Assembly: GCF_001435585.1 (NCBI RefSeq) | Contig: NZ_AZEC01000007.1 | Span: forward strand, 4,122-68,121 | From: Schleiferilactobacillus perolens DSM 12744 | GTDB taxonomy: Bacteria > Bacillota > Bacilli > Lactobacillales > Lactobacillaceae | Direction of reading: 5' to 3' | Length of the DNA: 64,000 bases | In this document: one piece after another, positions 1 to 64,000 of the stretch | Layout: each line of letters starts with the position of its first letter | Numbering within the stretch: the stretch's first letter is position 1 | Notes under the pieces: generated by a model | Seen by the model: the letters and a program-made list of their open reading frames with translations, nothing else | Told to the model about the DNA's origin: nothing | Database searches by the model: none | Translations under genes and position numbers: made by a program

Positions 1-376
1 AGATACGAAACAATTTGTCGGCAGTTATGGCGGCATGATCACTGAAGATACGATTTATCAATTATCTGAGGATGCCCAGAACTATTTACAAAACATTGCG
101 GAAAAAGTGCAGGAAGAGGACAATTTTAGCGACTTATCGATCCATGTCCGCTTTGGCAATCCCAAGACGGTCATTGCTAAAGATTTCTTGGAAGACCACC
201 ACAACGATTTGATCATGATTGGCGCTACTGGGTTGAATGCCGTGGAGCGATTGCTGGTGGGTTCGGTCACCGAATATGTTAATCGCCATGCGCTTTGTGA
301 TGTACTGGTCGTGAAGTCGGGTAAAGTATCCGCCGAAGGAAAAGAACAGAAGGCTGAAAAGCCAGCGGAGAAGTAG
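1..376 (+). CDS. Universal stress protein UspA family, 5'-truncated. The reading frame is open back to the window edge and the listed ORF starts at 35.
   Basis: C-terminal UspA motifs (IMIGATGLNAVERLLVGSVTEYVNRHALCDVLVVK). No in-frame stop between position 2 and the ATG at 35. Confidence 0.7.
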   Translation, partial: DTKQFVGSYGGMITEDTIYQLSEDAQNYLQNIAEKVQEEDNFSDLSIHVRFGNPKTVIAKDFLEDHHNDLIMIGATGLNAVERLLVGSVTEYVNRHALCDVLVVKSGKVSAEGKEQKAEKPAEK

Positions 377-400
377 TTCAGAATTAAGCGTAAAAGGAAA

Positions 401-1423
401 ATGAGGATGAAGAAAAGTCAATACGGGATCCTGTTGGCCGGAAGTGCGGCCTTGATGTGGGGAGTATCTGGTCCCATGTCTCAGTTGTTGTTTACCACCA
501 ATCACGTCTCAGTGCATTGGTTGATCGCGTCAAAGATGCTTTTGTCTGGCGCTTTACTGGTTGGTGCAGGATTGTTTACGCAAAAGGAGAAAATGCTCGG
601 AATTTGGCGTAGTTGGCAAAACATTTTGTCGTTATTGGCGTTTACCGCCATCGGCATGGTTTCAATGCAGTTTATTTACTACCAAGCCGTGGCCGTTTCA
701 GATGCCGCGACGGCGACGATTCTGCAATTTACTTCGCCAATCTTGGTGGTCTTGTACTTAGCCTTGGCCGAGCGTAAATTACCGGCACGTATCGATATTA
801 TCGCCGTGTTGTTGGCAATCATGGGTACTTACTTGATCGTCACCCGCGGCGACTTGGGTCATTTGGCGATTACCCCGAATGGTCTTTTCTGGGGCATTGC
901 CGCGGCCTTCGCTGCAGCAGTGTACACCTTGATGCCGCGCAACCTGATTCGTGAGTTCGGCGCAATTTCTACCGTCGGCTGGTCCATGCTGATTGGTGGT
1001 ATCGTGATGGCGCCGACTGTGCCCGTGCAGGAGTGGGTACCACATTTAACTGATGCCGGCGTTGGCGCGTATCTCTTTATCCTGTTTTTCGGCACTGTGA
1101 TTGCGTATGCGATGTATTTGGGCAGTCTCAAATATACGACGGCCACAGTGGCCAGTGTCCTCGATTCCTTTGAACCATTGGGGGCGGCAATTTTGTCGAT
1201 TCTCATGTTCAATCGCCATTTCGGCCCGGCGGAACTGATCGGTACGGGATTAATTATCTTGACCGTGATTGGGATGGCTTTGCTGCCGCATCCGAATCCG
1301 CAGATGCATGCCGCGGTCAAACGGACTTCTTCGGAACAAACGACCGTGGATACGCCCGCAGCACTATCCATGGCGCCGATTGGTCCCCAGACCATGCCGG
1401 CGCATAAACCGAATACCAGGTAA
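401..1423 (+). CDS. EamA/DMT-superfamily drug/metabolite transporter (10 TM)
   Basis: Hydrophobic 340-aa protein with two EamA-like halves. RBS AAAGGAAAA upstream. Followed by a terminator. Confidence 0.8.
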   Translation: MRMKKSQYGILLAGSAALMWGVSGPMSQLLFTTNHVSVHWLIASKMLLSGALLVGAGLFTQKEKMLGIWRSWQNILSLLAFTAIGMVSMQFIYYQAVAVSDAATATILQFTSPILVVLYLALAERKLPARIDIIAVLLAIMGTYLIVTRGDLGHLAITPNGLFWGIAAAFAAAVYTLMPRNLIREFGAISTVGWSMLIGGIVMAPTVPVQEWVPHLTDAGVGAYLFILFFGTVIAYAMYLGSLKYTTATVASVLDSFEPLGAAILSILMFNRHFGPAELIGTGLIILTVIGMALLPHPNPQMHAAVKRTSSEQTTVDTPAALSMAPIGPQTMPAHKPNTR

Positions 1424-1428
1424 ACAAA

Positions 1429-1469
1429 ATGACCATCGTCAAGACAAATTGACGATGGTCATTTTTATT
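1429..1469. terminator. Rho-independent terminator after the DMT transporter gene
   Basis: Stem ATGACCATCGTC / GACGATGGTCAT followed by TTTTATT. Confidence 0.7.
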
Positions 1470-1857
1470 CGTTGGGAAGTGCCTAAGAAAGCGCACCGTT
1501 CAGGAGATTGGGTAACCGCTCCACCCGTTGGTTTGCGGTCAACGCCACGATATACCCATTTTTGAGATGCATGGTGTAAGTGACAGTTGGCTTTAGGACG
1601 AGAGGACGGCCGCGATAATCGACGATGGGCAACAAGAAGTTCCTAACTGTTGACATAAGGACCGCATCCTTTCTGAAAAAAGCAAACATACCACGCCATT
1701 GCCTTATCCACTTACATTTTATTAGTCTCATGTGATGAAAGCAAGAATAAAGTTTGCAAAGAATGTTTGTGGAAAATGACAATCTTCGCCCAATTCGTGA
1801 ATAGTGTATAATAACAGTGAAAAAGTTGGGGTCAACTGAAAGATAGTTCTGCGATGC

Positions 1858-1950
1858 CGTGCCAAAGCTGCGCAGTCTCCGGTGGCAGGGGGCTGGAACG
1901 TGGTGACGGCGCTTTGAGCCCGCAAAGTGCGCGGTCTCAAAGTCGCCTAA
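1858..1950 (-). repeat. Half copy (one arm, inverted orientation) of the 180-bp palindromic repeat family
   Basis: Reverse complement matches the right arm of the copies at 30122-30300 and 36827-36999 at about 90% (…GTTAGGCG.CTTGA.GACCGCGCACTTTGCGGGCT.CAAGCGCCGTCAC.GCGTTCCAGCC…GCAGCTTTGGCACG). Confidence 0.75.
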
Positions 1951-2086
1951 CAGCATATAATCTTGGCCAAAACCAGGCCAAGATTATTGCTGTTTCCACC
2001 ACTGAGCTCCCTGCCACCTCCGACTGCTCCGCATTGTCACTTGTTCCAGGACAAATCAATTGACTCGGGATTTTAGGAGGACGGAT

Positions 2087-2581
2087 ATGGAACCCACTGC
2101 AATTAGTGAATATGCCGACTGGCTGGAAAGTCATGTTGACGATATCGTGAGTAAACGTGCCGCATTAGACGAACAAAAAGTGTACGCCATTGTGGATGCT
2201 TTAAAGGTATTACCGGAGCCTGTACAGACTTATTTGACCATGAGCCAGGAGAAGTACTATGAAGACGGATCCAGTCATGATTTGGATCTTGACGGCGGGT
2301 CAGCTCCGGTCAGTGAGGTCCACGACCGCTTGATGGTCAACCATGTGGACGGTGTTTTACCAGAAAACACCGTGCATTTTACGTATAATCATGAGGATGT
2401 CTATCAGGATGGTTATGCGCCGCGTCGAGACTGTCAGATCATGATGTATGCGCTGGAAGTACTCGGCGCCGTTGCCGGTGTCCACGGCTTTGATTTGTTT
2501 GCAGAAAATGTCAAAGCCGACGCCGTTGTTTCTATTGCGTTATCGGCCAAGACAATCGCCGATTGGCAGCAAACGAATTAA
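2087..2581 (+). CDS. Hypothetical acidic protein (164 aa)
   Basis: AGGAGG RBS 7 nt upstream of the ATG at 2087. The listed ORF 2060..2581 carries a spurious N-terminal extension. No recognisable domain. Confidence 0.6.
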   Translation: MEPTAISEYADWLESHVDDIVSKRAALDEQKVYAIVDALKVLPEPVQTYLTMSQEKYYEDGSSHDLDLDGGSAPVSEVHDRLMVNHVDGVLPENTVHFTYNHEDVYQDGYAPRRDCQIMMYALEVLGAVAGVHGFDLFAENVKADAVVSIALSAKTIADWQQTN

Positions 2582-2603
2582 CAATTCCAACAAGTGAAAA
2601 TAA

Positions 2604-2630
2604 AAAGCCGGCCGCAGGGTCGGCTTTTTG
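2604..2630. terminator. Bidirectional terminator between convergent genes
   Basis: AAAAGCCGGCC-GCAG-GGTCGGCTTTTTG, with an A-run upstream and a T-run downstream. Confidence 0.65.
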
Positions 2631-2640
2631 CATGCGCGGA

Positions 2641-3681
2641 TCAAACCAACGTTTTGCGCAGTGCCTGATAATCATCGTGTAATTGTTGCGTGACCGCGTC
2701 GATTGTTTTTGGATCGGCAAAAGCGTGGGTCATGGACGTCAGGTTGCTGGCCTGGAAATCGGCCGCCTCCAACCCAAACAGTTCATGGAATAACATGTAT
2801 TCGCGGGTGAGATTAGTATGGGACACTGTCCGGTTGTCGGTACTAATATTGAACGGCACATGGGCCGCGGCCAGGTCCCGGTAATGGAAGTGGTCAATAT
2901 CGCTGGCTGCCTTAGTCTGCAAGTTCGAAGTCAAACAGATTTCAAACAATGTGTCCGTATCGTGGGCCAGCTGCAGTGCATCAGCATGACCGTGGATGGC
3001 GGTCCCGTGACCGATCCGTTTAGCCCCCAGCTTGATTGCCTCGACCACATTTTCCACACAGCCGCATTCACCGGCGTGCAAAGTGAGCGGAATATGGTGT
3101 GCGGCCGCATAATCAATGGCCGGTTGCAAAGTATGGGGCGGGAAATGGGCCTCATCACCGGCAAAATCCACGCCCACAACGCCTTTATCTTTGAGGACGT
3201 TGCCAGCAGTGAACGCCGTGATCGATCGTTCGATCGGTTGCTGGCGCATACCACAGATCAAAATTCGAGTAGTAATGCCCGTTTCTTCCTGGGCGCGGGC
3301 TAAACCGTGGGCCACCGCAATGATCGTATCCGCTTCTGTCATGCCCTTGTCTGTGGATAAGGTGGGTGCGAAGCGGACTTCTAAATAGCGCACATTTTCT
3401 CGCGCCGCCTGACTGGCCACGTCAAAAGCGGCCAACGACAATGCCTCTGGAATTTGCAATAAAGGCCCGATGAAATCGAAGCGTTCCAAGTATTCCATTA
3501 AGGAAGAGACATCCGGTGGTGCAATGACCTTCCGCGCTAATTCTTCATCCGTCGCCGGGATCGGAATATGCTGCATCTCTGCAATTTCTCGAATTGTGGG
3601 AATTGAAATCGATCCATCCAAGTGACAATGCAACTCCACCTTGGGTAATTGGTGGGCAATGGCTTCGTTAAAAACGGACAC
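2641..3681 (-). CDS. add: Adenosine deaminase
   Basis: 346 aa. Metal-binding motif HCHLDGS at the N-terminus and the C-terminal SLTHTNLTREY / STDNRTVS motifs of the ADA family. Confidence 0.9.
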   Translation of the reverse strand: MSVFNEAIAHQLPKVELHCHLDGSISIPTIREIAEMQHIPIPATDEELARKVIAPPDVSSLMEYLERFDFIGPLLQIPEALSLAAFDVASQAARENVRYLEVRFAPTLSTDKGMTEADTIIAVAHGLARAQEETGITTRILICGMRQQPIERSITAFTAGNVLKDKGVVGVDFAGDEAHFPPHTLQPAIDYAAAHHIPLTLHAGECGCVENVVEAIKLGAKRIGHGTAIHGHADALQLAHDTDTLFEICLTSNLQTKAASDIDHFHYRDLAAAHVPFNISTDNRTVSHTNLTREYMLFHELFGLEAADFQASNLTSMTHAFADPKTIDAVTQQLHDDYQALRKTLV

Positions 3682-3746
3682 AATGGTGACCTCCTCGCGT
3701 GTTTGTTACAAGACTAACACGTCGCTGGGCGATAAAAAAGAGGCGC

Positions 3747-4085
3747 TTACGCGATAATGCAATGGATCAGTCGCAATATTTGGGCAAATGCATCGTCTCC
3801 CAATTGAGCAACGTACCAGGTATGGGTGTCCGCCACTTTAATGGTGAACGGCCGCAACGGATCGGCACAGCCGCGAATGCCGCTGCTGGCCGATAAGGGT
3901 ACGATCATTTTGTCTGCCAATAATTGGGCATTGGGCTGGCGCACCACAGGACAGCAGATGACTTGGCCGGTATAGGCACAGTAGCCGGCATTACTGATGA
4001 CCACGGCGGCTCTTTTTTTATCTGCTGACTTCTTGGCTGCCAGCCAAATAATGTCTTGGCGCTGGGGGAAGTATAGATCACGCAT
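3747..4085 (-). CDS. mazF: MazF/PemK-family endoribonuclease toxin (112 aa)
   Basis: Internal Met of ORF 3747..4196. The AVVISNAGY…QVICCPVV core is PemK-like. The start overlaps the antitoxin stop by 8 nt. Confidence 0.7.
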   Translation of the reverse strand: MRDLYFPQRQDIIWLAAKKSADKKRAAVVISNAGYCAYTGQVICCPVVRQPNAQLLADKMIVPLSASSGIRGCADPLRPFTIKVADTHTWYVAQLGDDAFAQILRLIHCIIA

Positions 4086-4272
4086 CGGTGGTACACCGTA
4101 ATCCGGAATGGGTCTGTAAAAATTCGCGATCTTTGAAGGGGTTTTTACTCTTCGGATAAAATACGATGGCGCCTTGCTCCCCAGCGAAGACACCATAGTC
4201 TGCGTTGGGTAAAAAGGGAATACTGCTGGGCACTGTTAAGACATGGGAATTCCCCACTTTTCTAACTTTCAT
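4078..4272 (-). CDS. mazE: MazE/PemI-type antitoxin (SpoVT/AbrB fold, 64 aa)
   Basis: MKVRKVGNSHVLTVP swapped-hairpin motif. Immediately upstream of the toxin and overlapping it. Confidence 0.7.
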   Translation of the reverse strand: MKVRKVGNSHVLTVPSSIPFLPNADYGVFAGEQGAIVFYPKSKNPFKDREFLQTHSGLRCTTDA

Positions 4273-4466
4273 CTCATTCTTTCCTCTTTTCAGTAATGAT
4301 GATAAATGAGCATAGCATAGGCTGGGGGCCGTGTACAGAGTTAGTGAACGACTACTTTTCAGCCTAGCATGGGTTTGTCAAAACGGCGGGAAGAATGGCT
4401 AATTGGTCGTAAAATCGAGGGGGCAAATACCGTTGAAGAATCCGCAACGGATGCGCAGAAAGTGGG

Positions 4467-4480
4467 AGAAAGCGCTATCG
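4467..4480. promoter_or_regulatory. Possible cre (CcpA) site in the pdp leader
   Basis: AGAAAGCGCTATCG compared with cre consensus TGWNANCGNTNWCA: two end mismatches, central palindrome intact. Confidence 0.25.
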
Positions 4481-4611
4481 AAACGCTCGTGCTAACAAAA
4501 GTGTAAGGTCATATTCCAATATACTCAGTGTATACCTCGGTTCGAAAACGCTTTTCGGCGATGATATACTGGTGTTATCAAGAAGTGAAGAGAAAGACGA
4601 GGGGATTTACC

Positions 4612-5910
4612 ATGCGGATGGTCGATATTATTCAAGCCAAACGAGATGGACAAGAACTGACGAAAGAACAAATTGATTTTGTGATTGATGGGTACACCCA
4701 GGGAACCATTCCAGATTATCAAATGAGTGCCTGGCTCATGGCGATTTACTTTCAAAATATGACGCCGCTGGAGATCAGTGTGCTAACCGATGCCATGCTG
4801 CACTCCGGAGATGTCCTGAATTTGGCCAAAATTCCTGGCATTAAAGTAGATAAACATTCTACTGGCGGAGTGGGGGATAAAATCTCGATTCCGTTGGCCC
4901 CCTTAGTGGCTGCCGCCGGAGCCAAAAACCCCATGATTTCTGGTCGCGGACTCGGTCATACTGGCGGGACGCTGGATAAGTTAGAGGCCATTCCCGGATT
5001 CAATGTGGACTTGACTGAAGAACAATTCATTCAACAGGTGACCACGATTGGGACGGCCATTACCAGTGCCACAGGTAATTTGGCGCCGGCCGACAAGAAG
5101 ATTTATGCGTTGCGCGATGTTACCGGCACAGTAGAAGCCATTCCATTGATCAGCAGTTCTATTATGAGTAAAAAACTGGCTTCCGGTACGGATGGTCTGG
5201 TATTGGATGTCAAAACCGGCAACGGGGCCTTTATGAAGACTGAAGCCCGCGCCACCGAATTGGCAGAAGCCTTGGTGCGGATCGGTCACCAAGCAGGGAT
5301 CAAGATTGTCGCCCTGCTCACTGACATGTCTCAACCATTGGGTTATGCGATTGGGAATGCCTTAGAAATCGCTGAGTCCATTGATGTTCTCAAGAACAAG
5401 GGCCCAGCGGATGTGCGGGAATTGACGCTCACGCTGGGCGCCCACATGCTGATACAAGCAGAAATTGCGGAAGATTTACCGACGGCGCGGCGGATTTTGG
5501 AGAATCGCCTGGCAGACGGCAGTGCTCTGGCCAAGTTCAAAGAAATGATCACCGCCCAAGGCGGAGATGCCAGTATTGTGGATCATCCTACCAAGATGCC
5601 GCAAGCTAACCACACCATTCCAGTGTTGGCGCCAAAAGCCGGTGTTGTTGACCAGATGGCCACGGATCGCTTGGGTGTTGCGAGTATGATTCTTGGCGGC
5701 GGCCGCCAGAAGAAGGGCGATGTCGTCGATCATGCTGTGGGTTTGGTTTTGCATAAGAAAATTGGTGACAAGGTCGCCCATGGCGAATTATTGGCGACCA
5801 TTTATGCCGAAGAACCGGCACGCCCAGATGTGGTGGATATGGTGCTAGCCGCCATCCATATCGGTGATAATGCCACAGCACCCAAGTTGATCCATCACAT
5901 CATTCAGTGA
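4612..5910 (+). CDS. pdp: Pyrimidine-nucleoside (thymidine) phosphorylase
   Basis: MRMVDIIQAKRDG… plus SGRGLGHTGGTLDKLE motifs. RBS GAGGGGA. The listed ORF 4528..5910 is an upstream extension. Confidence 0.9.
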   Translation: MRMVDIIQAKRDGQELTKEQIDFVIDGYTQGTIPDYQMSAWLMAIYFQNMTPLEISVLTDAMLHSGDVLNLAKIPGIKVDKHSTGGVGDKISIPLAPLVAAAGAKNPMISGRGLGHTGGTLDKLEAIPGFNVDLTEEQFIQQVTTIGTAITSATGNLAPADKKIYALRDVTGTVEAIPLISSSIMSKKLASGTDGLVLDVKTGNGAFMKTEARATELAEALVRIGHQAGIKIVALLTDMSQPLGYAIGNALEIAESIDVLKNKGPADVRELTLTLGAHMLIQAEIAEDLPTARRILENRLADGSALAKFKEMITAQGGDASIVDHPTKMPQANHTIPVLAPKAGVVDQMATDRLGVASMILGGGRQKKGDVVDHAVGLVLHKKIGDKVAHGELLATIYAEEPARPDVVDMVLAAIHIGDNATAPKLIHHIIQ

Positions 5911-6028
5911 GTGGGAATATTGCTTTTTCCGGGGTAATTGTTCGCCACTAAGGGGAAAACCTGTTATGCTGGTATTGGAAGCAGTACCAACTGCGCCACA
6001 ATTAATTGAATAGATAGGGGCGGTTTAT

Positions 6029-7177
6029 GTGAGTTTACGTGATGATTTACAAGCACTTGTACAGGATGTTGGCGTCCATGGCCCATTTGTTTCATTGTTC
6101 ATGCCAGTCCATCCTGAAGATGTCACCATGGAGAAAGACCGGACTCAGTTTAAGAGCTTGGTTTCGCAGGCCCAAGCAGACTTTGCGAAGAAGTATCCAG
6201 ATGCGGAGTGGCGGCCCTTCGGTGAGAAGTTTGCGCTGATCTTGGCGGAACGTCAGCTGATTAGCGGCACCAATACCAGCATGGCCGTCATTGCTGGGGC
6301 GGATCACGTGTATCAATACTTTATGCGCCTCCCGTTGAATCCAGAAGTGAAAATAACTGAAAACCTTTATGTCTTACCGATTATTGAAAATGACCAATAC
6401 AACATCAACTATGATTTACTGGCCCTGGAAAAAGAAAGCTTCAAGTTATTCTCTGTCCACGGTCATGATGTCACAGAAGTCGATCTGCCAAAGAGTGCGC
6501 CCACCAATCGAGCGGATGCCATTGGTACTGAATTAAAGAACGACAATGATATGCAGCGGTCGACGGGTGCCCGGGGCAATTCCGTGTTCCATGGTCACGA
6601 TCCCAAGGAAGAAACGGACCGGGCTGACACGGAACGCTACTTCAAGATGGTGGACGATTGGATTCGAGCCAACATCTCTGTACCGACACATACCCCAGTC
6701 ATCCTCATGGCAGTGGATGAAGTTCAAGGGGAGTACCGTAAGATTTCCAAGAGCGGTGTACTATTGGATCAACCGCGGATTGCCAAGATGCCGCCGAAGC
6801 TGAATAAGAATGATCTGCACGCTGTCGCGGTGGAGTTGGAAGAAGAACTCCGGGTCATTGCGAAGAAACGAGTGCAAAAGGCCAATGACGATGCCCGTTC
6901 TGGTAACCGGGCCAGCTCGGCAGTGCCAGATATTGCCCGTGCAGCCATTGAAGGTCGGGTGGATACATTGATCTTGAAGCGTGGTGCTTCTGCACCAGGC
7001 GCTATCGGCTTTGACCACTTGGTCGATCGGGAAAGCGAAGACGCTCGGGCTAACAACCTGTTGAACGATATTGCAGTCGTGGTATTAGGTTATGGCGGCC
7101 GAGTATTTGTTCAAGGCGACGATGGTTTCAACGATAAAGAAGTGGCCCATGCGATTCTGCGGGGCCGGATTGGTTAG
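6029..7177 (+). CDS. Hypothetical protein, possibly eRF1/Pelota-like (baeRF / host-attachment family)
   Basis: 382-aa soluble protein. GTG start after AGGGGGCGG. The C-terminal VDTLILKRG segment recalls eRF1 domain 3. Family assignment is from memory only. Confidence 0.6.
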   Translation: MSLRDDLQALVQDVGVHGPFVSLFMPVHPEDVTMEKDRTQFKSLVSQAQADFAKKYPDAEWRPFGEKFALILAERQLISGTNTSMAVIAGADHVYQYFMRLPLNPEVKITENLYVLPIIENDQYNINYDLLALEKESFKLFSVHGHDVTEVDLPKSAPTNRADAIGTELKNDNDMQRSTGARGNSVFHGHDPKEETDRADTERYFKMVDDWIRANISVPTHTPVILMAVDEVQGEYRKISKSGVLLDQPRIAKMPPKLNKNDLHAVAVELEEELRVIAKKRVQKANDDARSGNRASSAVPDIARAAIEGRVDTLILKRGASAPGAIGFDHLVDRESEDARANNLLNDIAVVVLGYGGRVFVQGDDGFNDKEVAHAILRGRIG

Positions 7178-7198
7178 TTAATCAAATGAAACATCTTG

Positions 7199-7227
7199 CA
7201 CCTGTGGGCGACCACGGGTGTTTTTGT
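7199..7227 (+). terminator. Terminator after 6029..7177
   Basis: CACCTGTGG-GCGA-CCACGGGTG followed by TTTTTGTG. Confidence 0.6.
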
Positions 7228-7364
7228 GTACAGATGACTTAGTCGAATAGATAGGCACCCATCTACGGTACTCGTTCGTGGTAAATAACACATGCGAAAC
7301 AGTATCAGAATTCTGGCAAACGCAAACTTAGGTAAGCTATTAATGAATTCTTAACTTATACCGC

Positions 7365-7393
7365 TTGCAGTTCGAGATTCAGCGGCTTACTAT
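7365..7393 (+). promoter_or_regulatory. Sigma-A-type promoter of the first SH3b-repeat paralog
   Basis: TTGCAG, 17-nt spacer, TACTAT. Duplicated with the same spacing at 8442-8470. Confidence 0.5.
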
Positions 7394-7448
7394 GATTGTG
7401 ACAGAAAGATTACAAAAATGTTTCAGCTGTCATAAGGGGGATTTAGCA

Positions 7449-8219
7449 ATGAAGAAATCATTGATCGTTTTATTCAGTGCTGCGCTGCTCGGCTTAGGGG
7501 CGGCCACATTTTCTGCGCAACCCGCCGTAGCGGCCACTCACAATGTCACACGGACGAATCCGACAGACAACGACATCAGTCACAGCGATTTTGGTGTCGT
7601 CACGGTCGGTCCGCGGGCGGCAATGCTTTACACGGATCATCAGTTGACTAAGGCTGCTAACCGTACTTTACCTGCGGGTTCGCAGTGGCGTTATACCGTT
7701 CGCGGGATACAGAATTACAGCGATGGTTCAACTAAGGTTTGGTCTTACCGGGTCGGCACAAACTTATGGTTACCCGCAAGCGAGAGCAGTGTGCTATCTT
7801 ATCAACCTGGCTTCAGCATCTATCACCACGATATTGTCCAGGTTCTAAAAGGGGGCGCACCGGTTTACTCGGACATCGCATTGCAACATACGACTGGTCG
7901 AAAATTGCCAGCTGGTTCCCAGTGGCAGTTCGGTCGGGCGCTGATTAATGATGGCGGTCAACTCTATGGTTACCAGGTTGGCGGTAACGAATTCGTGGCG
8001 GCATCGAATACGACGCTCGTTCAACGGCGCGGTATTTTCACTGTGGGACATGCCAGTGCTTTTACGATTAATTCCGGTCGTGTTGTCGGACGACAATTGG
8101 CCGGTGGTTCCCGGTGGCAGACCAATCGCATTGTTTATATGCATGGTGGTTTCTATTACCAAGTGGCCACTGATCTGTATATTGGCGCCATTGCTGGGAC
8201 CTGGACGCCAAGCAAGTAA
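7449..8219 (+). CDS. Secreted protein of 3 GW/SH3b-type cell-wall-binding repeats, no catalytic domain
   Basis: Signal peptide MKKSLIVLFSAALLGLGAATFSAQPAVAA. Repeats have the pattern R.LP.GS.W…YYQVATN.W. RBS AAGGGGGA. Confidence 0.8.
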   Translation: MKKSLIVLFSAALLGLGAATFSAQPAVAATHNVTRTNPTDNDISHSDFGVVTVGPRAAMLYTDHQLTKAANRTLPAGSQWRYTVRGIQNYSDGSTKVWSYRVGTNLWLPASESSVLSYQPGFSIYHHDIVQVLKGGAPVYSDIALQHTTGRKLPAGSQWQFGRALINDGGQLYGYQVGGNEFVAASNTTLVQRRGIFTVGHASAFTINSGRVVGRQLAGGSRWQTNRIVYMHGGFYYQVATDLYIGAIAGTWTPSK

Positions 8220-8297
8220 TATATCTGGATAAAAGCGAACTAGACAGGCGCTAAGCGGTTGGATTCAATTCCGCAATAGATTATGAGAAACACAAAG

Positions 8298-8342
8298 AGA
8301 AGCTCTCAGTAGGCAAAACAGTCCACTGAGAGCTTCTTTTTG
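8298..8342 (+). terminator. Terminator between the tandem paralogs
   Basis: AGAAGCTCTCAGT…ACTGAGAGCTTCT followed by TTTT. Confidence 0.75.
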
Positions 8343-8441
8343 CGAATGGATACCGGACAAGACTGCTAGGAAGTCAAAAGTGCGAGGCCAATCAAAATGG
8401 ATACCCAGGTATGATGTTAACAAATTCTTAACTTATAGCGC

Positions 8442-8470
8442 TTGCAGTTGAGCGCCAGGTGGGCTACGAT
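8442..8470 (+). promoter_or_regulatory. Duplicated promoter of the second paralog
   Basis: TTGCAG, 17 nt, TACGAT. The flanking 110 bp are about 80% identical to 7340-7448. Confidence 0.5.
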
Positions 8471-8525
8471 AAATATGACAGTAGTGTTACAAATACATTT
8501 CAGCTGTCACAAAGGGGATTTAGCA

Positions 8526-9296
8526 ATGAAGAAATCATTTGTCGTATTATTCGGTGCCGTATTGCTTAGTTTCGGAGCAGTGGTGGTGGCTGCACAACCA
8601 GTTTCGGCGGCGACCAATGTCACTAGTTCTGTGACTGAGAAGTTTTCCCAGTCTGATGATTTTGGGGTCCTGACTGCACCAGATTATTCGCAGCAGCTCT
8701 ATACGGACGCCAAATTAACGAAACCGGCTAACCGAACGGTACCCGCATCGTCCAGATGGCGGTATACGGCCGTTTTAGGTGTTATTCGCGGTAATGACCC
8801 AGAGCGCACATATTCTTATCGCGTCGCCACGAATCTTTGGCTGCCGGCCGAGGGCGTACGTTTTTTGACCTCCTATCAGCCAGGTACCAGCGTCTGGCAT
8901 CACGATATTGTGCAAGTGAACAATAACGCGGGTGCGCGCGTTTATTCCGATCTAACTTTCAAGAAACCCACTGGTCGAGTGTTGCCTAAGGGATCGCGGT
9001 GGCAATTTGCCCGGGGTGTGACAAATCGGCTGGATGAATTAATTGGCTACCAGGTTGGCACTAATGAGTTTGTACTTGAATCAGATGCCAGCATTGTCCA
9101 GCGGCGGGGTGTTTTCACTGCCCAAAAGGGTGGAGCAGACATTGTGAACGGCCCCGGTACCGTCCAACGTAAAGTAGCGGGTGGTTCTCGTTGGCGTACG
9201 ACATCTGTCACTTTTATGCACAATCGCTTCTATTATCAAATTGCCACATATCTGTGGGTGGACAGTAATTTAGGCACTTGGATGCCCCAAAAATAA
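8526..9296 (+). CDS. Secreted SH3b/GW-repeat protein, paralog of 7449..8219
   Basis: MKKSFVVLFGAVLL signal peptide, three repeats, identical RBS and 5' leader. Confidence 0.8.
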   Translation: MKKSFVVLFGAVLLSFGAVVVAAQPVSAATNVTSSVTEKFSQSDDFGVLTAPDYSQQLYTDAKLTKPANRTVPASSRWRYTAVLGVIRGNDPERTYSYRVATNLWLPAEGVRFLTSYQPGTSVWHHDIVQVNNNAGARVYSDLTFKKPTGRVLPKGSRWQFARGVTNRLDELIGYQVGTNEFVLESDASIVQRRGVFTAQKGGADIVNGPGTVQRKVAGGSRWRTTSVTFMHNRFYYQIATYLWVDSNLGTWMPQK

Positions 9297-9318
9297 TGCA
9301 CCACGAGGAGAATAAACC

Positions 9319-10356
9319 ATGAAGAAATCATTCGTCTTTCTGTGTAGTGTGGCACTGCTTACTGTCGGTGTGACAACAGCAAGTGCTGTGCCGGTGCATG
9401 CGGCCGGCAACGATACGGAAATTACCGATACCACGGATTCATTAGCTGTTTTAAACAAGACTGGCTACATTTACTTCCGTCACGGGGAGGGGGTCCTCAG
9501 CGCATACAAGGATCCAGAACTGAAGATCTTTGGTTCGGAAGTGATTCATTTTGCCCAACGTTACATGACCAACCAAGCCGTCGCCGCCTACGATCAAATT
9601 GCCACGAATACCAAAACAAATCAGGTGGTGGCTTACCACATTCCTGATGGCTGGGTGGGGCTCGATTCCTGGACTGCTGAAGACCTCAACCAATATGCCG
9701 CAGAAAATGATTTTGGCGTGCTCACAATGGGCAAACAGGCACAGCAATTATATACCGATTCCAAATTATTGACGCCTGCCAACCGGACATTAGCCCCCGG
9801 TACCGCATGGCGGTATGGTGCGAAAGAGACCATTACGTACAAATATTCCGGCAAGGCGGCTGATTATGCCTATCAAGTGGGTACTAATCTCTGGCTGCCG
9901 GCGAGTGTTGTGGTGTCCAAACAGAGCTATCGTTATGGTTACAGCTACTGGACTCACGACATCTTGCAAGTGAGTAATCCGGCCGGGGCCAAGGTTTATG
10001 CCCAAGGTGACTGGTATAATCCAACCTCTAAAACACTACCGTACAATTCAAGATGGCAGTTTGGCCAGGTAGTCATGAGTATTGACGGTGATGTGCTGGG
10101 CTTCCAAGTTGGTGGAAATCAATTTGTGAAAGCAGCGGACGTTACGGTCTCCGATAGACCGGGCATCTTTACGATCACCAGGGCGAACGGTGCAGCAACG
10201 ATGCGCAGGGACACCGTACCGACCGGCAAAAAGTTGGCCAAGGGTTCTCGCTGGCGCACGACTGGCAGACTTTATCTTCCTGGTGGTTTCTACTATCGGG
10301 TGGCCACGAACGTGTATGTGTCACCCGGTGATGGTAAATGGGTAGCCGCTAAGTAA
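9319..10356 (+). CDS. Secreted protein with an N-terminal unknown domain plus 3 SH3b/GW repeats
   Basis: Signal peptide MKKSFVFLCSVALLTVGVTTASAVPVHAA. Repeat motifs NRTLAPGTAWRY…YQVGTNLWL and further copies. Confidence 0.8.
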   Translation: MKKSFVFLCSVALLTVGVTTASAVPVHAAGNDTEITDTTDSLAVLNKTGYIYFRHGEGVLSAYKDPELKIFGSEVIHFAQRYMTNQAVAAYDQIATNTKTNQVVAYHIPDGWVGLDSWTAEDLNQYAAENDFGVLTMGKQAQQLYTDSKLLTPANRTLAPGTAWRYGAKETITYKYSGKAADYAYQVGTNLWLPASVVVSKQSYRYGYSYWTHDILQVSNPAGAKVYAQGDWYNPTSKTLPYNSRWQFGQVVMSIDGDVLGFQVGGNQFVKAADVTVSDRPGIFTITRANGAATMRRDTVPTGKKLAKGSRWRTTGRLYLPGGFYYRVATNVYVSPGDGKWVAAK

Positions 10357-10373
10357 TTTGATGTGAGCGCATT

Positions 10374-10406
10374 GGCTCCAGTGTTTACCCACTGGGGCTT
10401 TTTTTG
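10374..10406 (+). terminator. Terminator after the paralog array
   Basis: GGCTCCAGTG…CACTGGGGC followed by TTTTTTT. Confidence 0.7.
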
Positions 10407-10445
10407 CATGCACCATGCTAAAATGAAAGAAAAACAGAAAGCAGG

Positions 10446-11609
10446 TTGATTATGGCCTTTTTCGGATCAAAAAAAGTGTCACCGACAAGTGATTTAGATA
10501 CCAGTCCCCGCCCCCGGGTGGCCAGTGCCTTGGCCCCGTTTCAGCAACAATTAGTGCAACTCACCCGGCCGGGTGAAACCGCCAGCCTGGCGATTATCAC
10601 CGACACCCACTACAAGGCGGGATTTGATCCGACATTTTACGGCATCAACGGACTCCAACACACCAAGGAATTCGTCGCCGATGTGGCCAGTCAGCCTGGT
10701 GTGGATGCCTATGCCCACCTGGGAGACCTCATTGACGGTAGTGAACCAGCACCAGTGTCGATCGCCCATTTACAGGATTGCGTGGCGGCCTTTCAGCAAC
10801 CACTGAATAAGCCCTTTTATATCGCTAAAGGCAACCACGATGATAATGACAAATTTGATGAACATCAGACCGTGCGCCGTGCGAGTTTCACCGCAAACAC
10901 CTTCAATGATATTGTGTTGGCGGCAGATTACAAGCAGCCAGCTTTGCAGCGGTTTAGCCAGAAATACGGCGTGGCCTGGCTGGATGTGGGTCCGGTGCGC
11001 TTCTTATTCATCAATACCAGTGATGTGCCTTACGAGTTGAATCGGTTTGGCATCAAGAAATACGATGTGAAATTAAACTTGGCCGTGCGCACGGGCCAAG
11101 TGGCCGAAATCGCTCAGATTTTGCAAATGTCTGATAATAAATCAATCATCGTCTGTGGTCACGGCAATCTGTTGAAGGCCAACCACAAGGATGGACTCCA
11201 CTATAATGGCCGGACTCTGCATGAACTGTTTCGTGCGTTTAACCTGCATGCCCGCGGACAAGTCAACAACCATGCCAAAAAAGCGGATTTTCAAATCGAT
11301 ATGCCCTTTGATTTCACCCATATCCGCAACGCCCGCATTACCGCCTATGTCTGCGGCCACCGGCACATTGAACAGACTTTTCTAGACCATGATATTCGCT
11401 ATCTCCTGCTGAATTGTTCGGCCTTGATGGGTAAGGGCCATCAGTTGACCACCGGCTACAACGCCCGCTGGGACCGCCGATACGGTGAAACCACTGAATA
11501 TGCGGGGTATACGCTGGTGGCCGATCCCGCCCAGGGACGGCTAGCCGTTCTGGGCTATGGGGCGGCGACACCCTTACGTGAATTCAGCATGTGGTTTCCA
11601 AAGAAGTAG
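10446..11609 (+). CDS. Calcineurin-like metallophosphoesterase
   Basis: Motifs ITDTHY, GDLIDG, GNHDD, CGHGN, CGHRH. No signal peptide. Confidence 0.75.
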   Translation: MIMAFFGSKKVSPTSDLDTSPRPRVASALAPFQQQLVQLTRPGETASLAIITDTHYKAGFDPTFYGINGLQHTKEFVADVASQPGVDAYAHLGDLIDGSEPAPVSIAHLQDCVAAFQQPLNKPFYIAKGNHDDNDKFDEHQTVRRASFTANTFNDIVLAADYKQPALQRFSQKYGVAWLDVGPVRFLFINTSDVPYELNRFGIKKYDVKLNLAVRTGQVAEIAQILQMSDNKSIIVCGHGNLLKANHKDGLHYNGRTLHELFRAFNLHARGQVNNHAKKADFQIDMPFDFTHIRNARITAYVCGHRHIEQTFLDHDIRYLLLNCSALMGKGHQLTTGYNARWDRRYGETTEYAGYTLVADPAQGRLAVLGYGAATPLREFSMWFPKK

Positions 11610-11680
11610 TGCTTTCGGGTCAGGTACATGATTGTGGTAAAATGTAGCCATTATTGTGCAGTAAGGAAAAGAGGAAGACT

Positions 11681-12103
11681 ATGACGACCGTGATTACGTA
11701 CGGCACATTTGATTTGTTACATTGGGGCCATATCCGTTTGCTAGAGCGCGCTGCAGCGTTAGGCGATAAGCTGATCGTGGCTTTATCCACCGACGAGTTC
11801 AATGCGCAAAAGCATAAGGAAGCTTATCACAGCTACGAACATCGCAAATATATATTGGAAGCCATTCGTTACGTGGATCAAGTAATTCCTGAGAAAGATT
11901 GGGATCAAAAGATTGGTGACGTCAAACGCTTCGGCGTCGATATTTTTGTCATGGGGGACGATTGGAAAGGGCAGTTCGACTTTCTTAAACCATATTGTAA
12001 GGTCATCTATTTGCCCCGGACCCAGGGTATTTCAACCACCAAGATCAAGACCGATTTGATTGATGATGGTCAAGAGTATTTACCCAAGGATGACCAGGCG
12101 TAA
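11681..12103 (+). CDS. tagD: Glycerol-3-phosphate cytidylyltransferase
   Basis: ITYGTFDLLHWGHIRLLERA (HxGH) plus the RYVDQVIPE motif. RBS AAGAGGAAG. Confidence 0.9.
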   Translation: MTTVITYGTFDLLHWGHIRLLERAAALGDKLIVALSTDEFNAQKHKEAYHSYEHRKYILEAIRYVDQVIPEKDWDQKIGDVKRFGVDIFVMGDDWKGQFDFLKPYCKVIYLPRTQGISTTKIKTDLIDDGQEYLPKDDQA

Positions 12104-12221
12104 TTGCCTACAGGGCGGCAGAGCGCTTTTGATTGACAGAAACCGTGCCGTATTTATAATTTACAAGTAAACTAAAATTGTTTTTTGGGCAGCTTAAGAA
12201 TATATTAAGGAGTTTTGCCAA

Positions 12222-14141
12222 ATGTGCGGAATCGTCGGCTTTGTCGATAAAACCATCCTCGATAAGAAACCAGTTATCGAGGACATGATGGAAATGATTA
12301 AACACCGGGGCCCAAACTCCTCGGGGGAATATATCAATGATCAAATGGCATTAGGCTTTCGCCGGTTGAGCATCATTGATTTAAAGGGCGGCACGCAGCC
12401 GATCTATAACGAAGACCGCAGCCGGGTCATCATCTTTAACGGGGAAATCTATAACTTCGCCAGCATCCGTAAAGACTTGGTGGCGGCCGGACACATCTTT
12501 ACCACTCACTCTGATACCGAGGTCTTACTCCATGGGTATGAGGAATACGGGATGGAGGGCCTGTTGAAGAAGATTCGGGGCATGTTTGCGTTCCTGATTT
12601 GGGACGATAACATCAAGACGCTCTTTGGCGCCCGGGACTTCTTCGGAATCAAGCCAATGTACTACTACAAAGACGGAGATACCTTCATGGTGGGGTCAGA
12701 AATCAAGGCCTTCTTGAAGAATCCGCATTTTAAGAAAGAATTAAACAAGGAAGCGTTGAAGCCTTACCTGACGTTCCAGTATTCCGGATTGGATGAAACA
12801 TTCTTCAAGAATGTCTATCGCATTCCCGAAGGCCATTACTTCACGTACCATGATGGCGAGTTGAACATCAAGAAGTATTGGGATATGGAATTCAAGGCCA
12901 ATAGTCTCAGTCTGAATGAGACCATTGATGCTATTGACAAGTCTGTGCAAGAATCTGTGGAAGCCCATCGTATTTCTGATGTGCCGGTTGGCTCGCTGCT
13001 TTCCAGTGGGGTTGATTCCAGCTACATCACCAGCATTCTGCGGCCGGAACACACCTATTCCATTGGCTTCGATGACAAGAAGTATCATGAAGGTACGGCG
13101 GCCAAAGAATTGGCAGACAAGTTGGGCTTGGATAACACGTCTGATGTGGTCACCGCGGAAGAGGCCTTCGCCAACTTCCCGTTGATTCAATATCATTTGG
13201 ATGAACCGGATGGCAACCCGTCCTGTGTACCGCTTTACTTCTTGACTAAATTGGCATCCAAAGACGTGACTGTAATCTTGTCTGGTGAAGGTGCTGATGA
13301 GTTGTTTGCAGGTTATGCGGATTATGGGTTCCACTCTAAGTCCCACGTCATCCGAGCCTTCTCCGATGGCCTGCGGCACTTACCCAAGGGTGTGAAGACC
13401 AAGTTAGCCCACGGGTTACGCAAGATGCCCAACTTCCACGGTCGTTTGCAAATGTACACGGCGACGGCACCCGCAGAAGAATTCTTCATTGGCCAAGCCA
13501 AAATTTTCGATGAAAGTGAATCGGACAAGTTATTACAACCGGCTTTCCGGCAAAGCGAACCTGTTCATGATGTCGTCATGGACAAATACAAACGGGTCCG
13601 GTCGTACCAGGACGACGTGAAGAAGATGCAGTATTTGGATTTGCATCAATTCATGGCTGGGGATATTCTGCTCAAGGCCGATAAGCTGAGCATGGCCAAT
13701 TCTATGGAATTACGGGTCCCGTTCTTGGATAAAGAAGTGGCCAAGGTGGCGGCCGGTATTCCGACAAAGTATCTGCTTAACAGCAAAGACTCCAAATATG
13801 CAATGCGCGAAGCGGCTAACCGTCACTTGCCTAATGAATGGGCTTCTCGGCCCAAGCTGGGGTTCCCGGTACCAGTATCCGCTTGGCTGCGTGATGAGAA
13901 GTTCTACAAGCAGGTCCGTGACTTGTTTGCCCAGGACTGGGCGAAGGAATTCTTTGATCAGGACGCTATTCTGAAGTTGATTGACGATAACTATGCCGGC
14001 AAGATTGATGGCCGCCGCAAGGTCTGGGTCATCTACACCTTCCTAGTATGGTACAAAGTTTTCTTCATCGACGACACGGTACCGCAGTTCGTCCCTGATC
14101 CAGCAAAAAAAGCAGCGCAGCAAGAAGTGCCAGTTGCTTAA
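12222..14141 (+). CDS. asnB: Asparagine synthase (glutamine-hydrolysing), AsnB/AsnH family
   Basis: MCGIVGF Cys2 nucleophile and the SGGVDSS PP-loop. 639 aa. Confidence 0.85.
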   Translation: MCGIVGFVDKTILDKKPVIEDMMEMIKHRGPNSSGEYINDQMALGFRRLSIIDLKGGTQPIYNEDRSRVIIFNGEIYNFASIRKDLVAAGHIFTTHSDTEVLLHGYEEYGMEGLLKKIRGMFAFLIWDDNIKTLFGARDFFGIKPMYYYKDGDTFMVGSEIKAFLKNPHFKKELNKEALKPYLTFQYSGLDETFFKNVYRIPEGHYFTYHDGELNIKKYWDMEFKANSLSLNETIDAIDKSVQESVEAHRISDVPVGSLLSSGVDSSYITSILRPEHTYSIGFDDKKYHEGTAAKELADKLGLDNTSDVVTAEEAFANFPLIQYHLDEPDGNPSCVPLYFLTKLASKDVTVILSGEGADELFAGYADYGFHSKSHVIRAFSDGLRHLPKGVKTKLAHGLRKMPNFHGRLQMYTATAPAEEFFIGQAKIFDESESDKLLQPAFRQSEPVHDVVMDKYKRVRSYQDDVKKMQYLDLHQFMAGDILLKADKLSMANSMELRVPFLDKEVAKVAAGIPTKYLLNSKDSKYAMREAANRHLPNEWASRPKLGFPVPVSAWLRDEKFYKQVRDLFAQDWAKEFFDQDAILKLIDDNYAGKIDGRRKVWVIYTFLVWYKVFFIDDTVPQFVPDPAKKAAQQEVPVA

Positions 14142-14151
14142 TAAAAATCGT

Positions 14152-14194
14152 TACCCCGATGATCGATTATTCACGGTCATCGGGGTATTTTTTT
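14152..14194 (+). terminator. Terminator after asnB
   Basis: TACCCCGATGATCG…CGGTCATCGGGGTA followed by TTTTTTT. Confidence 0.8.
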
Positions 14195-14277
14195 GCGTAT
14201 GTGTAAATCGTTGTGAATAAATATACTTGATGATATTATGTTGGCGTAATGAAACTTGTCCTGTGGGAGGGATTTTT

Positions 14278-15918
14278 GTGCAGAAAAAAGTTTGGATAAC
14301 CGCCAGCATTGCGCTGGCGTTGGCTGGGGCGGGGGCAGTGGTCACCAGCAACCTGGCTGGGGTGTCACCGGCAGCGATCGTTTATGCTGCGGAAAACTGG
14401 TATAACCAACCCGTATACTCGGAACGTTCCAATGCTGTGATCGATACGCGCGGGGTTAAAGGTATCGAAAACAACCAATATGGGTATGGCGATTCGAATC
14501 CAGGAACGTATACTGTGACGGCAGGAACGAACATTGGTGCCAAGTGGCGGACCGCATTCTTCTTACATGCGGGCGATATTGTCAGCAACAATAATCCCAG
14601 CGGTAAGAACCAGACCTATTTTGGTAATGGTGCGCCGCAGGGAGTGACCATGGATAAAGCTGGGAATATGTACATCGCGATTTCTCGGCGCAACAGCAAT
14701 TGGGCCACCAGCGGTTATTTGTATCAAGGGTATATTATGCGGCTTGATCCGTTTGCCATCGATACACTGATCAAGAACCCGAAATTACTGCGGACCAACC
14801 CCCAATCACTGATTAAGGCTAACCACGTGCGTTTCTCCGATGTGGACGGCGCATTTGCCAGCGGCAGTTTGGCCTATGACCCAGCGACGGACACAGTCAA
14901 ATTCTTCGTCGCATACAGCCGGACAGATTCTGCCTTCATGGCGACCCACCCGATTCAGTTGGCCACGGTTAATGCCCAATCCTTACAGCGCACGGGGACA
15001 GTGAAGTTCGATCTGTACGATTCCGTCTTGAAGCGATATGAGGCGCAACCTAACACCCTGGCGTTTGATAATAACGGCAACTTTTACTCAGTGGGGGCCG
15101 CTTCTTTGAATACATCCAATGGCTCAGCGTACATCACATTGCGCGGGGTTCCGACTGGTGGCGGCCACTATTCTGTCAGTCAACTCGGAATGTCTATCAA
15201 ACCAATTCTGGCCAACCAATTGCAGGGCATTTCAATTGATAATGATCGACTGTATATCAATTCGAATGCCGCTTATCTCAGTATTGATCTGAATAATTTT
15301 GCTAAAAACGCGAATAATCCGAGTATGGCGGCCAGTGCCAATAACTGGATGAATGTCGAAGTAAATCGGATTTCAGCAAATCGTGAAGCAGAAAATGTCG
15401 TGGCCCATGATGGTGTCAAATACATGATGCTGACTTCGCCCAGTGAAGTATTGATGAATGGCGATCGTACTGGTGGCGGTTCAACGACGCCGGTACAGCC
15501 AGCGAAGAAGACCCTGTATATTAGCGCACCAGGCGGCGTTAACGCCTTTGTTCAGCCTGGCAGCGGGGCCACTAGCCGCCATTTCGCCTTTGGGTCGCAT
15601 TGGATTTATACCGATGTAAAGACAGTCAATGGGGCAACGTATTACCAAATTGACACCAACTTGTGGATTAAGGATGTCGATATGAGCTTCACTAAGCCCG
15701 GCGCTGTGGTCCGGAACGGGATTGTACAAGCTTATGCGGCCAACAATGGCGGCATTGCCCTTTGGAGCGATTATCAGAGTCCGCGCCGACCGAGTAAGAT
15801 CATTAAGAGCGGTTCAAAGTGGAAATATAGCATGACGGCTCAATATGACGGTACGACTTGGTATAAAGTGGGTACCAACGCATGGCTGGATGGAAACGGG
15901 GCACGCGTGATTAAATAG
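14278..15918 (+). CDS. Secreted or membrane-anchored protein: unknown 400-aa domain plus 2 C-terminal SH3b/GW repeats
   Basis: GTG start after GGGAGGGA. N-terminal hydrophobic helix. C-terminal motifs …GSHWIY…YYQIDTNLWI and GSKWKY…WYKVGTNAWL. Confidence 0.7.
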   Translation: MQKKVWITASIALALAGAGAVVTSNLAGVSPAAIVYAAENWYNQPVYSERSNAVIDTRGVKGIENNQYGYGDSNPGTYTVTAGTNIGAKWRTAFFLHAGDIVSNNNPSGKNQTYFGNGAPQGVTMDKAGNMYIAISRRNSNWATSGYLYQGYIMRLDPFAIDTLIKNPKLLRTNPQSLIKANHVRFSDVDGAFASGSLAYDPATDTVKFFVAYSRTDSAFMATHPIQLATVNAQSLQRTGTVKFDLYDSVLKRYEAQPNTLAFDNNGNFYSVGAASLNTSNGSAYITLRGVPTGGGHYSVSQLGMSIKPILANQLQGISIDNDRLYINSNAAYLSIDLNNFAKNANNPSMAASANNWMNVEVNRISANREAENVVAHDGVKYMMLTSPSEVLMNGDRTGGGSTTPVQPAKKTLYISAPGGVNAFVQPGSGATSRHFAFGSHWIYTDVKTVNGATYYQIDTNLWIKDVDMSFTKPGAVVRNGIVQAYAANNGGIALWSDYQSPRRPSKIIKSGSKWKYSMTAQYDGTTWYKVGTNAWLDGNGARVIK

Positions 15919-15952
15919 GCTATGCCACAATCAGAAATGGTCTCGGGATCGA

Positions 15953-17611
15953 TTGATTCTGGGACCATTTTTCAAATACGAAAATATGGCTCTCAAGGAA
16001 GAAAGACTTTTAATTTTTAGTGGTTCTGGTAAACTCAGCATAGCCAATCACGGGGGGGATTTCGATTTGGATGCAGTCGAGGAAAACACAGGTGAGGGGA
16101 TTTATCCCAAACTGCTTGGGTATTTATTTTTGACGCTTAATTTTGTGCTCACGATGCTGAGCTTATGGACATCACCCTTTTCTCACTTTCTTGCAGGTCA
16201 CGATGCATCCATGTTTCTTTATTTTGGGCAGGGGATGAACCATGGCCTCGTGCCTTATCGTGACATGTTTGATCACAAGGGAATTGTATTGTACTGGATT
16301 CAGCAGTTGGGTGTGTGTCTTAATTTCGGCCGATATGATTCTGGCATTTGGTTGATCGAATGTGTCTTTTACTTGGTCACTTTGATATTTATGTTTCGGA
16401 CGATCGTTTTTCTAACTAAGCGACCTTTGATGGCTGGTGTTTTGCTCTTCTTGGCGACGCCGTTGAGTGTAGTCACTTTTGACTTTGGTGACTATTCAGA
16501 AGAATTTGCCCTGACTTTAATTACCATCGCACTCTACTTTTTCATCCGATTGATTGTGACCAGCAAACTGAACTGGCGGCACTTGATCAGCATTGGAATT
16601 TGCGGCGGCCTTACGTTCTTCATTCGGCCCAACATGATTACGCTATGGGTTGTTTTTTGCGGCTATTTGTTGATCAAGTTATTAATTCAGAAAGAATTTG
16701 TACAGCTCGGCCGAATCGCAGGCGGCATTTTCCTTGGTGGTGCAGCCGTGTGTGTGCTGGTATTCATTTACGCTCTGGTGGTGGGTAATCTTGATCAAAT
16801 GATCTATCAAACCTTCACCGTCAATTCTGAATATGCACTGGCTACTACCTGGGCTGATCGTTATCTGGCTGCCCAAGGATTCTTTGGGTTGGCGAACAAA
16901 ACGGGCATTTCATCTGTGCTGATTATTTATGGTCTCACAACATTCTTGAATTTAGATCGATTACGAGACAGCCGGTGGCAATTACGTTTAGTTATCGTCA
17001 TCTTCGCGGCAGTTAATTTTTTGACCGTTATTCTTTCGGGACGTTATTATGCCCATTATTTCATCACCATGATTCCCAGTGTGGTCCTGATGGCAGCACT
17101 GAGCGTCGATGACATTTTGCGCATGGCCTTACCGCATGCACGGGTTAAATATGCCATTATCGGGCTATTAATGGTGCCTGCATTATTCGGGATCAGAGAC
17201 GTTGGACACACCAACATGCAGGTTTCTGTGACTACGCCTAACTATCGGCAAACCGGTATTGATGTCCAAGAGGCCCGCTATATCAAAGCCCGCACTCGGC
17301 CTGAAGACCCCATCTATATTCATCGCATCAATGCCAACATCTATTTGCTCTCAGACCGATTCGCCAACTCCCGCTTCTTTACGCTCCCATCTTTGGATTA
17401 CACCTATTTTCCAAAGTTAACCGCGGAGTTCAAGCAAAAATTGACCAATAACCGCCCTAAGTTCATCGCCATCCAACGGATACTCTATACGGCCTCGAAT
17501 CTGAATGACGCTCACCTAGACAAAATGACGGTCACCTTCATTCAGCAGCACTATACGCCAGTCAAAAAATTTCAAAACACCGATATTTTACTTTTCCAAC
17601 TCAATAAGTAA
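15953..17611 (+). CDS. Polytopic membrane protein, putative GT-C-fold glycosyltransferase (YfhO/ArnT/PMT-like). Start codon uncertain.
   Basis: At least 10 predicted TM helices and a soluble C-terminal domain. Lies inside the glycopolymer locus. Confidence 0.6.
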   Translation: MILGPFFKYENMALKEERLLIFSGSGKLSIANHGGDFDLDAVEENTGEGIYPKLLGYLFLTLNFVLTMLSLWTSPFSHFLAGHDASMFLYFGQGMNHGLVPYRDMFDHKGIVLYWIQQLGVCLNFGRYDSGIWLIECVFYLVTLIFMFRTIVFLTKRPLMAGVLLFLATPLSVVTFDFGDYSEEFALTLITIALYFFIRLIVTSKLNWRHLISIGICGGLTFFIRPNMITLWVVFCGYLLIKLLIQKEFVQLGRIAGGIFLGGAAVCVLVFIYALVVGNLDQMIYQTFTVNSEYALATTWADRYLAAQGFFGLANKTGISSVLIIYGLTTFLNLDRLRDSRWQLRLVIVIFAAVNFLTVILSGRYYAHYFITMIPSVVLMAALSVDDILRMALPHARVKYAIIGLLMVPALFGIRDVGHTNMQVSVTTPNYRQTGIDVQEARYIKARTRPEDPIYIHRINANIYLLSDRFANSRFFTLPSLDYTYFPKLTAEFKQKLTNNRPKFIAIQRILYTASNLNDAHLDKMTVTFIQQHYTPVKKFQNTDILLFQLNK

Positions 17612-17760
17612 CCACGCACAACACGGGGATTGTATTTACCCTGTGTTTTTTTTCGCCGGAACAGTCAAGGAAAACTTAAGATTTACCTCCGTTACCGGAC
17701 CAAATGCCAGATTTGCTATAATAAGACAGATTAGAGCATGCAGAAAGGAACTTTTCCCTC

Positions 17761-18735
17761 ATGGTGCAAATAAGTGTCATCATGGCCGCCTACAATGAAA
17801 CGGCCGCCCAAGTGGACGCAGCGATCCAGTCCATCCTCGGCCAAACATTCACCGACCTTGAACTGATCATTGTCTCGGACAATCCCCAAAACGAACGATT
17901 AAATACCCAGCTCACAAACTGGCAGAAAAAAGATGCCCGCATTCGACTGCTGCCTAACCAGCGTAACGCTGGGCTGGCATTTAGTTTGAACCGGGCGATT
18001 CGACATGCCCAGGCACCCTGGTTGGCGCGCATGGACGCCGATGATATCTCCCGCCCCAACCGGTTGGCAGAACAAATGCGGATCATTAACGCACGTCGGC
18101 TCGATGTCCTATCGACCAACGCCGACTTTATTGATGAAACCGGGCAGGTGGTCGGTCAACACGATTGGATTCCAGAAAAAGCGGAAGATCTCGCTCAATT
18201 GTTGCCTTTTGGGTCCAATTTAATTCATCCGTCTGTTTTAATGCGGACGGCGACCATTCGCAGTGTCGGCAGTTACCGGTTGCTGCCCACAGCGGAGGAC
18301 TATGATTTGTGGTTGCGGCTGCTGAAAGCAGATTTTCGCATTGGCGCCACCAATCAGCGTTTGTTCCAGTACCGGTTACGGCACAATTCCATGACGCAGG
18401 GCGATCGTTACTTGGTGTTCCTGGTCACAGACTATTTACAGCATGCATTCCGCGAAGACGAATACCCTGAAGAGGAGCTCGAACTGCAACGGCTCAACGA
18501 TTTATTGACCAGTAAGCGGGCTAATGATCCCATCGTCAAACAACAGTTTTCAGCAGCGGTATTGAATCTCAGTCAAGGGAAGCAAGCCTTGAAGCAAAAG
18601 AATATTTTTCGTGCGATGAAGTTAGTTTTACCGGCTTTAAAACAGCGTGATGTGCGTCAATATGCATTGACCTCACGACGGTTTAGTAAGGCGTATCAAC
18701 AGATTCAGCAAAGGGAGCAGCAAGATGGCGAGTGA
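17761..18735 (+). CDS. Family-2 glycosyltransferase (GT-A)
   Basis: ISVIMAAYNE…LELIIVSDN…DADD motifs. Confidence 0.85.
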   Translation: MVQISVIMAAYNETAAQVDAAIQSILGQTFTDLELIIVSDNPQNERLNTQLTNWQKKDARIRLLPNQRNAGLAFSLNRAIRHAQAPWLARMDADDISRPNRLAEQMRIINARRLDVLSTNADFIDETGQVVGQHDWIPEKAEDLAQLLPFGSNLIHPSVLMRTATIRSVGSYRLLPTAEDYDLWLRLLKADFRIGATNQRLFQYRLRHNSMTQGDRYLVFLVTDYLQHAFREDEYPEEELELQRLNDLLTSKRANDPIVKQQFSAAVLNLSQGKQALKQKNIFRAMKLVLPALKQRDVRQYALTSRRFSKAYQQIQQREQQDGE

Positions 18736-19507
18736 AACTCAGAAAAAATTGATTATTATGTTGCATGAACTGCGCGGGGTATTGTTGTCCGCTAAAGTAC
18801 CGTTCTTCTTAATCGGCGGTTCAGCAATTGGAGCAGTGCGTGAACATGACATTATTCCCTGGGATGACGATGTGGATGTCGGGATCAAACGGGATCACAT
18901 TCCCCAGTTTTTGACTGCCGTTCAGCACTCAGATCTGATGAAGCGCTACAAGTTGATTATTCCCGGACAAACGCCTAATTATTATTTTCCCACATACAAA
19001 CTGTTATGGGATTTAAGCGGAACCGATGCACCAAAGGATGCAGGCACTGGCTTTCAAGGTGTCTTTATTGATGTCTTTGCCCTTGATAAGACATACACCA
19101 GCAAACCGCGGCGGCGGCTGCACCAATTACAGATTCGTCTGGATCAAATTCGGTTGGATATCGCCATGGGCCATCCAGAATCTGGTACCAAGCTTGGTCC
19201 GCTTCATAAGATCCTTGTGCGACAGGCGGCTAAGCACAGCAAATCTCAGTTATTGACCCATTATTTACGAGACATTCAAAAGCATCAAGGACTGACGAAG
19301 GGCTACATGTATTACAATTTTGGCAGCCCCTATGCCTGGGACCGGGAAACATATCATGTGGATGAGGTGGCCAGCGCGGTAATGCGCTCATTTGCCGGAG
19401 AGCAGTATCCGATCGCCGTCGGTTACGATACGATTTTGACACGGATGTATGGCGATTATATGCAGCCGCCTGCCCAGTCAAAACGTCAGCCCAAACATCT
19501 CAGTTAA
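18725..19507 (+). CDS. licD: LicD-family phosphotransferase (CDP-alcohol / choline-phosphate transferase type)
   Basis: LFLIGGSAIGAVREHDIIPWDDDVDVG motif. Overlaps the upstream GT2 gene by 11 nt. Confidence 0.8.
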   Translation: MASETQKKLIIMLHELRGVLLSAKVPFFLIGGSAIGAVREHDIIPWDDDVDVGIKRDHIPQFLTAVQHSDLMKRYKLIIPGQTPNYYFPTYKLLWDLSGTDAPKDAGTGFQGVFIDVFALDKTYTSKPRRRLHQLQIRLDQIRLDIAMGHPESGTKLGPLHKILVRQAAKHSKSQLLTHYLRDIQKHQGLTKGYMYYNFGSPYAWDRETYHVDEVASAVMRSFAGEQYPIAVGYDTILTRMYGDYMQPPAQSKRQPKHLS

Positions 19508-19518
19508 GGAGTCCAATC

Positions 19519-20964
19519 GTGCGTAAGACTTTTGTCAACATTCTCTATAACGGTATCTATCAGCTGATCATTTTATTGCTGCCGATTATCGTGGTCCCCT
19601 ATGTTTCTGCCCGGTTGGGGAAGGAAGCATTGGGGATCAATGCGTTCGTTAATGCTACCCCTGTCTTTTTAAGTGTCATTATTCTCTTTGGTATGAACCA
19701 ATTTGGAGCCCGTACCATCGCCCAGGCAAAGAAAGAGGAACTGGGTCATAAATTTGCTCAATTGTGGCTGATTCAATTCTTAGTTGGTATGATCACGATC
19801 ATCGGTTTTGTCATCGTGGTCCTGGCTGCCTTGGATTACAAGGGTTACTTCCTGTTGGAAATTCCTTTCTTACTGGGTTACGTGCTGGATGTTTCCTGGT
19901 TATTTATTGGCTTAGGGGAAATCAAGCGGGTGGTCATGCGGAACACGATCATCAAGTTGGCAATCGTTTCGTGTATTTTTATTTTCGTTCACCGGCCCGA
20001 AGATTTGTGGATATATCTACTCATCAATTCCGTCACGTATTTAGCAAATATCGTCTTCTGGTTTGACTTACGCCATTATTTCTCGGTGAAACAGGCCTTT
20101 CGCGAATTACACTGGAACAAGCAATACTTCTGGGCGGCTCTAACCGTGACAATGCCGGCGATGGCGCTGCAATTTTACATCAGCTTCGATCAGACCATTG
20201 TCGGTTGGTTAGCGGGGAACGCCCAGCTGGCCTATTATTCCCAGAGTCAACTGATGTGTCGGGCGATTACGACGATGGTGGGGTCGGTCAGCACCATTTT
20301 GATGCCGAAGATGGCCCAAATGCTGGTTTCAGAGAACGGCCACAAGGAAGTAAAACGCCTGCTGGGACAAGTGCTGGATTATTCTTTGCTGGCGGGGGCA
20401 TATTTTAGTGCTGCGTTTATGGTGAATGCACGCAAATTCGTGGTGTGGTTTTGGACTCCTGAATTTGCCCCCATGGGCCCGGTCCTGTTTATTTCTGCCT
20501 TGATTATTATGATCGTCAGTTATGGCAGTGTGTACGCGACACAATATACGCTTTCCCGAGGACTTTTTAAGAAATATTCTTTCCCGTTTTATATTGGTGC
20601 CGTGGTATCGCTCTCATTAAACTTCCTGTTAGTGCCGCACTTCAAGGCAATCGGCGGAGCAATTACGATTGTGATTACTGAGGCGATTGTTTGCGTACTG
20701 CGTATCTGGGTGGTTCGCAAAGAGTTGCCCCTATTGCAATATTTTGCGAATCAGTGGAAGATAGTTTTTGCTGGAGCAGTGAGTGTTATCATTGGTTTGT
20801 TATTGCCGATTAATTTTGGCAGTCTTTTCGTCGATTTAGTGCTTCAGACGATTATCCTGACTTTGGTTTACCTGGTTGTGTTATTGGTATTGCGCGAGAA
20901 TGCACTGCGAGATATTGTTTCGCGGGTAACCCGGCGCTTCCGACGAAGCGGCGCGGCGCGCTAA
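19519..20964 (+). CDS. wzx: Wzx-type oligosaccharide flippase (MOP superfamily)
   Basis: 481 aa with about 12-14 TM helices. N-terminal region typical of polysaccharide biosynthesis protein. GTG start. Confidence 0.75.
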   Translation: MRKTFVNILYNGIYQLIILLLPIIVVPYVSARLGKEALGINAFVNATPVFLSVIILFGMNQFGARTIAQAKKEELGHKFAQLWLIQFLVGMITIIGFVIVVLAALDYKGYFLLEIPFLLGYVLDVSWLFIGLGEIKRVVMRNTIIKLAIVSCIFIFVHRPEDLWIYLLINSVTYLANIVFWFDLRHYFSVKQAFRELHWNKQYFWAALTVTMPAMALQFYISFDQTIVGWLAGNAQLAYYSQSQLMCRAITTMVGSVSTILMPKMAQMLVSENGHKEVKRLLGQVLDYSLLAGAYFSAAFMVNARKFVVWFWTPEFAPMGPVLFISALIIMIVSYGSVYATQYTLSRGLFKKYSFPFYIGAVVSLSLNFLLVPHFKAIGGAITIVITEAIVCVLRIWVVRKELPLLQYFANQWKIVFAGAVSVIIGLLLPINFGSLFVDLVLQTIILTLVYLVVLLVLRENALRDIVSRVTRRFRRSGAAR

Positions 20965-20989
20965 AAGAATTGTGTGTATTGGAGGACTC

Positions 20990-22576
20990 ATGTTGGCAAC
21001 AAAACTGAAACGCTGCGTTTTTATCTTCGTGATTCTGCAGCCATTCCTAGACATTTTCTGGCTGTATCAACCGCCGATTGCGACGTTCCTGGGAATGTCA
21101 CCGGCGACCCTGATTCGACTGGTATTTATCGCCGTGATTGGTGTGTTATATCTGCTCAGTCTGCGGAACAAAAAAGAACTGTGGTTTTACGGCGGCTATT
21201 TGCTGCTGTTGGGGGTTTATTTCATTTTCCATCAGCGTAACGCAATGGCTTTCCATTCATTAGTGCCGGGAAACTTCGGCTATTCCACTTTCGGCGAACT
21301 ATTCTACATTGTGCGTATGCTCGTCCCGCTGTTTATGATCGTGGTGGCCGCACGGACAGAGTACACGGACAATCAGTTCGAACATATTATCAACTGGTTA
21401 ACGATTTTTTTCTCTGGATCTATCGTTTTGACAAACGTGTTGCGGATCAGTTTGGGCTCCTACTTGCGTAATTGGGGGACTGGGAACATCTTCCAACAGT
21501 ATCCTCATCAACGCATTACCGGCACGATCTTTGATTGGTTTCGACCAAGCCAAACCATGGATTTTTACGGTATGGCTTCCAAAGGCTTTTTTAACCACGC
21601 GAATACAACGGGGGCAATTCTCGTATTACTGACCCCGCTAGTTTTTTATGTGGTCGTCAAAAACTTCAACTGGAAAAATAGTATCCTGATGGGCGTGCAT
21701 TTGCTGGCTTGTCAGGAATTGGGCACAAAGGCTGCTGGATATGGTGTGATGCTGGCATTGGCGGCCTACATTTTGGTGTATTTGTTCTTTGCTTTTGTCA
21801 AAAAGGAAGTCCACTTCAATAAATATTTGGCGTTGTTCTTCGTGGTGGCGCTGTTTGCGACTTATGGGCTGAGCCGCTTTGCGCCTAGTGTAAACCGTCA
21901 AGCTTCTGAAGAAGTGGTGGAAAAAGAGATGAAGCCCACCAAGAAGAAGACCAAACACTTGGCCAAGCAATTGGATCAGATCACAAAGACAGGTACCCGC
22001 AAACAGCAAATTAAGTTCATCAACAAGTATCGTGATCAGTTTGGTTTGAATAAGGGGTTTGTCACGAAGACTTACCCAGCCAAATATGATCCACAATTCT
22101 GGTTAGGTGTCATGCATTGGCCAGCATATTCTCGGATGAACTATCGTTATTTGCAAATGCAGATTTGGCGTCGTGTCTCGGCCATCAACAACAATTCAAA
22201 GGATAAACTGTTTGGCTTTGGTTATATCCGTTTGAACAATATGGGGCTTATCGAACGGGATTTTGTATCGCAGTATTACGCCATCGGCGCGGTGGGGATG
22301 TTACTGCTGGTGGCCCCGTATATTCTTTTGATCCTGTTTTTAGGCTTGCGGATGTTATTCCGGTTCCGGGATCTGTTCACGTTAAAAAACGTGACGTTGA
22401 TCATGGGGGTCATCATGGCATTTGCCATTTCGCTTTATGCGGGTTACGTATTGGATTATCTGACAGCGACGATCCTGGTCGGCTTTTTCCTGGGCCAGTT
22501 GGTGCTGGGGACATTTCCGCCGCGTCAGGCAACAGATCGGTATGCGTTTGACCGCAGCCACGAACTAGGAAGGTGA
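20990..22576 (+). CDS. Wzy-like polymerase / O-antigen-ligase-like membrane protein
   Basis: Multi-TM protein with a large basic extracytoplasmic loop. RBS GGAGGA. Listed ORF 20972 is an upstream extension. Confidence 0.6.
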   Translation: MLATKLKRCVFIFVILQPFLDIFWLYQPPIATFLGMSPATLIRLVFIAVIGVLYLLSLRNKKELWFYGGYLLLLGVYFIFHQRNAMAFHSLVPGNFGYSTFGELFYIVRMLVPLFMIVVAARTEYTDNQFEHIINWLTIFFSGSIVLTNVLRISLGSYLRNWGTGNIFQQYPHQRITGTIFDWFRPSQTMDFYGMASKGFFNHANTTGAILVLLTPLVFYVVVKNFNWKNSILMGVHLLACQELGTKAAGYGVMLALAAYILVYLFFAFVKKEVHFNKYLALFFVVALFATYGLSRFAPSVNRQASEEVVEKEMKPTKKKTKHLAKQLDQITKTGTRKQQIKFINKYRDQFGLNKGFVTKTYPAKYDPQFWLGVMHWPAYSRMNYRYLQMQIWRRVSAINNNSKDKLFGFGYIRLNNMGLIERDFVSQYYAIGAVGMLLLVAPYILLILFLGLRMLFRFRDLFTLKNVTLIMGVIMAFAISLYAGYVLDYLTATILVGFFLGQLVLGTFPPRQATDRYAFDRSHELGR

Positions 22577-22581
22577 CTGTC

Positions 22582-23310
22582 ATGGAACGCGTGAATGTAC
22601 TCGGAATGGCCTTCGATAACCACACAATGGCTGAATTTATGACGATCCTTGGCAAAAGAATGCGACAGGAACAAGGGACGTTTATTGTGACGGCCAATCC
22701 AGAAATCGTCATGTACGCCCGTGAACATCCAGAATATCAGCGCCTGGTGGATGAAGCGGACTTTGTCACTGCGGATGGCATTGGGGTAGTTAAGGGCGCC
22801 CAAATTCTAGGCACCCCGATTAAAGAACGGGTGACTGGCTTTGATTTGATGGTCAACTTATTGCAGTTGGCCGCTCAACAGGGTTATCGAGTTTACTTGA
22901 TCGGTGCTAAGCCAGGCATTGCCGATGCTGCAGCCAAAAAAGCGGCCCAAGAATTTCCCGGACTGCAAATCGTAGGGACCCACGATGGCTACTTCGAACT
23001 GGGTGACACGCAGGTCGATCAAGCCATCATCGCGGCTAAACCGGATATGGTTTTTGCGGCCATGGGCTATCCCCGGCAAGAACAATTCATTGCTGCGCTG
23101 CGTAATCATTTGCCAGACGCATTGTTTATGGGAGTTGGCGGGAGCTTTGACGTGTTGTCAGGGACGGTGAAACGAGCCCCGGTCTTCATGCAAAAAGCAC
23201 ATTTAGAATGGTTTTATCGCTTGTTGAAAGAACCGACCCGGTTTAAACGCATGCTGATCTTGCCCAAGTTTCTCAGAGTGGTTCACCAGGAGGCAAAGAA
23301 ACCAAAATGA
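22582..23310 (+). CDS. tagA: WecB/TagA/CpsF-family glycosyltransferase (GT26)
   Basis: VLGMAFDN…ANPEIVM…DGIGVV motifs. RBS AGGAAGG. Confidence 0.8.
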   Translation: MERVNVLGMAFDNHTMAEFMTILGKRMRQEQGTFIVTANPEIVMYAREHPEYQRLVDEADFVTADGIGVVKGAQILGTPIKERVTGFDLMVNLLQLAAQQGYRVYLIGAKPGIADAAAKKAAQEFPGLQIVGTHDGYFELGDTQVDQAIIAAKPDMVFAAMGYPRQEQFIAALRNHLPDALFMGVGGSFDVLSGTVKRAPVFMQKAHLEWFYRLLKEPTRFKRMLILPKFLRVVHQEAKKPK

Positions 23311-24395
23311 AGATTCTCCATATCAATGCGGGTCTGGAAAACGGCGGCGGTTTAACCCACATTGTTTCCCTGTTATCTGGCTGGGATTCGCGCCAGGTCA
23401 GCTTATTAACATTTGCAGAGGGACCGGTGGCCAAGGCCGCCCGGGCAGCTGGGATTGATACCCATGTGCTTCATTTTCAGCGTCGATATAACTTAGGTAT
23501 TCTCAAAGCATTAGCCCAGTTTATTAATGCGGGTCATTATGACATCGTTCATGCGCATGGCGCCCGGGCGGTGTTGTTTTTGCGGATGCTGGGGCACCGC
23601 GTGCACTGTCTGAAAGTGGCCACGGTCCACAGTGATCCATTATTGGATTTTATGGATCGCGGTCTTCCTGGGAAAATCTTCACCAAGTTGTACATCAATA
23701 GTTTACGCAAAATGGACTATCTCTTCCCGGTATCCACACCGTTTTATCAGCGGCTGCGTCAATTCGGCATTCCAGACGACAAGCTGACGGTGATTCGTAA
23801 TGGCATTAACTTCAGCGATACCGTACCCGCTAAACAGGTCCACCATACGTTTAACATGATTTACGTGGCCCGGCTGCATCCAGTCAAGGACCACGCGCTG
23901 CTATTACAGACGTTAGCTGCCGCGAAGTTGCCGGACGCCCGGTTGCTGTTGGTCGGCGATGGCCCGGAGCGGGACAAATTGCAAAGAATGACCACCGCCT
24001 TAAACCTTAGCAATCAGGTGACCTTTGCTGGTTTGCAGACACCGGATCAAATTAATGCAGAATATCCATGCATGGATTTGGCCGTACTCACGTCGATTTC
24101 TGAAAGCTTTCCCCTCGTCCTGTTGGAAGCCGCCAATGCTGCTGTGCCAGTTTTGAGCAGCTGGGTTGGCGATGTACCGAAATTGATTAGTCATCCAGAT
24201 TTGGGCTATTTGTTTAAACCAGGTGACGGTACTGATTTACAGAAACAATTAGAAGCGGCCTACCGCGATTGGCAGCATGGGACGCTGGCGGCCAAGGGCA
24301 CTGCGTTGCGGGCCTATGCCCAGACACACTTCTCCCTCAAGCAATTGCAAGATCAAATTTGGACGCGCTATCAGCAACTACTTGGCACCCATTGA
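23307..24395 (+). CDS. Family-4 glycosyltransferase (GT-B)
   Basis: ATGA overlap with tagA. C-terminal E…FPLVLLEA motif. Confidence 0.8.
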   Translation: MKILHINAGLENGGGLTHIVSLLSGWDSRQVSLLTFAEGPVAKAARAAGIDTHVLHFQRRYNLGILKALAQFINAGHYDIVHAHGARAVLFLRMLGHRVHCLKVATVHSDPLLDFMDRGLPGKIFTKLYINSLRKMDYLFPVSTPFYQRLRQFGIPDDKLTVIRNGINFSDTVPAKQVHHTFNMIYVARLHPVKDHALLLQTLAAAKLPDARLLLVGDGPERDKLQRMTTALNLSNQVTFAGLQTPDQINAEYPCMDLAVLTSISESFPLVLLEAANAAVPVLSSWVGDVPKLISHPDLGYLFKPGDGTDLQKQLEAAYRDWQHGTLAAKGTALRAYAQTHFSLKQLQDQIWTRYQQLLGTH

Positions 24396-24519
24396 ACACT
24401 TTTTGCGTATAAGATTTGCTGAAATAGAGTCAATTCGGCCTGTTAAATATGGTACAATGCACTACGTATATTGCACCCACAGTGGTGTGATCGGAATCAA
24501 AAAATAAGGGGTTGTCTCG

Positions 24520-25782
24520 ATGACACCAAAGTTTACCCCCATCATTCTGGGGAGCGATATGAATGCCTACGGTATGGCGCGGGCGTTCCACGAGGAGTAC
24601 GGCATTAAGGTCCACTGCATTGCCAGCGATCCGCTCGCACCCACGCGTTATTCAAAAATTCTGACGTTAGAGTTCCACCATGGCTTCGAAGAAGATCCGG
24701 TCTTTATTGATACCATGCATGAGGTGGCTAAGCGTTATGCGGACCATTCAGAGCCGGTGATCCTTTTGGCAATGGGTGATGCTTACGCGGAGCTGATGGC
24801 CAAGCACAAAACCTTTTTGGAACAAACTTTTGTGTGCCCCGTGGTGGATTATGACTTATTGCGTAAACTCAACAACAAAGAAAGCTTTTACCAAGAGGCG
24901 GAGGCCCACGGGTTGCCGTTCCCAAAGACCAAGATCATTACCAAGGAAATGTATGAAAAGAAGCAAAACTTGGATGTCCCATTCACTTATCCAGTAGCGC
25001 TCAAACCGGCTAATTCTGTGGAATGGTTGGACATTCACTTCCCAGGAAGAAAAAAAGCCTTTGTCATCCATTCCGAAACTGAATACTTAGATATTGTCGG
25101 CAAAATTTACGATAATGGCTATACCAGTCATCTGATCCTCCAAGAGTTCATTCCCGGCGACGACTCCAACATGCGCACACTGAATGCCTATGTGAGCAAA
25201 GACCATCAAGTGAAACTGATGTGCCTGGGCCACCCGTTGTTGGAGGACCCAACTCCGGCAGCAATCGGTAATTATGTGACGATTTTGCCGGAATACAACC
25301 AAGATGTGTATGATGTCGTCCAAAAATTCTTGGAAGACATTCACATGACCGGCTATTGTAATTTCGACATGAAGTACGATCCCCGGGATAATACTTTCAA
25401 GTTCTTTGAAATTAATCTGCGACAAGGTCGTTCCAGCTTCTTTGTGACTTTGACCGGTTATAATCTGGCTCGGTTCGTCGTAGATGATTATGTCACTGGA
25501 AATTTGAAAGACGCCCCGACGGTGTACGCCAATAAGATTCAATCCCAACATGTGCTTTGGATGGGCGTGCCAGTCAAACTCTTCAAAGACTATGCGGTGG
25601 AAAATGAATTCAAAAAGCAAGCCGAAGCTTTGATTGACTCTGGCCATTACGGTACGACCGTTTTTTACAAGAAGGACATGAACATCCGTCGATGGGTATT
25701 GTTGAAGTACATGTTCCACAACTACATTCCGCGTTACAAGAAGTATTTCGAAGAAAATAAGGGCCGCGATATTGGCCGCTAA
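24520..25782 (+). CDS. ATP-grasp ligase, possibly D-aspartate ligase (Asl-type) or a glycopolymer amino-acid ligase
   Basis: N-terminal ILGSDMNAYGMARAF and central ATP-grasp-like YPVALKPANS…EFIPGDD segments. Confidence 0.65.
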   Translation: MTPKFTPIILGSDMNAYGMARAFHEEYGIKVHCIASDPLAPTRYSKILTLEFHHGFEEDPVFIDTMHEVAKRYADHSEPVILLAMGDAYAELMAKHKTFLEQTFVCPVVDYDLLRKLNNKESFYQEAEAHGLPFPKTKIITKEMYEKKQNLDVPFTYPVALKPANSVEWLDIHFPGRKKAFVIHSETEYLDIVGKIYDNGYTSHLILQEFIPGDDSNMRTLNAYVSKDHQVKLMCLGHPLLEDPTPAAIGNYVTILPEYNQDVYDVVQKFLEDIHMTGYCNFDMKYDPRDNTFKFFEINLRQGRSSFFVTLTGYNLARFVVDDYVTGNLKDAPTVYANKIQSQHVLWMGVPVKLFKDYAVENEFKKQAEALIDSGHYGTTVFYKKDMNIRRWVLLKYMFHNYIPRYKKYFEENKGRDIGR

Positions 25783-25890
25783 GAAATTGGGATCAGCTGG
25801 TGCTGGTCCTTTTTTCGTTTTCAGTTCGGGGACTTTTACAGTGATTCGCCGTATACTGGAAATGGAAGCTGAAAGGGTAGGTGTTTTTTC

Positions 25891-26397
25891 ATGGATCAAG
25901 AACAACTTGCAAAATTTACAGTCAGCACGCGCCACTTTAACCGGATTTTGATTGCCATTGATGACGATGACTTCATTTCTTCCCGCTTTGCATTCGATTA
26001 TGCTTGCACGGTGGCAAAAATCTATTCCATCCCATTGGCCATTGCGTCCGTTTTGGAAACCGGGGACCTCAATGTATTCCAATCCTTGGATCCAGATGTA
26101 TTGGCTGAGCGGCGCAATGAGATTGCTAAAGATCTCAATATTTATGTTGAAAAGGCCAAAGAAGCCGGCATTCTGGATGTGGTACCAATGATTGGTGAGG
26201 GCAAACCCGGTCGGGTGATCGTGGAACAAATGATTCCGCAATTTAAACCGGATTTGGTTGTCGTCGGTTCTGAAACCCATCCGGGCGCCCGCAAGACGAT
26301 TGGTTCTGTGGCAGCACATATCACACGGTTTTCCCCATGTTCGGTAATCGTGGTCCGTGATCCGGCGTCAGCACCAGCACCGAAACCAGAAAACTAA
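25891..26397 (+). CDS. Universal stress protein UspA
   Basis: ILIAIDDDD…VVGSETHPGARKTIGSVAAHITRFSPCSVIVV. Confidence 0.85.
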   Translation: MDQEQLAKFTVSTRHFNRILIAIDDDDFISSRFAFDYACTVAKIYSIPLAIASVLETGDLNVFQSLDPDVLAERRNEIAKDLNIYVEKAKEAGILDVVPMIGEGKPGRVIVEQMIPQFKPDLVVVGSETHPGARKTIGSVAAHITRFSPCSVIVVRDPASAPAPKPEN

Positions 26398-26405
26398 TCC
26401 AAGAG

Positions 26406-26449
26406 ACAGCGAATTAATTCGGATTATCCGGGTCGATTCGCTGTTTTTC
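26406..26449 (+). terminator. Terminator after uspA
   Basis: ACAGCGAAT…ATTCGCTGT followed by TTTTC. Confidence 0.75.
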
Positions 26450-26581
26450 AGTCTTAAGACTCTTGTAAACCAATCGTAATGCAGACTAAGGGGCAGGGCG
26501 GGTTATACTGGAATGGTCAATTAAGATTTTTTTAACGAACAACAGTGATTTTTCACTTTGCGTCAGGTCATGGTTGTTCGA

Positions 26582-27973
26582 ATCATTTCGGGAGGAATTC
26601 GCATGTCACACAGTAAACGTTGGAAACGCATTGCTTTATCCGCATTTCTGACATTCTTCATCGCGTTATTCGGTTTCAATTCACTCGCCCAAGCGACTAC
26701 CTATGGGCAATTCGCTGACGTCGCAAGTTACCAGCCAGATGATGTGCTGTTCTTTAAGAATCTAGCCACCAATCAAGTGGCTGGGGTCGTCGTTAAGCTG
26801 ACCGAAAGCGCCGGCGGCAACGCGTATATCAATCCGAAGGCAGGCCAACAAATCAAGTCAGCGCAAGCGGCTGGATTGAAGGTGAGTCTTTACCATTACG
26901 CGCAATATAATGGTGCGAACGGTGCTAAGGCAGAGGCTAACTTCTTTGCGGATACGGCCGAACAATACGGTCTTGGTAAAGGCACCGTCATGGTGGACGA
27001 TGTGGAAGACTCATCGTTGCAGACACCTTATGCGGATACCGTGACGTTCCAGTCACAACTCGCTAGTCGCGGTTATAACACCCAGGTGACTTATTCGATG
27101 GCATCCTGGTTCTGGTATAACAAGTTACCCCGTAATTATCCGATTTGGGTCGCTAATTACGGCGTCGACAAGCCTGGCGTGGACAATGCCGCAGCGTGGC
27201 AATATACCAGCAATTACAACGGTCAAAGCGTCGATATGAGCTACGACTTCACTGGTTTATTCACCACCCAAAGTCAAAGTACGCCGGTAAACAATAAGAT
27301 TGTCACGGTCAAAGGCAGTGCGGGTGTGCCATTGTACAACGGTTACGGCAGCAGCAAGTCCTATGCCAGTACGCTAGCTAACAACAGCCGCTGGATCATT
27401 TGTGATCAAGTCTATGTCGATGGCAAGTACTGGTATGAAGTGGGCAGGAACCAGTGGATTGAAGCCCGCCAAACTGATCAGCCGTACGGCTATGGCAACG
27501 TCACCGCCCCTGTCGATACCCGGGTCGATGATGCCACAGTGACGACGATCGGTGGTTCAACGCTCTATACAGGTTATGGCGATAGCAAGACAAGTACTGG
27601 CCGTTCCTTAGGGATCGGGACCACTTGGAAGATTTGCAACCAAGTCTATGCCAACGGCAAGTTCTGGTATGAAGTGGCCACTAACCAATGGATTGATGCC
27701 TCCACGACGGATCAACCTTATGGTATGGGCAATGTCAATCAGCCAATCAATAATACAACCACCATTGCGATTCAAAAATCAGGTGGCGCTACGCTTTACA
27801 ATGGTTATGGTACAAACGCCAGCTCCACTGGTCGGACTTTACCGACGAATTCTAAGTGGAAGGCCACAGCACAAAAATATGTCAATGGTCAATACTGGTT
27901 CCAGGTTGCTACCAATCAATGGATTAATGGCAATGATACAAATAGTGCAGCAGGCTTAACGATTTTCAATTAA
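26582..27973 (+). CDS. GH25 muramidase (lysozyme) with 3 C-terminal SH3b repeats
   Basis: DVASYQ…VVVKLTES…YHYA GH25 motifs. Signal peptide. RBS GGGAGGA. Confidence 0.8.
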   Translation: MISGGIRMSHSKRWKRIALSAFLTFFIALFGFNSLAQATTYGQFADVASYQPDDVLFFKNLATNQVAGVVVKLTESAGGNAYINPKAGQQIKSAQAAGLKVSLYHYAQYNGANGAKAEANFFADTAEQYGLGKGTVMVDDVEDSSLQTPYADTVTFQSQLASRGYNTQVTYSMASWFWYNKLPRNYPIWVANYGVDKPGVDNAAAWQYTSNYNGQSVDMSYDFTGLFTTQSQSTPVNNKIVTVKGSAGVPLYNGYGSSKSYASTLANNSRWIICDQVYVDGKYWYEVGRNQWIEARQTDQPYGYGNVTAPVDTRVDDATVTTIGGSTLYTGYGDSKTSTGRSLGIGTTWKICNQVYANGKFWYEVATNQWIDASTTDQPYGMGNVNQPINNTTTIAIQKSGGATLYNGYGTNASSTGRTLPTNSKWKATAQKYVNGQYWFQVATNQWINGNDTNSAAGLTIFN

Positions 27974-27989
27974 ACGCAGCACTAGCGAG

Positions 27990-28021
27990 CATCGTCTGTT
28001 TCGGCAGACGGTGTTTTTTTC
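27990..28021 (+). terminator. Terminator
   Basis: CGTCTG-TTTCGG-CAGACG followed by TTTTTTT. Confidence 0.7.
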
Positions 28022-28116
28022 TGCCTTCCAGTTGGTTTGCTTCTCATTTCGGCGCGTTATAATGAAAGAGGTACCCATGCAAGTGGTGGGGCACAAAGTC
28101 TTAGAGGAGTGATCGG

Positions 28117-30054
28117 ATGATGCACCGTTTATTCGCTGCAGATACGGGAGTAACTGGTCCTAGCGGCGTCGCATATAAAGATGATTTGTACGAAGCAGTC
28201 AATGGTCAATGGGAAAAGAAGGCTGTTATTCCGGCAGACCGAGCTGGGATTGGCGGTTTCAACGATTTGAGCATTGCTGTTGAGAAACAATTGATTGCCG
28301 ATCTGAACAATATGGGCGAATTGGAGTCTGCGTCCGACAAACCTCAGCTGCAACAAGCCGTGCGGTTGTTTCAATTGGCATTAGACTTTGATCGGCGCAA
28401 CAACGAAGGTTTCAAGCCGGCACTGTCTGATTACCAACGAGTCTCTGCGCTCACTGATTTTGGTGAGATCAATGATGCGGCCGGTGCATTATACGAACAC
28501 TTCCCGTTACCTTTTGTATTAAGCGTCGAACCGGACATGAAGGACACGGCACACAATGCGGTGTACGCATACGGCCCCAGCTTAATTTTGCCGGATACGA
28601 CTTATTATGCCGATGGCAATCCTAACCGTGATGCGTTGCTGAAGACATGGCGAGAAATGGCGATCCAACTGTTAATGGCAGCCGGTGAAAAGCGGGCCGA
28701 TGCTGTTTTGACAGCCGATCAGGCCTTGGCTTTCGATAAGAGTTTGGTCCCGTATGTCAAATCTGGGGAAGAATGGTCCGATTATCCGGCCATGTACAAC
28801 CCAGAATCCGATGCCGATTTCACCGCCCATTCCCAGTCCCTGGATTTGAGCAAGTTCTTGGCTGATTTGTTACCGGAGAAGCCGGATACCGTCATTGTAA
28901 CCGAACCTCGGTACTTCGAAAATCTGAACAAAATCGTTAATCCCAATACCTTTACGGCAATGCACAGCTGGATGACGATCAACTACCTAATCAGTGTGGC
29001 CAGTTACTTGAGTGATGATCTTCGCCAGTTGGGGGACACATTCCATCGGGCCATCAGCGGCAGTCAGGAGTCACCCAATCAGGCCAAGAGCGCTTATTAT
29101 CTGACCAACCATTACTTTGCTGAAGTGATCGGTCAGTATTATGGTCAGAAATACTTTGGTGATGAAGCCCGTCAAGACGTGCAGACCATGATTCAAAAGA
29201 TGATTGCAGTTTACGAAGAGCGTCTGAATACGAATACGTGGCTGAGTCCCGCCACGCGGCAAAGTGCCGTCAAGAAGTTGGAAAAGATCGTGGTCAAGGT
29301 CGGCTATCCCGACAAATTGCGGCCTGTTTACAGCAAGCTGAAAGTCGATCGGCAAGCTTCGTTGTTTGCGAATGCGCGGGCGTTCAACATTATCTTTGCC
29401 CGGGACATGTTTAGCAAACAAGTCAAACCAGTAGATCGGACAGAGTGGGGGATGCCGGGCAGCCTAGTCAATGCGCAATACGACCCATCTCGGAACGACA
29501 TCACTTTTCCAGCGGCCATTTTACAAGCACCGTTCTACAGCTTGAAGCAAAGCACTTCCCAAAACTTCGGCGGTATCGGGGCGGTGATTGCCCACGAAAT
29601 TTCCCACGCCTTCGATAACAACGGCGCTAAATTCGACGAGTACGGCAATTTGAAGAACTGGTGGACCAAAGAAGACTTTGCCCAGTTCAATAAACGCACA
29701 GACGCCATGGTGGCCGAATTCGACGGTTTACCATATGCTGGCGGTAAAGTGAATGGTAAGTTGATTTTAGGCGAGAACGTCGCCGACCTCGGCGGCATGA
29801 GTGCTGCTCTGGCCGCCGCCAAGAAAGAATCCGACTACGACGCCCAAGCCTTCTTCATCAACTGGGCCCGTGTCTGGCGCGGCAAATACACCCAAGCCAA
29901 CATGACCGCTCGCCTCGCCACAGATCCCCACGCGCCGAATGTCCTACGTGCCAACATGCAACCGCGCAATTTCCAAGAATTCTACGACGCGTTCCATGTT
30001 GAACCAGGCGACGGCATGTACATGGATTCTGAAAAACGCGTGCATATTTGGTAG
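28117..30054 (+). CDS. pepO: M13-family neutral endopeptidase
   Basis: HEISHAF zinc motif plus ENVADLGG. 645 aa. Confidence 0.9.
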   Translation: MMHRLFAADTGVTGPSGVAYKDDLYEAVNGQWEKKAVIPADRAGIGGFNDLSIAVEKQLIADLNNMGELESASDKPQLQQAVRLFQLALDFDRRNNEGFKPALSDYQRVSALTDFGEINDAAGALYEHFPLPFVLSVEPDMKDTAHNAVYAYGPSLILPDTTYYADGNPNRDALLKTWREMAIQLLMAAGEKRADAVLTADQALAFDKSLVPYVKSGEEWSDYPAMYNPESDADFTAHSQSLDLSKFLADLLPEKPDTVIVTEPRYFENLNKIVNPNTFTAMHSWMTINYLISVASYLSDDLRQLGDTFHRAISGSQESPNQAKSAYYLTNHYFAEVIGQYYGQKYFGDEARQDVQTMIQKMIAVYEERLNTNTWLSPATRQSAVKKLEKIVVKVGYPDKLRPVYSKLKVDRQASLFANARAFNIIFARDMFSKQVKPVDRTEWGMPGSLVNAQYDPSRNDITFPAAILQAPFYSLKQSTSQNFGGIGAVIAHEISHAFDNNGAKFDEYGNLKNWWTKEDFAQFNKRTDAMVAEFDGLPYAGGKVNGKLILGENVADLGGMSAALAAAKKESDYDAQAFFINWARVWRGKYTQANMTARLATDPHAPNVLRANMQPRNFQEFYDAFHVEPGDGMYMDSEKRVHIW

Positions 30055-30121
30055 CATCTTATCCTCAATAATCTCGAATTGTAGTAGTAATGCTGGAACA
30101 CCGGTTTTGAATTACGACTAA

Positions 30122-30300
30122 ACCAGTGCCAATGCGGAGCAATCGGAGGTGTCAGGTGGCTCAGCTGTGGAAACCACACAGCGCGCGGTTTTTGCGCGCT
30201 GATGTGGTTAGGCGTCTTGAAGACCGCGCACTTTGCGGGCTTCAAGCGCCGTCACAGCGTTCCAGCCACCTGACACCGGAGATTGCGCAGCTTTGGCACG
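30122..30300 (+). repeat. Full copy of the 180-bp imperfect-palindrome intergenic repeat
   Basis: About 85% identical to 36827-36999. Arms GTGTCAGGTGG / CCACCTGACAC around a central GCGCGCGGTTTTTGCGCGC hairpin. Confidence 0.85.
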
Positions 30301-30466
30301 ACGGTCGGAGTCCAACGTGTGTTCCAGCCTTTTTGTACCTGAGTACTTTATCGGTATGACAATTTCGTCACATGACTAGCGTTCTCATGGTAGAACGGTA
30401 CAATAATCACTAGGGACAACACTTCTCCGCCCTTAGACCGATTTTGCTTTTTCCAAGCGATTTATC

Positions 30467-30985
30467 TTGCTTTCCTGGCTTACCATGGTAATATGTAAGC
30501 GTACCAAGGAATGCGAGGTGAGCGTCGTGAATGAAGCAGAATTACGGGCCAAACGGCGGGAAGCCATGGCTCGGTATCGGCAGCGCAATCCCAACCTGAA
30601 CCAATACGTTTCGTTGCGCTCCAGCGCGCGGTCATTTTTACGCAACAATGCCAACTATGACGACACGCTGGAATTGATTTTGTTAGCGTTGCAGCGGCAG
30701 TTCCAAATGGGTAATCAAATGGACTCCCAATTGGCCGGCCAATTCCAACAGTTTTGGCAAATTCTGCAACCCTATCAGGGACAACAATTGGATAACAACC
30801 TGATTGTGCGGTTGTCCGCCCAAGCCCAGAAGATATTTGATCAAGCGTTTATCTGGCGGCTGTTGCGGGGCAACTTGGAATTGGTGGGCGAGCACTTGGC
30901 CCTGACCTTAGCAGTTGATGACGGCGCCCTCACCGGTCAGGTTTTAACGTTCCGCTTAGACGGCGGTTTGGATGCGGAGGTGTAA
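30467..30985 (+). CDS. Hypothetical protein (start probably GTG/ATG near 30527)
   Basis: Q-rich soluble ORF. Immediately precedes two co-oriented genes. Confidence 0.5.
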   Translation: MLSWLTMVICKRTKECEVSVVNEAELRAKRREAMARYRQRNPNLNQYVSLRSSARSFLRNNANYDDTLELILLALQRQFQMGNQMDSQLAGQFQQFWQILQPYQGQQLDNNLIVRLSAQAQKIFDQAFIWRLLRGNLELVGEHLALTLAVDDGALTGQVLTFRLDGGLDAEV

Positions 30986-30991
30986 TCAATC

Positions 30992-31369
30992 ATGGAAGAG
31001 TCTATTCAACGAATTATCAACAAGATTCAATCAACGGAACAGAATCCGCTGTTCACCTTGTTTTCTTTACCGGACAACGAGAAGGCCGAATTGACCCAGT
31101 TGCCAGATGGATTGCAGCGGGCCATCCTCTTGTTGACGGCAGGCACCGTGTCTGGCAACAACAACGCCGCGCGGGACGACTTGATTGGTAAGAGCGTGCG
31201 CGTCGATGATCCCAAGGCCAAAACAATCTCGGTGTTTGGTTCATATTACCCGTTTGAGTTATTGGACCGTGATCCGGCAGGGGACTATGTGATTATTTCT
31301 GCCGAAGATAATGAGTTGTACCTGTTGTCCAAAAGTGGGTTGCAGGATACCTGGGATGCCGAGTTTTAA
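30992..31369 (+). CDS. Hypothetical protein (125 aa)
   Basis: 7-nt gap from the upstream ORF. No recognisable domain. Confidence 0.55.
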   Translation: MEESIQRIINKIQSTEQNPLFTLFSLPDNEKAELTQLPDGLQRAILLLTAGTVSGNNNAARDDLIGKSVRVDDPKAKTISVFGSYYPFELLDRDPAGDYVIISAEDNELYLLSKSGLQDTWDAEF

Positions 31370-31400
31370 CCCGGCTTAAGTTAGAAAAGAGGAATTCATT

Positions 31401-32600
31401 ATGGCTGGATATATCACCCTCGTCATTGTGGCGATCATTGTTTTACTGTTACTCTACTTCTTCTTCCACACATTCATTTCTGTGGAATCTGGGACCGAAG
31501 CATTGGTGACCCGGTTCGGGGAATACACCAAGACGCTGCAACCAGGATTGCATTTCTTAATCCCGATTGTGAACCGTGCGTATGTCGTTTCCATGCAGCT
31601 GCAACCATTGGATGTTGAAAAACAGCCGCTGATTACCAAGGATAACGCCACTGTTCAAGCGGCGGAAAAAATCAAGTACCATGTGACTGATTCGTACAAA
31701 TTCCAATTCGGAAACTCCGACTCAGTGGAATCCATGATTCAGGATGCCCAATCGGCATTACGTTCCATCATCGGGCAAATGGATTTGAACGCCGTATTAG
31801 GCGGGACTGAAACCATCAACCAACGGCTGTCTGAATCCTTAGCAGAAACCACTTCCGCTTACGGGTTGAAAGTGGATAACGTCGCCATCTTCGGTCTGCA
31901 ACCAGATCCCCAGATTCAGCAAGCCATGAACAAGCTGCTGACTGCCGATCGGGAAAAGCAAGCTGAAATCAGTAAATCTGAAGGTGAACGGACAGCCGCC
32001 GAGAACCGGGCCAGTGGGCAAGCCTTTGCCATTAAGACAGAAGCCGAAGCCAACGCTTATTCTACGAAGATGTCCGCCGATGCCCAGGCCTATGCCACTG
32101 CCCGGGCTGCCGAAGCGCAAGCTGCAGCCAACACCCAAATCTTGGATGCTTATTCAGCAGCTAACTTGACCACTGAACAATACGTCCAATTGCAACAGAT
32201 TGCCGCCTTTGCTCGGTTGGCGAATAGCAGAGCCAATACAGTCGTGATGCCCACTGATAAGATGGACAGTGCTGTGAAAGCCGCGACTGCGACTAAGATC
32301 TTCAAGACCGATAACTCGGATACCACTGGAGCGACTTCGATCGTGAACGAGTTGGATCAAAAGATCAAAGCACCGCAAAGCTTGGAAGCACAAGAAGCCC
32401 GGGGCGATTTTAACCCGAATTTCGGTGATGCCACTGCGAATGTAGCGTCCACAGTCCATACGGATGATGCCGAAGCGGCTTCTGCCGCGCCAGTTGCACC
32501 CATGGGTGGGCAAAGCATTTCTCGCCCGAGTCAACCCACCGCGACACCAGGTACGCCAGAATATTACCGGCAATTGAATGCCAGTAAGCAGGGCCGTTAA
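31401..32600 (+). CDS. SPFH/band-7 (stomatin/flotillin-like) membrane protein with an Ala/Gln-rich C-terminal tail
   Basis: N-terminal TM helix. SPFH core TRFGEYTKTLQPGLHFLIPIV. RBS AAGAGGAA. Confidence 0.8.
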   Translation: MAGYITLVIVAIIVLLLLYFFFHTFISVESGTEALVTRFGEYTKTLQPGLHFLIPIVNRAYVVSMQLQPLDVEKQPLITKDNATVQAAEKIKYHVTDSYKFQFGNSDSVESMIQDAQSALRSIIGQMDLNAVLGGTETINQRLSESLAETTSAYGLKVDNVAIFGLQPDPQIQQAMNKLLTADREKQAEISKSEGERTAAENRASGQAFAIKTEAEANAYSTKMSADAQAYATARAAEAQAAANTQILDAYSAANLTTEQYVQLQQIAAFARLANSRANTVVMPTDKMDSAVKAATATKIFKTDNSDTTGATSIVNELDQKIKAPQSLEAQEARGDFNPNFGDATANVASTVHTDDAEAASAAPVAPMGGQSISRPSQPTATPGTPEYYRQLNASKQGR

Positions 32601-32621
32601 TTTAAAGTAAGCCACGAAAAT

Positions 32622-32656
32622 ACCCGTTCATCAATTGCTGATGGACGGGTATTTTT
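32622..32656. terminator. Bidirectional terminator between the SPFH gene and the NlpC/P60 gene
   Basis: ACCCGTTCATCA…TGATGGACGGGT flanked by A-runs and T-runs. Confidence 0.8.
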
Positions 32657-32667
32657 ATGACCTAATC

Positions 32668-33897
32668 TTAAAGTACACGCACCGCGAAGCTGGGCATGAA
32701 TCCTTGACTCATTGTCTGAATCTTAACGACATCGCCCGGCTCGGGTGCCGCAATGTATTGATTGTTACCGATATACAATGCATCGTGGTATGTAGCACCC
32801 TGTGGTCCCCAAAAAAGAATATCACCGGGTTGGAGCGCATTCAAAGATACTTGAGTACCAGAAGACTCTTGCGGTACAGTCCAACCACCAATATTAATAC
32901 CAGTGGCGTTGAGGTAAACATAGTACATGAGACCAGAACAATCGAACACATCGGGTCCCTTACCGCCCCATACATAGGGCTTACCCAATTGTTGCTGGGC
33001 TAAATTAATCACTGCGCTGACTTTCGCACTATTGGGCAAACTAGCACTGCCGCTGCCACTGTTGCCACCAGTTGAACTACCACCACTGGTGCCGACACTG
33101 GCAATGGCACTGGCCACCCATTCAGAAGGAGATACCCGATACCAGGTATAGCCTTCTGCTTGGCACGTTTCATAGTATTGGTAGGTCTCGCCAGCATTAA
33201 GTGTGCGCGAAATACCATAGCTGGTACCTGCGCCTTGCCGTAAGTTACCGGTGCTGCTGATTGTCACAACCCCTTGACTCGTGTTCAGGCTGTTGTCAGG
33301 CACACTGTTATTATTGCTGTTGTTAGAATTATTATTCGTGGCACCACCGGTATATACACTTGCACCAGCACTGGCTACCCATTCAGAAGGAGACACACGA
33401 TACCATGTATAACCGTCCGCTTGCCGAGTTTCGTAATACTTATAAGTATCACCAGCCGCCAGTCCACGGGAGACACCGTAATTCAAACCAGCACCAAGCC
33501 GCAAATTAGAAGCGTAATTAATCTGGACGACGCCCTGGCTGCTTGTACTGCTTGATTGACTACTATTATTATCAGTGCTGGCGGAACTTGTCCCTGTGCG
33601 ATCCACAACACCGGCACTGGCCACCCAGTCCGTGGTAGAAACTCGATACCAAGTGTAGCCGCCTGCTTGACGGGTCTCAAAATATTTATAAGTTTCCCCA
33701 GGTTGCAAATAACGACTGACGCCGTATTGTGTTCCCGGTCCTTGACGCAGGCAAGAAGTATATTGCACTTCCACCCAATTATTGGTGGCCGCGTGGACTT
33801 CTTGTGTGGAATGCTGCATAACAATTGCGCCACCGGCAAGCAACGCAGCAGTGGACATCATCGTAGTAAGCCCTTGACGCATATGATGTTTTTTCAA
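32668..33897 (-). CDS. NlpC/P60 peptidoglycan endopeptidase with 3 N-terminal SH3b repeats
   Basis: C-terminal GKPYVWGG…FDCSGL…H catalytic motifs. Signal peptide. Confidence 0.85.
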   Translation of the reverse strand: MKKHHMRQGLTTMMSTAALLAGGAIVMQHSTQEVHAATNNWVEVQYTSCLRQGPGTQYGVSRYLQPGETYKYFETRQAGGYTWYRVSTTDWVASAGVVDRTGTSSASTDNNSSQSSSTSSQGVVQINYASNLRLGAGLNYGVSRGLAAGDTYKYYETRQADGYTWYRVSPSEWVASAGASVYTGGATNNNSNNSNNNSVPDNSLNTSQGVVTISSTGNLRQGAGTSYGISRTLNAGETYQYYETCQAEGYTWYRVSPSEWVASAIASVGTSGGSSTGGNSGSGSASLPNSAKVSAVINLAQQQLGKPYVWGGKGPDVFDCSGLMYYVYLNATGINIGGWTVPQESSGTQVSLNALQPGDILFWGPQGATYHDALYIGNNQYIAAPEPGDVVKIQTMSQGFMPSFAVRVL

Positions 33898-34104
33898 GAC
33901 GTAAAACCCCCAATATCGATCTCAAAGAAGCGTAAACCTTAATAATTTCACTAACAAATTAAGTTTATCATAACTCGCCGGAAGCGTGCACAAACAAGCG
34001 TGCGTGGAGTAATGGTCGAGACCAATAAAACCCATATGGGAACAGGCTTTGACGTTATATGTTACATTTTTCAAGCCAACCGGAAATTATTTTTGTGACA
34101 CATA

Positions 34105-34141
34105 AAAAAGGCTCCAACGAGAGATGAGTCTCGCTGGAGTC
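34105..34141 (-). terminator. Terminator of the DUF308 gene
   Basis: GACTCCAGCGAGA…TCTCGTTGGAGCC followed by TTTTTT on the minus strand. Confidence 0.65.
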
Positions 34142-34160
34142 GTTGATTAAATTATTGAGA

Positions 34161-34700
34161 TCAACGGTCTTTGTAGTAACGACCGGCAAAGAAGTCCATG
34201 ATGACCATGGCAATCATTGTACCGCCGAAGAAGCGGAACAGCATCATCAGAGAACCAAACGGGTTGATTACCAACACGACACCCAAGAGGATCAATAATG
34301 CACCATAGACCACCATCGGCCACGGCGTCACGTTGACGTATTCCTTACGGGTGAAGCCATTAGCCACCCGAGAAATTCCCGTGAAGATCAGGATCAGACC
34401 GAGGATGAACGGCAGTGAGGCCAATAGCGGTTTTGCCATAAAGAGAACTAATAGGGCGGCGACCAGCATCCCAATCCCCAGGGTAATGGCTGGACGATTA
34501 TTCTGGACCGGGTTATCTTTGTTGGCCCGCAAGCCAGCAATCAAACTGATGGCACCTTGTACCGCGATGTAGGCGGCGACGATGTAAATCGCTCCAGTCA
34601 CGACAAGATTAGGCATCAATAGTAGGAATGCCCCCAGCGCCAAGGATACGATGGATTGCAACCAACTGTAACGGCGAATCGTTGTGTATAATTGTTGCAT
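34161..34700 (-). CDS. HdeD/DUF308-family membrane protein
   Basis: 179 aa, 6 TM helices, typical DUF308 repeats. Confidence 0.7.
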   Translation of the reverse strand: MQQLYTTIRRYSWLQSIVSLALGAFLLLMPNLVVTGAIYIVAAYIAVQGAISLIAGLRANKDNPVQNNRPAITLGIGMLVAALLVLFMAKPLLASLPFILGLILIFTGISRVANGFTRKEYVNVTPWPMVVYGALLILLGVVLVINPFGSLMMLFRFFGGTMIAMVIMDFFAGRYYKDR

Positions 34701-34844
34701 GGTGAAAAACTCCCTTCTGAGAGTACGTATTTAGAAAATGCTTGTTTTCAAAACTTGATTTCATTCTTAGTATACTTGCTCTGGACCCCGGCGACTACAC
34801 CGCCGGAGCAAAATCAGTCCAAAGCACGAAAGAAGGACAGGACT

Positions 34845-35588
34845 ATGGACTATCCAAACATCGTTTTAGCAAAATTCATCGACCGGCCGAATCGCTTTGT
34901 GGCGCAGGTAGTCTTAGACCAGCAGACCGTCACAGTCCATGTCAAAAATACCGGCCGCACCAATATTCTGGTGAACGGCCGGACAGTGGCACTCGCCCCG
35001 GCGACGAATCCCAAGCGGAAGACCCAGTACGATCTGGTGGCAGTCAAAACCGCCAAAGGGTGGATCAATATTGATTCCCAGGCACCTAATGCTGTCGTGG
35101 GGGACGGACTGCGCCAAAATGTGATTGCACTGCCCGGTATCCGCCAGATTACCCTAGTACGGCCGGAGACTGTCTATCAAGATGCCCGTTTCGATTTCTT
35201 TGGCACCGGTGATGGCCGCCAGCCGTTCTTCTTAGAAGTGAAAGGGGTCACCCTTTGGCATGACGATGTCGCGGCCTTTCCCGATGCGCCAACGATCCGC
35301 GGAGAAAAGCATGTCCGTGATCTGACCGATGCCGTGTACCATGGCTATTTTGGCTACCTGCTATTTTTGGTGCAGATTCCAGATATTCAGGTTGTCACGA
35401 TCAACCGAACCACCCAAGAATCCCTGGCGACAGCAATTCATACCGCTCAAGCCGCCGGGGTTCACGTGCTCGCTTATGGTACCCACGTCACCCCGGGACG
35501 AATGACTCTGGGCCAACCAATTCCCTTTGATTTGCGCCAACCCTTTGACTTGGCCCAAGCACTGAAAGAAGCGGCTAATCAGAAGTAG
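34845..35588 (+). CDS. sfsA: Sugar fermentation stimulation protein A (SfsA-family nuclease)
   Basis: IDRPNRFVAQV…HVKNTGR…PKRKTQYDL motifs. RBS GAAGGACAGGA. Confidence 0.8.
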   Translation: MDYPNIVLAKFIDRPNRFVAQVVLDQQTVTVHVKNTGRTNILVNGRTVALAPATNPKRKTQYDLVAVKTAKGWINIDSQAPNAVVGDGLRQNVIALPGIRQITLVRPETVYQDARFDFFGTGDGRQPFFLEVKGVTLWHDDVAAFPDAPTIRGEKHVRDLTDAVYHGYFGYLLFLVQIPDIQVVTINRTTQESLATAIHTAQAAGVHVLAYGTHVTPGRMTLGQPIPFDLRQPFDLAQALKEAANQK

Positions 35589-36763
35589 TCGTTGAGCATT
35601 GGCGCGTCATGTTGGCACAAAGCGTCCAGTCGAGCCACTGCGGCGGCGTTACCCGTGGCTTGGCCGACAAATACGATGTGGGATAAACTTTGGGTCCCAA
35701 ACATCGCCTTTACCAACTGTTGAATGCTGATGTGAATATCCGCCTGCTCAGCCAATTCAGTACCGATTTTTTGAACGGCAATGCGACCATGGGCCATGCC
35801 GAGAGACCAGGTCCCCTGATTCTCCGGTAAGACTGGATCAGTGACGGCCAGTGTCACCGGTGCCAGCGTGTCGCCGGTGTATGGATAGCGGGTGAAGAAA
35901 TCGGCCAAGTCCACAATTCGGGCCATCATGTAAGGCGTGACGGTGGCCGTGACACTATCCGGATTCGGGAACCAATCCGCTTGGTAACGGGAATTTTGAT
36001 CCTCAAACACTAACTTTGCAAACGAGTTGCCGTTCCGCAAAATGAAGCCCATCAAGTGTTCCCACGCACCCCCGGTGGCGGCGTACCATTCCTCTACGGT
36101 CATAGCTTGACTGTCCCGGGTGTAAATAATGTACCCTTGGACCTGGTGCTGATCATCGGTATACACTGCTGCATCCCGCCGCGTTTGCAGTACCAGGTGA
36201 TCCCACCACCAGTCTTCCCGCACGACTCCGCCGGTGAAGCTGGCTGTACGGGTTTGATAAAACGGCTTGATCAATGGCAAGGCTTCTGCCAAAGAGAGAC
36301 GCTGGACGGTCCCGGTTTGGTGCTGCGGATGAAAGAGCGGCACCTGGCGTCCCGGCAGCGTGTACCGCATCCGGTCGAAGACTTGTTCGTAGCCAAAGCG
36401 CCGGTAATATTCATAGGAAAAAGGGGCTAAGTAGGCCAACGTCACATGCTTCTCAAGCATTTCCTGTAAAGATGCTTTCAGCAAAGTGCCCGCACCCCCA
36501 CGGCCAGAGAATTCCGGCGCCGACATGACATCGCCGATGCCATTCATTCTGAAGGGCACACCATGGAAATTCACATTGAAGGGCAGGGCGTACAACCCGC
36601 TGCCCAATTTGTTGCCGTTTTTGATTCCGTAAGCCCAGCCATTGTCATAACGCTCAAAGAAATAGTGTTGGCGATGAGCAGAATCTTCCCGGTTGAAGGC
36701 ATACAAATACAACTGATAAAACTGTTCCCGTTCCGCTGCAGTAGTTAACCGATAATTGGTCAT
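35579..36763 (-). CDS. GNAT acetyltransferase, Eis-like with SCP2 domain
   Basis: 394 aa. N-terminal GNAT fold and Eis-like tandem architecture. Confidence 0.7.
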   Translation of the reverse strand: MTNYRLTTAAEREQFYQLYLYAFNREDSAHRQHYFFERYDNGWAYGIKNGNKLGSGLYALPFNVNFHGVPFRMNGIGDVMSAPEFSGRGGAGTLLKASLQEMLEKHVTLAYLAPFSYEYYRRFGYEQVFDRMRYTLPGRQVPLFHPQHQTGTVQRLSLAEALPLIKPFYQTRTASFTGGVVREDWWWDHLVLQTRRDAAVYTDDQHQVQGYIIYTRDSQAMTVEEWYAATGGAWEHLMGFILRNGNSFAKLVFEDQNSRYQADWFPNPDSVTATVTPYMMARIVDLADFFTRYPYTGDTLAPVTLAVTDPVLPENQGTWSLGMAHGRIAVQKIGTELAEQADIHISIQQLVKAMFGTQSLSHIVFVGQATGNAAAVARLDALCQHDAPMLNDYF

Positions 36764-36826
36764 GAGTCTTTATCCTTCCATTTTGAAAAAATAAAGGACT
36801 GGCACAAAAGCCTGAATACCAATGCA

Positions 36827-36999
36827 ACCAGTGCCAATGCGGAGCAATCGGAGGCTGAATGGGCTCAGCTGTGGAAACCGCACCGCGCGCTTTTTGCGCG
36901 GATGCGGTTAGGCGTGTTTGAGACCGCGGTCTTTGCGGGCTCAAACCGCCGTCACAGCGTTCCAGCCCATTCAGCCGGAGATTGCGGAGCTTTGGCACG
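36827..36999 (+). repeat. Second full copy of the 180-bp palindromic repeat
   Basis: Same orientation as 30122-30300 and about 85% identical. Confidence 0.85.
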
Positions 37000-37062
37000 G
37001 CCATCGGCGATGGCTTTTATTCCAATCCTTTTGAGTTGTTAAAAATCAATTCGCAAATATTT

Positions 37063-37914
37063 TTACTTCAAGCCTGCATCCTGCGGCGTGATCTTCGTGC
37101 GGCCCGCCGCCCGGGCGACCTTGATGGCCTTCATAATATCCAGGTCGGACCACGGGGCCGGATCAACACCCTGATCCTTCAGATCCTGGCGGGCTTGTTT
37201 GATTTGGGCGGCGGTGATCTTTTGACCATCCACTTCCGTATCATCCTTGTCCACACTGTACTCGCCGCTGGAACTAGCACTAGATGAACTGCTGGCGCTG
37301 CTGCTTCCAGTCGAACCGTCATTTTGGCGTTGTGCCTGCACGGCGGAGACTTGTAAACGAAGCGCACCAGTGTAAATCACGGAATAGTAGCTGTCTTTGA
37401 TGTCACTTTGGTTCACCAATTGGTTCAAGAGCGTGACAGCCCCAGCATAATCTTTTTGATCATAGGCAGTTTGGGCCTTTTGCAGACTGTTGGAGTAAGT
37501 GTCATATGATGTGCGCGTCTTGTTGATCAAAGTCAGCAATTCATCGGCGGCACTATTTAAGCTGCTGTCGCCATCGGTGACCTTCGCCACACTGGCGGCA
37601 GACGATTTAGCCACGGCAAAATTATTCTTGCTCAGACTGTTTTGCGCCTCTACTAGCGCTTGAGTCTGTTTCACCAATGCGGTGGCTTTCTTGTCGCCTT
37701 TCTTCGTTAAGAGGGCACTTTGGAAATAACCCAGTGCCTGATCATAGTTTTTACTGCTGACCGCCGCCCGGCCAGCCCGGACAATGGCGGTATAGCTGGT
37801 ACTAGTTTGGGTGGTGCTTTGGGCCGCATCGGCACTATGGTCCTGTTGCGGCTGGCAGCCAGCTAACGCAAACAGGGCCAGTCCGGTGGCGATCCCGATT
37901 CCAAATTTCTTCAC
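37063..37914 (-). CDS. Lipoprotein, hypothetical, with Ser-rich linker
   Basis: Lipobox LALFALAGC at residues 12-20. Confidence 0.7.
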   Translation of the reverse strand: MKKFGIGIATGLALFALAGCQPQQDHSADAAQSTTQTSTSYTAIVRAGRAAVSSKNYDQALGYFQSALLTKKGDKKATALVKQTQALVEAQNSLSKNNFAVAKSSAASVAKVTDGDSSLNSAADELLTLINKTRTSYDTYSNSLQKAQTAYDQKDYAGAVTLLNQLVNQSDIKDSYYSVIYTGALRLQVSAVQAQRQNDGSTGSSSASSSSSASSSGEYSVDKDDTEVDGQKITAAQIKQARQDLKDQGVDPAPWSDLDIMKAIKVARAAGRTKITPQDAGLK

Positions 37915-38184
37915 GATTAAAGTTCCTCCTTGTGGGATGTCGAACCAGCCAAAATCGCGTCATACGCATATTTTTGTTGGCTCAGCCTCACGCTTCCTAG
38001 AGAAATTTTAGCATGAATTGGGCACGTTACCAACCTGCCGCGGTCATTCTGTGCAAAAAATCACTCACGGAAAGTCCCCACACATGGCCAATCTCTGCTA
38101 AAATTGAAGCATTCAGGCATTAATATCAACAGTGCAATAATTCGTCAACCCAATTGGGTGATTTTAACAAAAGGAGCCGACACT

Positions 38185-39117
38185 TTGACGACAATCAGTC
38201 TTGTTGTCCCCTGCTATAACGAGCAGGAGGCCTTACCCATTTTTTACGATACTGTCCAAAAGATCGTGACCGAGAAGTTAGCAGATTACCATATCGAGTA
38301 CATTTTTGTAAACGATGGTTCTTCAGATAACACCTTAACCGAAATGCGTCAGTTACAAACGAAGGATCCTGACCATGTCCATTACGTTTCCTTCTCCCGT
38401 AACTTTGGCAAGGAAGCGGCGCTTTATGCCGGCCTGCAAAATACCACCGGTGAGTATATTGCCGTGATGGATGTGGACTTGCAGGACCCGCCGGATTTAC
38501 TGCCGCAAATGCTCGCGGGTATTTTAGATGAAGGCTATGATGTGGTCGGCACGCGCCGGGTGACCCGGGCTGGTGAGCCGCCGATTCGGTCATTCTTTGC
38601 CCGCATGTTTTACCGGCTCATCAATAAGATCTCCAAAACCGAAGTGGTGGACGGTGCCCGGGATTATCGGCTGATGACGAAACAAGTCAAGGATGCCATT
38701 TTATCCGTCACTGAATACAACCGTTTCTCTAAGGGCATCTTTGGCTGGGTCGGTTTCAAGACCAAGTACATTCCTTATGAAAATGTGGAACGGGTGGCTG
38801 GCGAAACCCACTGGAGTTTCTGGAGTCTATTTAAGTATTCCTTGGATGGAATCGTGGCTTTCTCTGAAGTCCCGCTGGCGATTGCCTCGTTTGTCGGCAT
38901 GCTGTCCTTCATTGGGGCAATCATTGCGCTTCTGTTCATTATCATTCGGGCGGCCTTACACGGTGATCCGACACCCGGCTGGCCCAGCATGGTGTCCATT
39001 ATCTTAGCCATGGGCGGGTTGCAACTATTCTTCTTGGGCATTGTCGGTAAGTATATCGGTAATATTTATTTAGAGGTTAAAAACCGGCCGATCTATATCG
39101 TGAAGGAAAAGAAATAG
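38185..39117 (+). CDS. GtrB/CsbB-like bactoprenol-phosphate hexose synthase (GT2 with 2 C-terminal TM helices)
   Basis: LVVPCYNE…DGSSD…MDVDLQDPP motifs. TTG start after AAAGGAG. Confidence 0.8.
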   Translation: MTTISLVVPCYNEQEALPIFYDTVQKIVTEKLADYHIEYIFVNDGSSDNTLTEMRQLQTKDPDHVHYVSFSRNFGKEAALYAGLQNTTGEYIAVMDVDLQDPPDLLPQMLAGILDEGYDVVGTRRVTRAGEPPIRSFFARMFYRLINKISKTEVVDGARDYRLMTKQVKDAILSVTEYNRFSKGIFGWVGFKTKYIPYENVERVAGETHWSFWSLFKYSLDGIVAFSEVPLAIASFVGMLSFIGAIIALLFIIIRAALHGDPTPGWPSMVSIILAMGGLQLFFLGIVGKYIGNIYLEVKNRPIYIVKEKK

Positions 39118-39127
39118 GAGGCAGCAT

Positions 39128-40009
39128 ATGACAGCAAGAATTGGTTTCATTGGCACTGGCGTGATGGGTACCGGCATGATTCAAAATCTGTTAAAAGCAG
39201 GCAGCGATGTCACGGTGTATAACCGGACCAAAGCCCATGCCCAAACAGTTCTGGACGCTGGGGCAAAATGGGCAGACGATCCGGCGACACTGGCCGCCCA
39301 CAGCGATGTCCTCATTTCCATCGTGGGGTTCCCCAAGGATGTGGAACAAGTTTATTTTGCCGACAATGGCGTCTTTGCTGGCGCCCACGCTGGTTTGACC
39401 GTGATCGACATGACCACTGGTTCACCGGAGACTGCTGAGCAGATTGATGCTGAAGCCCGCTCTCGGGAAGGTATTGCTGCCCTTGATGCGCCTGTATCTG
39501 GTGGTGACATTGGCGCCAAGAAAGGTACTTTGACGATTATGGTCGGCGGGGATCAGGCCACATTTGACAAAATGCTGCCGATTTTCCAAATGATGGGTCA
39601 ATCCGTCAATCTCTTTGGTCCCGCAGGCAGTGGGCAGCACATGAAGATGGCCAACCAGATTATGATTGCCGGGACGATGATGGGCATGACTGAAATGCTG
39701 GTATACGCCAAGGCGGCTGGATTAGATCTGCACCAGGCCTTGGATACCATTGGCGGCGGGGCGGCGGCCAATTGGTCCCTCAGTAATTACGGCCCACGTA
39801 TCTTGAAGGGCGACTATACGCCGGGCTTTTTCGCCAAACATTTCTTGAAAGACCTGCGTATTGCTTTGAACGAAGCAGCGCGGATGCATCTGCAGCTGCC
39901 AGGTACGGCGGAAGCTGAACACCTATACGAAGTAATGGTGGACGAAGACGGTTTAGGCGATTTGGGTACCCAAGGATTAATTAAGTTATGGTGGCCGGAC
40001 AACAAGTAA
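39128..40009 (+). CDS. NAD(P)-dependent 3-hydroxyisobutyrate-dehydrogenase-family oxidoreductase
   Basis: IGFIGTGVMG Rossmann motif. 293 aa. Confidence 0.85.
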   Translation: MTARIGFIGTGVMGTGMIQNLLKAGSDVTVYNRTKAHAQTVLDAGAKWADDPATLAAHSDVLISIVGFPKDVEQVYFADNGVFAGAHAGLTVIDMTTGSPETAEQIDAEARSREGIAALDAPVSGGDIGAKKGTLTIMVGGDQATFDKMLPIFQMMGQSVNLFGPAGSGQHMKMANQIMIAGTMMGMTEMLVYAKAAGLDLHQALDTIGGGAAANWSLSNYGPRILKGDYTPGFFAKHFLKDLRIALNEAARMHLQLPGTAEAEHLYEVMVDEDGLGDLGTQGLIKLWWPDNK

Positions 40010-40033
40010 ACTTATTATTAACGAATAGCAAAG

Positions 40034-40062
40034 GGACCCGCATTTTGCGCGAGTCCTTTTTT
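40034..40062. terminator. Bidirectional terminator
   Basis: GGGACCCGC…GCGCGAGTCC followed by TTTTTTT. Confidence 0.6.
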
Positions 40063-40080
40063 CTATGCCTCAGTAATTGT

Positions 40081-40872
40081 TTATTTCGATTCGATCGAAT
40101 CTTCCGGTGTGACAAACTGATTACCGCCGACTTGATAAGCGACGACTTTGCGGGTGGCATCCGTAAGAATCCAAGCATAGCGCCAGCGAGAGCCATATGC
40201 CAGATGACCGTTGACTTGGCCGGTCGCAGAATATGTGCTGGCCCCGCCCTTTTTCGTAATCCGCAGAATTCCGCGGCCGGGTTCAAGGCTCATGACCAAG
40301 TGACTATCGGTTTGAACATTACCTGCCGGGACCCACTGATGGGTGCTGACCTGATAGGAAATGATGCGGCCATAACCGTTTTTGAAGACAGCGGTGTATT
40401 TCCAACCGCTCTTAAAGGGTAAAGAACCATTGGCCTGACCAGTTAAATCAGGGTTGGCATAAGTCTTGCTCGTGGCGGATGAGATGTAAATGACGCCGGT
40501 TGCGGGCTGCTGAACACCCACGAAATCGGCCTGCGTAGTGATATCATTGGCTGCGATCCATTGATTCGTAGCGACCTGGTAGGCCGTCACTGTACCAGTC
40601 TCGGTATTCTTGGCGACCGCAGTGGCGGCCCAGCTGCTAGCAAAGGGCAATGTGCGTCCCGTGGCTTGACTGAGCTGCGGGTTTGAATAGACCTTGGCCT
40701 GCGCCGATTTAATAATGACAATATTAGGTTCCTTAACAGTGGTTAAGGGATCGGTAGTGGTTTGGACAGTGCTGGCGCCGTTCGTGGCGGCGTGGGTAGT
40801 GATTGGTGTAGTGGCTAAGGCACCGACACTCATGAGGGTGGCGGCCAACAACGCACGACTGATCTTAGACAT
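40081..40872 (-). CDS. Secreted protein of 3 SH3b/GW repeats
   Basis: Signal peptide MSKISRALLAATLMSVGALA. Repeats …WKYTAVFKNGYGRIISYQVSTHQWV…. Confidence 0.75.
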   Translation of the reverse strand: MSKISRALLAATLMSVGALATTPITTHAATNGASTVQTTTDPLTTVKEPNIVIIKSAQAKVYSNPQLSQATGRTLPFASSWAATAVAKNTETGTVTAYQVATNQWIAANDITTQADFVGVQQPATGVIYISSATSKTYANPDLTGQANGSLPFKSGWKYTAVFKNGYGRIISYQVSTHQWVPAGNVQTDSHLVMSLEPGRGILRITKKGGASTYSATGQVNGHLAYGSRWRYAWILTDATRKVVAYQVGGNQFVTPEDSIESK

Positions 40873-41070
40873 GTGAATAATCTCCTTCCGGTAACTGGTC
40901 TAGCTAATTACCAGCACCCATGTTACGCTTCTTCCTTTTTCTTGCAACAATCTTTGACAAAAGTTTTCTTAAGAAAAAAGGCGAACACATGCTTGCTTTT
41001 AATTGAGCGATGCCGTATATTTGAAACATACGAACACGCGTTCAAACTTAAAGAATGGCAGGTGTGCGTG

Positions 41071-41484
41071 ATGGCGAATATCTATGATCCGCCCCGCAGT
41101 AAATGGTTATATCCTGATCGCGGAATGGTAAAATGGCTGGGCTTCTTTCTAAGCGACCATACCAAGGCATTGGAAAAGGACGAAGTGACAGGTGAACCGA
41201 TTAGTGTGCCCCGGGCACCCCAGGACGAACGAACCATTGGGGATGCGTTGGACGAAGCCTATCTCACTGGCGTGACAGCCCATATCCAATTGGCTATTTT
41301 GCATAACGACCACCTGGTCCCAGATATCGTAGGCACTGTGGCGGGGTTCACGGACGACGATTGTGTACTGGTATATACCGACGATGGCGCCCGGCAAGTT
41401 GACCCGCACCAGATTCGCAATGTGCAGCTGGCCGCGCCTGATAAGTGGTATCGCCAAGGGGTGACCACATATGGCGACCAATAA
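41071..41484 (+). CDS. YolD-like protein
   Basis: RGMVKWLGFF motif. Its stop overlaps the start of the Y-family polymerase gene. Confidence 0.7.
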   Translation: MANIYDPPRSKWLYPDRGMVKWLGFFLSDHTKALEKDEVTGEPISVPRAPQDERTIGDALDEAYLTGVTAHIQLAILHNDHLVPDIVGTVAGFTDDDCVLVYTDDGARQVDPHQIRNVQLAAPDKWYRQGVTTYGDQ

Positions 41485-42769
41485 TCCGTTGTCTGATCCT
41501 ACGGCTTTGCCCCGCCGAGACTTCATGTGCATTGATTGCAAATCTTTCTATGCCAGCACGGAGGCCATCAAGCGAGGGATTGCACCCTTGGGGGCCAATA
41601 TTGTGGTGCTGTCCCGGGAAGAGAGCAAGGGCGGGCTGGTCTTGGCGGCATCTCCGTATAGTAAAAAAACGTACGGTGTGAAGTTGGGCACCCGGCGGTT
41701 CGAACTGCGTCCAGAGATGAAGTTAGAAATCGGTGAACCTCACATGGCCGACTACATTGCCAAGAACATGCGCATCAACCACATCTATCAGCAATTCACC
41801 GACCGGGATCACTGGTTTCCCTATTCCATTGATGAGTCTTTTCTCGATGTGTCCGGCTCCCATCGCTTATTTGGCGATGACGATGAGATCGCGGCCCGGA
41901 TTCAGCACAAGGTGTACACCGAAACCGGCATCGTCACCACGGTGGGGATGGGCCCTAATCCGCTATTGGCTAAGTTAGCCCTGGATAATGCGGCCAAAAA
42001 AGAAGCCCCCTGGCGCGCCTGGTGGGATTATGACCAAGTGCCGAAGACGGTCTGGCAAATCAATCCAATCGATAACATGTGGGGGATTGGCAATCGGTTG
42101 GCGACTCGCTTACACAATTTGGGGATTGATACCGTTAAACAACTCGCCCAGGCAGACATCAAGAAGCTGCACCAAGAGTTCGGTATTTTGGGTGATCAGT
42201 TGTATTACCACGCTTGGGGCATTGATTACTCCAATTTGGAACATCGCTACGTGCCCCGGAGTGAAAATCGGGGGTACGGCAACTCCCAAGTCCTGATGCG
42301 GGATTATGTCACGGCTCGAGACTGTGAGACGATCATCCGCGAAATTGCTAACCAAGTGGCGACCCGGTTGCGCCAGCACCATGTCCAATGCGAAGTCGTC
42401 GGTATCAGCATCGGCTATGCCGAGGAACGGGACAATCGTCGGGGGTTCTTCGGGGCCCAGATGCATGTGACCCCCACTAATTTGACAAACGAGATTGCGG
42501 ATACCGCTGTGCATCTATTTAATAAGAAATGGGACGGTACGCCGATCCGCAATGTGGGCGTACGCTGCAATCGGATTTCGGATCAGCACAGCCTGCAGTT
42601 GAGTCTCTTTGAACGGGGCGAACGCACACTCCAACGGGCCCAGCTGGATCAGGTGATTGACCGCATCCAGGAGCGCTTTGGCATCAAAGCACTAGTGCGG
42701 GCGTCCAGCAAGACGGCCGGCGGCACGGCCATCGACCGGGCCGACTTAATTGGCGGCCACCATGCGTGA
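41471..42769 (+). CDS. Y-family DNA polymerase (UmuC/UvrX-like)
   Basis: FMCIDCKSFYAS N-terminal motif of the ImpB/MucB/SamB family. Confidence 0.85.
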   Translation: MATNNPLSDPTALPRRDFMCIDCKSFYASTEAIKRGIAPLGANIVVLSREESKGGLVLAASPYSKKTYGVKLGTRRFELRPEMKLEIGEPHMADYIAKNMRINHIYQQFTDRDHWFPYSIDESFLDVSGSHRLFGDDDEIAARIQHKVYTETGIVTTVGMGPNPLLAKLALDNAAKKEAPWRAWWDYDQVPKTVWQINPIDNMWGIGNRLATRLHNLGIDTVKQLAQADIKKLHQEFGILGDQLYYHAWGIDYSNLEHRYVPRSENRGYGNSQVLMRDYVTARDCETIIREIANQVATRLRQHHVQCEVVGISIGYAEERDNRRGFFGAQMHVTPTNLTNEIADTAVHLFNKKWDGTPIRNVGVRCNRISDQHSLQLSLFERGERTLQRAQLDQVIDRIQERFGIKALVRASSKTAGGTAIDRADLIGGHHA

Positions 42770-42777
42770 AGGGATAG

Positions 42778-43146
42778 GTGCAGATGCTGCAAGAGAGTAA
42801 ATTGTTATTGGACCGGTATGACCATTATTTCACTCGGGAACCCAATACCCGTTACTGGCTGGTGATTGTGAACAACCATTATGACCAGATGTATGGCTTT
42901 TTTCTTTACAGTCAGAAGGGGCAGGAAGTGACGATATATTCCCATGAGCTGTTGGCGCTGCCTTTTGCCAAGGGCTTGTATAGCCAAGTGTATCGCGATC
43001 TTCAAGATTATTCTGATCTCCCTGTGGAGTATCGGGACACCGACGATTTAGTAGAAAACGTTCCCGCTGTTGAGTTTGATCCCCTCCACGGGCACCGCCA
43101 CAGTACGGTTTATCTGCCGGAAGATAAAAACTCCCATGAAAACTAA
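42778..43146 (+). CDS. Hypothetical protein, third gene of the polymerase cassette
   Basis: 8-nt gap after the polymerase gene. No recognisable domain. Confidence 0.55.
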   Translation: MQMLQESKLLLDRYDHYFTREPNTRYWLVIVNNHYDQMYGFFLYSQKGQEVTIYSHELLALPFAKGLYSQVYRDLQDYSDLPVEYRDTDDLVENVPAVEFDPLHGHRHSTVYLPEDKNSHEN

Positions 43147-43408
43147 AACACTGTTTTCATACAATGATGGGTGCGATGTGACAACATTGTTAGTTCAGCG
43201 CAACCTTTCTTTATGCTTTCGTAACAATTTCGTCCAATCCTTGCGGTACGGTAATAAACAAGTTGGTTTCAGTAAATTTCAGTGCTGGTTGTTGACATGA
43301 ATCGATAAATAGATCCGACTAAAGTGCCAGAGGAACGAAAAAAGCGCTATGTTATACTGAACTCAACAAGTTAAGAGAAACGTAAGGCCAGGTATGTGGT
43401 GATGAGAG

Positions 43409-44443
43409 GTGGATCCATTGAAGAAGTCGCAGACAAGTCCGACAGTACGGCACCAACCAGCAGGTAAGATGATGGTCATTGTACTGGCCGCTATTGTGGT
43501 GGCACTTTCTTGTTTGGGTACCGGAGTGGTTAATGCAGCCACGAATGTCAATCGTAATCAACAAACACAAAGTACACAGAGTAAAAATGACAAGAACGAC
43601 GATAATAGTGGCGACCCGTCTAACGGCACGGGGAGTGACGAGCCGGCCAAAGAGGTTTCTGGGAAAATTGTCCCGGTAGATCCGGATCAGCAATCACTGC
43701 AGGTGGCCGCAATTCCATACGGTCCAGTCCAAGAGGGGACTAGTATCGATGTCCCAGTCGTGGCGGGTTATTATCCGGAGGACAGTCAAGATACAGACTC
43801 CTTAGTGGTCGGTGTCCAGGTCCAAGTGCCTAAGGGCGGCGGTACGATCTATGTGACCTATTTCAAGTCCGATAGTGGCTCCGGTGGCGGCTCGGGTTCT
43901 GGCGGCGGCCAAGGCGGCGGGACTAGCTCCTCTTCCAGCAGCTCTTCACCCAGCAAGCCCAGCACAAGTACAAGCAGCAACAAACCAAGCAGTACTTCCA
44001 GCAGTCCGAGTCAAGGGACATCTTCGAGTCCAACCAGTACGAGCAACGACACCCCGAAGATTCCGGATGGCCCCAGCAGGAACAACAGCTCCAATTCATC
44101 AGCCTCCAGCACAATGCAGCAAGCCGCTGGTCAAAGTAGTTCTTCAACCAAAGACCACTCCTTGTTCAGCTGGTTTGGAGATCTATTCGGAGGCGGCTCA
44201 AAGGGTACCAGTCACTCGTCTTCCAAAAAGAGCAGCACATCATCTTCTGCCACGGACCCGAGTGATACCAGCGATAGTACCGATAATGCCGGCAGCAAGT
44301 CTTCCGAAACCAGCATGAAGAGTGCCGCGGGTAAACAAAGTACCAACCATACCCAATGGTTGGCCATCGGTATTACTGTCGTTTCCGCCGCACTATTAGG
44401 TGGTGTGATCGTTTTGATTGTGAAACAGCGACGCAGAGGGTAA
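43409..44443 (+). CDS. Ser/Thr/Gly-rich surface protein with a C-terminal TM anchor (start uncertain)
   Basis: N-terminal signal-like helix. 150-aa S/T/G/P low-complexity region. C-terminal LAIGITVVSAALLGGVIVLIVKQRRRG with no LPXTG. Confidence 0.65.
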   Translation: MDPLKKSQTSPTVRHQPAGKMMVIVLAAIVVALSCLGTGVVNAATNVNRNQQTQSTQSKNDKNDDNSGDPSNGTGSDEPAKEVSGKIVPVDPDQQSLQVAAIPYGPVQEGTSIDVPVVAGYYPEDSQDTDSLVVGVQVQVPKGGGTIYVTYFKSDSGSGGGSGSGGGQGGGTSSSSSSSSPSKPSTSTSSNKPSSTSSSPSQGTSSSPTSTSNDTPKIPDGPSRNNSSNSSASSTMQQAAGQSSSSTKDHSLFSWFGDLFGGGSKGTSHSSSKKSSTSSSATDPSDTSDSTDNAGSKSSETSMKSAAGKQSTNHTQWLAIGITVVSAALLGGVIVLIVKQRRRG

Positions 44444-44595
44444 TTCAATTTGAATCATCATAGGCCACAATCCGGATCGCACGGAATGTGGCTTTTTGAT
44501 TACAACCGCCAATTCCACTTTGCATTGACTGCATTTCCGCTTATTATTAAAAATATGTTGTGCAATCTAGTATTCGGAATTAACGGGAGGAAAAA

Positions 44596-46368
44596 ATGAA
44601 GAAAAGTTTCCAATTTGTCGCTGCTACTGCCTTGGCATTATTAGCGGTGGCACCAATGACCGTCGTGCCAGTGACTACCCAGGCTGCCACAAGCCAGGCC
44701 GCAAGTAACACCATCCAATCCTATCGCGATGTCGCCACGGTCGGCGGCAGTGCGATAAGCCTGTATAAAGTCGCAGGTAACAACGTGACCGCCACGGGAC
44801 AGCTGCCAGCTAATTCCGCTTGGAAAGTTACCGGTAAGATTGTGGTCAACGGACAAACCTATTACCAAGTGAGTACGACTCAATTTGTCGCCGATAAAGA
44901 CGTGACGTTAGCCAGCAAGCAAACCGCGCTGCCGGCCCGGACGGTCATTGGGTTACGGCGCAATGCCACCCTGTACAGCGGTACAGGCAGTGATCGCACC
45001 CCTACCAGCCGGACATTACAGGCAGGATCTGTCTGGCTGACCAACGCCAAGGTCGCCGTCAATGGCACCTTGTGGTATCAAGTCGCCCCGAATCTGTGGA
45101 TCAGCGACGATGATGTGGGTGAAATGCCCCACTCTGCAGCTACGCCGGTCAGTATGGTGGTCAAAATTGTGGATGATACCCCACTGTGGGATGGTTTCCA
45201 GTGGCGTTATACCGGCCGCTGGTTACCGACCAACTCCCGCTGGAAGGTCAACGCTACCGGTACCACTAGCGACGGCACCGAATATTATGAAGTCGGAGCC
45301 AATCAGTGGATTAAAGCTGGCAGTGCCACAGTAGAATCCAGCAGCAGCAGTGATTCCACCAGTCAAAACGGCGTGGACAAGCTCAGTGCTGCGGCCGATA
45401 GCGAACTGAAAGACCACCTGGCTTCTGAACAATTTGTCGGTACGTTACTGCTGATTCAAAACGGCCAAGTGATTTATAATCAAGGGACCGGGCAGGCAGA
45501 TAATGCCGCCGGTCGGGCAAATGGTCCGCAATCCTTATTCCAATTTGCATCTGTCCAAAAGTCGATGACGGCGGCCCTCGTCGCCCAATTGATCGCGCAG
45601 GGCAAATTGAGCTATAGCGACAACATTAGCCACTTTTATCCGACGATCCCAGCCGCGGACAACATCTCGATTCGCGATATGCTGGACATGACTTCTGGAT
45701 TATCCATGACCCTGGCCGTGCCGGATACCGTCATGACCGATGCGCAGGTGATCCAGCGGGGGCTGGATCTGCTCCAATACGATCCCGATCAACATGGCCA
45801 ATTCAATTATCAGGCAATCAACTATATTTTACTGGTCGGTGTATTGGAACAACTGACTGGGCAAAGCTACGAGAACCTTGTGCAACAAAACCTGCTCAAT
45901 CCATTAGGCCTTGGTGCGGATCAAGCCGGCTTTGCTTGGAACCTGGCCGCCCAACCCAACCATACCGTCAGCTATATTTCTGGCAACGGTCTGGGGACTT
46001 ATGATCAGATTTCAACGGAAACGTTAGCGGATATGCATAGTGAACTCGGTACTGGCAACATGTATTCCACGGCCTATGCATTGTACCAAATGGAAAAGGC
46101 AATTTCTCAAGGGCAACTCATTTCCGGCGATCAGCTGAGTGAATTACGGGACAGCAGTGACGGTAGCTGGGCGGGTGGTTTGTATAACTATCCCGATCAC
46201 TACTATGCCCATGGTGTGAAGAATTGGCAGGAAACCATTTTCTTAATGAGCAAGGACACCAATACGGCAGTGGTCTTCATCTCCAATCGGGCTTACGATT
46301 ATGACAATGCGGCCGCCCGGTCAGCGTGGTATTGGAACTTTGTGCAGAACGCATCTTTAGCAAATTAA
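44596..46368 (+). CDS. 3 SH3b repeats fused to a beta-lactamase-fold serine hydrolase
   Basis: Signal peptide. SVQKS (S-x-x-K) motif in FQFASVQKSMTAALVAQLIAQGKL. Confidence 0.8.
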   Translation: MKKSFQFVAATALALLAVAPMTVVPVTTQAATSQAASNTIQSYRDVATVGGSAISLYKVAGNNVTATGQLPANSAWKVTGKIVVNGQTYYQVSTTQFVADKDVTLASKQTALPARTVIGLRRNATLYSGTGSDRTPTSRTLQAGSVWLTNAKVAVNGTLWYQVAPNLWISDDDVGEMPHSAATPVSMVVKIVDDTPLWDGFQWRYTGRWLPTNSRWKVNATGTTSDGTEYYEVGANQWIKAGSATVESSSSSDSTSQNGVDKLSAAADSELKDHLASEQFVGTLLLIQNGQVIYNQGTGQADNAAGRANGPQSLFQFASVQKSMTAALVAQLIAQGKLSYSDNISHFYPTIPAADNISIRDMLDMTSGLSMTLAVPDTVMTDAQVIQRGLDLLQYDPDQHGQFNYQAINYILLVGVLEQLTGQSYENLVQQNLLNPLGLGADQAGFAWNLAAQPNHTVSYISGNGLGTYDQISTETLADMHSELGTGNMYSTAYALYQMEKAISQGQLISGDQLSELRDSSDGSWAGGLYNYPDHYYAHGVKNWQETIFLMSKDTNTAVVFISNRAYDYDNAAARSAWYWNFVQNASLAN

Positions 46369-46380
46369 CGAATTGGTTAA

Positions 46381-46405
46381 GATGGCTGAAAAGCCGTCTT
46401 TTTTT
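46381..46405 (+). terminator. Terminator
   Basis: GATGGCT-GAAA-AGCCGTC followed by TTTTTTT. Confidence 0.6.
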
Positions 46406-46489
46406 ACGCCTTTTCGGTAGCGTTTTCTTTCCTGTTATGGTATAGTCACACTGTTGAAACGTTACTGTAACATTAGGGAGATGTTCCGC

Positions 46490-47308
46490 ATGAAGATCAC
46501 TAAAGTTTTGGCGTCTTTTCTGTTGTTGGGCGGTGTTGGTTTAGCGGCGGCTGTGACCACCAGCAGTGTCGCACCTGCGCAGGCAGCCACAGTTTCCGCA
46601 CCGGCCGTCATTCGGTTGAATCAGACCGCTTGGATTATGGACCGCTCGGGGAACCATGTTGCCAATGAGGGGTATGGTACTTTGCCTGCGGGCACGAGTT
46701 GGCGGGTCACGGATGTCTTTGTGGATTCTGAGTATGGTCAGCTGTACATGCGTGTCTCTAAGGATGGATGGATTGCGTACGATGTTGACGATACTGCCAA
46801 CAGTGTGTTGTTGGCGCAATTGCGGGAGACTGCGCGGACGGTTGCTCAAAAGCAGGGCAATGCTGGTTTGTTTATCACGACAAAATCTGCGGACTCAATT
46901 AGCCAGACACTACTAGCCACACCTGTTGTTGACCGACCAGGGAGCAATACTGTTGTCCGTCAATTGCCGGCTGGCAGCCGTTGGCGGGTCACGAGTTATG
47001 CGAGTGCTCCGGCGATAGTGAAGGGAGACAACTCGGATCAGTATTTTCAAATTGCCACGAATCAATGGATAAAGAGCCAATATGTTCAAGTCCCAGCCGT
47101 CAATTATTTACAAGTCAAAGGTCAACCAGTCCAGGTTTATCAGTTCTCAGCGAATAAACTGCAAATGGTGCCGACACGACAACTCAAACCGCATACCGCT
47201 TGGCGCGCCAATGCTTTGTACAACAAAGCAATCAATGGGCCGTTTTATTTCCAAGTAGGCAGAAACGAGTGGATCACGAACCAGGGAGTTATCGTGAATA
47301 ATCATTAA
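46490..47308 (+). CDS. Secreted SH3b/GW-repeat-only protein (array member 1)
   Basis: MKITKVLASFLLLGG signal peptide. RBS AGGGAG. Three repeats. Confidence 0.8.
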   Translation: MKITKVLASFLLLGGVGLAAAVTTSSVAPAQAATVSAPAVIRLNQTAWIMDRSGNHVANEGYGTLPAGTSWRVTDVFVDSEYGQLYMRVSKDGWIAYDVDDTANSVLLAQLRETARTVAQKQGNAGLFITTKSADSISQTLLATPVVDRPGSNTVVRQLPAGSRWRVTSYASAPAIVKGDNSDQYFQIATNQWIKSQYVQVPAVNYLQVKGQPVQVYQFSANKLQMVPTRQLKPHTAWRANALYNKAINGPFYFQVGRNEWITNQGVIVNNH

Positions 47309-47331
47309 TCGCTCAGCGAGGAGGTTGAGTT

Positions 47332-48156
47332 ATGAAAGTCAGTAAAGTTTTGGCCTCACTGTTTTTATTGGGCGGTATCGTTCTAGCGGGTGGTGTAATG
47401 AATTCAGCATCCGCCCCAGTCCACGCAGCCACGACCGAACCAGCTATTATTCAATTAAACGATTCAACCCATATGCAGACCTATCAGGATGATGGCACAC
47501 AGAATCCCGGTTTGACGGATAAATTTACCGCAGGATCCCGTTGGCGGGTCACCGGGACAAAAGTCGGCAAAATGGGCGACGATTTATACATCCGGGTGGC
47601 CACCAACACTTGGCTGTATTACAACACCTTTGACGATGCAAATGCCACGCTGATCGCTCAGTTGCGGGCCGATGTCCAAGCCTATTCCCAAAAACAGGGC
47701 AACTTGGGCGGCTATGTCATTCCCACCCAAGTACTCAATGACATCGGCAAAACGCTGGCAAGCACACCCGTGGTAGAACGGCCGGGCAGTACGAAAGTGT
47801 TACGGCAATTACCGGCCGGGACTCGCTGGCGCTTGACCGCCCGAGCGTATAAGCCGTTGGTTACCAAAACCGATGACAGCGACGTCTATTTCCAAATTGC
47901 GACGGGTCAGTGGATCAACATCAAATATTTGGGGATTGAAATACGGTGGGGGTCACCGTTCATCGTGAACAATACGCCGGTCCAAGCCTACCGCTTTAAC
48001 GCCGCCACGCTGCAAATGGACGCCACGACACGTCAGCTCAAGCCATATACGGCATGGCGCATTAATGGATCGCACTACCTGACAGTGCGCGGTCAAGCTT
48101 ACTTGCTGGTTGGACAAAACGAATGGGTGAAGCCGCAGCAAGGTTCTAACAAGTGA
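47332..48156 (+). CDS. Secreted SH3b/GW-repeat-only protein (array member 2)
   Basis: MKVSKVLASLFLLGG signal peptide. RBS GAGGAGG. Confidence 0.8.
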   Translation: MKVSKVLASLFLLGGIVLAGGVMNSASAPVHAATTEPAIIQLNDSTHMQTYQDDGTQNPGLTDKFTAGSRWRVTGTKVGKMGDDLYIRVATNTWLYYNTFDDANATLIAQLRADVQAYSQKQGNLGGYVIPTQVLNDIGKTLASTPVVERPGSTKVLRQLPAGTRWRLTARAYKPLVTKTDDSDVYFQIATGQWINIKYLGIEIRWGSPFIVNNTPVQAYRFNAATLQMDATTRQLKPYTAWRINGSHYLTVRGQAYLLVGQNEWVKPQQGSNK

Positions 48157-48172
48157 AAGTGGGGAAATAATC

Positions 48173-49030
48173 ATGAAAATCAGCAAAGTTTTGGCATCGA
48201 TGCTGCTTTTATTGGGTGTGAGTGCAGCTAGTCAAGTAATCGCACAAAACAGTGTGCCAGTACAGGCTGCGACGGTTTCTGAACCGGCCGTGATTAATTT
48301 GCATGGTGATCGCGCAATCCTTTATGCTTGGCACAATGATGGGATGAAATATGCGCCCATGCTTCGTTCCTTGTGGGGTGGCAGCTGGCGGGTGACCGCT
48401 GTGCGGATTGATGCTCAGACGGGGGATATTTATTTCCGTGTGGCAACGGATGTTTGGATGAAATATTATTACTACAATACGCGTCCGACCCTCAACAAGA
48501 CGTTGGTGCAGCAAATGCAAAATACCGCCCAACAATATTCTAAGAGTCAGGGCAATATCGGTGGCTTTGTAAACAATGGGGATATTGATTACAAAATTGC
48601 GATCGTTAAGACATTAGCGAAGACACCGATCGTCGCTCAGCCCGGAAGTACCAAGGTGATCCGGACTTTACCAGAGGGAACACGCTGGCGGATTACGCAA
48701 CAGTCTTATCGATTGCTGCTCAGCGCAACCGATAATTCGCCAATCTATTATCAAGTCGCCAACCACCAATGGGTGGATGCCAAATATGTCGCGCAAGAGA
48801 TCAAAGCGTATCGGATTCCTGTACTTTCATTAGAGCAGGGGTTACAGGCCTATCGGTTTGACAACGCCAAACTCAAGATGATTCCGACGCGGTGGTTGGC
48901 ACCGCGCCAGAATTGGGGAATTGATTACCGGTATAGCCCGAGAATCAATTACACGTTTAAAGGGAGCTATTACTTCCAAATTGGGGCAAATGAATGGGTG
49001 ACTGGTGAAGGGGGTCAAGTAGGTAACTAG
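48173..49030 (+). CDS. Secreted SH3b/GW-repeat-only protein (array member 3)
   Basis: MKISKVLASMLLLLG signal peptide. Confidence 0.8.
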   Translation: MKISKVLASMLLLLGVSAASQVIAQNSVPVQAATVSEPAVINLHGDRAILYAWHNDGMKYAPMLRSLWGGSWRVTAVRIDAQTGDIYFRVATDVWMKYYYYNTRPTLNKTLVQQMQNTAQQYSKSQGNIGGFVNNGDIDYKIAIVKTLAKTPIVAQPGSTKVIRTLPEGTRWRITQQSYRLLLSATDNSPIYYQVANHQWVDAKYVAQEIKAYRIPVLSLEQGLQAYRFDNAKLKMIPTRWLAPRQNWGIDYRYSPRINYTFKGSYYFQIGANEWVTGEGGQVGN

Positions 49031-49084
49031 TAAAGGAAAAGTTGGTATTTGTCATTTTTTCAATCATGATTGGGGGAAAAGATC

Positions 49085-49936
49085 ATGAAACTCAAAAAGA
49101 TTTTGGCATCACTAATTCTATTGGGCGGTATCAGCATGGCGAGTGCAATCATTGGATTTACACGGGTACCAGTCCGTGCCGCAACAACTGAATCACCAAT
49201 TATCCGGTTAAACGGTCCTACCAATACGCAAACGTATCGCGATGATGGTACGGAAAATCCCGGTTTTACAAGTAAGTTTACGACAAACAGTGCTTGGCGT
49301 GTGACGGGTGCCCGGATGGGTCCGCTCGCAGACAGTTTGTATGTGCGAGTCGCCACCAATGAGTGGATTTACTATTCGATGCTTGACCATGCGAATGCAC
49401 CACTGATCAAGCAGTTGCGTGCAACCACTCAGGCATATTCAGTAAAACAGGGAAATTACGGTGGGTATGTCATTCCGGGAATCCCGCTTAATTATGTTGG
49501 CAGGACCGTTACTACGACACCAGTCGTCAATCGGCCGGGCAGCACCAAAATCGTGCGGCAATTACCCGCAGGGACGCAGTGGCGTTTGACTGCTGAGGCG
49601 CTCAAACCGTTGATTCTTAAAACAGATATGACGGATGAGTATTTCCAGATTGCAACCAATCAATGGGTTAACATGAAATACATGGCCGTATTTATCGATT
49701 TTAAGTCACCACTGGTTATCGGCAATCAGCCCGAGCGCGTGTACCGGTTTGATGACCATACGCTAAAAATGACAGCCACCGCTCGGCAACTCAAGCCACA
49801 TACGACTTGGCAAAACAATTGGGTGTACATGAACATGGCGAACGGTGAAACTTTCTCATTGAATCACGGACAAACCTATTTGCAGGTTGGCGGTAATGAG
49901 TGGGTTTATAGTCCGAATGCAAAGATTGCATACTGA
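49085..49936 (+). CDS. Secreted SH3b/GW-repeat-only protein (array member 4)
   Basis: MKLKKILASLILLGG signal peptide. RBS GGGGGA. Confidence 0.8.
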   Translation: MKLKKILASLILLGGISMASAIIGFTRVPVRAATTESPIIRLNGPTNTQTYRDDGTENPGFTSKFTTNSAWRVTGARMGPLADSLYVRVATNEWIYYSMLDHANAPLIKQLRATTQAYSVKQGNYGGYVIPGIPLNYVGRTVTTTPVVNRPGSTKIVRQLPAGTQWRLTAEALKPLILKTDMTDEYFQIATNQWVNMKYMAVFIDFKSPLVIGNQPERVYRFDDHTLKMTATARQLKPHTTWQNNWVYMNMANGETFSLNHGQTYLQVGGNEWVYSPNAKIAY

Positions 49937-49972
49937 TCGGTTTAACAAACCACGATTGGAGAAACAATTACG

Positions 49973-49996
49973 AAGCTGGCTGCGGCCAGCTTTTTT
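49973..49996 (+). terminator. Terminator after the 4-gene array
   Basis: AAGCTGGC-TGCG-GCCAGCTT followed by TTTTTC. Confidence 0.8.
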
Positions 49997-50063
49997 CATG
50001 CACAAAAAACGCCATTCCGAAACAATATCGAAATGACGCTCAAAATACTAACTAATCAAGAAA

Positions 50064-51545
50064 TCAAACAAACGGCCGGCCGACACCAGCGATCCAAGAC
50101 CGTTGCCAATTGGTCACCGGTTGAACCATGATCTTAGGCGGCCAGGATTCGATCACCATGTTGTTGCCCAGATAGATGGCCACATGCCAGATCAAACCGC
50201 TGCTCGGATCACGATAGAAAATCAGGTCGCCCCGTTGGCGTTCACCATAGGAAACCTTCTTCAGCAACGGGTTTGCCCAGAGATTGCGTGATTCCCATTC
50301 GTACCCAGGTTGGGCATGCCGGATGGAGGAAGAAGGTAACGGATTGATGCCGCTGCTGTACAGTGCCTGCATGACGAGGCCGCTGCAGTCGGTACCGTAA
50401 GCCGGAGAAGTGGAAGCACCCACGATATAAGGTTTACCCAGATACTGGTAAGCTGTACTGATCATGGCTTCAATATGATCACTGCGGGTACTGTTTTCGT
50501 TGGTCTTCAGCGGTGATACATACCCATCAATGGTGTAGAAATCATCACGTTTGAAGCCCATGTTCGTCCAGAACTTAACATCCACTTGTCCGGTAACTGG
50601 CAAGCCCCAACGCCGTTGATAGTACATGATCTTGTTGACGGCGGTTTGGTTCAGGTTGGCGTAAGAACGATCCATCCCTAACCACCAAAGCGTCAGCCAA
50701 GTCTTGATCCCTTCAGAGCCTAAGCGTAGATTGTAGCCCACTTTACCCTGGGGCAAGATTTGGGTGTTGCTGATTTGCCAATACTGACCAGGGTTTTGAT
50801 AAACCGCCTGGCGTTGCGCGCCACCGGCATTGATCCATTGATTGGCGCCGATTTGATACCATTGGGCACCATTTGAAGAACTGCCCGTCGCAGTGACTTT
50901 CCACTTCGAACCCTTCGCCAGCCAGCGGCCGCTGAATTTATATTGGAAACCAGTCCATAATGGCATGTCTTGGACCAGCGTGACGGTGAAGCTGTTCTTG
51001 TGAGCGGCACTGTGGCTCAGTTCACCCACATCGTTGGCGCTGACCCATTGGTTATCGCCAATTTGATACCAGGTTTGACCATTGGCCGTGGCGGTGTAAG
51101 TGGCAATCCACACCGATCCGGTGTTCAAAGTCCGACCGCTCTTTTGGGTACCCATACCGTTATACAATGGTGCATCGTGCTTTATCCCAATGACGTATCG
51201 GGCGGGCAGTTTTTGCCAAGTGCTGCGTAAAACAACGTCGCTAGCAAGGACATATTGCGTCGCGCTGACCCGATAATAATCCTTACCGGCCACGGTGGTT
51301 TTCCCTGTCAGGCGCCACGCAGAATTAGCTTTCAGTGTGCCATCTTTGACAGCAGTCGTGTTCTGCAGGGTGTAAATAGCCGCCCCATTCGGTCCAACGA
51401 CTCCCACATCGTTAAATGCTGCGACACCAACTGTTGGCGTGCTGCTCCCTGTAGCCGCTTGGGCAGTCGGGATTGTCGTCAACAGCGGCGCGGCGGCGAG
51501 AATGGCTAAAATAGCCATCGTCAGCCGCTTGCTTGCTTTCTTCAT
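50064..51545 (-). CDS. NlpC/P60-family hydrolase with N-terminal SH3b repeats
   Basis: C-terminal GKPYIVGAS…TDCSGLV…H motif. Signal peptide MKKASKRLTMAILAILAAAPLL. RBS GGGAGA. Confidence 0.8.
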   Translation of the reverse strand: MKKASKRLTMAILAILAAAPLLTTIPTAQAATGSSTPTVGVAAFNDVGVVGPNGAAIYTLQNTTAVKDGTLKANSAWRLTGKTTVAGKDYYRVSATQYVLASDVVLRSTWQKLPARYVIGIKHDAPLYNGMGTQKSGRTLNTGSVWIATYTATANGQTWYQIGDNQWVSANDVGELSHSAAHKNSFTVTLVQDMPLWTGFQYKFSGRWLAKGSKWKVTATGSSSNGAQWYQIGANQWINAGGAQRQAVYQNPGQYWQISNTQILPQGKVGYNLRLGSEGIKTWLTLWWLGMDRSYANLNQTAVNKIMYYQRRWGLPVTGQVDVKFWTNMGFKRDDFYTIDGYVSPLKTNENSTRSDHIEAMISTAYQYLGKPYIVGASTSPAYGTDCSGLVMQALYSSGINPLPSSSIRHAQPGYEWESRNLWANPLLKKVSYGERQRGDLIFYRDPSSGLIWHVAIYLGNNMVIESWPPKIMVQPVTNWQRSWIAGVGRPFV

Positions 51546-51649
51546 ATTTCCATCTCCCAAATTAAATCAACTTTACAACCATTATTATGATAGAATAAAT
51601 TGGTCGAAATTGATACCAAAATATCTTACATTGTTTGGGAGAAAATGTC

Positions 51650-53050
51650 ATGCAGAAGAAAAAATGGGTGAGTTTAGCAACATTTGGGGCACTACTACTG
51701 GCACTGGGCGGGTTGAGTGCACACCGGGCGGAGGCCACTGTCGCTAATGGTGTGTTGTATCTGAATCGACCGGCCACCATGTATCATGGCTACGATGATA
51801 CGCGGCAAAGCACCGGTCAAACATTGAAGGCCGGTTCGCAGTGGAAGATCACGGGTCAACAAGAGTCCGCTGGCGTGACCTGGTATCAGGTAGCCACCAA
51901 TACCTGGGTCACCGAGAATGCGCAATTTAACCCGCAACAATCTTACGGCGTGGTCCGGTTGAACCAGACCGCAACCATTTATACGGTGCCGGGGGACAAG
52001 AATACCAGCACCGGCCGCAATCTGAATGCCGGTTCCAGTTGGCGCGTGACGGACCAGCAGGTCGTTGCGGGCGTGACGTGGTACCAAGTCGCCACCAACA
52101 CCTGGGTGACCCAGAACTATGCGTTTAATCCAATTCCGTATCAAACGGTGACCCTAGCCCAACCGACCACGCTATACAACGGTTATGGGGCAGCGCGGCA
52201 ATCCACCGGCCGGACGCTGGCCATCGGCAGTGCCTGGAAGATTACCCATGCCGCCACGGAGAATGGGGTGACGTGGTACGAGATCGGCCCCAATCAGTGG
52301 ATCACGACCAACACCAGCTACAACCCTGTCCCGGATCACTTTGACAATGCCATTATGACGATTACCGTCAATACGAAGAATGGCGCCAATGTGTATTCGA
52401 GTTATCAAGCGGGCCGCTGGTGGGTGAATCGCCTGTCCTTTGGCTCTCGGTGGAAAGTGACACGACAAGCAGTCGCCAATGATGGTTCCCTCTGGTATCA
52501 GGTGGGGACGAATCAATGGGTGAGCGCCACTGGCGGGATTGCTACCGGCGTGGTGTATCCGAACAGCGCCTACATCAACGGTGTCCCGTTAATTTCCCAG
52601 TTGCCGGAATTGCCCAATGGCTGTGAAATCACCGCCGTCACCATGATGCTGCGGTACGCCGGGGCTAATGTGAATAAGATGCAGCTGGCCCGGGAAATGC
52701 CCCGGTCATCTAATCCCAATTATGGCTATATTGGCGATCCTTGGAATAATACCGGTATCACCATCTTTCCACCGGCGCTAATGAATATTGTGCAAAAATA
52801 TGCGGGCAATTCGATTAATATGACCGGCATGTCCTTTGATGCCATCCGCTACCAAGTGGGCATTCGTAAACATCCCGTGGTGGCTTGGATGACCATGCAT
52901 GGCTTCCCGTATCATGCGGTAGTCGTTACTGGGTATTCGGCCAGTAACGTCACGTACCTGGATTGCTGGACCAACAGTGTCGGGACGATGAGCATCGACG
53001 CGTTTGTCAATAATTGGCAAACTCAGAATCGCCGGGCGATCTCGTATTAA
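51650..53050 (+). CDS. 4 SH3b repeats fused to a C39-like papain-fold peptidase domain
   Basis: GCEITAVTMMLRYAG Cys motif and C-terminal His. RBS GGGAGA. Confidence 0.7.
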   Translation: MQKKKWVSLATFGALLLALGGLSAHRAEATVANGVLYLNRPATMYHGYDDTRQSTGQTLKAGSQWKITGQQESAGVTWYQVATNTWVTENAQFNPQQSYGVVRLNQTATIYTVPGDKNTSTGRNLNAGSSWRVTDQQVVAGVTWYQVATNTWVTQNYAFNPIPYQTVTLAQPTTLYNGYGAARQSTGRTLAIGSAWKITHAATENGVTWYEIGPNQWITTNTSYNPVPDHFDNAIMTITVNTKNGANVYSSYQAGRWWVNRLSFGSRWKVTRQAVANDGSLWYQVGTNQWVSATGGIATGVVYPNSAYINGVPLISQLPELPNGCEITAVTMMLRYAGANVNKMQLAREMPRSSNPNYGYIGDPWNNTGITIFPPALMNIVQKYAGNSINMTGMSFDAIRYQVGIRKHPVVAWMTMHGFPYHAVVVTGYSASNVTYLDCWTNSVGTMSIDAFVNNWQTQNRRAISY

Positions 53051-53068
53051 AGTGAATCATCATTAAAC

Positions 53069-53090
53069 AAAGCGGCTGCGGCCGCTTTTT
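53069..53090 (+). terminator. Terminator
   Basis: AAAGCGGC-TGC-GGCCGCTTTTTG. Confidence 0.75.
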
Positions 53091-53143
53091 GCTTGCCTTG
53101 CAGGCGACAATGTCTGATAATCGTTGCATGGAGGACAGGAAAA

Positions 53144-54394
53144 ATGCAAAAACGAACGAGAAATCTGATCATCGGGATCCTACTGGGACTGGTCCTGATG
53201 GGCGCGACCGGCTTGGCCGTTTATCACTATTGGGCTGTTCCCCGATTTGAAAAACGGACAGAAGAGGCCGTGAAACGGGCGACGGCCGAGGAAGAAGCCG
53301 ATGCCAGCAGCCTGTCGAAGCGGGCGGCGGACTTATCGAAACAGGCCGATAAGAAAAACGCCAGCAGTCAAAGCACTGCCAAACCCGGCACCGACAGTGT
53401 GGACAAGCTGAGCGCGGCGTCGGAACAAGCATTGACGAAACGCTTAAAAGAAGAACAATTTGTGGGGACCTTATTGTTAGTTCGCGGAGGCCAGATTATC
53501 TATAATCAAGGCTTCGGGTATGCGGACGCGGCCACCAAACGTTTGAATACCGTCAACTCACTGTTCCAAATTGGATCGACCCAAAAGTCGCTGACCGCAA
53601 TTTTAGTGGCACAGCTAATTGCCCAGGGCAAACTGCATTACACAGACAACATCAATCAGTATTACAGTGAGATTCCCGCAAGTTACCACATCACGATTCG
53701 GCAAATGCTGGACATGCAATCGGGTCTTGGTCTGGAGGCTAAAACCCCGACCGCAGTGATGACCGATGCCCAAGTCATCGCCCGGGCCATTGCCAACATG
53801 CACTATTCAGCAGCGAATCAGGGCAAACAGGTGTATCAGGCAGTCAACTATGTCATCTTGGCCGGGGTGGTAGAAAAACTCACCGGCATGAGTTATGAGC
53901 AGGCTGTTAAAACCAGGCTATTTGCGCCACTGAATATCACGAATAGCCAAGCTGGCTTTATGTGGGACTTTGCTAATCAAAGCAACCACACGATTAGTTA
54001 TGTGTCCGGCCCGCAGTTTGATACCTACGACAAAATTGCCGTGGAAACCACAGCGGATATGCACAGTGAATTAGGCACCGGCAATATTTACACCACCCCC
54101 TATACGCTGTATCAGGTGCAACGGGCGATCATTCAGGGAAAGTACATTACGACTGATCAACTGGCTCAATTGCGCAATTCAAGCAATGGGGCATACGGCG
54201 GCGGTGTGTACAATTATGGCAGCTACATTTACTCCCATGGTGTGAAGGACTGGCAGGAGCTGATCATGACCATTGGTAGTGATGGTAACGATGCGGTGAT
54301 TTTTATGTCTAATCGGGCCTATGATTACGACAATGCCCGTCCCCGCAGTCAATGGTACTGGGATTTTCTAGAGAATGCCCAAGTTCAACAATGA
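53144..54394 (+). CDS. Membrane-anchored beta-lactamase-fold serine hydrolase, paralog of the 44596 C-terminal domain
   Basis: N-terminal TM helix. STQKS motif. RBS GGAGGA. Confidence 0.8.
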   Translation: MQKRTRNLIIGILLGLVLMGATGLAVYHYWAVPRFEKRTEEAVKRATAEEEADASSLSKRAADLSKQADKKNASSQSTAKPGTDSVDKLSAASEQALTKRLKEEQFVGTLLLVRGGQIIYNQGFGYADAATKRLNTVNSLFQIGSTQKSLTAILVAQLIAQGKLHYTDNINQYYSEIPASYHITIRQMLDMQSGLGLEAKTPTAVMTDAQVIARAIANMHYSAANQGKQVYQAVNYVILAGVVEKLTGMSYEQAVKTRLFAPLNITNSQAGFMWDFANQSNHTISYVSGPQFDTYDKIAVETTADMHSELGTGNIYTTPYTLYQVQRAIIQGKYITTDQLAQLRNSSNGAYGGGVYNYGSYIYSHGVKDWQELIMTIGSDGNDAVIFMSNRAYDYDNARPRSQWYWDFLENAQVQQ

Positions 54395-54399
54395 GACAA

Positions 54400-54449
54400 C
54401 AAAAAATGCGCTGGTCAGACGATTAATCGTTTGGTGCAGCGCATTTTTA
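54400..54449. terminator. Bidirectional terminator
   Basis: AATGCGCTG…CAGCGCATT flanked by an A-run and a T-run. Confidence 0.75.
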
Positions 54450-54458
54450 TATTCCAGG

Positions 54459-55910
54459 CTAGCGGTCCTGAACCTTAGACAGCCACCACTCTAGTCCAAG
54501 TCCGGCCATGATGAACCACATGGGCTGAACGGAGAAGGAATAACGATATTGGGTTTCAGTGACGAGATTCACGACAGCAAAGGTGAAGATGAAGAACACC
54601 ATCAGCAATTGCCGATCGTAACCCTTATGCAGCATGGGCCACAAACTGAAGAGGGCCAGAATGAAGATCCCCAGCATCCACATCGTCTTCACGCCGTCAT
54701 ACCAGCGGACAAGACGGGGATGGGTCTTTTGTAACTCAATGGTCGGGAAGATCAGGCCGCCTTTCCCAAACCAAAAGACGTTTTGCTTGGTGACGGCCAG
54801 GCGCGCCGCGGATTTGATCCCAGCTTTGCGCAGGTTTTGGATGTTTTCCATCAGCATCGCTTTGCTGGCGTCATGTTGGGAAAGGTGTTTCTCAGCCTTG
54901 ATCACTTTCGTCCGGGCTAACACCCGATTGCTATATTGCCCATTGCTGGATAACTCGATCCCAGTCGCAAACTTCCAGTAAGGATCCAGCACCTTCATGC
55001 CAGCCGGAGCCAAGCCGCTAGCCGATACACCGGCCGAGAAAACCGCATTGAACCCGAAGAAGGCCACCGCAATGACCACGAGGTTAAGCAGCCGTTTACG
55101 CCATTGGGGAGTGAATAAACCAAAGAAGAAGTAGGCACCCACAGCTACGATCAACGCCAAGCCATCCGGCCGTAAGAAGTTACCAACGCTCAGCACGAAG
55201 CCCGCTAATGCCACCCACAACCAACCATGATCTCGATCTTCAGCCAACGTCACGAAGTATAAACTAAGTAAGGTGAAGAAGGTACTGGCAATATTGTTCG
55301 TCAACACACCGTTATAAGCGATCGGAGTGGCAAACAAGGCATAGGCCAACCCAGCGAATTGCGCGACAAACTGTTTTGTGGAGAAACGATGGGCCAGCAA
55401 GTAAACCAACCATACACTGCCGGTACTTAATAGAAGATTGACGATGCGCAATGTCCAAATGGAGTTGAAAATCCGTAACAACACCGCTTCATAGAAAGAG
55501 AAGCCAACCTGATAAGGAAAACTGGCGAAGTAGTACCCTTTGTTAAAGGCTAGGTTGCCCTTCAGAATATCCTGGGCGGCGTTATACTGGACTAAGAAGT
55601 CTGATTCTGGTGCAGGGTGAAAAATAATCAACCCCACGATTCGCGCAATCAAGGCAATCGCCAATAGCCACCAGAGAAAATGATTACCATGATAGCGATT
55701 GGCCGTAAATGCCAATACCGCGAATACAGGTACCATTAATAGAAAGAACGGCCAATAACTGGGAATCAGTAAACTGCTGCCAAGCAGTGTAAAGGCAGAT
55801 AACAGGCCAAACACGATCCAAAAAATAATATGCAGCCATCGACCTGCGACATTAAAGCGCGGTGCAGACACTGGCTCAGGCTTAATATACATAGCAGAAA
55901 CCTCGCTCAT
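54459..55910 (-). CDS. Polytopic membrane protein, putative GT-C glycosyltransferase
   Basis: 483 aa with at least 11 TM helices. Confidence 0.65.
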   Translation of the reverse strand: MSEVSAMYIKPEPVSAPRFNVAGRWLHIIFWIVFGLLSAFTLLGSSLLIPSYWPFFLLMVPVFAVLAFTANRYHGNHFLWWLLAIALIARIVGLIIFHPAPESDFLVQYNAAQDILKGNLAFNKGYYFASFPYQVGFSFYEAVLLRIFNSIWTLRIVNLLLSTGSVWLVYLLAHRFSTKQFVAQFAGLAYALFATPIAYNGVLTNNIASTFFTLLSLYFVTLAEDRDHGWLWVALAGFVLSVGNFLRPDGLALIVAVGAYFFFGLFTPQWRKRLLNLVVIAVAFFGFNAVFSAGVSASGLAPAGMKVLDPYWKFATGIELSSNGQYSNRVLARTKVIKAEKHLSQHDASKAMLMENIQNLRKAGIKSAARLAVTKQNVFWFGKGGLIFPTIELQKTHPRLVRWYDGVKTMWMLGIFILALFSLWPMLHKGYDRQLLMVFFIFTFAVVNLVTETQYRYSFSVQPMWFIMAGLGLEWWLSKVQDR

Positions 55911-56184
55911 CCAAATTTACTCTCACAAAAAGTATACCTGTTAAGGCTACTTAGTGGAAGGTAACACACGGTACTTAAGGGCTTTAGGGCAAAAAAATAG
56001 CGATGCGCGCAAGCACACCGCCAACGATCAAATTATGAGCGTCAGTACCGAATACCAAAGTTAAGTATAACCGAGACCAACGGAAAAGGGAAGATAGATT
56101 GAAAAATTTTCTTGCCAAAGACTTCATTTATGGAAGCTTTCTTCAAGTGGGATGGCTTTGTTACGAAATTGATAAACTAAACAG

Positions 56185-56213
56185 TTAACATGTCTGTCCT
56201 AATCAGGTATAAT
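56185..56213 (+). promoter_or_regulatory. Strong sigma-A promoter P1 of the surface protein gene. A second candidate P2 lies at about 56271-56305.
   Basis: TTAACA, 17 nt, TATAAT. P2 is TTGTTC, 18 nt, TGtTATACT (extended -10). Confidence 0.6.
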
Positions 56214-56349
56214 CGACTTTGTACTAGAGTAAGACTCACCGAGTCGAAAACATGAACATTTTTGAAGTTTCTGTTGTTCCCATTTCCGACAGTGTGTTAT
56301 ACTAACTCATGGTATCAATTAAATTATGAGATTTTAGGAGGAATACCAA

Positions 56350-58776
56350 ATGAAGAATTCTTCAAAGGTTAAGTACTTTGGTGCTGTAGCCGCTGCTCTG
56401 TTGGCAGTAGCTCCGATTGCAGCTCCTGTAGTTAGCCAGATTGCTTCACCTGCTATTACACAGGCTGCTGATGCAGCAGACGTTGCTTTAACTTATGGCC
56501 AAGCTGATAATGTGAAGACCCAGTTAAACAATGATGCGTCGAGTTTCGTGATTAGTCATGATCAAGCTACTAAAAACGTGGCAGCGTGGCAGTCTTGGGT
56601 GAATGCAAATGCCCAAAACAACACTTCTACATCCAATATGCCTAATGCAAAAGATTGGTTGGGAACTGCTTTCAATACCGCAACTTCAGGGAACCCGTTT
56701 GTTAAGACTGCAACGACTGGTGCTGATATCTATTCACCGAAAAATGCAGATAATTCAAAGGCTAACGTTGGTTTAAGCTATACGGTTTCTGGTGGTTATG
56801 GGAACCAATTGTCCGCTAGCTCACAAACACAACAGATTGCAACGAACTTGCAATTAGCATCTATTGCTCAGGATGATTCCACTTATAATATTACGGTTAC
56901 TGCATACGATGTTCGTACGCAACAACCGTTAAAGGATTCAACTGGTGCAACAGTACAAAAGTCTTACAGTGTTACTATCCAAGGGACTAGCCCTGCACAA
57001 GCCACAGTTGCTTCTGGTACATTTAAGCCAGTAAACATTAAGGCTGGGGATAAGTTCCCTGGTGTGTTCGCTGATACAACAAGTGCTGCTGGTGATATCA
57101 CATTGACTGTCAATGGTAAGCCTGTTGCTATTAACGTTGCACAAGATGTTGAGAAACTTGGCTATGCTCAATCACAACCTGCTGATATTGGTACTGTAAC
57201 TCTTGCCATGAAGAATGGCATTGATGTGCTTGGCAATTACATTAATAAAGAAACCGGTTCTTGGACTGGTAATGGGGTTGCCTATCAGGTTGCTCAATTA
57301 GCTTCAAATAATCAGGCTATTGTCAGTTTAAAGGATTCCTTGAAGAACACTAAACCTGCTCTTCTTGGTGGAGACTTATGGTCCGATGGGGCAGGCAATC
57401 TGTTCCTGGTTCGTCCGGTTACAATTACTGATTCTGATTATAACCAGGCTTTGCCGACTGTATTTTATCAGTATCAAGCTACGCCTGCTAAACCAGTTCA
57501 ATATTGGGATGGCTCGACAGTTTATTTGACCACTGATGATGATGCCGCTTTGAACAAGTCCGGTGCACTTTTGACTCCTGATTTGGTTGCCGCTGCCGTT
57601 CGTGCAGTTGCTGTTGGCAAGAACTTAACTGCTAAACAGTCATCTACATCTGATGATCCTATTCCTACCGCAGATGGTAAAGGTTCTGTAACTTCTCTTG
57701 CTGATTTAGTAAAGGAAGTTAAGGCTGCTGCTGCTGCTGCTGGTGTCAATATTGGCAGTAGCTCAAATCAGTTTGATAAGTCTGCTTCTGTGTTGATCCC
57801 TGTTACCTTTACGAATGCTGCCAATTTGAAGACTACTGTCAAGATTCCTGTTACTCTTGATGCTACGACTCAGGGTGCTCCGGTATTCACATTTGCACAG
57901 GGTTGGGTACAAAATCCGACTGTTCAAGTTGGTCAACAGTTTAAAGCAACAGAAGGTATCTCTGCTTGGACTGATAGCAAACTGAATACGGCTATTGATC
58001 CAGTAGACTGGAAGATCGATGGTTCTGTTGATACAAGTAAAGCTGGCATTTACAACTTAACTTATACGATTACCAATCCTACGACTGGTAAGACTGCTCA
58101 ATTGAAGCGTACTGTTACTGTAACTGCTTCTGACAAATCTGTTTTTGAAAACACCAATGGTGTAATTTCTATTCAGACTTCAAAGGCCCCTCAGTACACT
58201 TACGATTCAGCTTCTGACAGCTTCAAGGTTGCTGACAGCTATACTCAATTGAAGTTAGCTTCTGCTTGGAAGTATAACCAAAAGGCTACTACTACGAATG
58301 GTGATGTTTACTACCGTGTAAGTGCTAATGGTTATGTTAAGGCAACTGACGTAACGACTGCTAAGGTTACTCCTCAGTTTGGTGTTGTAACTGTTAATAC
58401 CGACAACGGTACTAAGACTTACGCTAATACAACTAAGGATTCCGGCGCTGTACAAAGCATCAAGCCTGATACTGCTTGGAAGTTCTTCGCTGTTGCTGTT
58501 AACCCAGATGGCTCTCGTGCTTATCTGGTCGCTGACAATCAATGGATTCCTGCTTCTGACGTGGTTGAACGTGTTCAATCCGCTTCTGGCGTGTTCACTG
58601 TTGGTTCTGATGTAGCTCCGACATTCAATGGTTCTGGCTCTGTTGTTAAGGGCAAGACTTTGAAGGCTCGTTCCGCTTGGAAGGTTACCGGCGTTAAGAA
58701 TATTAACGGCCAACCTTACTATCGGATTGCTACTGACTTATATGTACGTGCCGATTACGGTTCTTACGCTAAGTAA
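56350..58776 (+). CDS. Large S-layer-like or major surface protein with 4 C-terminal SH3b repeats
   Basis: Signal peptide. T/A/S-rich. Much lower GC and T-ending codon bias than neighbouring genes. Big_3-like segment. Confidence 0.8.
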   Translation: MKNSSKVKYFGAVAAALLAVAPIAAPVVSQIASPAITQAADAADVALTYGQADNVKTQLNNDASSFVISHDQATKNVAAWQSWVNANAQNNTSTSNMPNAKDWLGTAFNTATSGNPFVKTATTGADIYSPKNADNSKANVGLSYTVSGGYGNQLSASSQTQQIATNLQLASIAQDDSTYNITVTAYDVRTQQPLKDSTGATVQKSYSVTIQGTSPAQATVASGTFKPVNIKAGDKFPGVFADTTSAAGDITLTVNGKPVAINVAQDVEKLGYAQSQPADIGTVTLAMKNGIDVLGNYINKETGSWTGNGVAYQVAQLASNNQAIVSLKDSLKNTKPALLGGDLWSDGAGNLFLVRPVTITDSDYNQALPTVFYQYQATPAKPVQYWDGSTVYLTTDDDAALNKSGALLTPDLVAAAVRAVAVGKNLTAKQSSTSDDPIPTADGKGSVTSLADLVKEVKAAAAAAGVNIGSSSNQFDKSASVLIPVTFTNAANLKTTVKIPVTLDATTQGAPVFTFAQGWVQNPTVQVGQQFKATEGISAWTDSKLNTAIDPVDWKIDGSVDTSKAGIYNLTYTITNPTTGKTAQLKRTVTVTASDKSVFENTNGVISIQTSKAPQYTYDSASDSFKVADSYTQLKLASAWKYNQKATTTNGDVYYRVSANGYVKATDVTTAKVTPQFGVVTVNTDNGTKTYANTTKDSGAVQSIKPDTAWKFFAVAVNPDGSRAYLVADNQWIPASDVVERVQSASGVFTVGSDVAPTFNGSGSVVKGKTLKARSAWKVTGVKNINGQPYYRIATDLYVRADYGSYAK

Positions 58777-58795
58777 TTAGCAAGTAGCTAGTTTA

Positions 58796-58827
58796 AAAAG
58801 TCCGATCGAAAGATCGGGCTTTTTTTG
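58796..58827 (+). terminator. Strong terminator
   Basis: AAAAAGTCCGATC-GAAA-GATCGGGCTTTTTTTG. Confidence 0.85.
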
Positions 58828-58880
58828 TACCCTCGTTTATGCGAAACTAGATTTAATCACATTGGCGAGGAAAGATAATT

Positions 58881-60524
58881 TTGAGGGGAAAAAATTTGTT
58901 ACGGCGGCAAGTGCCCGTCCAGTTACTGTTTATTGCACTTAGCATGCTGTACGTATTTATGTTGGCGCCTAGAGGCGTATTAACTCCGCGGGACAGTTTG
59001 GATGCTTATTTTCATTTAACACGTATTCAGGCGCTTAATGGGGTGTGGCAATCACCCATTAATTTTTTTGAATGGAACCATGTGGGCAACGCGACGTCTT
59101 TGTTTTACCCATGGTTAACGGTGGCAATTGGCTACCCACTATTTCACTTCTTTGGTGTGGTCCACGGCTATTTGGTATTTATGGGGTTAGTGACATATGC
59201 TACGTTGCTGGCGGCATATGTGAGTTACAGCAAGTTTCGTCACACCGAATGGCCAGCTATTCTTTTTGCTTTGGTTTACACATTTTCCTTTGTCAGAGCG
59301 TCTAACGTCCTATACCGCTGGGGTGTGGGTGAGTTTATGGCGATGATCTTTATACCACCGCTTTTTCTGGCCTTCTACGCGGTGCTCAAGGGTCATTGGG
59401 CGTCATGGCCGTATGCGGCGTTGTGGTTCTCGCTCATTATCTATTCCCATGTTTTGTCTGTCGTGATCATTGGCATCAACTTGCTGGTTTTATTTCTGAC
59501 GGCATTGGTTGTTCGGTGGGGGGCCTGGTCATATTGGCGACAATTGTTTCTTCGCGCTGTTCAGTTTGGACTGACCACATTGTTATTGACCATGGCTTAT
59601 TGGGGGCCGATGGTTGAACAGCAATTGTATCAGCCACTGAATCGGCCCGCTGTCTTTAACATGGTCCATGCTGGTCAATCATTACCTCAGTTACTAAATA
59701 GTTCATTGCGACTTGATGTGCGTTCTTATGCACTTGGTGTGTTTCTCTTGGTTGTCTTGGTGGGGGTAGTGCTCACCATCTGGTTTACTGATTGGGTCGG
59801 GCGCACCATGGGGCTAATGGCCCTTGTCATGTTGGTACTATCATCGACGACATTTCCTTGGGGACTGCTGCAAAATACGCCAGTGAATATCATTCAATAT
59901 CCCGGGCGTTTTTTGGGGATGGTTATGTTTTGGGGTGTCCTATATCTGGTTTACATGCTGGAGACTCACTGGCAGACATGGCACGTGCCGATTCAGGCTG
60001 TGACTACCATCAGTATCGGTGCAATTGCGGTAGGACTGTTTGTTGGCTCAGCACGCGCACTTTGGCACACGAATACGATTATTCCAGTCAACATGGCCTG
60101 GATCACCAATGATAACGCCCCGGCTCGGCTCAGAGCTTTCAATCAAAGGGATTATTATCCGGTCCGGGCCGTGAAGTATGCGCAATCCATTGAGGCCCAT
60201 GAAACGTTGTTGAATGATCAAGTGATCAACGCACCATTGCATTATTCGCAGACGGCAGCGTCGTGGCAAGTGCACCTGAGAGAGGATGGTCGACTGGATC
60301 TCCCTGTCTTGCGTTTTAAGGGCACTCGGACATGGGTGGATGGCGAACTGCGTTCATCCTCTGCTTCGCCGCGCGGAACCGCCCAAATCGCGGTGACGAA
60401 GGGTGCTCATCGTATCGTGGTCGCTGGGTCGTATACTTGGTTCGCCAAGTTTTCCATATTGATGTCGGTGATCACTGCTGGATTGCTGGGAACGATGTTG
60501 TTTATGCGCAAGCACCGAGCGTGA
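58881..60524 (+). CDS. Polytopic membrane protein, putative GT-C glycosyltransferase (YfhO-like)
   Basis: TTG start after GAGGAAAG. At least 12 TM helices. Confidence 0.65.
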   Translation: MRGKNLLRRQVPVQLLFIALSMLYVFMLAPRGVLTPRDSLDAYFHLTRIQALNGVWQSPINFFEWNHVGNATSLFYPWLTVAIGYPLFHFFGVVHGYLVFMGLVTYATLLAAYVSYSKFRHTEWPAILFALVYTFSFVRASNVLYRWGVGEFMAMIFIPPLFLAFYAVLKGHWASWPYAALWFSLIIYSHVLSVVIIGINLLVLFLTALVVRWGAWSYWRQLFLRAVQFGLTTLLLTMAYWGPMVEQQLYQPLNRPAVFNMVHAGQSLPQLLNSSLRLDVRSYALGVFLLVVLVGVVLTIWFTDWVGRTMGLMALVMLVLSSTTFPWGLLQNTPVNIIQYPGRFLGMVMFWGVLYLVYMLETHWQTWHVPIQAVTTISIGAIAVGLFVGSARALWHTNTIIPVNMAWITNDNAPARLRAFNQRDYYPVRAVKYAQSIEAHETLLNDQVINAPLHYSQTAASWQVHLREDGRLDLPVLRFKGTRTWVDGELRSSSASPRGTAQIAVTKGAHRIVVAGSYTWFAKFSILMSVITAGLLGTMLFMRKHRA

Positions 60525-60572
60525 TCTCTGTTTTGCACATGGACAATTTAATGGATCACGGTGGTCTGTTGT

Positions 60573-60617
60573 AAGCAGGTCAATTGTCAGTTCTTGGCAT
60601 ATTGACCTGCTTTTCTT
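60573..60617. terminator. Terminator between convergent genes
   Basis: AAGCAGGTCAAT…ATTGACCTGCTT followed by TTTC. Confidence 0.7.
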
Positions 60618-60682
60618 TACGTATGATGAACGATGACTGATCGAGAATCAACCATGTGTCACGCGAGGCAGACGACACACAG

Positions 60683-61567
60683 CTAGTAACCGTGCAAACG
60701 CCTTAACAGATGTCTCATATCGGCCAAGTCCTCTTGGTTTTTATCCGGCCCAAAAAACACAGAATCGGCGAGAGATTCCTGCAGTGCCAGGAGTGGATAG
60801 TCCCGTAATTCGAGTAGGCGCGCTTGATTCGGTTTTGCGTCAGGATTGCGCGCGACCCATTGCTTCATAACTGGACTCAAAGGAATGCGTGGATGAATCA
60901 AACCACTTTGACTGGCCATGGACTGGATGAATGTCCAAATTTCCTGACCGATAGCTAATGCCACATCGATGTGTTCGTTAATGTCCCGGTGATAATAGGG
61001 TAACGAAAGTGCATGACAATCACGACCAAAATAAAAATCACATGTAGATGTATGCTGATGAGTTCTCGCTAGGTGGTGTAACGCCACAAAACTTGGCGTG
61101 CCATTTCGAGTACCGCTGAGCGGCAGAAAGATTTTCCGGCCGAACACGGTGGGCAGTGGCAGTCGGCTGTGTGGCCTGTGTTTCTCCAATAGCAGAAGCC
61201 GCGGCAAAATCAACGTGAGTATATGGGTACGATGAATCGCGTCCATGATGATGCGCTTGGGCGTCAAGATACAGGCACTACAATGTCCGTCTTTGTACCA
61301 AACCAAGCTGCCAACCCGTTCTGGACAATAGTCGGCGATGTATAAGATGGCGCAGATGTCCGGGGTGAGAGGACAAGTGGGTAATGGCGATCCAGCGGCG
61401 TGCGCATGGATACGAATTTGCTTTCCAGATAATGGGAAACCTGAGCCATCGGTTGTTTTCAAGTAAGGCACTCCTTTTCGCAATTTGCGAATGATTATTT
61501 TGCGAGCATGATCCCTGTTCCCCTCCAAAAGGATACAATACCTTATGGTAAACCGGTTGCCAACCAT
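60683..61567 (-). CDS. Hypothetical Cys/His-rich protein (start uncertain)
   Basis: 294-aa ORF between terminators. No recognisable domain. Confidence 0.45.
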   Translation of the reverse strand: MVGNRFTIRYCILLEGNRDHARKIIIRKLRKGVPYLKTTDGSGFPLSGKQIRIHAHAAGSPLPTCPLTPDICAILYIADYCPERVGSLVWYKDGHCSACILTPKRIIMDAIHRTHILTLILPRLLLLEKHRPHSRLPLPTVFGRKIFLPLSGTRNGTPSFVALHHLARTHQHTSTCDFYFGRDCHALSLPYYHRDINEHIDVALAIGQEIWTFIQSMASQSGLIHPRIPLSPVMKQWVARNPDAKPNQARLLELRDYPLLALQESLADSVFFGPDKNQEDLADMRHLLRRLHGY

Positions 61568-61958
61568 AAATTGTTCGCCAAGAGTTCAAAATAGACAAAA
61601 AAAGACGGTGACAGGGCTGATATTAAGGCGTTTAATCAAAAAAATATCAGAAATCCGCGTTAAAGGAGAAGAACAATTAATATACAGATAAAATTATTCG
61701 TTCGGAAATAGACACCTATGTTAGTTTTCTCGCCTAAAGACAGTGACTGTGGTTCAGACGCTTTATTAGACAGCTTTTTATCAAATAGCCAGATTGATTT
61801 CGCAACCTCCACGAGAGAACTAAAGTAATCTGTATTTTTGTGAGGCCGGTAATTTGTCTAAGCTAAAAATTGCGATGGTCATTGCTACGAAATTTTCCAA
61901 TAGGGTGCTATATTATGGCTGGTGGGAAGAGTCAGATCGTGGGAAAGAGGAGAATGGT

Positions 61959-63884
61959 ATGTCGATTCATGTGAAGAAGTGGACGCTGATCGGGATTATC
62001 AGCGTGCTGGTTGGCATTGGGGTAGTTGCCACGCCTAATGTACTTGCTGGTACTGATTCAGGGGCACACAACCAGCTGCAAACCACGCCGCTTGTGCAGA
62101 ATTCGTTATTGGGTCCCGGATATTATGATGACCAGGCGGAAAACTCGATTCCGCAAAATCAGTTGATGGCGCCAGCGCTGTTTTCTAATAACGATCAATT
62201 CCTGATGGATATCAAGCCTGGTGCTTTGGCAAGTTGGCAAAAGGGTGTGCTGCCTTCAGTGACTGTAGCCCAAGCGATCGTGGAGAGTGGCTGGGGCACC
62301 TCCCAGTTGGCGATTCAAGCGAATAATCTGTTCGGTATTAAAGGGGTGTACAACGGCCAGTCCATCTGGATGAATACCCGCGAAGTAATTAACGGACAGA
62401 GTGTGGTACAATCTGCCCAGTTTCGCAAGTATCCCAATCGTTCTGATTCGATCGTGGATCACGCAGACTTTTTAAACCAGAACTCTAGATATCGTAATTT
62501 GCTCGGTGTCCGCGATTACCGGACATTTGCGTCTTTACTTCAACAAGACGGTTATGCGACGGATCCCAATTATAGCAATGCGTTGATCAGCGTCATTCAA
62601 AGCAACAACTTGCAGGAATGGGATACAGAGGCATTTTCTGGCGTCGTGAAGAATGTCAGTTATGCGATGCAAATTAACCAGACTAATCGGCACGATGGCC
62701 TATACAGCAGTATCCCAGCAACGGGAATTGGTTCTCAATTCGTCGGTGCGGGGTACGCGGCTTCCTTTGACCAACAAGTGGTGGCAGTGAGTAAAGAAGT
62801 TGTGCTTAATGGTGTGACTTGGGTGAACTTCACCGTGGGCGGGAAGTCTTGCTGGATGGATAGGAATGGCCTCCGTTCTGGCAACTTCGGGATTGTTAAA
62901 GATGTGCATTACGCCATGCAAATCAATCAAAGCAGTCGACACGATGGCCTATACAGTCAAGTTCCCGCCGCAGGGATTGGCGCACAATTCGTCGGTGCGG
63001 GGTATGCATCCTCCTTTGACCATCAGGTGGTCGCCATATCCAAAGAGACCGTGATCAACAACACGACCTGGGTGTATATCACGATCGGCGATAAATCGTA
63101 TTGGATGGACAAAAATGGTCTGATTGTCGGCCAATTTGGTATTGTGAAAAACGTCAACTATGCAATGCAGATCAACCAATCCAACCGACATGATGGCTTA
63201 TATCGCAGTGTCCCTGCCGCAGGGAGCGGCCCCCAATTCGTTGGGGCTGACGAATATGCCCAGACATTTGATCAACAGGTGGTGGCAATTACCAAAGAAG
63301 CCGTGATTGGTGATACGACGTGGGTCTATTTCACCATTAACGGTAAAGCCTACTGGATGGATCAAAAGGGTTTGGTTGGCGGCTTTGGCATCGTCAAAAA
63401 CGTCAATTACGCCATGAAAATCGATCAAACCAGCCGGCATGATGGTCTGTACACCAGTGTTCCCGCGCCCAGCATCGGCTTGCAATTTGTCGGTGCAGCC
63501 GCTGCTCAGACAATTGATCAACAAGTCGTCGCCGTGACTAAAGAGGTGGTCATCAACGGTGAGACGTGGGTCTATTTCACGACGAACGCCGGCAAGTCCT
63601 ATTGGATCGACAAGAAGGGCCTGGTTGGTGGTTATGGTATTGTCCAGAATGTGAATTATAAGATGCAGATCAACCAGGCTAACCGCCATGATGGTTTGTA
63701 CAGCAGCGTGCCAGCACCAGGAATTGGCTCGCAATTCGTTGGTGCGGGTGAATATGCCAGTTCGTTTGACCGTCAAGTGGTTACAGTCAGCAAAGAGGTC
63801 GTTATTCAAAATGTGACGTGGGTGTGTGTTAGCATTGCGGGTAAGACGTATTGGATGGATAAGAGCGGGCTCCTCTCTGCTTAA
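61959..63884 (+). CDS. GH73 N-acetylglucosaminidase with 5 C-terminal SH3b repeats
   Basis: AQAIVESGWGTS…NNLFGIKG catalytic motif. Five 80-aa repeats VKNVNYAMQINQ…RHDGLY…WVYFT…YWMD. RBS AAGAGGAG. Confidence 0.85.
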   Translation: MSIHVKKWTLIGIISVLVGIGVVATPNVLAGTDSGAHNQLQTTPLVQNSLLGPGYYDDQAENSIPQNQLMAPALFSNNDQFLMDIKPGALASWQKGVLPSVTVAQAIVESGWGTSQLAIQANNLFGIKGVYNGQSIWMNTREVINGQSVVQSAQFRKYPNRSDSIVDHADFLNQNSRYRNLLGVRDYRTFASLLQQDGYATDPNYSNALISVIQSNNLQEWDTEAFSGVVKNVSYAMQINQTNRHDGLYSSIPATGIGSQFVGAGYAASFDQQVVAVSKEVVLNGVTWVNFTVGGKSCWMDRNGLRSGNFGIVKDVHYAMQINQSSRHDGLYSQVPAAGIGAQFVGAGYASSFDHQVVAISKETVINNTTWVYITIGDKSYWMDKNGLIVGQFGIVKNVNYAMQINQSNRHDGLYRSVPAAGSGPQFVGADEYAQTFDQQVVAITKEAVIGDTTWVYFTINGKAYWMDQKGLVGGFGIVKNVNYAMKIDQTSRHDGLYTSVPAPSIGLQFVGAAAAQTIDQQVVAVTKEVVINGETWVYFTTNAGKSYWIDKKGLVGGYGIVQNVNYKMQINQANRHDGLYSSVPAPGIGSQFVGAGEYASSFDRQVVTVSKEVVIQNVTWVCVSIAGKTYWMDKSGLLSA

Positions 63885-64000
63885 GAAGCAGGCAGACACA
63901 AAATCCATAATTCTGGCGTGGTTGAATCATCTGTTGACAAATTTTGCTGTTGTTTGCATGCAAATATAATTGCAGGTATTGTATGTATGCAGTACAATAA

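What the first reader, a model, noticed from the sequence alone, without database searches (positions are those of the whole stretch)
7340..63884. Very large GW/SH3b-repeat secreted protein family, including two tandem arrays with no enzymatic domain
At least 17 genes in 64 kb encode signal-peptide proteins carrying the same repeat, about 65 aa long with the pattern R.LP.GS.WR….YYQVATN.WI. These are 7449, 8526, 9319, 14278, 26582, 32668, 40081, 44596, 46490, 47332, 48173, 49085, 50064, 51650, 56350 and 61959; the 61959 protein (GH73, Acm2-like) carries the divergent 80-aa VKNVNYAMQINQ…RHDGLY…WVYFT…YWMD form and is the sixteenth gene in this list, leaving one more not enumerated here. Seven of them (7449-10356, 46490-49936) are repeat-only proteins arranged as tandem paralog arrays with short spacers. 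This density and the repeat-only architecture suggest a non-covalently bound surface proteome, perhaps an S-layer-associated or teichoic-acid-binding scaffold or decoy system, not ordinary autolysins.
Basis: partly seen in the sequence, partly recalled or inferred. Interest (0 to 1): 0.7.

Follow-up and report, generated by a model that had tools for sequence, protein, structure and literature searches.

The report
SLAP-domain wall-anchored surface proteins, Schleiferilactobacillus
A lactic acid bacterium (Schleiferilactobacillus perolens) packs 16 secreted cell-wall-binding proteins into 64 kb, most using the already known SLAP/SlpA "non-covalent attachment" repeat, and eight of them are just three repeats with no enzyme, an annotated but functionally unstudied type.

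Summary
All 16 listed genes exist; no 17th was found. They cover about 20 kb of the 64 kb. Each has a ribosome-binding site and a Sec-type signal peptide.

The repeat is not one family:
- 14 genes carry the Pfam SlpA/SLAP (NCAD/TAB) domain, PF03217.
- One gene (32668) carries SH3_3, a remote relative.
- One gene (61959) carries five true GW domains with no detectable sequence similarity to the rest.

Eight genes are repeat-only: arrays 7449-10356 and 46490-49936, plus the solitary 40081. Each encodes a signal peptide plus three SLAP repeats, with mature pI 9.4-9.9. AlphaFold models of both array types match the teichoic-acid-binding domain of Lactobacillus SlpA (7QEH) best. They are not pseudogene fragments: dN/dS is 0-0.36 between strains, and the same architecture occurs in at least six other Lactobacillaceae genera, already annotated as "SLAP domain-containing protein".

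The other SLAP genes fuse the repeats to GH25, NlpC/P60, C39-like peptidase, beta-lactamase-family, Ig-like or unknown domains, so several are ordinary autolysin-type proteins.

The phosphate-binding motif of L. acidophilus SlpA (YxY...KxxN) is absent from all 42 repeats, so the ligand is unproven.

Verdict: new members of a known kind, in a genus not known to form S-layers. Interest is moderate to low.

The parts
7449..8219 (+). Array A gene 1: signal peptide + 3 SLAP-like repeats, 256 aa, mature pI 9.8, no other domain
   Evidence: Pfam SlpA is sub-threshold at 17.1 bits. AlphaFold model pLDDT 83.5; best PDB match 7QEH, the LTA-binding domain of SlpA.
8526..9296 (+). Array A gene 2: signal peptide + 3 SLAP-like repeats, 256 aa, pI 9.9. 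It has its own conserved promoter-like/5'UTR region, duplicated from gene 1
   Evidence: No direct Pfam hit. Homology rests on hhalign of A3 vs A4 at 99.1%.
9319..10356 (+). Array A gene 3: signal peptide + ~90-aa N-terminal insert with no detectable repeat + 3 SLAP-like repeats, 345 aa
   Evidence: A terminator-like hairpin follows at 10374-10399.
14278..15918 (+). 546-aa secreted protein: ~400-aa N-terminal domain of unknown function + 2 C-terminal SLAP repeats, pI 9.4. It lies inside a wall-glycopolymer gene cluster
   Evidence: No PDB sequence relative for the N-terminal part.
26603..27973 (+). GH25 muramidase + 3 C-terminal SLAP repeats. The start is corrected from 26582
32668..33897 (-). 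3 x SH3_3 (PF08239, a different family that is a remote relative of the SLAP repeats) + NlpC/P60 endopeptidase
   Evidence: SH3_3 64 bits, NlpC/P60 89 bits. hhalign against the SLAP repeats gives 96%.
40081..40872 (-). Solitary repeat-only gene: signal peptide + 3 SLAP-like repeats, 263 aa, pI 9.55
   Evidence: It is 100% conserved between strains, with dS 0.027.
44596..46368 (+). 3 N-terminal SLAP repeats + beta-lactamase/DD-peptidase-family domain
   Evidence: SlpA 52.8 bits, 3 stretches; Beta-lactamase 131.8 bits. The repeat cassette is collinear with that of 50064.
46490..47308 (+). Array B gene 1: signal peptide + SLAP repeat + helical linker + 2 SLAP repeats, 272 aa. The allele is hypervariable between strains
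   Evidence: (SlpA 23.4 bits).
47332..48156 (+). Array B gene 2, repeat-only, 274 aa
   Evidence: Model pLDDT 78, pTM 0.71, helix at residues 105-121. Best PDB match is 7QEH.
48173..49030 (+). Array B gene 3, repeat-only, 285 aa
49085..49936 (+). Array B gene 4, repeat-only, 283 aa. A terminator-like hairpin follows at 49973-49992
50064..51545 (-). 3 N-terminal SLAP repeats + NlpC/P60 endopeptidase
   Evidence: SlpA 66.9 bits; NlpC/P60 49.9 bits.
51650..53050 (+). 4 N-terminal SLAP repeats + Peptidase_C39_2 domain
56350..58776 (+). 808-aa surface protein: unknown N-terminal region + Ig-like domain (Big_3 / Bact_surface_Ig-like) + 3 C-terminal SLAP repeats
61959..63884 (+). GH73 glucosaminidase + 5 GW domains (PF13457). 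No sequence relation to the SLAP repeats was detected
   Evidence: GW 246.5 bits, 5 stretches.

Best explanation
The window is chromosomal DNA of Schleiferilactobacillus perolens, rich in cell-envelope genes.

Fourteen genes encode Sec-secreted proteins held on the cell wall non-covalently by tandem SLAP domains (also called SlpA, NCAD or TAB; Pfam PF03217). These are SH3b-like beta modules of about 70 aa. In the Lactobacillus acidophilus group they bind glycerol-phosphate teichoic acids. Here the module usually comes as a triplet and has been shuffled onto different cargo: GH25 muramidase, NlpC/P60, a C39-like peptidase, a beta-lactamase/DD-peptidase-family domain, an Ig-like surface protein and one unknown domain. 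Two further wall hydrolases in the window use sister modules instead, SH3_3 and GW.

Eight genes encode nothing but a signal peptide and three SLAP repeats. They are basic, about 25-27 kDa when mature, and arose by whole-gene tandem duplication.

Shown here: domain identity, fold, intactness, purifying selection, and conservation of the architecture across genera.

Inferred: the proteins bind an anionic wall glycopolymer (teichoic acid or a related phosphodiester-containing polymer, possibly the product of the adjacent gene cluster at 11654-24395). The repeat-only proteins would then act as non-catalytic wall-coating or site-occupying proteins. They would share, and probably compete for, the ligand used by the SLAP-anchored hydrolases and by phage proteins carrying similar modules.
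For: Organism: close homologues are named S. perolens.

Domain identity:
- Pfam SlpA scores above or at its cut-off in 44596, 50064, 51650, 56350, 26582 and 46490.
- Repeats from the repeat-only genes match repeats from the enzyme-linked genes by hhalign at 99.1%, E 7e-19.
- The repeat profile hits the solved SlpA/SlpX TAB domains 7QEH, 8ALU, 7QFG and 8AOL.
- 11 of 23 array-A family members and 2 of 10 array-B family members hit PF03217 directly.

Fold: the AlphaFold models (pLDDT 83.5 and 78.2) both have 7QEH, the 'LTA-binding domain of SlpA', as top PDB match. Next come InlB GW domains, Atl repeats and phage endolysin SH3b wall-binding domains.

Real genes:
- SD sequence, signal peptide, pI 9.4-9.9.
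- dN/dS of 0-0.36 against a second strain.
- Repeats are position-specific within each family, which indicates whole-gene duplication.

Distribution: 84 of the 183 retrieved sequences (the listed representatives plus close cluster members) are repeat-only, most often with 3 repeats. They are named 'SLAP domain-containing protein' in Schleiferilactobacillus, Lacticaseibacillus, Companilactobacillus, Agrilactobacillus, Bombilactobacillus and 'Lactobacillus' selangorensis.

Known function of the domain: teichoic-acid binding and general non-covalent anchoring (PMC11181022; PMC4702614).

Context: a TagD/LicD/Wzx/polymerase/TagA/glycosyltransferase cluster lies in the window.
Against: - The SlpA phosphate-binding motif YxY...KxxN is absent from all 42 repeats. 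They carry a different signature, R.L..GS.W[RK]. The ligand could therefore be another wall polymer or peptidoglycan.
- Four of the eight repeat-only proteins have no direct Pfam hit, and three are below the cut-off.
- The solved TAB domain is a pair of motifs, whereas these are triplets.
- No expression, localisation or binding data exist.
- The role proposed for the repeat-only proteins is inference only.
- The genome-wide copy number could not be obtained.
Confidence: 0.78

Rival explanations
1. The repeat-only proteins are themselves S-layer (or S-layer-like coat) subunits that self-assemble on the wall. This would make S. perolens an unrecognised S-layer former.
For: Their size (25-27 kDa mature) and pI (9.4-9.9) fall in the range I recall for Lactobacillus S-layer proteins; that range was not checked here. 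They carry the S-layer anchoring domain. In SlpX a third SlpA motif without phosphate-binding residues sits in an assembly domain (PMC11181022). There are several paralogues, and one allele is strain-variable, as is often seen for surface coats.
Against: The three repeats cover essentially the whole mature protein, so there is no separate self-assembly domain like SlpA domains I and II. Schleiferilactobacillus (harbinensis) and Companilactobacillus are listed among genomes with no synteny for genes matching the S-layer protein queries (PMC10221546). No strong promoter was detected by the consensus scan.
Confidence: 0.08
2. The modules bind peptidoglycan or a neutral wall polysaccharide rather than teichoic acid. 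They would work like classical SH3b or SH3_3 domains of autolysins and endolysins.
For: The TAB phosphate-binding motif is absent from 42 of 42 repeats. The repeats are detectably related to SH3_3. Fold matches include the peptidoglycan-binding lysostaphin SH3b and endolysin wall-binding domains.
Against: The best sequence and structure matches are the SlpA TAB domains. The repeat-only proteins are strongly basic, which fits an anionic ligand. Arg and Lys are conserved in R.L..GS.W[RK].
Confidence: 0.2
3. The repeat-only ORFs are decayed fragments of larger hydrolase genes, i.e. pseudogenes.
For: In a second strain the NlpC/P60-SLAP gene is split into a 189-aa SLAP ORF and a 300-aa NlpC/P60 ORF beside an IS110 element. 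Such fragments can therefore arise.
Against: All eight have their own SD sequence, start codon and signal peptide, and end right after the third repeat. dN/dS is 0-0.36. The same full-length architecture is conserved at 25-50% identity across several genera.
Confidence: 0.02

Closest known systems
SLAP / NCAD / TAB domain proteins of the Lactobacillus acidophilus group (Pfam PF03217). These include SlpA, SlpB and SlpX, CdpA, the LysA muramidase and 'NCAD-containing uncharacterized extracellular proteins'
   Same: They share the Pfam family and the SH3b-like fold; the best PDB matches are 7QEH, 8ALU and 8AOL. The domain is used in tandem as a non-covalent wall anchor fused to muramidases, peptidases, Ig-like surface proteins and proteins of unknown function. 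The proteins have basic pI and Sec signal peptides.
   Different: The host genus is not known to form an S-layer. Triplets are the norm here rather than pairs. The YxY...KxxN phosphate-binding motif is absent and is replaced by R.L..GS.W[RK] with an invariant Trp. In several enzymes the module sits at the N-terminus. Many members have no cargo at all.
'SLAP domain-containing protein' entries from NCBI PGAP/UniRef in Schleiferilactobacillus shenzhenensis, Lacticaseibacillus pabuli and zhaodongensis, Companilactobacillus farciminis and allii, Agrilactobacillus composti, Bombilactobacillus folatiphilus and 'Lactobacillus' selangorensis
   Same: These are direct full-length homologues of the repeat-only genes: a signal peptide plus 2-5 repeats and nothing else.
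   Different: They are known only as automatic annotations, with no functional study. The four-gene array B family was found only in S. perolens.
GW modules of Listeria InlB/Ami/Auto and the repeats of staphylococcal Atl (LTA-binding SH3-like repeats)
   Same: They show the same fold class in the fold search (1M9S, 4EPC) and follow the same logic: several tandem copies give non-covalent, avidity-based binding to teichoic acid. The gene at 61959 is a genuine member, with five PF13457 copies.
   Different: No sequence similarity was detected between the window's GW repeats and its SLAP repeats. The other 15 genes are not GW proteins.
SH3b wall-binding domains of phage endolysins and tail proteins (for example the LysPBC5 wall-binding domain 6ILU; phrog_12493)
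   Same: Tandem SH3b-like wall-binding modules match by structure and weakly by sequence.
   Different: Those are phage lysis or adsorption proteins attached to catalytic or tail domains. The genes here are chromosomal and secreted by the Sec pathway.

Membership tests
Pfam PF03217 SlpA/SLAP (NCAD, TAB) domain | Sequence match to the family HMM at or above the gathering score (23 bits) | tested here: met
   Met for 44596 (52.8), 50064 (66.9), 51650 (45.5), 56350 (47.4), 46490 (23.4) and 26582 (23.0). 14278 is just below at 22.9..
Pfam PF03217 SlpA/SLAP domain, tested on the repeat-only genes specifically | Sequence membership of the repeats in 7449, 8526, 9319, 40081, 47332, 48173 and 49085 | tested here: inconclusive
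   Direct Pfam scores are 13.8-17.7 bits or absent. However, hhalign against the window's bona fide SLAP repeats gives 99.1%, E 7e-19. In addition, 11 of 23 array-A family homologues hit PF03217, the best at 5.6e-20, and 2 of 10 array-B family members do.
SlpA teichoic-acid-binding (TAB) domain | SH3b-like beta fold superposable on the solved TAB domains | tested here: met
   7QEH is the top Foldseek PDB hit for both models (E 4e-5 and 3e-5, probability 1.0). 8ALU, 8AOL and 7QFG are also hit..
SlpA teichoic-acid-binding (TAB) domain | Phosphate-binding motif YxY....KxxN (PMC11181022) | tested here: not met
   A regex search over 42 repeats found YxY in 1, KxxN in 0 and both in 0. The residues aligned to 7QEH differ.
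SlpA teichoic-acid-binding (TAB) domain | Two motifs forming an internal pseudo-dimer | tested here: not met
   Twelve of the 14 SLAP genes carry 3 repeats, one carries 2 and one carries 4.
SlpA teichoic-acid-binding (TAB) domain | Experimental binding to LTA, WTA or GroP oligomers | not testable with these tools
   This needs ITC, NMR or cell-wall pull-down experiments.
GW domain (PF13457) | HMM match above the gathering score | tested here: met
   Met only by 61959-63884: 246.5 bits, 5 copies. The other 15 genes have no GW hit. hhalign of SLAP vs GW repeats gives a probability of 0.1%.
SH3_3 (PF08239) | HMM match above the gathering score | tested here: met
   Met only by 32668-33897: 64.2 bits, 3 copies. 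It is remotely related to the SLAP repeats: hhalign 96%, E 2e-9.
Lactobacillus S-layer protein (self-assembling SLP) | A self-assembly region distinct from the anchoring repeats | tested here: not met
   In the repeat-only proteins the three repeats span from about residue 45 to the C-terminus. Array B adds only a 17-residue helix.
Lactobacillus S-layer protein (self-assembling SLP) | Formation of a 2-D lattice on cells | not testable with these tools
   This needs electron microscopy. The genus is listed among genomes with no synteny for genes matching the S-layer protein queries (PMC10221546).

The most novel reading that the evidence does not exclude
The cargo-less triple-SLAP proteins form a dedicated, strain-variable 'wall-occupancy' system. 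By saturating the anionic wall polymer they would set where and how strongly the SLAP-anchored autolysins act. They could also mask the receptor used by phages whose tail or lysin proteins carry the same module. The sharply bounded hypervariable allele at the first gene of array B would be the footprint of that arms race.
Probability: 0.12. Interest if true: 0.6.

Novelty: new member of a known kind. Interest (0 to 1): 0.3.

Why it matters
The finding shows that the SLAP/NCAD anchoring system, so far studied almost only in S-layer-forming Lactobacillus species, is heavily used in a beverage-spoilage genus with no recognised S-layer. There it occurs in a sequence variant that lacks the published phosphate-binding motif.

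The finding also defines a small set of cargo-less triple-repeat proteins. These are compact, basic and probably wall-binding, and they would be convenient for two purposes: testing what SLAP domains bind outside the acidophilus group, and serving as surface-display anchors.

None of this overturns current understanding. The domain, its role and the repeat-only architecture are already catalogued.

Tried and rejected
- A 17th family member was sought with an iterated window-specific HMM over all six-frame ORFs of 60 aa or more. None was found.
- The ~90-aa N-terminal insert of 9319 was tested as a possible fourth degenerate repeat. hhalign gave a probability of 0.5%, so this was rejected.
- A genome-wide or genus-wide copy number was attempted three ways. 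The genome-contig scan returned only two distant loci. A word-indexed search with the single-repeat profile returned nothing. The search with the triple-module profile returned only 14 proteins. The count stays unknown.
- Exact look-ups of P0174, P0116 and the 9319 protein found no contigs.
- NCBIfam gave no family for any SLAP protein tested.
- The PDB sequence search with the full-length array-A profile returned only noise, and the N-terminal domain of 14278 has no PDB relative.
- The 5'UTR hairpin conserved upstream of 7449 and 8526 is not significantly more stable than shuffled sequence, with z of -1.3 and -1.6.
- The pseudogene-fragment hypothesis was rejected.
- The idea that the GW repeats are a divergent form of the same repeat was rejected at the sequence level.

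Full report

The window has about 49% GC. Each has a Shine-Dalgarno-like sequence 6-12 nt upstream. Each also has a typical Sec signal peptide: a K/R-rich start, a hydrophobic core and an A-x-A end.

One listed coordinate is wrong. 26582 is an ATC codon, and the likely start of that gene is the ATG at 26603.

The 16 genes occupy about 20 kb of the 64 kb, calculated from the coordinates.

I built an HMM from 15 repeats picked by a motif regex and iterated it on the window's own six-frame ORFs. It detects 2-4 copies in 15 ORFs, with per-domain E-values of 1e-10 to 1e-22. Nothing else scores below E=1. So there are 16 genes, counting the GW protein, and the unlisted '17th' gene does not exist.

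The repeat consensus is A..Y...R.L..GS.W..T...G...YQV.TN.W..A, with one invariant Trp.

**2. What is the repeat?**

Pfam assigns three different families.

- PF03217 (SlpA; called the SLAP or NCAD domain in the literature) scores well above its cut-off in 44596, 50064, 51650 and 56350. It is at the cut-off in 26582 and 46490 and just below it in 14278. It is sub-threshold or absent in the remaining repeat-only genes.
- PF08239 (SH3_3, three copies) is found in 32668.
- PF13457 (GW, five copies, 246 bits) is found in 61959.

Profile-profile comparison clarifies how these relate.

- The 24 repeats of the repeat-only genes match the 18 repeats of the enzyme-linked genes at 99.1% probability, E 7e-19.
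- The SH3_3 repeats are a remote relative: 96%, E 2e-9.
- The GW repeats show no detectable similarity: 0.1%.

The enzyme-linked repeat profile hits the solved SlpA and SlpX teichoic-acid-binding domains 7QEH, 8ALU, 7QFG and 8AOL.

AlphaFold models were made for one gene of each array. The model of 7449 has pLDDT 83.5. The model of 47332 has pLDDT 78.2 and pTM 0.71. Both are all-beta, with three SH3-like units. Array B adds one helix, at residues 105-121, between units 1 and 2.

For both models the top PDB match is 7QEH, the 'LTA-binding domain of SlpA'. After it come InlB GW domains, Atl repeats, lysostaphin SH3b and phage endolysin wall-binding domains.

'GW/SH3b' is therefore right at the superfamily level. 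The precise family for 14 of the 16 genes is SLAP.

**3. Anatomy**

Cargo domains are as follows:

| Gene | Cargo | SLAP repeats |
|---|---|---|
| 26603 | GH25 | C-terminal |
| 50064 | NlpC/P60 | N-terminal |
| 51650 | Peptidase_C39_2 | four, N-terminal |
| 44596 | beta-lactamase/DD-peptidase family | N-terminal |
| 56350 | Ig-like surface protein | C-terminal |
| 14278 | unknown ~400-aa domain | two, C-terminal |

The triple cassettes of 44596 and 50064 are collinear and 46% identical, although the catalytic domains differ. This indicates module shuffling.

Eight genes contain only a signal peptide and three repeats: 7449, 8526 and 9319 (array A), 40081 (solitary, minus strand), and 46490, 47332, 48173 and 49085 (array B). 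9319 also carries an unrelated ~90-aa N-terminal insert.

- Their mature proteins have pI 9.4-9.9.
- Paralogues are 41-51% identical within each array; the solitary 40081 is only about 26% identical to array A.
- Within each family, repeat 1 resembles repeat 1, repeat 2 resembles repeat 2, and so on. Whole genes were therefore duplicated, rather than repeats being added one at a time.
- Terminator-like hairpins flank each array: 7198-7221 and 10374-10399 for array A, and 46379-46400 and 49973-49992 for array B.
- Array B, with spacers of 16-54 nt, looks like a single operon.
- Genes 1 and 2 of array A each carry a conserved ~120-nt upstream region.

**4. Organism, distribution and integrity**

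Close homologues are named Schleiferilactobacillus perolens. The exact contig is found only in SRA-derived assemblies.

A full HMMER scan of 1.84 billion representative proteins with the array-A profile found 654 hits at E<=1e-3 and 155 at E<=1e-10.

I examined 183 retrieved sequences (the listed representatives plus some close cluster members). Of these, 84 are repeat-only, with 3 repeats the most common number. Named examples are 'SLAP domain-containing protein' in these taxa (see also L002):

- S. perolens and S. shenzhenensis
- Lacticaseibacillus pabuli and L. zhaodongensis
- Companilactobacillus farciminis and C. allii (a similar repeat-only ORF pair in C. mindensis locus L002, carries no annotation here)
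- Agrilactobacillus composti
- Bombilactobacillus folatiphilus
- 'Lactobacillus' selangorensis

The array-B family was found only in S. perolens.

Compared with a syntenic second strain (L004), all tested genes have dN/dS of 0-0.36. Together with the intact starts and signal peptides, this rejects the pseudogene-fragment idea.

**5. How it most likely works**

In L. acidophilus and L. amylovorus, two SlpA motifs form the TAB domain. It binds LTA with micromolar affinity and GroP oligomers more weakly. The same domain anchors non-S-layer proteins such as a lysin and a muramidase (PMC11181022). Exoproteomics named it the 'non-covalent attachment domain' and found it to be the most abundant domain in LiCl extracts, including in uncharacterised proteins (PMC4702614; PMC5682318).

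By homology and fold, the S. perolens proteins should be secreted and held on the wall through multivalent binding of their repeats to a wall glycopolymer. The window also contains a wall-glycopolymer cluster that could make the ligand. This link is inference. The cluster comprises:

- a TagD-like cytidylyltransferase at 11654
- a PMT_2 protein at 15953
- a GT2 glycosyltransferase at 17761
- LicD at 18725
- a Wzx flippase at 19519
- an O-antigen-ligase-like polymerase at 20972
- TagA/WecG at 22573
- a GT4 glycosyltransferase at 23307

One caveat matters. The published phosphate-binding motif YxY...KxxN is absent from all 42 repeats. A different conserved basic/aromatic signature is present instead. 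The ligand may therefore differ from poly-GroP.

For the cargo-less proteins, my most likely reading is that they are non-catalytic wall-coating or site-occupying proteins. They would share the ligand of the SLAP-anchored hydrolases. I hold this reading with low confidence, because nothing here tests it.

**6. Comparison with known systems, and novelty**

The domain, its anchoring role, its fusion to autolysins and Ig-like proteins, and even the repeat-only architecture are already known or annotated.

Four things are new here:

- The genus. Schleiferilactobacillus and Companilactobacillus are listed among genomes with no synteny for genes matching the S-layer protein queries (PMC10221546).
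- The local density of these genes.
- The triplet organisation.
- The divergent motif.

This makes the set new members of a known kind. The 'scaffold or decoy' idea remains open.

**7. Scores**

Interest is 0.3. The most novel reading not excluded is a strain-variable wall-occupancy or phage-masking system, with probability about 0.12 and interest 0.6 if true.

Noticed in passing
window 46600-47470 (mature part of 46490-47308 plus the first ~140 nt of 47332-48156); compared with L004 10100-10990: Between two otherwise 97-100% identical S. perolens strains, a sharply bounded ~870-bp tract is only 61-75% identical. Gene 1 of array B is 69% identical at the protein level, with dS 1.28 against 0.03-0.05 in the flanks and dN/dS 0.18. 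The alternative allele is not derived from the other three paralogues. A third type, P0006, at ~42% identity, exists in another strain. This looks like allelic replacement at a surface-protein hotspot.
   Followed up: partly
L004 13800-16634 (orthologous to window 50064-51545): In the second strain an IS110-family transposase sits next to the NlpC/P60-SLAP gene. That gene is split into a 189-aa SLAP ORF and a 300-aa NlpC/P60 ORF.
   Followed up: no
window 53144-54394: A beta-lactamase-family gene without SLAP repeats forms a second divergent patch between strains: 93.5% aa identity and dS 0.51, against ~0.03 in neighbouring genes.
   Followed up: no
window 11654-24395: A wall-glycopolymer biosynthesis cluster is interleaved with the SLAP genes. 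It comprises a TagD-like cytidylyltransferase, PMT_2, GT2, LicD, a Wzx flippase, an O-antigen-ligase-like polymerase, TagA/WecG and GT4. It is a candidate source of the ligand.
   Followed up: partly
window 7330-7448 and 8405-8525: The two regions share a ~120-nt conserved upstream segment. It has promoter-like hexamers (TTGCAG ... TAC[TG]AT) and a 5'UTR hairpin (TGACAG...CTGTCA) just before the SD sequence. The hairpin's stability is not significant against shuffles, with z of -1.3 and -1.6.
   Followed up: partly
window 14278-15918 and 40081-40872: The SLAP repeats of these proteins hit PHROG 12493, annotated 'tail protein', at E 6e-10 and 7e-8. Some phage tail proteins therefore carry the same wall-binding module.
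   Followed up: no
window 6029-7177: This gene encodes a bacterial archaeo-eukaryotic release-factor-like (baeRF family 6/3/7) protein and lies directly upstream of array A.
   Followed up: no
window 37063-37914 (-), 43409-44443, 58881-60524, 60683-61567 (-): These are sizeable ORFs with no Pfam family. 43409 has only a weak NCBIfam MAP_0585 hit. The 56-60 kb region has lower GC (0.42-0.45) and a strongly negative AT skew around 58-60 kb.
   Followed up: no
L002 9662-10927 (Companilactobacillus mindensis DSM 14500): Two adjacent ORFs (151 and 230 aa) are made only of similar repeats (G..TG.TLP.GS.WK...YYQ..TN.W). This may be one repeat-only gene interrupted by a frameshift or an assembly error.
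   Followed up: no

Follow-up and report, generated by a model that had tools for sequence, protein, structure and literature searches.

The 64,000 nucleotides of Schleiferilactobacillus perolens DSM 12744 analyzed here (hereafter the window) contain a long imperfect palindrome that recurs between genes. A preliminary description had left its nature among three possibilities, a MITE/REPIN-like mobile repeat, a structured small RNA, or a terminator module, and we asked which of these best accounts for it.

Copies in the window and beyond

The repeat of about 180 bp reported at 30122-30300 and 36827-36999 in the same orientation was recovered at both places, and the cores of these two copies (c1 and c2) are 85.0% identical. 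An nhmmer search of the window returned c1 and c2 with E-values of 1e-44 to 1e-50 and a third copy, c3, with 2e-43 to 5e-44; no further match below E = 0.2 was found in the rest of the window. What had been taken for a single-arm copy at 1858-1950 is actually a full-length inverted copy (1857-2042, minus strand, model positions 2-174, E = 2e-43), whose sequence divergence is confined to the apical hairpin. All three copies are intergenic, as proposed. The conserved core of c1 is about 172-178 nt long; the palindrome reaches past the earlier bounds through less conserved complementary arms. The arm sequences named at that stage (GTGTCAGGTGG/CCACCTGACAC) do form a real stem, yet their sequence is wholly different among copies, with complementarity always kept. 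The features of the three copies are listed below, the bounds of the full units being approximate.

30124-30301, plus strand: conserved core of c1 (nhmmer E = 1e-44, model positions 2-174)
30092-30334, plus strand: full unit of c1 with outer arms (sequence and extended fold)
30092-30101 and 30319-30328, plus strand: outer arms of c1, GCTGGAACAC pairing with GTGTTCCAGC (sequence)
30330-30334, plus strand: T-run of c1 (sequence)
28117-30054: M13 peptidase gene; the full unit of c1 begins 38 nt past its stop
36829-37000, plus strand: core of c2 (nhmmer E = 1e-49)
36792-37032, plus strand: full unit of c2, arms TAAAGGACTGGCACAAAAGCC ... GGCTTTTATTCCAATCCTTT (extended fold)
1857-2042, minus strand: full-length core of c3 (nhmmer E = 2e-43 to 5e-44, model positions 2-174)
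1820-2064, minus strand: full unit of c3, with a short outer stem
2056-2064 and 1831-1839: outer stem of c3, TCAATTGAC pairing with GTCAACTGA with one G.T

Elsewhere, copies were sought with pattern scans and nhmmer. The genome of S. harbinensis DSM 16991 holds 16 full copies and one that is internally deleted; S. shenzhenensis yielded 4, L. zeae 3, and L. chiayiensis 2, and two L. paracasei plasmids carry the repeat. Metagenome contigs supplied at least about 20 further copies, about 20 of 120 loci being true among the matches listed and the others mostly due to chance. A scan of viral contigs and a BLAST search of phage records returned no copy, and a phage or viral origin was rejected on that basis. 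In all, 47 distinct copies were collected, with units of 172-374 nt whose length differences are not multiples of three. The repeat is a dispersed, non-coding, small (less than about 500 bp) multi-copy element, and its range is Schleiferilactobacillus and part of the Lacticaseibacillus casei group.

No sequence in the window, and none of the copies in six loci, matched Rfam at the gathering threshold. The best sub-threshold match scored 18 bits (E = 0.74), and nothing credible fell on c1 at E-values up to 10. Known RNA families (6S, SRP, ribozymes, OLE, ROOL, raiA, HEARO, and others) were rejected, the Rfam threshold never being reached. S. harbinensis has its genuine 6S RNA at another place (locus L017, positions 2357-2551). 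The repeat is thus neither confined to its three sites in the window, since many further copies exist in relatives and on plasmids, nor a fit to a known RNA family.

Fold, covariation, and strand-specific motifs

The core of c1 folds at -116.4 kcal/mol (z = -11.4), a stability equaled by none of 200 shuffles, which bears out the long imperfect hairpin proposed from the sequence. From the outside inward it comprises a closing stem (P1), two symmetric CGNAG/CGNAG internal loops, a hypervariable helix (P2), and, beyond P3, a three-way junction with P4 and P5.

30134-30140 (GCGGAGC) and 30144-30148 (CGGAG), plus strand: motifs of the 5' arm (sequence)
30277-30281 (CGGAG) and 30285-30291 (GCGCAGC), plus strand: motifs of the 3' arm, partners of the 5' motifs
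30149-30163, plus strand: 5' strand of P2, the hypervariable helix, pairing with 30264-30277
30164-30258, plus strand: three-way junction (fold and alignment)
30164-30170 with 30252-30258, plus strand: P3
30172-30209, plus strand: P4 hairpin, with variable apex and TTTTT loop
30207-30214, plus strand: near-invariant GTTAGGCG
30211-30250, plus strand: P5 hairpin

In c1, the facing motifs of the 5' and 3' arms give two symmetric GNA/GNA internal loops. The TTTTT that had been described as a tail behind the central GC-rich hairpin is instead the loop of P4, and therefore does not constitute a terminator motif at that place.

The fold is strongly backed by covariation, and every helix is kept by compensatory change. 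P2 has a different sequence in each subfamily and is fully compensated, with 4-5 pair types at each of pairs 29-34/165-172 of the A4 alignment; P3 shows a compensatory swap from CTGTG/CACAG to TGGTG/CACCA in c3. Over 68 pairs, pairing is possible in 92.6% of cells, versus 35-48% with slid partners, and double changes occur in 32 of the 68; none of 500 shuffles reached any of these measures. RNAalifold, run independently, reported 22 compensated pairs. Across the two genera, the bases of the junction and the loops hardly vary, and a G-U pair stays fixed at 49/148 in 24 of the 28 sequences. Compared pairwise, the cores average 84% identity and the adjacent 42-nt arms 51%, with a background of 46-47%; despite this low identity between copies, the arms pair within most of them.

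Two short motifs distinguish the strands of the core. CGNAG is found four times on the top strand and not at all on the bottom strand in 30 of the 47 distinct copies, bottom-strand matches numbering 0-2 in every one of the 47. In 44 of 47 copies, the longer GCGNAGC is present once or twice on the top strand and absent from the bottom one, against a chance expectation of about 0.04. Its variable N is T in 14 of 70 motifs. Mini-hairpins of d(GCGNAGC) melt at 70-76 °C for all four N, a related RNA octamer, r(GCGAAAGC), melts at 39 °C, and the DNA motif is known from single-stranded priming and promoter sites, namely the phage G4 origin, RSF1010 ssiA, and the early promoters of phage N4 (PMC13037366). 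Judged by motif match, the repeat appears to resemble these sites in having exact heptamers with all four N, one or two per copy and on one strand only. It differs from them in that its two heptamers face each other within one long stem and are equally able to form a symmetric internal loop, and in that no primase, origin, or plasmid-replication context was seen at the repeat.

We lean toward single-stranded DNA rather than RNA as the selected form, because GCGNAGC is a classic extra-stable DNA mini-hairpin, because G-U pairs are as rare as A-C mismatches, and because orientation relative to transcription is random. Besides two fixed G-U pairs, 37 G-U and 35 A-C cells were counted, G-U making up about 2% of cells. 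Against this reading, G-U outnumbers A-C by 28 to 13 once the misaligned S. shenzhenensis rows are left out, and the one-strand motif and the fixed junction G-U pair would also fit RNA.

It is possible, if doubtful, that the cores are functional structured RNAs released from or acting within neighboring transcripts, for example as a 3'-UTR protein-binding module or a processed stable RNA; the arms would then be a processing or stabilizing stem, and the CGNAG/CGNAG loops would make tandem sheared G-A contacts, to protein or tertiary. The strong covariation in every helix, the near-invariant junction and loop bases, and core conservation far above that of the flanks, with boundaries at the base of P1, agree with such a role, as do the restriction of the motifs to one strand, the fixed 49/148 pair, the greater stability of the top strand as RNA (36 of 48 copies when both strands were folded), and the T-runs that follow many units on the same strand. 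The unusual rarity of G-U pairs, equal to that of A-C, and the lack of an Rfam match argue against it, and the genomic placement of the copies adds further objections.

Gene ends, terminators, and turnover between strains

Copies sit almost only at gene ends, in either orientation: 21 occupy convergent spacers, 13 are co-oriented and 13 anti-oriented in tandem spacers, and 2 lie in divergent spacers. The even split in tandem spacers means that half of those copies would be transcribed as the other strand only, which a structured RNA does not readily accommodate; c2 itself is antisense to the transcription of its neighbors, two minus-strand genes. No sigma-70-like promoter was found beside c1 or c2. 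Near c3, a sigma-70-like site (1835-1808, minus strand) is found on the downstream side of the copy. An independent promoter was rejected, c1 and c2 having no candidate and the only one, near c3, pointing away from it. With flanks unrelated between copies, and hence no shared promoter, the independent small-RNA gene suggested earlier is not favored. The Lacticaseibacillus units also contain a bidirectional terminator-like hairpin, which shares the strand of the core and immediately precedes it, and copies are lost from strains without replacement; both facts count against a structured RNA as well.

The position of the copies invites a simpler reading, in which they are enlarged intrinsic (bidirectional) terminators, duplicated or converged, with termination, insulation, or 3'-end protection as their sole role and the core as a passenger. 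Convergent spacers are enriched and divergent ones nearly empty, and an A-tract/stem/T-tract layout is present in many units. T-runs, on the strand of the element, follow all three units of the window and about half of those of S. harbinensis. Alleles free of c2 have a terminator-like hairpin of 13 bp (one bulge) at that spot, and where the element would lie, element-free alleles form A-tract/hairpin/T-tract structures with folding energies of -19.7 and -38.6 kcal/mol; these hairpins were folded directly, a simple terminator scan not having called them. That scan did not call the stem-loops of c1 and c2 either (at least 240 nt), and it found no other terminator-like site between the genes flanking c1 and no second one in element-bearing alleles. 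The location bias and the ordinary hairpins of element-free alleles give partial support to the terminator module proposed at the outset.

As in intrinsic terminators, the units follow genes, frequently with A- and T-tracts, and an ordinary terminator occupies their place in element-free alleles; unlike them, the stem-loop measures 170-370 nt instead of 20-40 nt, and its conserved inner architecture is unrelated to termination. A 172-nt junction core with near-invariant unpaired bases and one-strand CGNAG motifs is not needed for termination, and a T-run is present behind only about half of the units in Schleiferilactobacillus. Moreover, c3 comes after a gene that has its own perfect 17-bp terminator (1426-1465) and directly before the start of the next, a 164-aa gene (2087), and convergence is unable to account for cores 93-98% identical at unrelated loci. 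Termination as the whole explanation is therefore improbable.

Both orientations of the repeat are present in the window, across which GC skew is positive nearly everywhere (2 of 15 8-kb windows are marginally negative, and the cumulative curve has no sustained reversal), and a replication-strand bias was rejected. Their occurrence in one replichore is therefore a poor fit to a strictly replication-strand-dependent mechanism for single-stranded DNA.

Copies proved polymorphic, presence and absence being seen among strains 98.7-99% identical. Copy c2 is absent from two loci of related assemblies (L033 and L034) where the flanks are 98.7% identical, c1 is present in one other assembly (L042) and absent from nine, and c3 is present in four others; in one assembly (L172), 161 nt have been deleted from its interior between CAGG repeats. 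Several contigs have their breakpoint within a copy. At the c1 and c2 loci the alleles differ over the entire spacer and present neither a clean insertion nor an exact empty site; old polymorphism with recombination therefore explains these differences as well as recent transposition does.

Because c1 and c2 are directly oriented and 6.7 kb apart, the intervening segment, from the SPFH operon to the GNAT gene, might be pictured as the cargo of a composite mobile unit with the two copies as its ends. The alleles contradict this: one assembly has c1 and the whole segment and no c2 (L042 and L033 are the same contig), nine others have the SPFH genes with neither copy, and the segment is ordinary chromosomal gene content with flanks 98.6% identical. 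The bracketing noted earlier is thus almost certainly not that of a mobile unit.

The units themselves differ between genera. Among 18 Lacticaseibacillus-type copies examined, 9 have recognizable 19-nt ends, AGAGGCTGAGCCATAATTC...GAATTATGGCTCAGCCTCT, and the 8 copies with both ends measure 365-374 nt between them; those without recognizable ends include both plasmid copies. These ends are homologous to the arm consensus of Schleiferilactobacillus, GGACTGGGACAAAAG, a weak consensus that is all the arms of the window and of S. harbinensis share (51% identity versus a background of 46%), each pairing within its own copy. In L. chiayiensis the whole unit is common to two loci. Among core pairs that are 93-98% identical, the alignment of flanks ends just outside AGTGCC...GGCACGGC, unit boundaries coincide with the base of P1, and variants of P2, P3, and P5 are found in all combinations among copies. 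The flanks beyond the arms tend to prolong the palindrome as an A-run and a T-run, and no consistent direct repeat that could be a target-site duplication was found outside the inverted repeats or arms.

A source of mobility was sought around the copies. No RAYT/IS200-like gene was seen near them in blocks of up to 8 kb, no transposase stood next to them in the fetched loci, and an all-against-all BLASTP of 255 neighboring ORFs yielded spurious in-repeat ORFs and common transporter families instead of a recurrent neighbor gene. A parent insertion sequence with the same ends was not found in the window, the fetched loci, or 72,556 plasmids: searches of all loci with the arm and inverted-repeat consensus matched element copies only, and plasmid BLAST with the whole Lacticaseibacillus unit or its 44-nt left end returned the two known plasmids or chance 21-nt matches. 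One such chance match falls on a Staphylococcus plasmid, away from any insertion-sequence end. P2 as a guide, in the style of a bridge RNA or of intron EBS/IBS pairing, was rejected, since P2 segments match a copy's own flanks no better (4.96 nt) than those of other copies (5.10 nt).

Relation to known repeats and interpretation

With moderate confidence, we interpret the repeat as an unannotated family of dispersed palindromic REP/MITE-like "foldback" repeats, and not as a known RNA gene; by analogy, it seems to resemble elements of the REP/BIME, ERIC, RUP, BOX, and Correia types. The ERIC/YPAL, RUP, BOX, Correia, and Bacillus cereus bcr1 elements are short, dispersed palindromes (repeats or MITEs) that adopt long hairpin folds. 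Like them, the present units are non-coding, within 100-400 bp, and intergenic, with tens of copies in a genome; they lie in either orientation at gene ends, where they are probably often co-transcribed, they vary in presence between strains, and they form imperfect palindromes whose single strands fold very stably. Part of the Lacticaseibacillus units add terminal inverted repeats. Unlike them, they have an apex that is a three-way junction with near-invariant unpaired bases rather than a simple hairpin, and a core far better conserved than the largely locus-specific arms; there is no sequence relationship, and neither a target duplication (e.g. TA) nor a parent insertion sequence was found here.

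REPs are 20-40 nt and REPINs about 100 nt long, occur in hundreds of copies mainly in proteobacteria, and are mobilized by RAYT (TnpA-REP); the REP signature tetranucleotide is GTAG, and REPs are recognized as folded single strands. The family shares with REP, BIME, and REPIN sequences palindromic units at gene 3' ends, concerted evolution, and a strand-specific motif by or in the hairpin, and the N of CGNAG is often T, which gives GTAG as in the REP signature. It departs from them in being longer and in fewer copies (at least 172 nt and about 16 per S. harbinensis genome, against 20-40 nt with a GTAG-type motif and hundreds of copies), and no RAYT was seen in the blocks of up to 8 kb around copies. 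The size, non-coding character, and multiple copies are those of a MITE, whereas no consistent target-site duplication was seen. The MITE/REPIN-like character first proposed is supported as regards dispersal, polymorphism, and the terminal inverted repeats of part of the Lacticaseibacillus units; it is not supported as regards a RAYT/IS200-like gene or a target-site duplication, neither of which was seen around the copies.

Two other types of folded DNA site were considered and rejected. For an integron attC site, the near-invariant GTTAGGC agrees with the R' consensus GTTRRRY; the partner sequence, however, is GGAAAC instead of RYYYAAC, and the copies are dispersed in both orientations and not in arrays. 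Single-strand origins of the ssoA type have the CS-6 hexamer TAGCG(T/A) in their terminal loop; for ssoA of rolling-circle plasmids, this hexamer is absent from both strands of all 47 copies, most of which are chromosomal.

In the foldback-repeat interpretation, the conserved unit would be the core of about 172 nt, folding as a single strand. It would stand on locus-specific complementary arms in Schleiferilactobacillus, including the window, and inside a 365-374-nt unit with 19-nt terminal inverted repeats in Lacticaseibacillus. We infer that the core sequence moves between loci as DNA, through a trans-acting enzyme, gene conversion, or both. The unit may persist in terminator regions either because a giant hairpin with A and T tracts is harmless there or because it replaces the terminator, and what is selected would be the top strand, folded as a single strand.

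The conservation of the core in place, together with co-evolving arms, points to a function at each locus that a purely selfish element would not need. A tentative and rather unlikely extension is accordingly that the core is a new functional single-stranded nucleic-acid module in Firmicutes, either a single-stranded DNA site or a structured RNA. As DNA, it could be a folded recognition site for an HUH nuclease, primase, or recombinase, in a large REP-like system with GCGNAGC mini-hairpins and a junction. As RNA, it could represent a new structured type with two tandem-G-A loops that selection and gene conversion maintain at about 16 loci in each genome. Such a module, if real, would explain the conserved core beside near-random arms, the covarying helices, and the one-strand motifs.

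Our literature search returned nothing relevant on MITEs or repeats of Lactobacillus or Lacticaseibacillus, and no such dispersed structured repeat family appears to have been annotated or described for the Lactobacillaceae, as judged from Rfam, plasmid annotations, and the literature. The family breaks short-read assemblies, several contigs ending inside its copies, and it flags spacers that turn over fast between otherwise 99% identical strains. Lying where neighboring and often convergent transcription ends, it may define the limits of operons in food and probiotic lactobacilli. With a covarying junction core, one-strand GNA motifs, and locus-specific arms, it is more elaborate than the classical REP and MITE hairpins, and it makes tractable the question of whether selection acts on such repeats as single-stranded DNA, as RNA, or only as selfish DNA.

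Copies, distribution, and genomic position of the repeat

The preliminary description reported three window copies of a palindromic repeat, a number confirmed by direct reading and alignment, by a repeat finder that recovered the three sites independently, and by a profile representing 28 members of the family. This profile matched the core of each copy (termed c1, c2, and c3) over its full length, with E values of 1e-44 to 1e-50:

30124-30301, + strand, core of c1
36829-37000, + strand, core of c2
1857-2042, - strand, core of c3

With filters off, no fourth match below E = 0.2 was found in the window. The c1 and c2 cores, in the same orientation, are 85.0% identical, in agreement with the earlier estimate of about 85%; the values are 79% for c1/c3 and 76% for c2/c3. 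Because its profile match is full-length, c3 is a complete copy whose apical hairpin merely differs in sequence, rather than the single arm (1858-1950) first described. The TTTTT thought to trail the central hairpin in fact makes up its loop. The long hairpin itself was borne out, with a predicted fold of -116.4 kcal/mol for c1 (z = -11.4) vs -112.5 kcal/mol, nearly as stable, for its reverse strand.

A search for further copies, as initially suggested, found more in other genomes, two plasmids, and metagenomes. A pattern scan covering a single genome for each species located the family in four species only, apart from a few chance hits and one apparent contaminant: S. harbinensis DSM 16991 (16 complete copies and another with an internal deletion), S. 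shenzhenensis (4 plus one spanning a scaffold gap), L. zeae (3), and L. chiayiensis (2). Two L. paracasei plasmids bear one copy each in unannotated DNA; that of pMGB0734-2 (L002 6000-6194) contains an internal 23-nt tandem duplication (GTTAGGCGACTTCGAGACCGGTT in two copies) where P4 and P5 of the fold meet. Metagenomes provided at least about 20 more copies, chiefly of the Lacticaseibacillus type, and phage records and viral contigs none. A 245-bp Arthrobacter sp. contig (L007, NZ_JABFOE010000088.1, coverage 1.0) consists entirely of a Lacticaseibacillus-type copy, most likely a contamination of that assembly.

All three window copies are intergenic, as initially stated. Based on simple longest-ORF gene calls, the spacers occupied by the family are convergent (21), tandem and co-oriented (13), tandem and anti-oriented (13), or divergent (2), indicating that it occupies gene ends, avoids promoter regions, and has no preferred orientation to transcription. 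No promoter-like site was found beside c1 or c2. GC skew is positive nearly throughout the window, with no sustained reversal of the cumulative curve, and c3 lies on the strand opposite to c1 and c2; thus there is no strict orientation to replication. On one side of c3 is a gene that has a perfect terminator of its own, and on the other the ribosome-binding site of the following gene. At 1426-1465, just after an EamA-family gene ending at 1423, a perfect 17-bp stem flanked by A- and T-tracts resembles a bidirectional terminator.

Five tandem coding repeats with a 249-nt period (62630-63860; 60-73% identical) appear to be part of a large surface-protein-like gene at the window end, and the NlpC/P60 gene holds three 246-261-nt repeats (33106-33701) annotated by Pfam as SH3-like domains. 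Tandem paralogous gene runs occur at 46490-49700 and 7388-10320: four genes about 842-912 nt apart with similar signal-peptide starts, and three at 1077/1060-nt spacing. A (Y/W)YQV(A/G)TNxW-type motif recurs across many window genes.

Fold of the core

On the top strand (+ for c1 and c2, - for c3), the core is closed by the stem P1 (GTGCCAA...TTGGCAC), which is broken by two symmetric internal loops, 5'-CGNAG-3' opposite 5'-CGNAG-3'. P2 follows, with a sequence wholly different from copy to copy, and then P3, leading to a three-way junction with two hairpins: P4, with a variable apex, a conserved AAC/GTT base, and a bulged A, and P5 (GGCG...CGCC). The unpaired and junction bases GCTCAG, G-A, GTTAGGCG, CGCCGTCAC, and CGTTCCAG are near-invariant.

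Covariation was analyzed over 68 pairs in 28 sequences from the four species, the two plasmids, and the window. Standard pairs fill 92.6% of the cells, vs 35-48% when the 3' partners are slid by 1-3 columns; in 32 of the 68 pairs both partners have changed, and none of 500 shuffles attained any of the five measures used. RNAalifold, unaided, recovered 47 pairs, with compensation in 22. S. shenzhenensis differs in P1 sequence yet retains the CGNAG/CGNAG loops. Selection appears clearly to act on the single-strand fold.

We lean towards this folded strand being DNA rather than RNA, in part because G-U pairs are scarce: setting aside two fixed G-U pairs, G-U (37 cells) is as rare as A-C (35), or 28 vs 13 when misaligned S. 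shenzhenensis rows are left out. Compensation is therefore mostly from one Watson-Crick pair to another, which preserves the hairpin on both strands. The random orientation to transcription points the same way, as does the exact match of the motif to the d(GCGNAGC) mini-hairpin, which is stable at 70-76 °C whatever N, against a melting temperature of just 39 °C for the related RNA octamer r(GCGAAAGC), and which is known from ssDNA priming and promoter sites (PMC13037366). Selection of the fold as RNA is nevertheless a live alternative, given that a junction G-U is fixed, the top strand folds slightly better as RNA, and the motif set is essentially one-stranded: in 30 of 47 distinct copies the top strand has four CGNAG motifs and the bottom strand none (0-2 per bottom strand over all copies), and 44 of the 47 have one or two exact GCGNAGC heptamers, all on the top strand.

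Arms, exchange between loci, and strain polymorphism

Extra complementary arms border the core in the window copies and in those of S. harbinensis; many of them start near aaaGGACTGGGACAAAAG and finish near CTTTTGTCCCAGTCCttt, often preceded by an A-run and followed by a T-run. Mean pairwise identity is 84% for cores, 51% for arms, and 46-47% for unrelated flanks, and although barely conserved between copies, the arms pair internally in most of them. About half of the Lacticaseibacillus copies examined are 365-374-nt units with 19-nt terminal inverted repeats (AGAGGCTGAGCCATAATTC...GAATTATGGCTCAGCCTCT) visibly akin to the Schleiferilactobacillus arm consensus. Their 5' arm includes a terminator-like hairpin, with a stem sequence new in almost every copy and pairing always kept. 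Two L. chiayiensis loci have the entire bounded unit in common.

Some S. harbinensis core pairs are 93-98% identical, even in the freely varying P2, and their flanks cease aligning a few bases beyond AGTGCC...GGCACGGC. Variants of P2, P3, and P5 are found in every combination (e.g. P2 = AAAATG with three P3 and three P5 types), which requires recombination between copies. Together, these observations imply that the core spread either by insertion into new palindromic sites or by gene conversion homogenising old copies.

Several contigs, from isolates and from metagenomes, match the flanking genes of the window at 98.6-100% identity. Two assemblies lack c2, with flanking genes 98.7-98.9% identical; their spacer of 81-93 nt contains an A-tract, a 13-bp stem with one bulge, and a T-tract (-19.7 kcal/mol). 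One of these (L042) has c1, which is absent from nine other assemblies with other palindromic sequence instead, including a terminator-like hairpin of -38.6 kcal/mol. In strains without c1, ATTGAGACA is joined straight to CTTGGCAC (L037 3213-3235, allele of window 30055-30390), which looks like a core-deleted remnant having lost all that separates the 5' arm from the last core bases. At the c1 and c2 loci the alleles differ over the whole spacer, beyond the element itself, which prevents reconstruction of a precise empty site or of a target duplication. c3 is present in four assemblies; a fifth, from a metagenome (L172 2940-2965, allele of window 1889-2050), lacks 161 nt of its interior between two CAGG direct repeats, which could reflect a real slipped-strand deletion spanning the hairpin or an artefact of assembly. 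The c3 sequences of L168 and the window show 6 differences over some 235 nt (local baseline 0.77%). Several short-read contigs terminate within element copies. A second short repeat (~AAACGGGCTCCGGCCGACAGCGGCTAGGGC) occurs immediately 3' of the element at two S. harbinensis loci (L024 ~6300-6440, L026 ~6140-6260) and in an element-free c1 spacer (L037 ~3235-3290); intergenic spacers here resemble patchworks made up of several palindromic modules.

Known families and possible role

The family resembles small structured repeats known from the intergenic regions of other bacteria, e.g. ERIC/YPAL, RUP, BOX, Correia, bcr1, and REP/REPIN; we found no literature on a comparable element in lactobacilli. 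No Rfam family matched. The best sub-threshold hit (window 30170-30251, -), the R1162/RSF1010 plasmid antisense RNA, was treated as due to chance, its 18.4 bits (E = 0.74) being far under the gathering score of 55. 6S RNA was ruled out, as S. harbinensis has a separate, genuine one (RF00013, 46.6 bits; L017 2357-2551, -) 1.4 kb from an element copy. The MITE-like reading proposed initially holds for size, copy number, and presence/absence polymorphism, and partly for inverted repeats; it fails for target duplication, and no parent element was found in the window, the element loci, or 72,556 plasmids. By size and copy number the family is not a REP.

The third proposal, a terminator module, stands in part: c1 and c2 alleles with the element have no other terminator-like structure, whereas element-free alleles do, suggesting that the element may replace the terminator at its site. 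However, termination as the sole role would leave the conserved core unexplained. We favour a REP/MITE-like foldback repeat that would reside in terminator regions, and consider it rather unlikely, though far from negligible, that its core represents a truly novel functional module of ssDNA or RNA.

Follow-up and report, generated by a model that had tools for sequence, protein, structure and literature searches.

The slp locus

The window, the 64-kb stretch of Schleiferilactobacillus perolens DNA analyzed here, contains a plus-strand gene for an 808-aa surface protein, hereafter slp, which the ORF call bore out at the position first read from the letters. It is divergent from a membrane glycosyltransferase gene across a 439-bp intergenic leader (55911..56349), whose 37.6% GC agrees with its earlier description as AT-rich. 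The features of the locus are as follows.

54459..55910, minus strand: PMT/PMT_2-family membrane glycosyltransferase of GT-C type (Pfam PMT_2 1.1e-9, PMT 1.6e-7)
55991..56069, minus strand: conserved sRNA-like element, divergent from slp (conservation and terminator scan)
56185..56213, plus strand: predicted promoter P1, TTAACA-17-TATAAT (11/12 consensus positions)
56274..56303, plus strand: predicted promoter P2, TTGTTC-18-TATACT with an extended -10, TGTTATACT (read from sequence)
56323..56349, plus strand: invariant translation-initiation region, ATTATGAG-N10-GAATACC (56323..56347) around the Shine-Dalgarno (SD) AGGAGG (56336..56341)
56350..58776, plus strand: slp, 808 aa (ORF call)
56350..56469, plus strand: signal peptide, aa 1-40, with the site between MKNSSKVKYFGAVAAALLAVAPIAAPVVSQIASPAITQA and AD (read from sequence)
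56470..58143, plus strand: exposed hypervariable body, aa 41-598
57919..58122, plus strand: Big_3/Bact_surface_Ig-like domain, aa 524-591 (profile match)
58144..58770, plus strand: three tandem SLAP repeats, SH3b-like, aa 599-671, 672-740 and 741-807 (internal profile searches)
58795..58826, plus strand: intrinsic terminator with A5, stem GUCCGAUC, loop GAAA, stem GAUCGGGC and U7 (fold -21.3 kcal/mol)

The slp protein matched an S. perolens 'SLAP domain-containing protein' at 100% identity, and every source-named homologue (47/47) came from Schleiferilactobacillus. Homology searches found no homologues outside this genus and no similarity to any characterized adhesin, a relationship that the sequence-only reading had named as one that would speak against a lattice protein. 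The mature protein has a computed mass of 80.8 kDa (~81 kDa) and pI of 8.2. Its composition (A 12.6%, T 11.7%, V 9.8%, S 8.6%) matches the T/A/S-rich character first ascribed to it, Cys is absent, and Met and His are scarce. With its signal peptide, zero Cys and SLAP anchor, slp resembles S-layer proteins in being secreted, Cys-free and non-covalently held. S-layer proteins of lactobacilli are strongly basic (pI about 9-10), with a mass of roughly 40-60 kDa, and slp falls outside both ranges.

Signal peptide and C-terminal anchor

The N-region of the signal peptide is rich in K, the core is hydrophobic and the site is of AxA type, and the peptide as a whole was 85-98% identical across the slp family; aa 1-42 were disordered in the AF2 model. 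At the other end of the protein, four SH3b repeats had been proposed. The SH3b-like fold stood, but there are three repeats, they belong to the SLAP family (PF03217), and a profile built from the three found no fourth C-terminal copy. The whole protein scored 47.4 bits against PF03217 (IPR024968; cut-off 23). Taken singly, repeats 1 (23.9 bits) and 3 (32.8 bits) passed the gathering score, and repeat 2 was recognized through the internal repeat profile only. The tandem copies of ~60-70 residues at the protein end that mark PF03217 are thus present in slp three times; known S-layer proteins have two SLAP repeats (PMC11181022).

Searched against PDB sequences, the repeat profile matched 7QEH (E 1.8e-4), the domain by which L. 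amylovorus SlpA binds LTA. The 'Cake' designer proteins that topped this search were rejected as artefacts of many summed sub-threshold repeats, which left 7QEH as the only real single-stretch match. Repeat 1 of the AF2 model (pLDDT 93) had TM scores of 0.59-0.64 to 8ALU, 7QFG, 8AOL and 7QEH and also resembled SH3b domains of lysins. By this model comparison the repeat fold is that of the solved SlpA/SlpX TAB domains. The anchor region is basic (pI 9.5), and by analogy with SlpA the repeats would bind lipoteichoic or wall teichoic acid (PMC11181022).

Exposed body

The body is acidic overall (pI about 4.7; segments 4.7-8.3), and no sequence relatives were found beyond its own family. Structure comparison showed a fold similar to the SlpA/SlpX self-assembly domains (SlpA_II/SlpX_I-like), and below one chitinase the best structural matches were S-layer self-assembly domains, not adhesin domains. 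The body carries a fold like the SlpA_I or SlpA_II self-assembly folds by which SlpA-type proteins are recognized. In published AFDB searches, SlpA/SlpX self-assembly folds were reported from Lactobacillus proteins only (PMC11181022). The Ig-like segments noted earlier correspond to the one Bact_surface_Ig-like/Big_3 domain at aa 524-591.

Base composition and codon usage

The low GC of slp relative to the window was reproduced (43.3% vs 49.1%). GC1 and GC2 were 0.50 and 0.47, and GC3 was 0.324 vs 0.44-0.66 in the remaining ORFs (51 window ORFs of at least 100 aa). In the same set slp was an extreme outlier for T3, at 0.505 vs 0.17-0.39 in the remaining ORFs (background mean 0.267±0.039), and its A3 equalled the background (0.171 in both). 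The GC deficit is wholly due to surplus T at third codon positions.

The heavy use of GCT, GTT and ACT was likewise evident (fractions 0.67, 0.57 and 0.56), together with CCT (0.61) and CGT (0.90). ATA, AGA, AGG, CTA, CTC, CCC, CGA and CGC were absent, and AAG was raised and preferred over AAA. Nc was 38.0 for slp vs 52.1±4.4 for other window ORFs. GUU, ACU, GCU, CGU, GGU, CCA and UCA are optimal in Lactobacillaceae ribosomal-protein genes, GC-rich species included (PMC5629928), and their combined fraction (Fop) was 0.51 in slp vs 0.198±0.048 in other window ORFs; the reference here is this published family-level set, not the ribosomal-protein genes of S. perolens itself. Against it, the proposed likeness to ribosomal-protein codon usage held for the profile as a whole but not for Pro and Ser, where CCT and TCT were favored over CCA and UCA. 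C-ending codons in two-fold pyrimidine boxes were not enriched (0.34), which counts against strong translational selection, since such selection would usually predict enrichment.

The bias was uniform over signal peptide, body and anchor, and was retained in slp orthologues, including that of S. shenzhenensis (slp GC3 0.40 vs 0.77-0.87 for its neighbors). At least 14 other window ORFs carry triple SLAP repeats, and none has slp-type codon bias; among the window's SLAP proteins, the combination of extreme bias and a twin-promoter module is restricted to slp. On these sequence proxies, slp looks tuned for very high expression.

Promoters, translation start and terminator

Both promoters were predicted from consensus and conservation. 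The -35 of P1 reads TTAACA, TTCACA and TTAACA in three species, with the -10 TATAAT kept and the spacer divergent. P2 has its upstream TG within TGTTATACT (56295..56303), and the patterns TGnTAYAMT and, upstream, TTGTYC are kept in the same number of species. The number of promoter-like sites in the slp region showed no excess (5 observed vs 6.0 expected from shuffles), and the hexamers of P1 and P2 were nevertheless kept in three species although the spacers vary. The near-consensus promoter and the second, extended -10 promoter of the sequence-only reading both gained from this conservation. A minus-strand promoter from the scan (56118..56091) was rejected for want of conservation.

The SD ends 8 nt before the slp ATG, and the initiation region was unchanged in all chromosomal slp loci. 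No stabilizing structure was found in the 5' UTR, which folded no better than shuffles (z +0.57) and had no conserved structure, a point against the S-layer reading; no Rfam family matched the leader or the sRNA-like element. Downstream of the gene, the strong hairpin terminator was confirmed, with a 13-bp stem, a GAAA loop and a U7 tail (z -5.05; 0/200 shuffles fold as well).

Upstream sRNA-like element

The element on the opposite strand of the leader consists of a -10 TATACT (56069..56064), a ~45-nt conserved body, a hairpin (56023..55998) and U7 (55997..55991). The -10 is conserved and the -35 is weak. On the plus strand the body reads ATTATGAG-N10-GAATACC (56032..56056), repeating in gapped form the sequences on either side of the slp RBS. 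This pattern occurs exactly twice in the window, vs 0.09 expected, and twice per chromosomal slp locus. S. perolens, S. shenzhenensis and S. harbinensis share a 40-nt core without a single difference. The element was picked up by the terminator scan and had a fold z of -3.0, and the hairpin was retained in 5 sequences through one-sided changes, with three G.U pairs possible on the minus strand only. The first hairpin of the element, predicted for the window sequence, was rejected because the other species do not keep it.

Around the slp SD, each of the three species has two exact segments of 8-10 nt complementary to the element. The predicted element/slp duplex reached -28.5 kcal/mol, vs -13.8±3.2 in shuffles, although other segments of the 64 kb reach lower energies. 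The element is sRNA-like, and we consider it a candidate trans-encoded small regulatory RNA with complementarity near the slp RBS.

Cassette exchange and locus context

S. perolens alleles at the slp locus were 95-97% identical in the anchor and 21-35% identical in the body. The window's slp body was 44-65% identical to those of the proteins P0002 and P0003, which have an S. shenzhenensis-type anchor, and the anchor was 66% identical between species. These sequence comparisons show that strains and species exchange the body as a cassette, with signal peptide and anchor fixed. A horizontal process is thus real in slp, namely within-genus cassette exchange of the exposed body.

Relatives of ~450 aa are borne by prophages (T3 0.467), whereas the 808-aa type was not found in viral contigs. 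Related genomes have IS66 copies and prophage genes close to their slp loci, and the same kinds of element occur past the end of the window. The PMT gene keeps its adjacency to slp in S. shenzhenensis, giving synteny in two species, and we infer a functional link between the two genes. The downstream 547-aa membrane protein had no match in Pfam, NCBIfam or PDB. At this position S. shenzhenensis has an unrelated gene, which adjoins IS66-family genes. Among the loci compared, rpoD, dnaG and glyQS were present but no ribosomal-protein genes. One metagenome match (L011) was rejected as a chance match within an unrelated coding region.

Weighing the alternatives

We propose, with a probability of about 0.6, that slp is the major surface protein of S. 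perolens and most likely the protomer of a Lactobacillus SlpA-type S-layer. The sequence-only suggestion of a very highly expressed S-layer-like protein was sustained by the anchor, body fold, twin promoters and codon profile, with no homology to a characterized adhesin, and erred in the number of SLAP repeats. The principal competitor, which we regard as unlikely but worth serious consideration, is an abundant SLAP-anchored surface protein that forms no lattice, either an IgdA-like Ig adhesin or scaffold or a variable decoy or phage receptor scattered in the wall. The Big_3/Bact_surface_Ig-like domain fits such a protein, as IgdA also pairs Big_3 with an SH3-like (GW) anchor and high constitutive expression (PMC7090030). 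So does the use of the triple SLAP repeat as a general anchor in at least 14 other window ORFs. The acidic body and 81-kDa mass are atypical for lactobacillar S-layer proteins, and our literature search found no S-layer report for Schleiferilactobacillus. Against this stand the structural matches of the body, which after the single chitinase are to S-layer self-assembly domains, and the codon bias and twin-promoter module that set slp apart from the other SLAP proteins of the window; moreover, no other S-layer candidate that could act as partner is known in the genus.

The low GC could instead reflect recent acquisition from an AT-rich donor, the other origin raised at the outset, and the 6-point GC difference from the window, the nearby IS66 copies and prophage genes, and the ~450-aa prophage relatives would all suit it. 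We nonetheless judge such an import highly improbable. T3 alone is raised while A3 is level with the background, GC1 and GC2 are 0.50 and 0.47, AAG outnumbers AAA, and no ATA, AGA or CTA is used. The family is genus-wide with no homologues found elsewhere, slp and the PMT gene stay neighbors in two species, and the 808-aa type is missing from the viral contigs. An unselected gene should drift to host composition, yet the bias is kept across GC backgrounds, in orthologues only 57% identical and at a background GC3 near 0.8. That persistence, and preferred codons of the ribosomal-protein-gene type, argue against an AT-rich donor. Gene flow could also maintain the composition if Schleiferilactobacillus species and their phages shared a pool of mobile cassettes that stayed uniform without translational selection. 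Body types do cross species, with closer matches to P0002 and P0003 than to other S. perolens alleles, and the prophage paralogues have a similar T3. However, the species-specific anchor and the signal peptide are biased like the body, and the favored codons are specifically those of highly expressed Lactobacillaceae genes, so we find this explanation improbable; being compatible with high expression and S-layer function, it is in any case no true alternative. We therefore retain the view that slp is probably an S-layer protein of SlpA type, in a genus new for such proteins, and infer both its lattice and its abundance.

Proposed mechanism and implications

In the proposed S-layer, two sigma-70-type promoters, a consensus RBS, high-expression codons and a strong terminator would yield very abundant mRNA and protein. 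S-layer proteins make up 10-15% of cell protein (PMC10221546). The 40-aa Sec signal peptide would export slp, and the three basic SLAP repeats, by their homology and fold, would hold wall or lipoteichoic acid non-covalently as in SlpA. The acidic body of ~560 aa, with its SlpA/SlpX-like domains and one Ig-like domain, would face outward and may tile the cell surface. Sequence comparison shows that the body is replaced as a cassette by homologous recombination across the leader-plus-signal-peptide and anchor flanks. The driver is likely diversifying pressure, for example from phages with the layer as receptor. A fuller version, which we put forward as rather doubtful, is an unrecognized genus-specific S-layer system. 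It would combine cross-species body cassettes and a species-following anchor with short S-layer-type proteins of prophages, which have the same signal peptide and anchor and would convert the surface on lysogeny. A divergently transcribed RNA of ~67 nt, its conserved body antisense to both slp SD flanks, would control translation of the cell's most abundant protein.

If the S-layer reading is true, Lactobacillus-type S-layers extend to S. perolens, S. harbinensis and S. shenzhenensis, members of a genus without a match in a 2023 survey; that review placed S. harbinensis among the genomes in which no known S-layer protein had a match. Similarity searches against known S-layer proteins would miss such genes, which a signature of anchor, fold and expression finds. 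The promoter, signal-peptide and anchor module might serve surface display in food- and beverage-associated Schleiferilactobacillus. The cassette polymorphism and the paralogues on prophages point to surface variation driven by phages, and through the RBS-mimic element, which is conserved, post-transcriptional control of an S-layer gene becomes testable.

Comparison with known systems

Like slp, the slpA cassettes of Clostridioides difficile pair a recombining, hypervariable exposed part with a fixed wall-binding part and locus, and C. difficile SlpA is a general phage receptor (PMC10100898). The proteins are unrelated, as C. difficile SlpA is a cleaved two-subunit protein with CWB2 anchoring; in slp, the exchange crosses species and a phage role is presumptive. 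IgdA of L. acidophilus shares with slp a Big_3 domain, a non-covalent SH3-like anchor and presumed high constitutive expression (PMC7090030). It differs in having a GW anchor, where slp has three SLAP repeats, and in sitting on the SlpA S-layer; no distinct S-layer protein has been recognized in Schleiferilactobacillus, and most of the slp body lacks Ig likeness and is instead similar to self-assembly domains.

Lactobacillar slp genes typically have twin promoters and highly abundant products, and slpA of Levilactobacillus brevis ATCC 8287 and L. acidophilus ATCC 4356 likewise has two tandem promoters and an untranslated leader (PMC10221546). Those promoters were mapped experimentally, whereas the S. 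perolens pair comes from consensus and conservation. In contrast to those leaders, no significant structure was found in that of S. perolens, which has an extra conserved upstream element on the opposite strand.

[quoted passage not shown] Compared with these, slp comes from another genus, has a body without recognizable sequence similarity to theirs, and has three SLAP repeats rather than two, an extra Big_3 Ig-like domain with further domains, an acidic body (overall pI 8.2) and, relative to SlpA, a larger mature protein. It shares with them the order of parts (signal peptide, exposed region, C-terminal SLAP repeats), a SlpA_II/SlpX_I-like body fold, a basic anchor, and the pairing of a variable exposed part with a conserved anchor.

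Architecture of the slp protein

The probable S-layer gene, slp, is shown with its flanking features below.

Features of the slp locus
54459-55910, - strand: PMT/PMT_2-family GT-C membrane glycosyltransferase gene (PMT gene), divergent from slp
~55991..56069, - strand: putative sRNA-like element, recognized by its conservation and terminator form
56185..56213, + strand: putative promoter P1
56274..56303, + strand: putative promoter P2
56350..58776, + strand: slp, 808 aa
58881-60524, + strand: polytopic membrane protein, 547 aa, directly 3' of slp

The sequence-only reading had described a low-GC ORF behind an AT-rich leader, and both were recovered: slp has 43.3% GC compared with 49.1% for the window, and the intergenic leader is 439 bp long with 37.6% GC. 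The protein was 100% identical to the NCBI entry 'SLAP domain-containing protein [Schleiferilactobacillus perolens]'. We found 47 homologues, and all of those with a named source came from S. perolens, S. shenzhenensis or S. harbinensis. An exhaustive HMMER search of 1.84 billion representative proteins with the body (aa 41-520) returned four matches, all within its own family, and the sole PDB sequence match of the protein was a Big_3 Ig-like domain (PDB 2KPN) at aa 554-595. The signal peptide (aa 1-40), with a K-rich N-region, hydrophobic core and TQA|AD site, was near-invariant across the family. Pfam matches were Bact_surface_Ig-like/Big_3 at aa 524-591 and, C-terminally, the SlpA (SLAP) family. 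The AF2 model from a 35-sequence alignment (mean pLDDT 72.6) was mostly confident over aa 45-670, a chain of alpha/beta and beta domains.

The anchor had been read as four SH3b repeats. That count did not stand, as a profile of the protein's own repeats found three SLAP repeats and no fourth.

SLAP repeats of the slp protein (repeat-profile search)
aa 599-671: repeat 1
aa 672-740: repeat 2
aa 741-807: repeat 3

Repeats 1 and 3 each passed the SLAP gathering score alone, and the family repeat profile matched the LTA-binding domain of L. amylovorus SlpA (PDB 7QEH, E 1.8e-4). Modelled singly, repeat 1 (pLDDT 93) superposed on the teichoic-acid-binding domains of SlpA and SlpX (TM 0.59-0.64) and also on SH3b wall-binding domains of phage lysins, so the SH3b label was correct at the fold level. 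AFDB searches by the authors of the SlpA/SlpX structures reportedly found those folds in Lactobacillus proteins only (PMC11181022).

Codon usage

Among the 51 window ORFs of at least 100 aa, slp was a clear outlier in T3 (0.505 vs 0.17-0.39 in the others), with a GC3 of 0.324 (others 0.44-0.66). The gain in T3 over the background of 0.267±0.039, at the cost of C and G, made up the whole GC deficit, and A3 equalled the background (both 0.171). The T-ending bias noticed earlier held in the four-fold boxes (GCT 0.67, GTT 0.57, ACT 0.56, CCT 0.61, and further GGT 0.57 and CGT 0.90). Lysine was encoded mainly by AAG (0.76), and ATA, AGA, AGG, CTA, CTC, CCC, CGA and CGC were not used at all. The missing A-ending codons argue against an AT-rich donor, which would have left such codons.

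Ribosomal-protein genes of Lactobacillaceae favour GUU, ACU, GCU, CGU, GGU, CCA and UCA, and this old codon set survives, more conspicuously, in species that turned GC-rich (PMC5629928). With this published family-level set as the reference, the fraction of the seven optimal codons was 0.51 in slp vs 0.198±0.048 in the other window ORFs. Nc was 38.0 in slp and 52.1±4.4 in the others. The bias was alike in the signal peptide, variable body and conserved anchor, and was retained in an S. perolens allele (P0006, T3 0.446), a 670-aa S. harbinensis protein (T3 0.455) and the S. shenzhenensis orthologue (T3 0.435, GC3 0.40), whose neighbour genes have GC3 values of 0.77-0.87. Since this orthologue is just 57% identical, its synonymous sites should have drifted to host composition unless selected. 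Two observations speak against translational selection as the whole explanation: two-fold pyrimidine boxes showed no enrichment of codons ending in C (0.34), and Pro and Ser preferred CCT and TCT over CCA and UCA. Horizontal acquisition, the alternative raised in the sequence-only reading, is not supported for an AT-rich donor, given the background-level A3 and the bias kept in orthologues; the exchange of the body within the genus is a horizontal process of another kind. Next after slp in T3 (0.388; GC3 0.441) among the window ORFs was the gene at 32668-33897 (-), whose product, a secreted NlpC/P60 hydrolase, has three SH3_3 domains and resembles the p75-type hydrolases that are major secreted proteins in the L. 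casei group.

Cassette exchange and prophage relatives

P0006 occupies the slp locus of another S. perolens strain, in the order PMT-family gene, slp, 542-aa membrane protein, 259-aa ORF and glucosaminidase. Its DNA flanks, through codon 40 on one side and from ~codon 575 on the other, were 94-95% identical to the window locus, and blastn showed no similarity across the 1.6 kb between them. The S. perolens alleles P0004-P0007 shared 95-97% identity with the window protein in the anchor and just 21-35% in the body. P0002 and P0003 had S. shenzhenensis-type anchors (66-67% identical to the window protein), bodies with 44-65% identity and Ig-like domains with 81-84%. The anchor thus tracks species while body types cross species. 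Judged from these alignments, the slp body is swapped as a cassette through recombination in the conserved flanks, a real horizontal component that acts inside the genus. In comparisons with L002, L004 and P0002-P0009, the window body (56470-58071) resembled that of proteins with S. shenzhenensis-type anchors more closely than that of the remaining S. perolens alleles. Both anchor types also occurred with at least one further body type (P0004/P0008).

Relatives of ~450 aa with the same signal peptide and an anchor of two SLAP repeats occurred in S. harbinensis prophages and IMG/VR contigs.

Prophage-borne relatives of slp
L007, 8001-9380: ~450-aa relative
L008, 1735-3114: ~450-aa relative
L012, 1952-3331: ~450-aa relative

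These have the integrase on one side and the amidase/holin lysis cassette on the other, as is typical of lysogenic-conversion genes, and carry the slp SD and start region without the upstream promoter and sRNA-like module.

Promoters, terminator and a conserved upstream element

Both sites claimed as twin promoters were present: a promoter scan found P1 (TTAACA-17-TATAAT, 11/12 consensus positions), and P2 (TTGTTC-18-TATACT with an upstream TG) was read from the sequence. The Shine-Dalgarno (SD) AGGAGG sits 8 nt 5' of the slp ATG. Promoter-like sites in the region were not above chance (5 observed vs 6.0 expected), so consensus by itself proves little and conservation is more telling. Upstream alignment of two S. 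perolens strains, S. shenzhenensis and S. harbinensis kept the P1 -35 (TTAACA/TTCACA/TTAACA) and -10 (TATAAT) 17 nt apart while the spacer diverged, retained TGnTAYAMT and TTGTYC at P2, and was invariant from the SD to the start codon. Folding of the leader gave no significant or conserved secondary structure. The reported terminator 3' of slp was likewise found, with a 13-bp stem, GAAA loop and U7 tail (-21.3 kcal/mol, z -5.05). Two successive promoters precede slpA of Lev. brevis and L. acidophilus, and S-layer protein makes up 10-15% of cell protein in lactobacilli (review, PMC10221546).

The sRNA-like element exceeded the promoters in conservation, with a 40-nt core identical in three species. 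On its - strand, 7 variable nt separate a conserved TATACT from a conserved body, and a hairpin and U-tract follow. Owing to three G.U pairs the hairpin would form on the - strand only; it was kept in five sequences via one-sided changes, with a variable loop. On the + strand the body reads AAATTATGAG-CGTCAGTACC-GAATACCAAA and the slp RBS region AAATTATGAG-ATTTTAGGAG-GAATACCAAA(TG); by this comparison the body copies the RBS region, with a gap. The motif ATTATGAG-N10-GAATACC occurred exactly twice in the window vs 0.09 expected (RBS copy at 56323-56347) and twice per chromosomal slp locus in all three species, and was missing from the prophage copies. Because the body copies the RBS flanks, a putative - strand RNA would pair with both slp SD flanks. 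The predicted duplex (-28.5 kcal/mol) was stronger than shuffles (-13.8±3.2; 1/2000 as good), but other 60-nt windows of the 64 kb reach lower energies, so duplex energy alone is not specific. An Rfam search of the element gave no match. We consider it a candidate regulatory sRNA or, alternatively, a site pair for one binding factor. In both S. perolens and S. shenzhenensis, ~80 nt separate its terminator from the PMT-family gene downstream, which any transcription past the terminator would enter.

Genomic neighbourhood

The SLAP-repeat profile found at least 14 other window ORFs with two to four repeats, mostly three.

Window regions with further SLAP ORFs
7365-10356
14227-15918
26558-27973
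40081-40872
44596-53050

These included beta-lactamase-family, NlpC/P60 and C39_2 proteins. Seven of 263-288 aa were hardly more than signal peptide and repeats, and the same composition, with little else, marked a tandem array of four paralogues (274-288 aa, 46454-49936). None of the at least 14 ORFs had slp-like codon bias. By these profile matches the window is an island of surface proteins with putative teichoic-acid anchors.

Adjacency of the PMT gene and slp was kept in S. shenzhenensis and not in S. harbinensis. The 547-aa membrane protein had no match in Pfam, NCBIfam or PDB. Either of these neighbours could modify the surface protein or its putative teichoic-acid ligand; that the PMT-family protein might glycosylate one of the two is speculation. 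A glucosaminidase with five GW modules lies at 61854-63884. From ORF translations only, 11654-25782 looks like a cluster for biosynthesis of wall polysaccharide or teichoic acid: the N-terminus of a TagD-like cytidylyltransferase is encoded at 11654, and several of the other products are large membrane proteins. The glucosaminidase gene is followed, beyond the window end (L001 17668-22397), by genes whose products (a phage-type HTH/S24 repressor, KilA-N and an M78 peptidase) suggest a mobile element or prophage. In S. harbinensis (L005) and S. shenzhenensis (L004), the slp loci have IS66 copies on their flanks.

Comparison with known S-layer systems

From its sequence, slp very probably encodes at least the major, highly expressed SLAP-anchored surface protein. 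To the stronger reading, a true S-layer protein that forms a lattice, we assign a probability of about 0.6. The chief alternative is an abundant protein that forms no lattice, resembling IgdA, the S-layer-associated Ig-domain protein of L. acidophilus. Our literature searches turned up no S-layer report for Schleiferilactobacillus, and in a 2023 review S. harbinensis is one of the genomes in which nothing matched known S-layer proteins.

Cassette exchange has been described for C. difficile slpA, whose product is a general phage receptor (PMC10100898); the likeness to slp is the exchange via recombination over conserved flanks. Compared with Lactobacillus SlpA-type proteins, the slp protein has three SLAP repeats rather than two, is 81 kDa with an extra Ig-like domain and an acidic body, shares no sequence similarity in the body and comes from a different genus. 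By fold and anchor it nonetheless probably belongs with the SlpA-type S-layer proteins and works like them.
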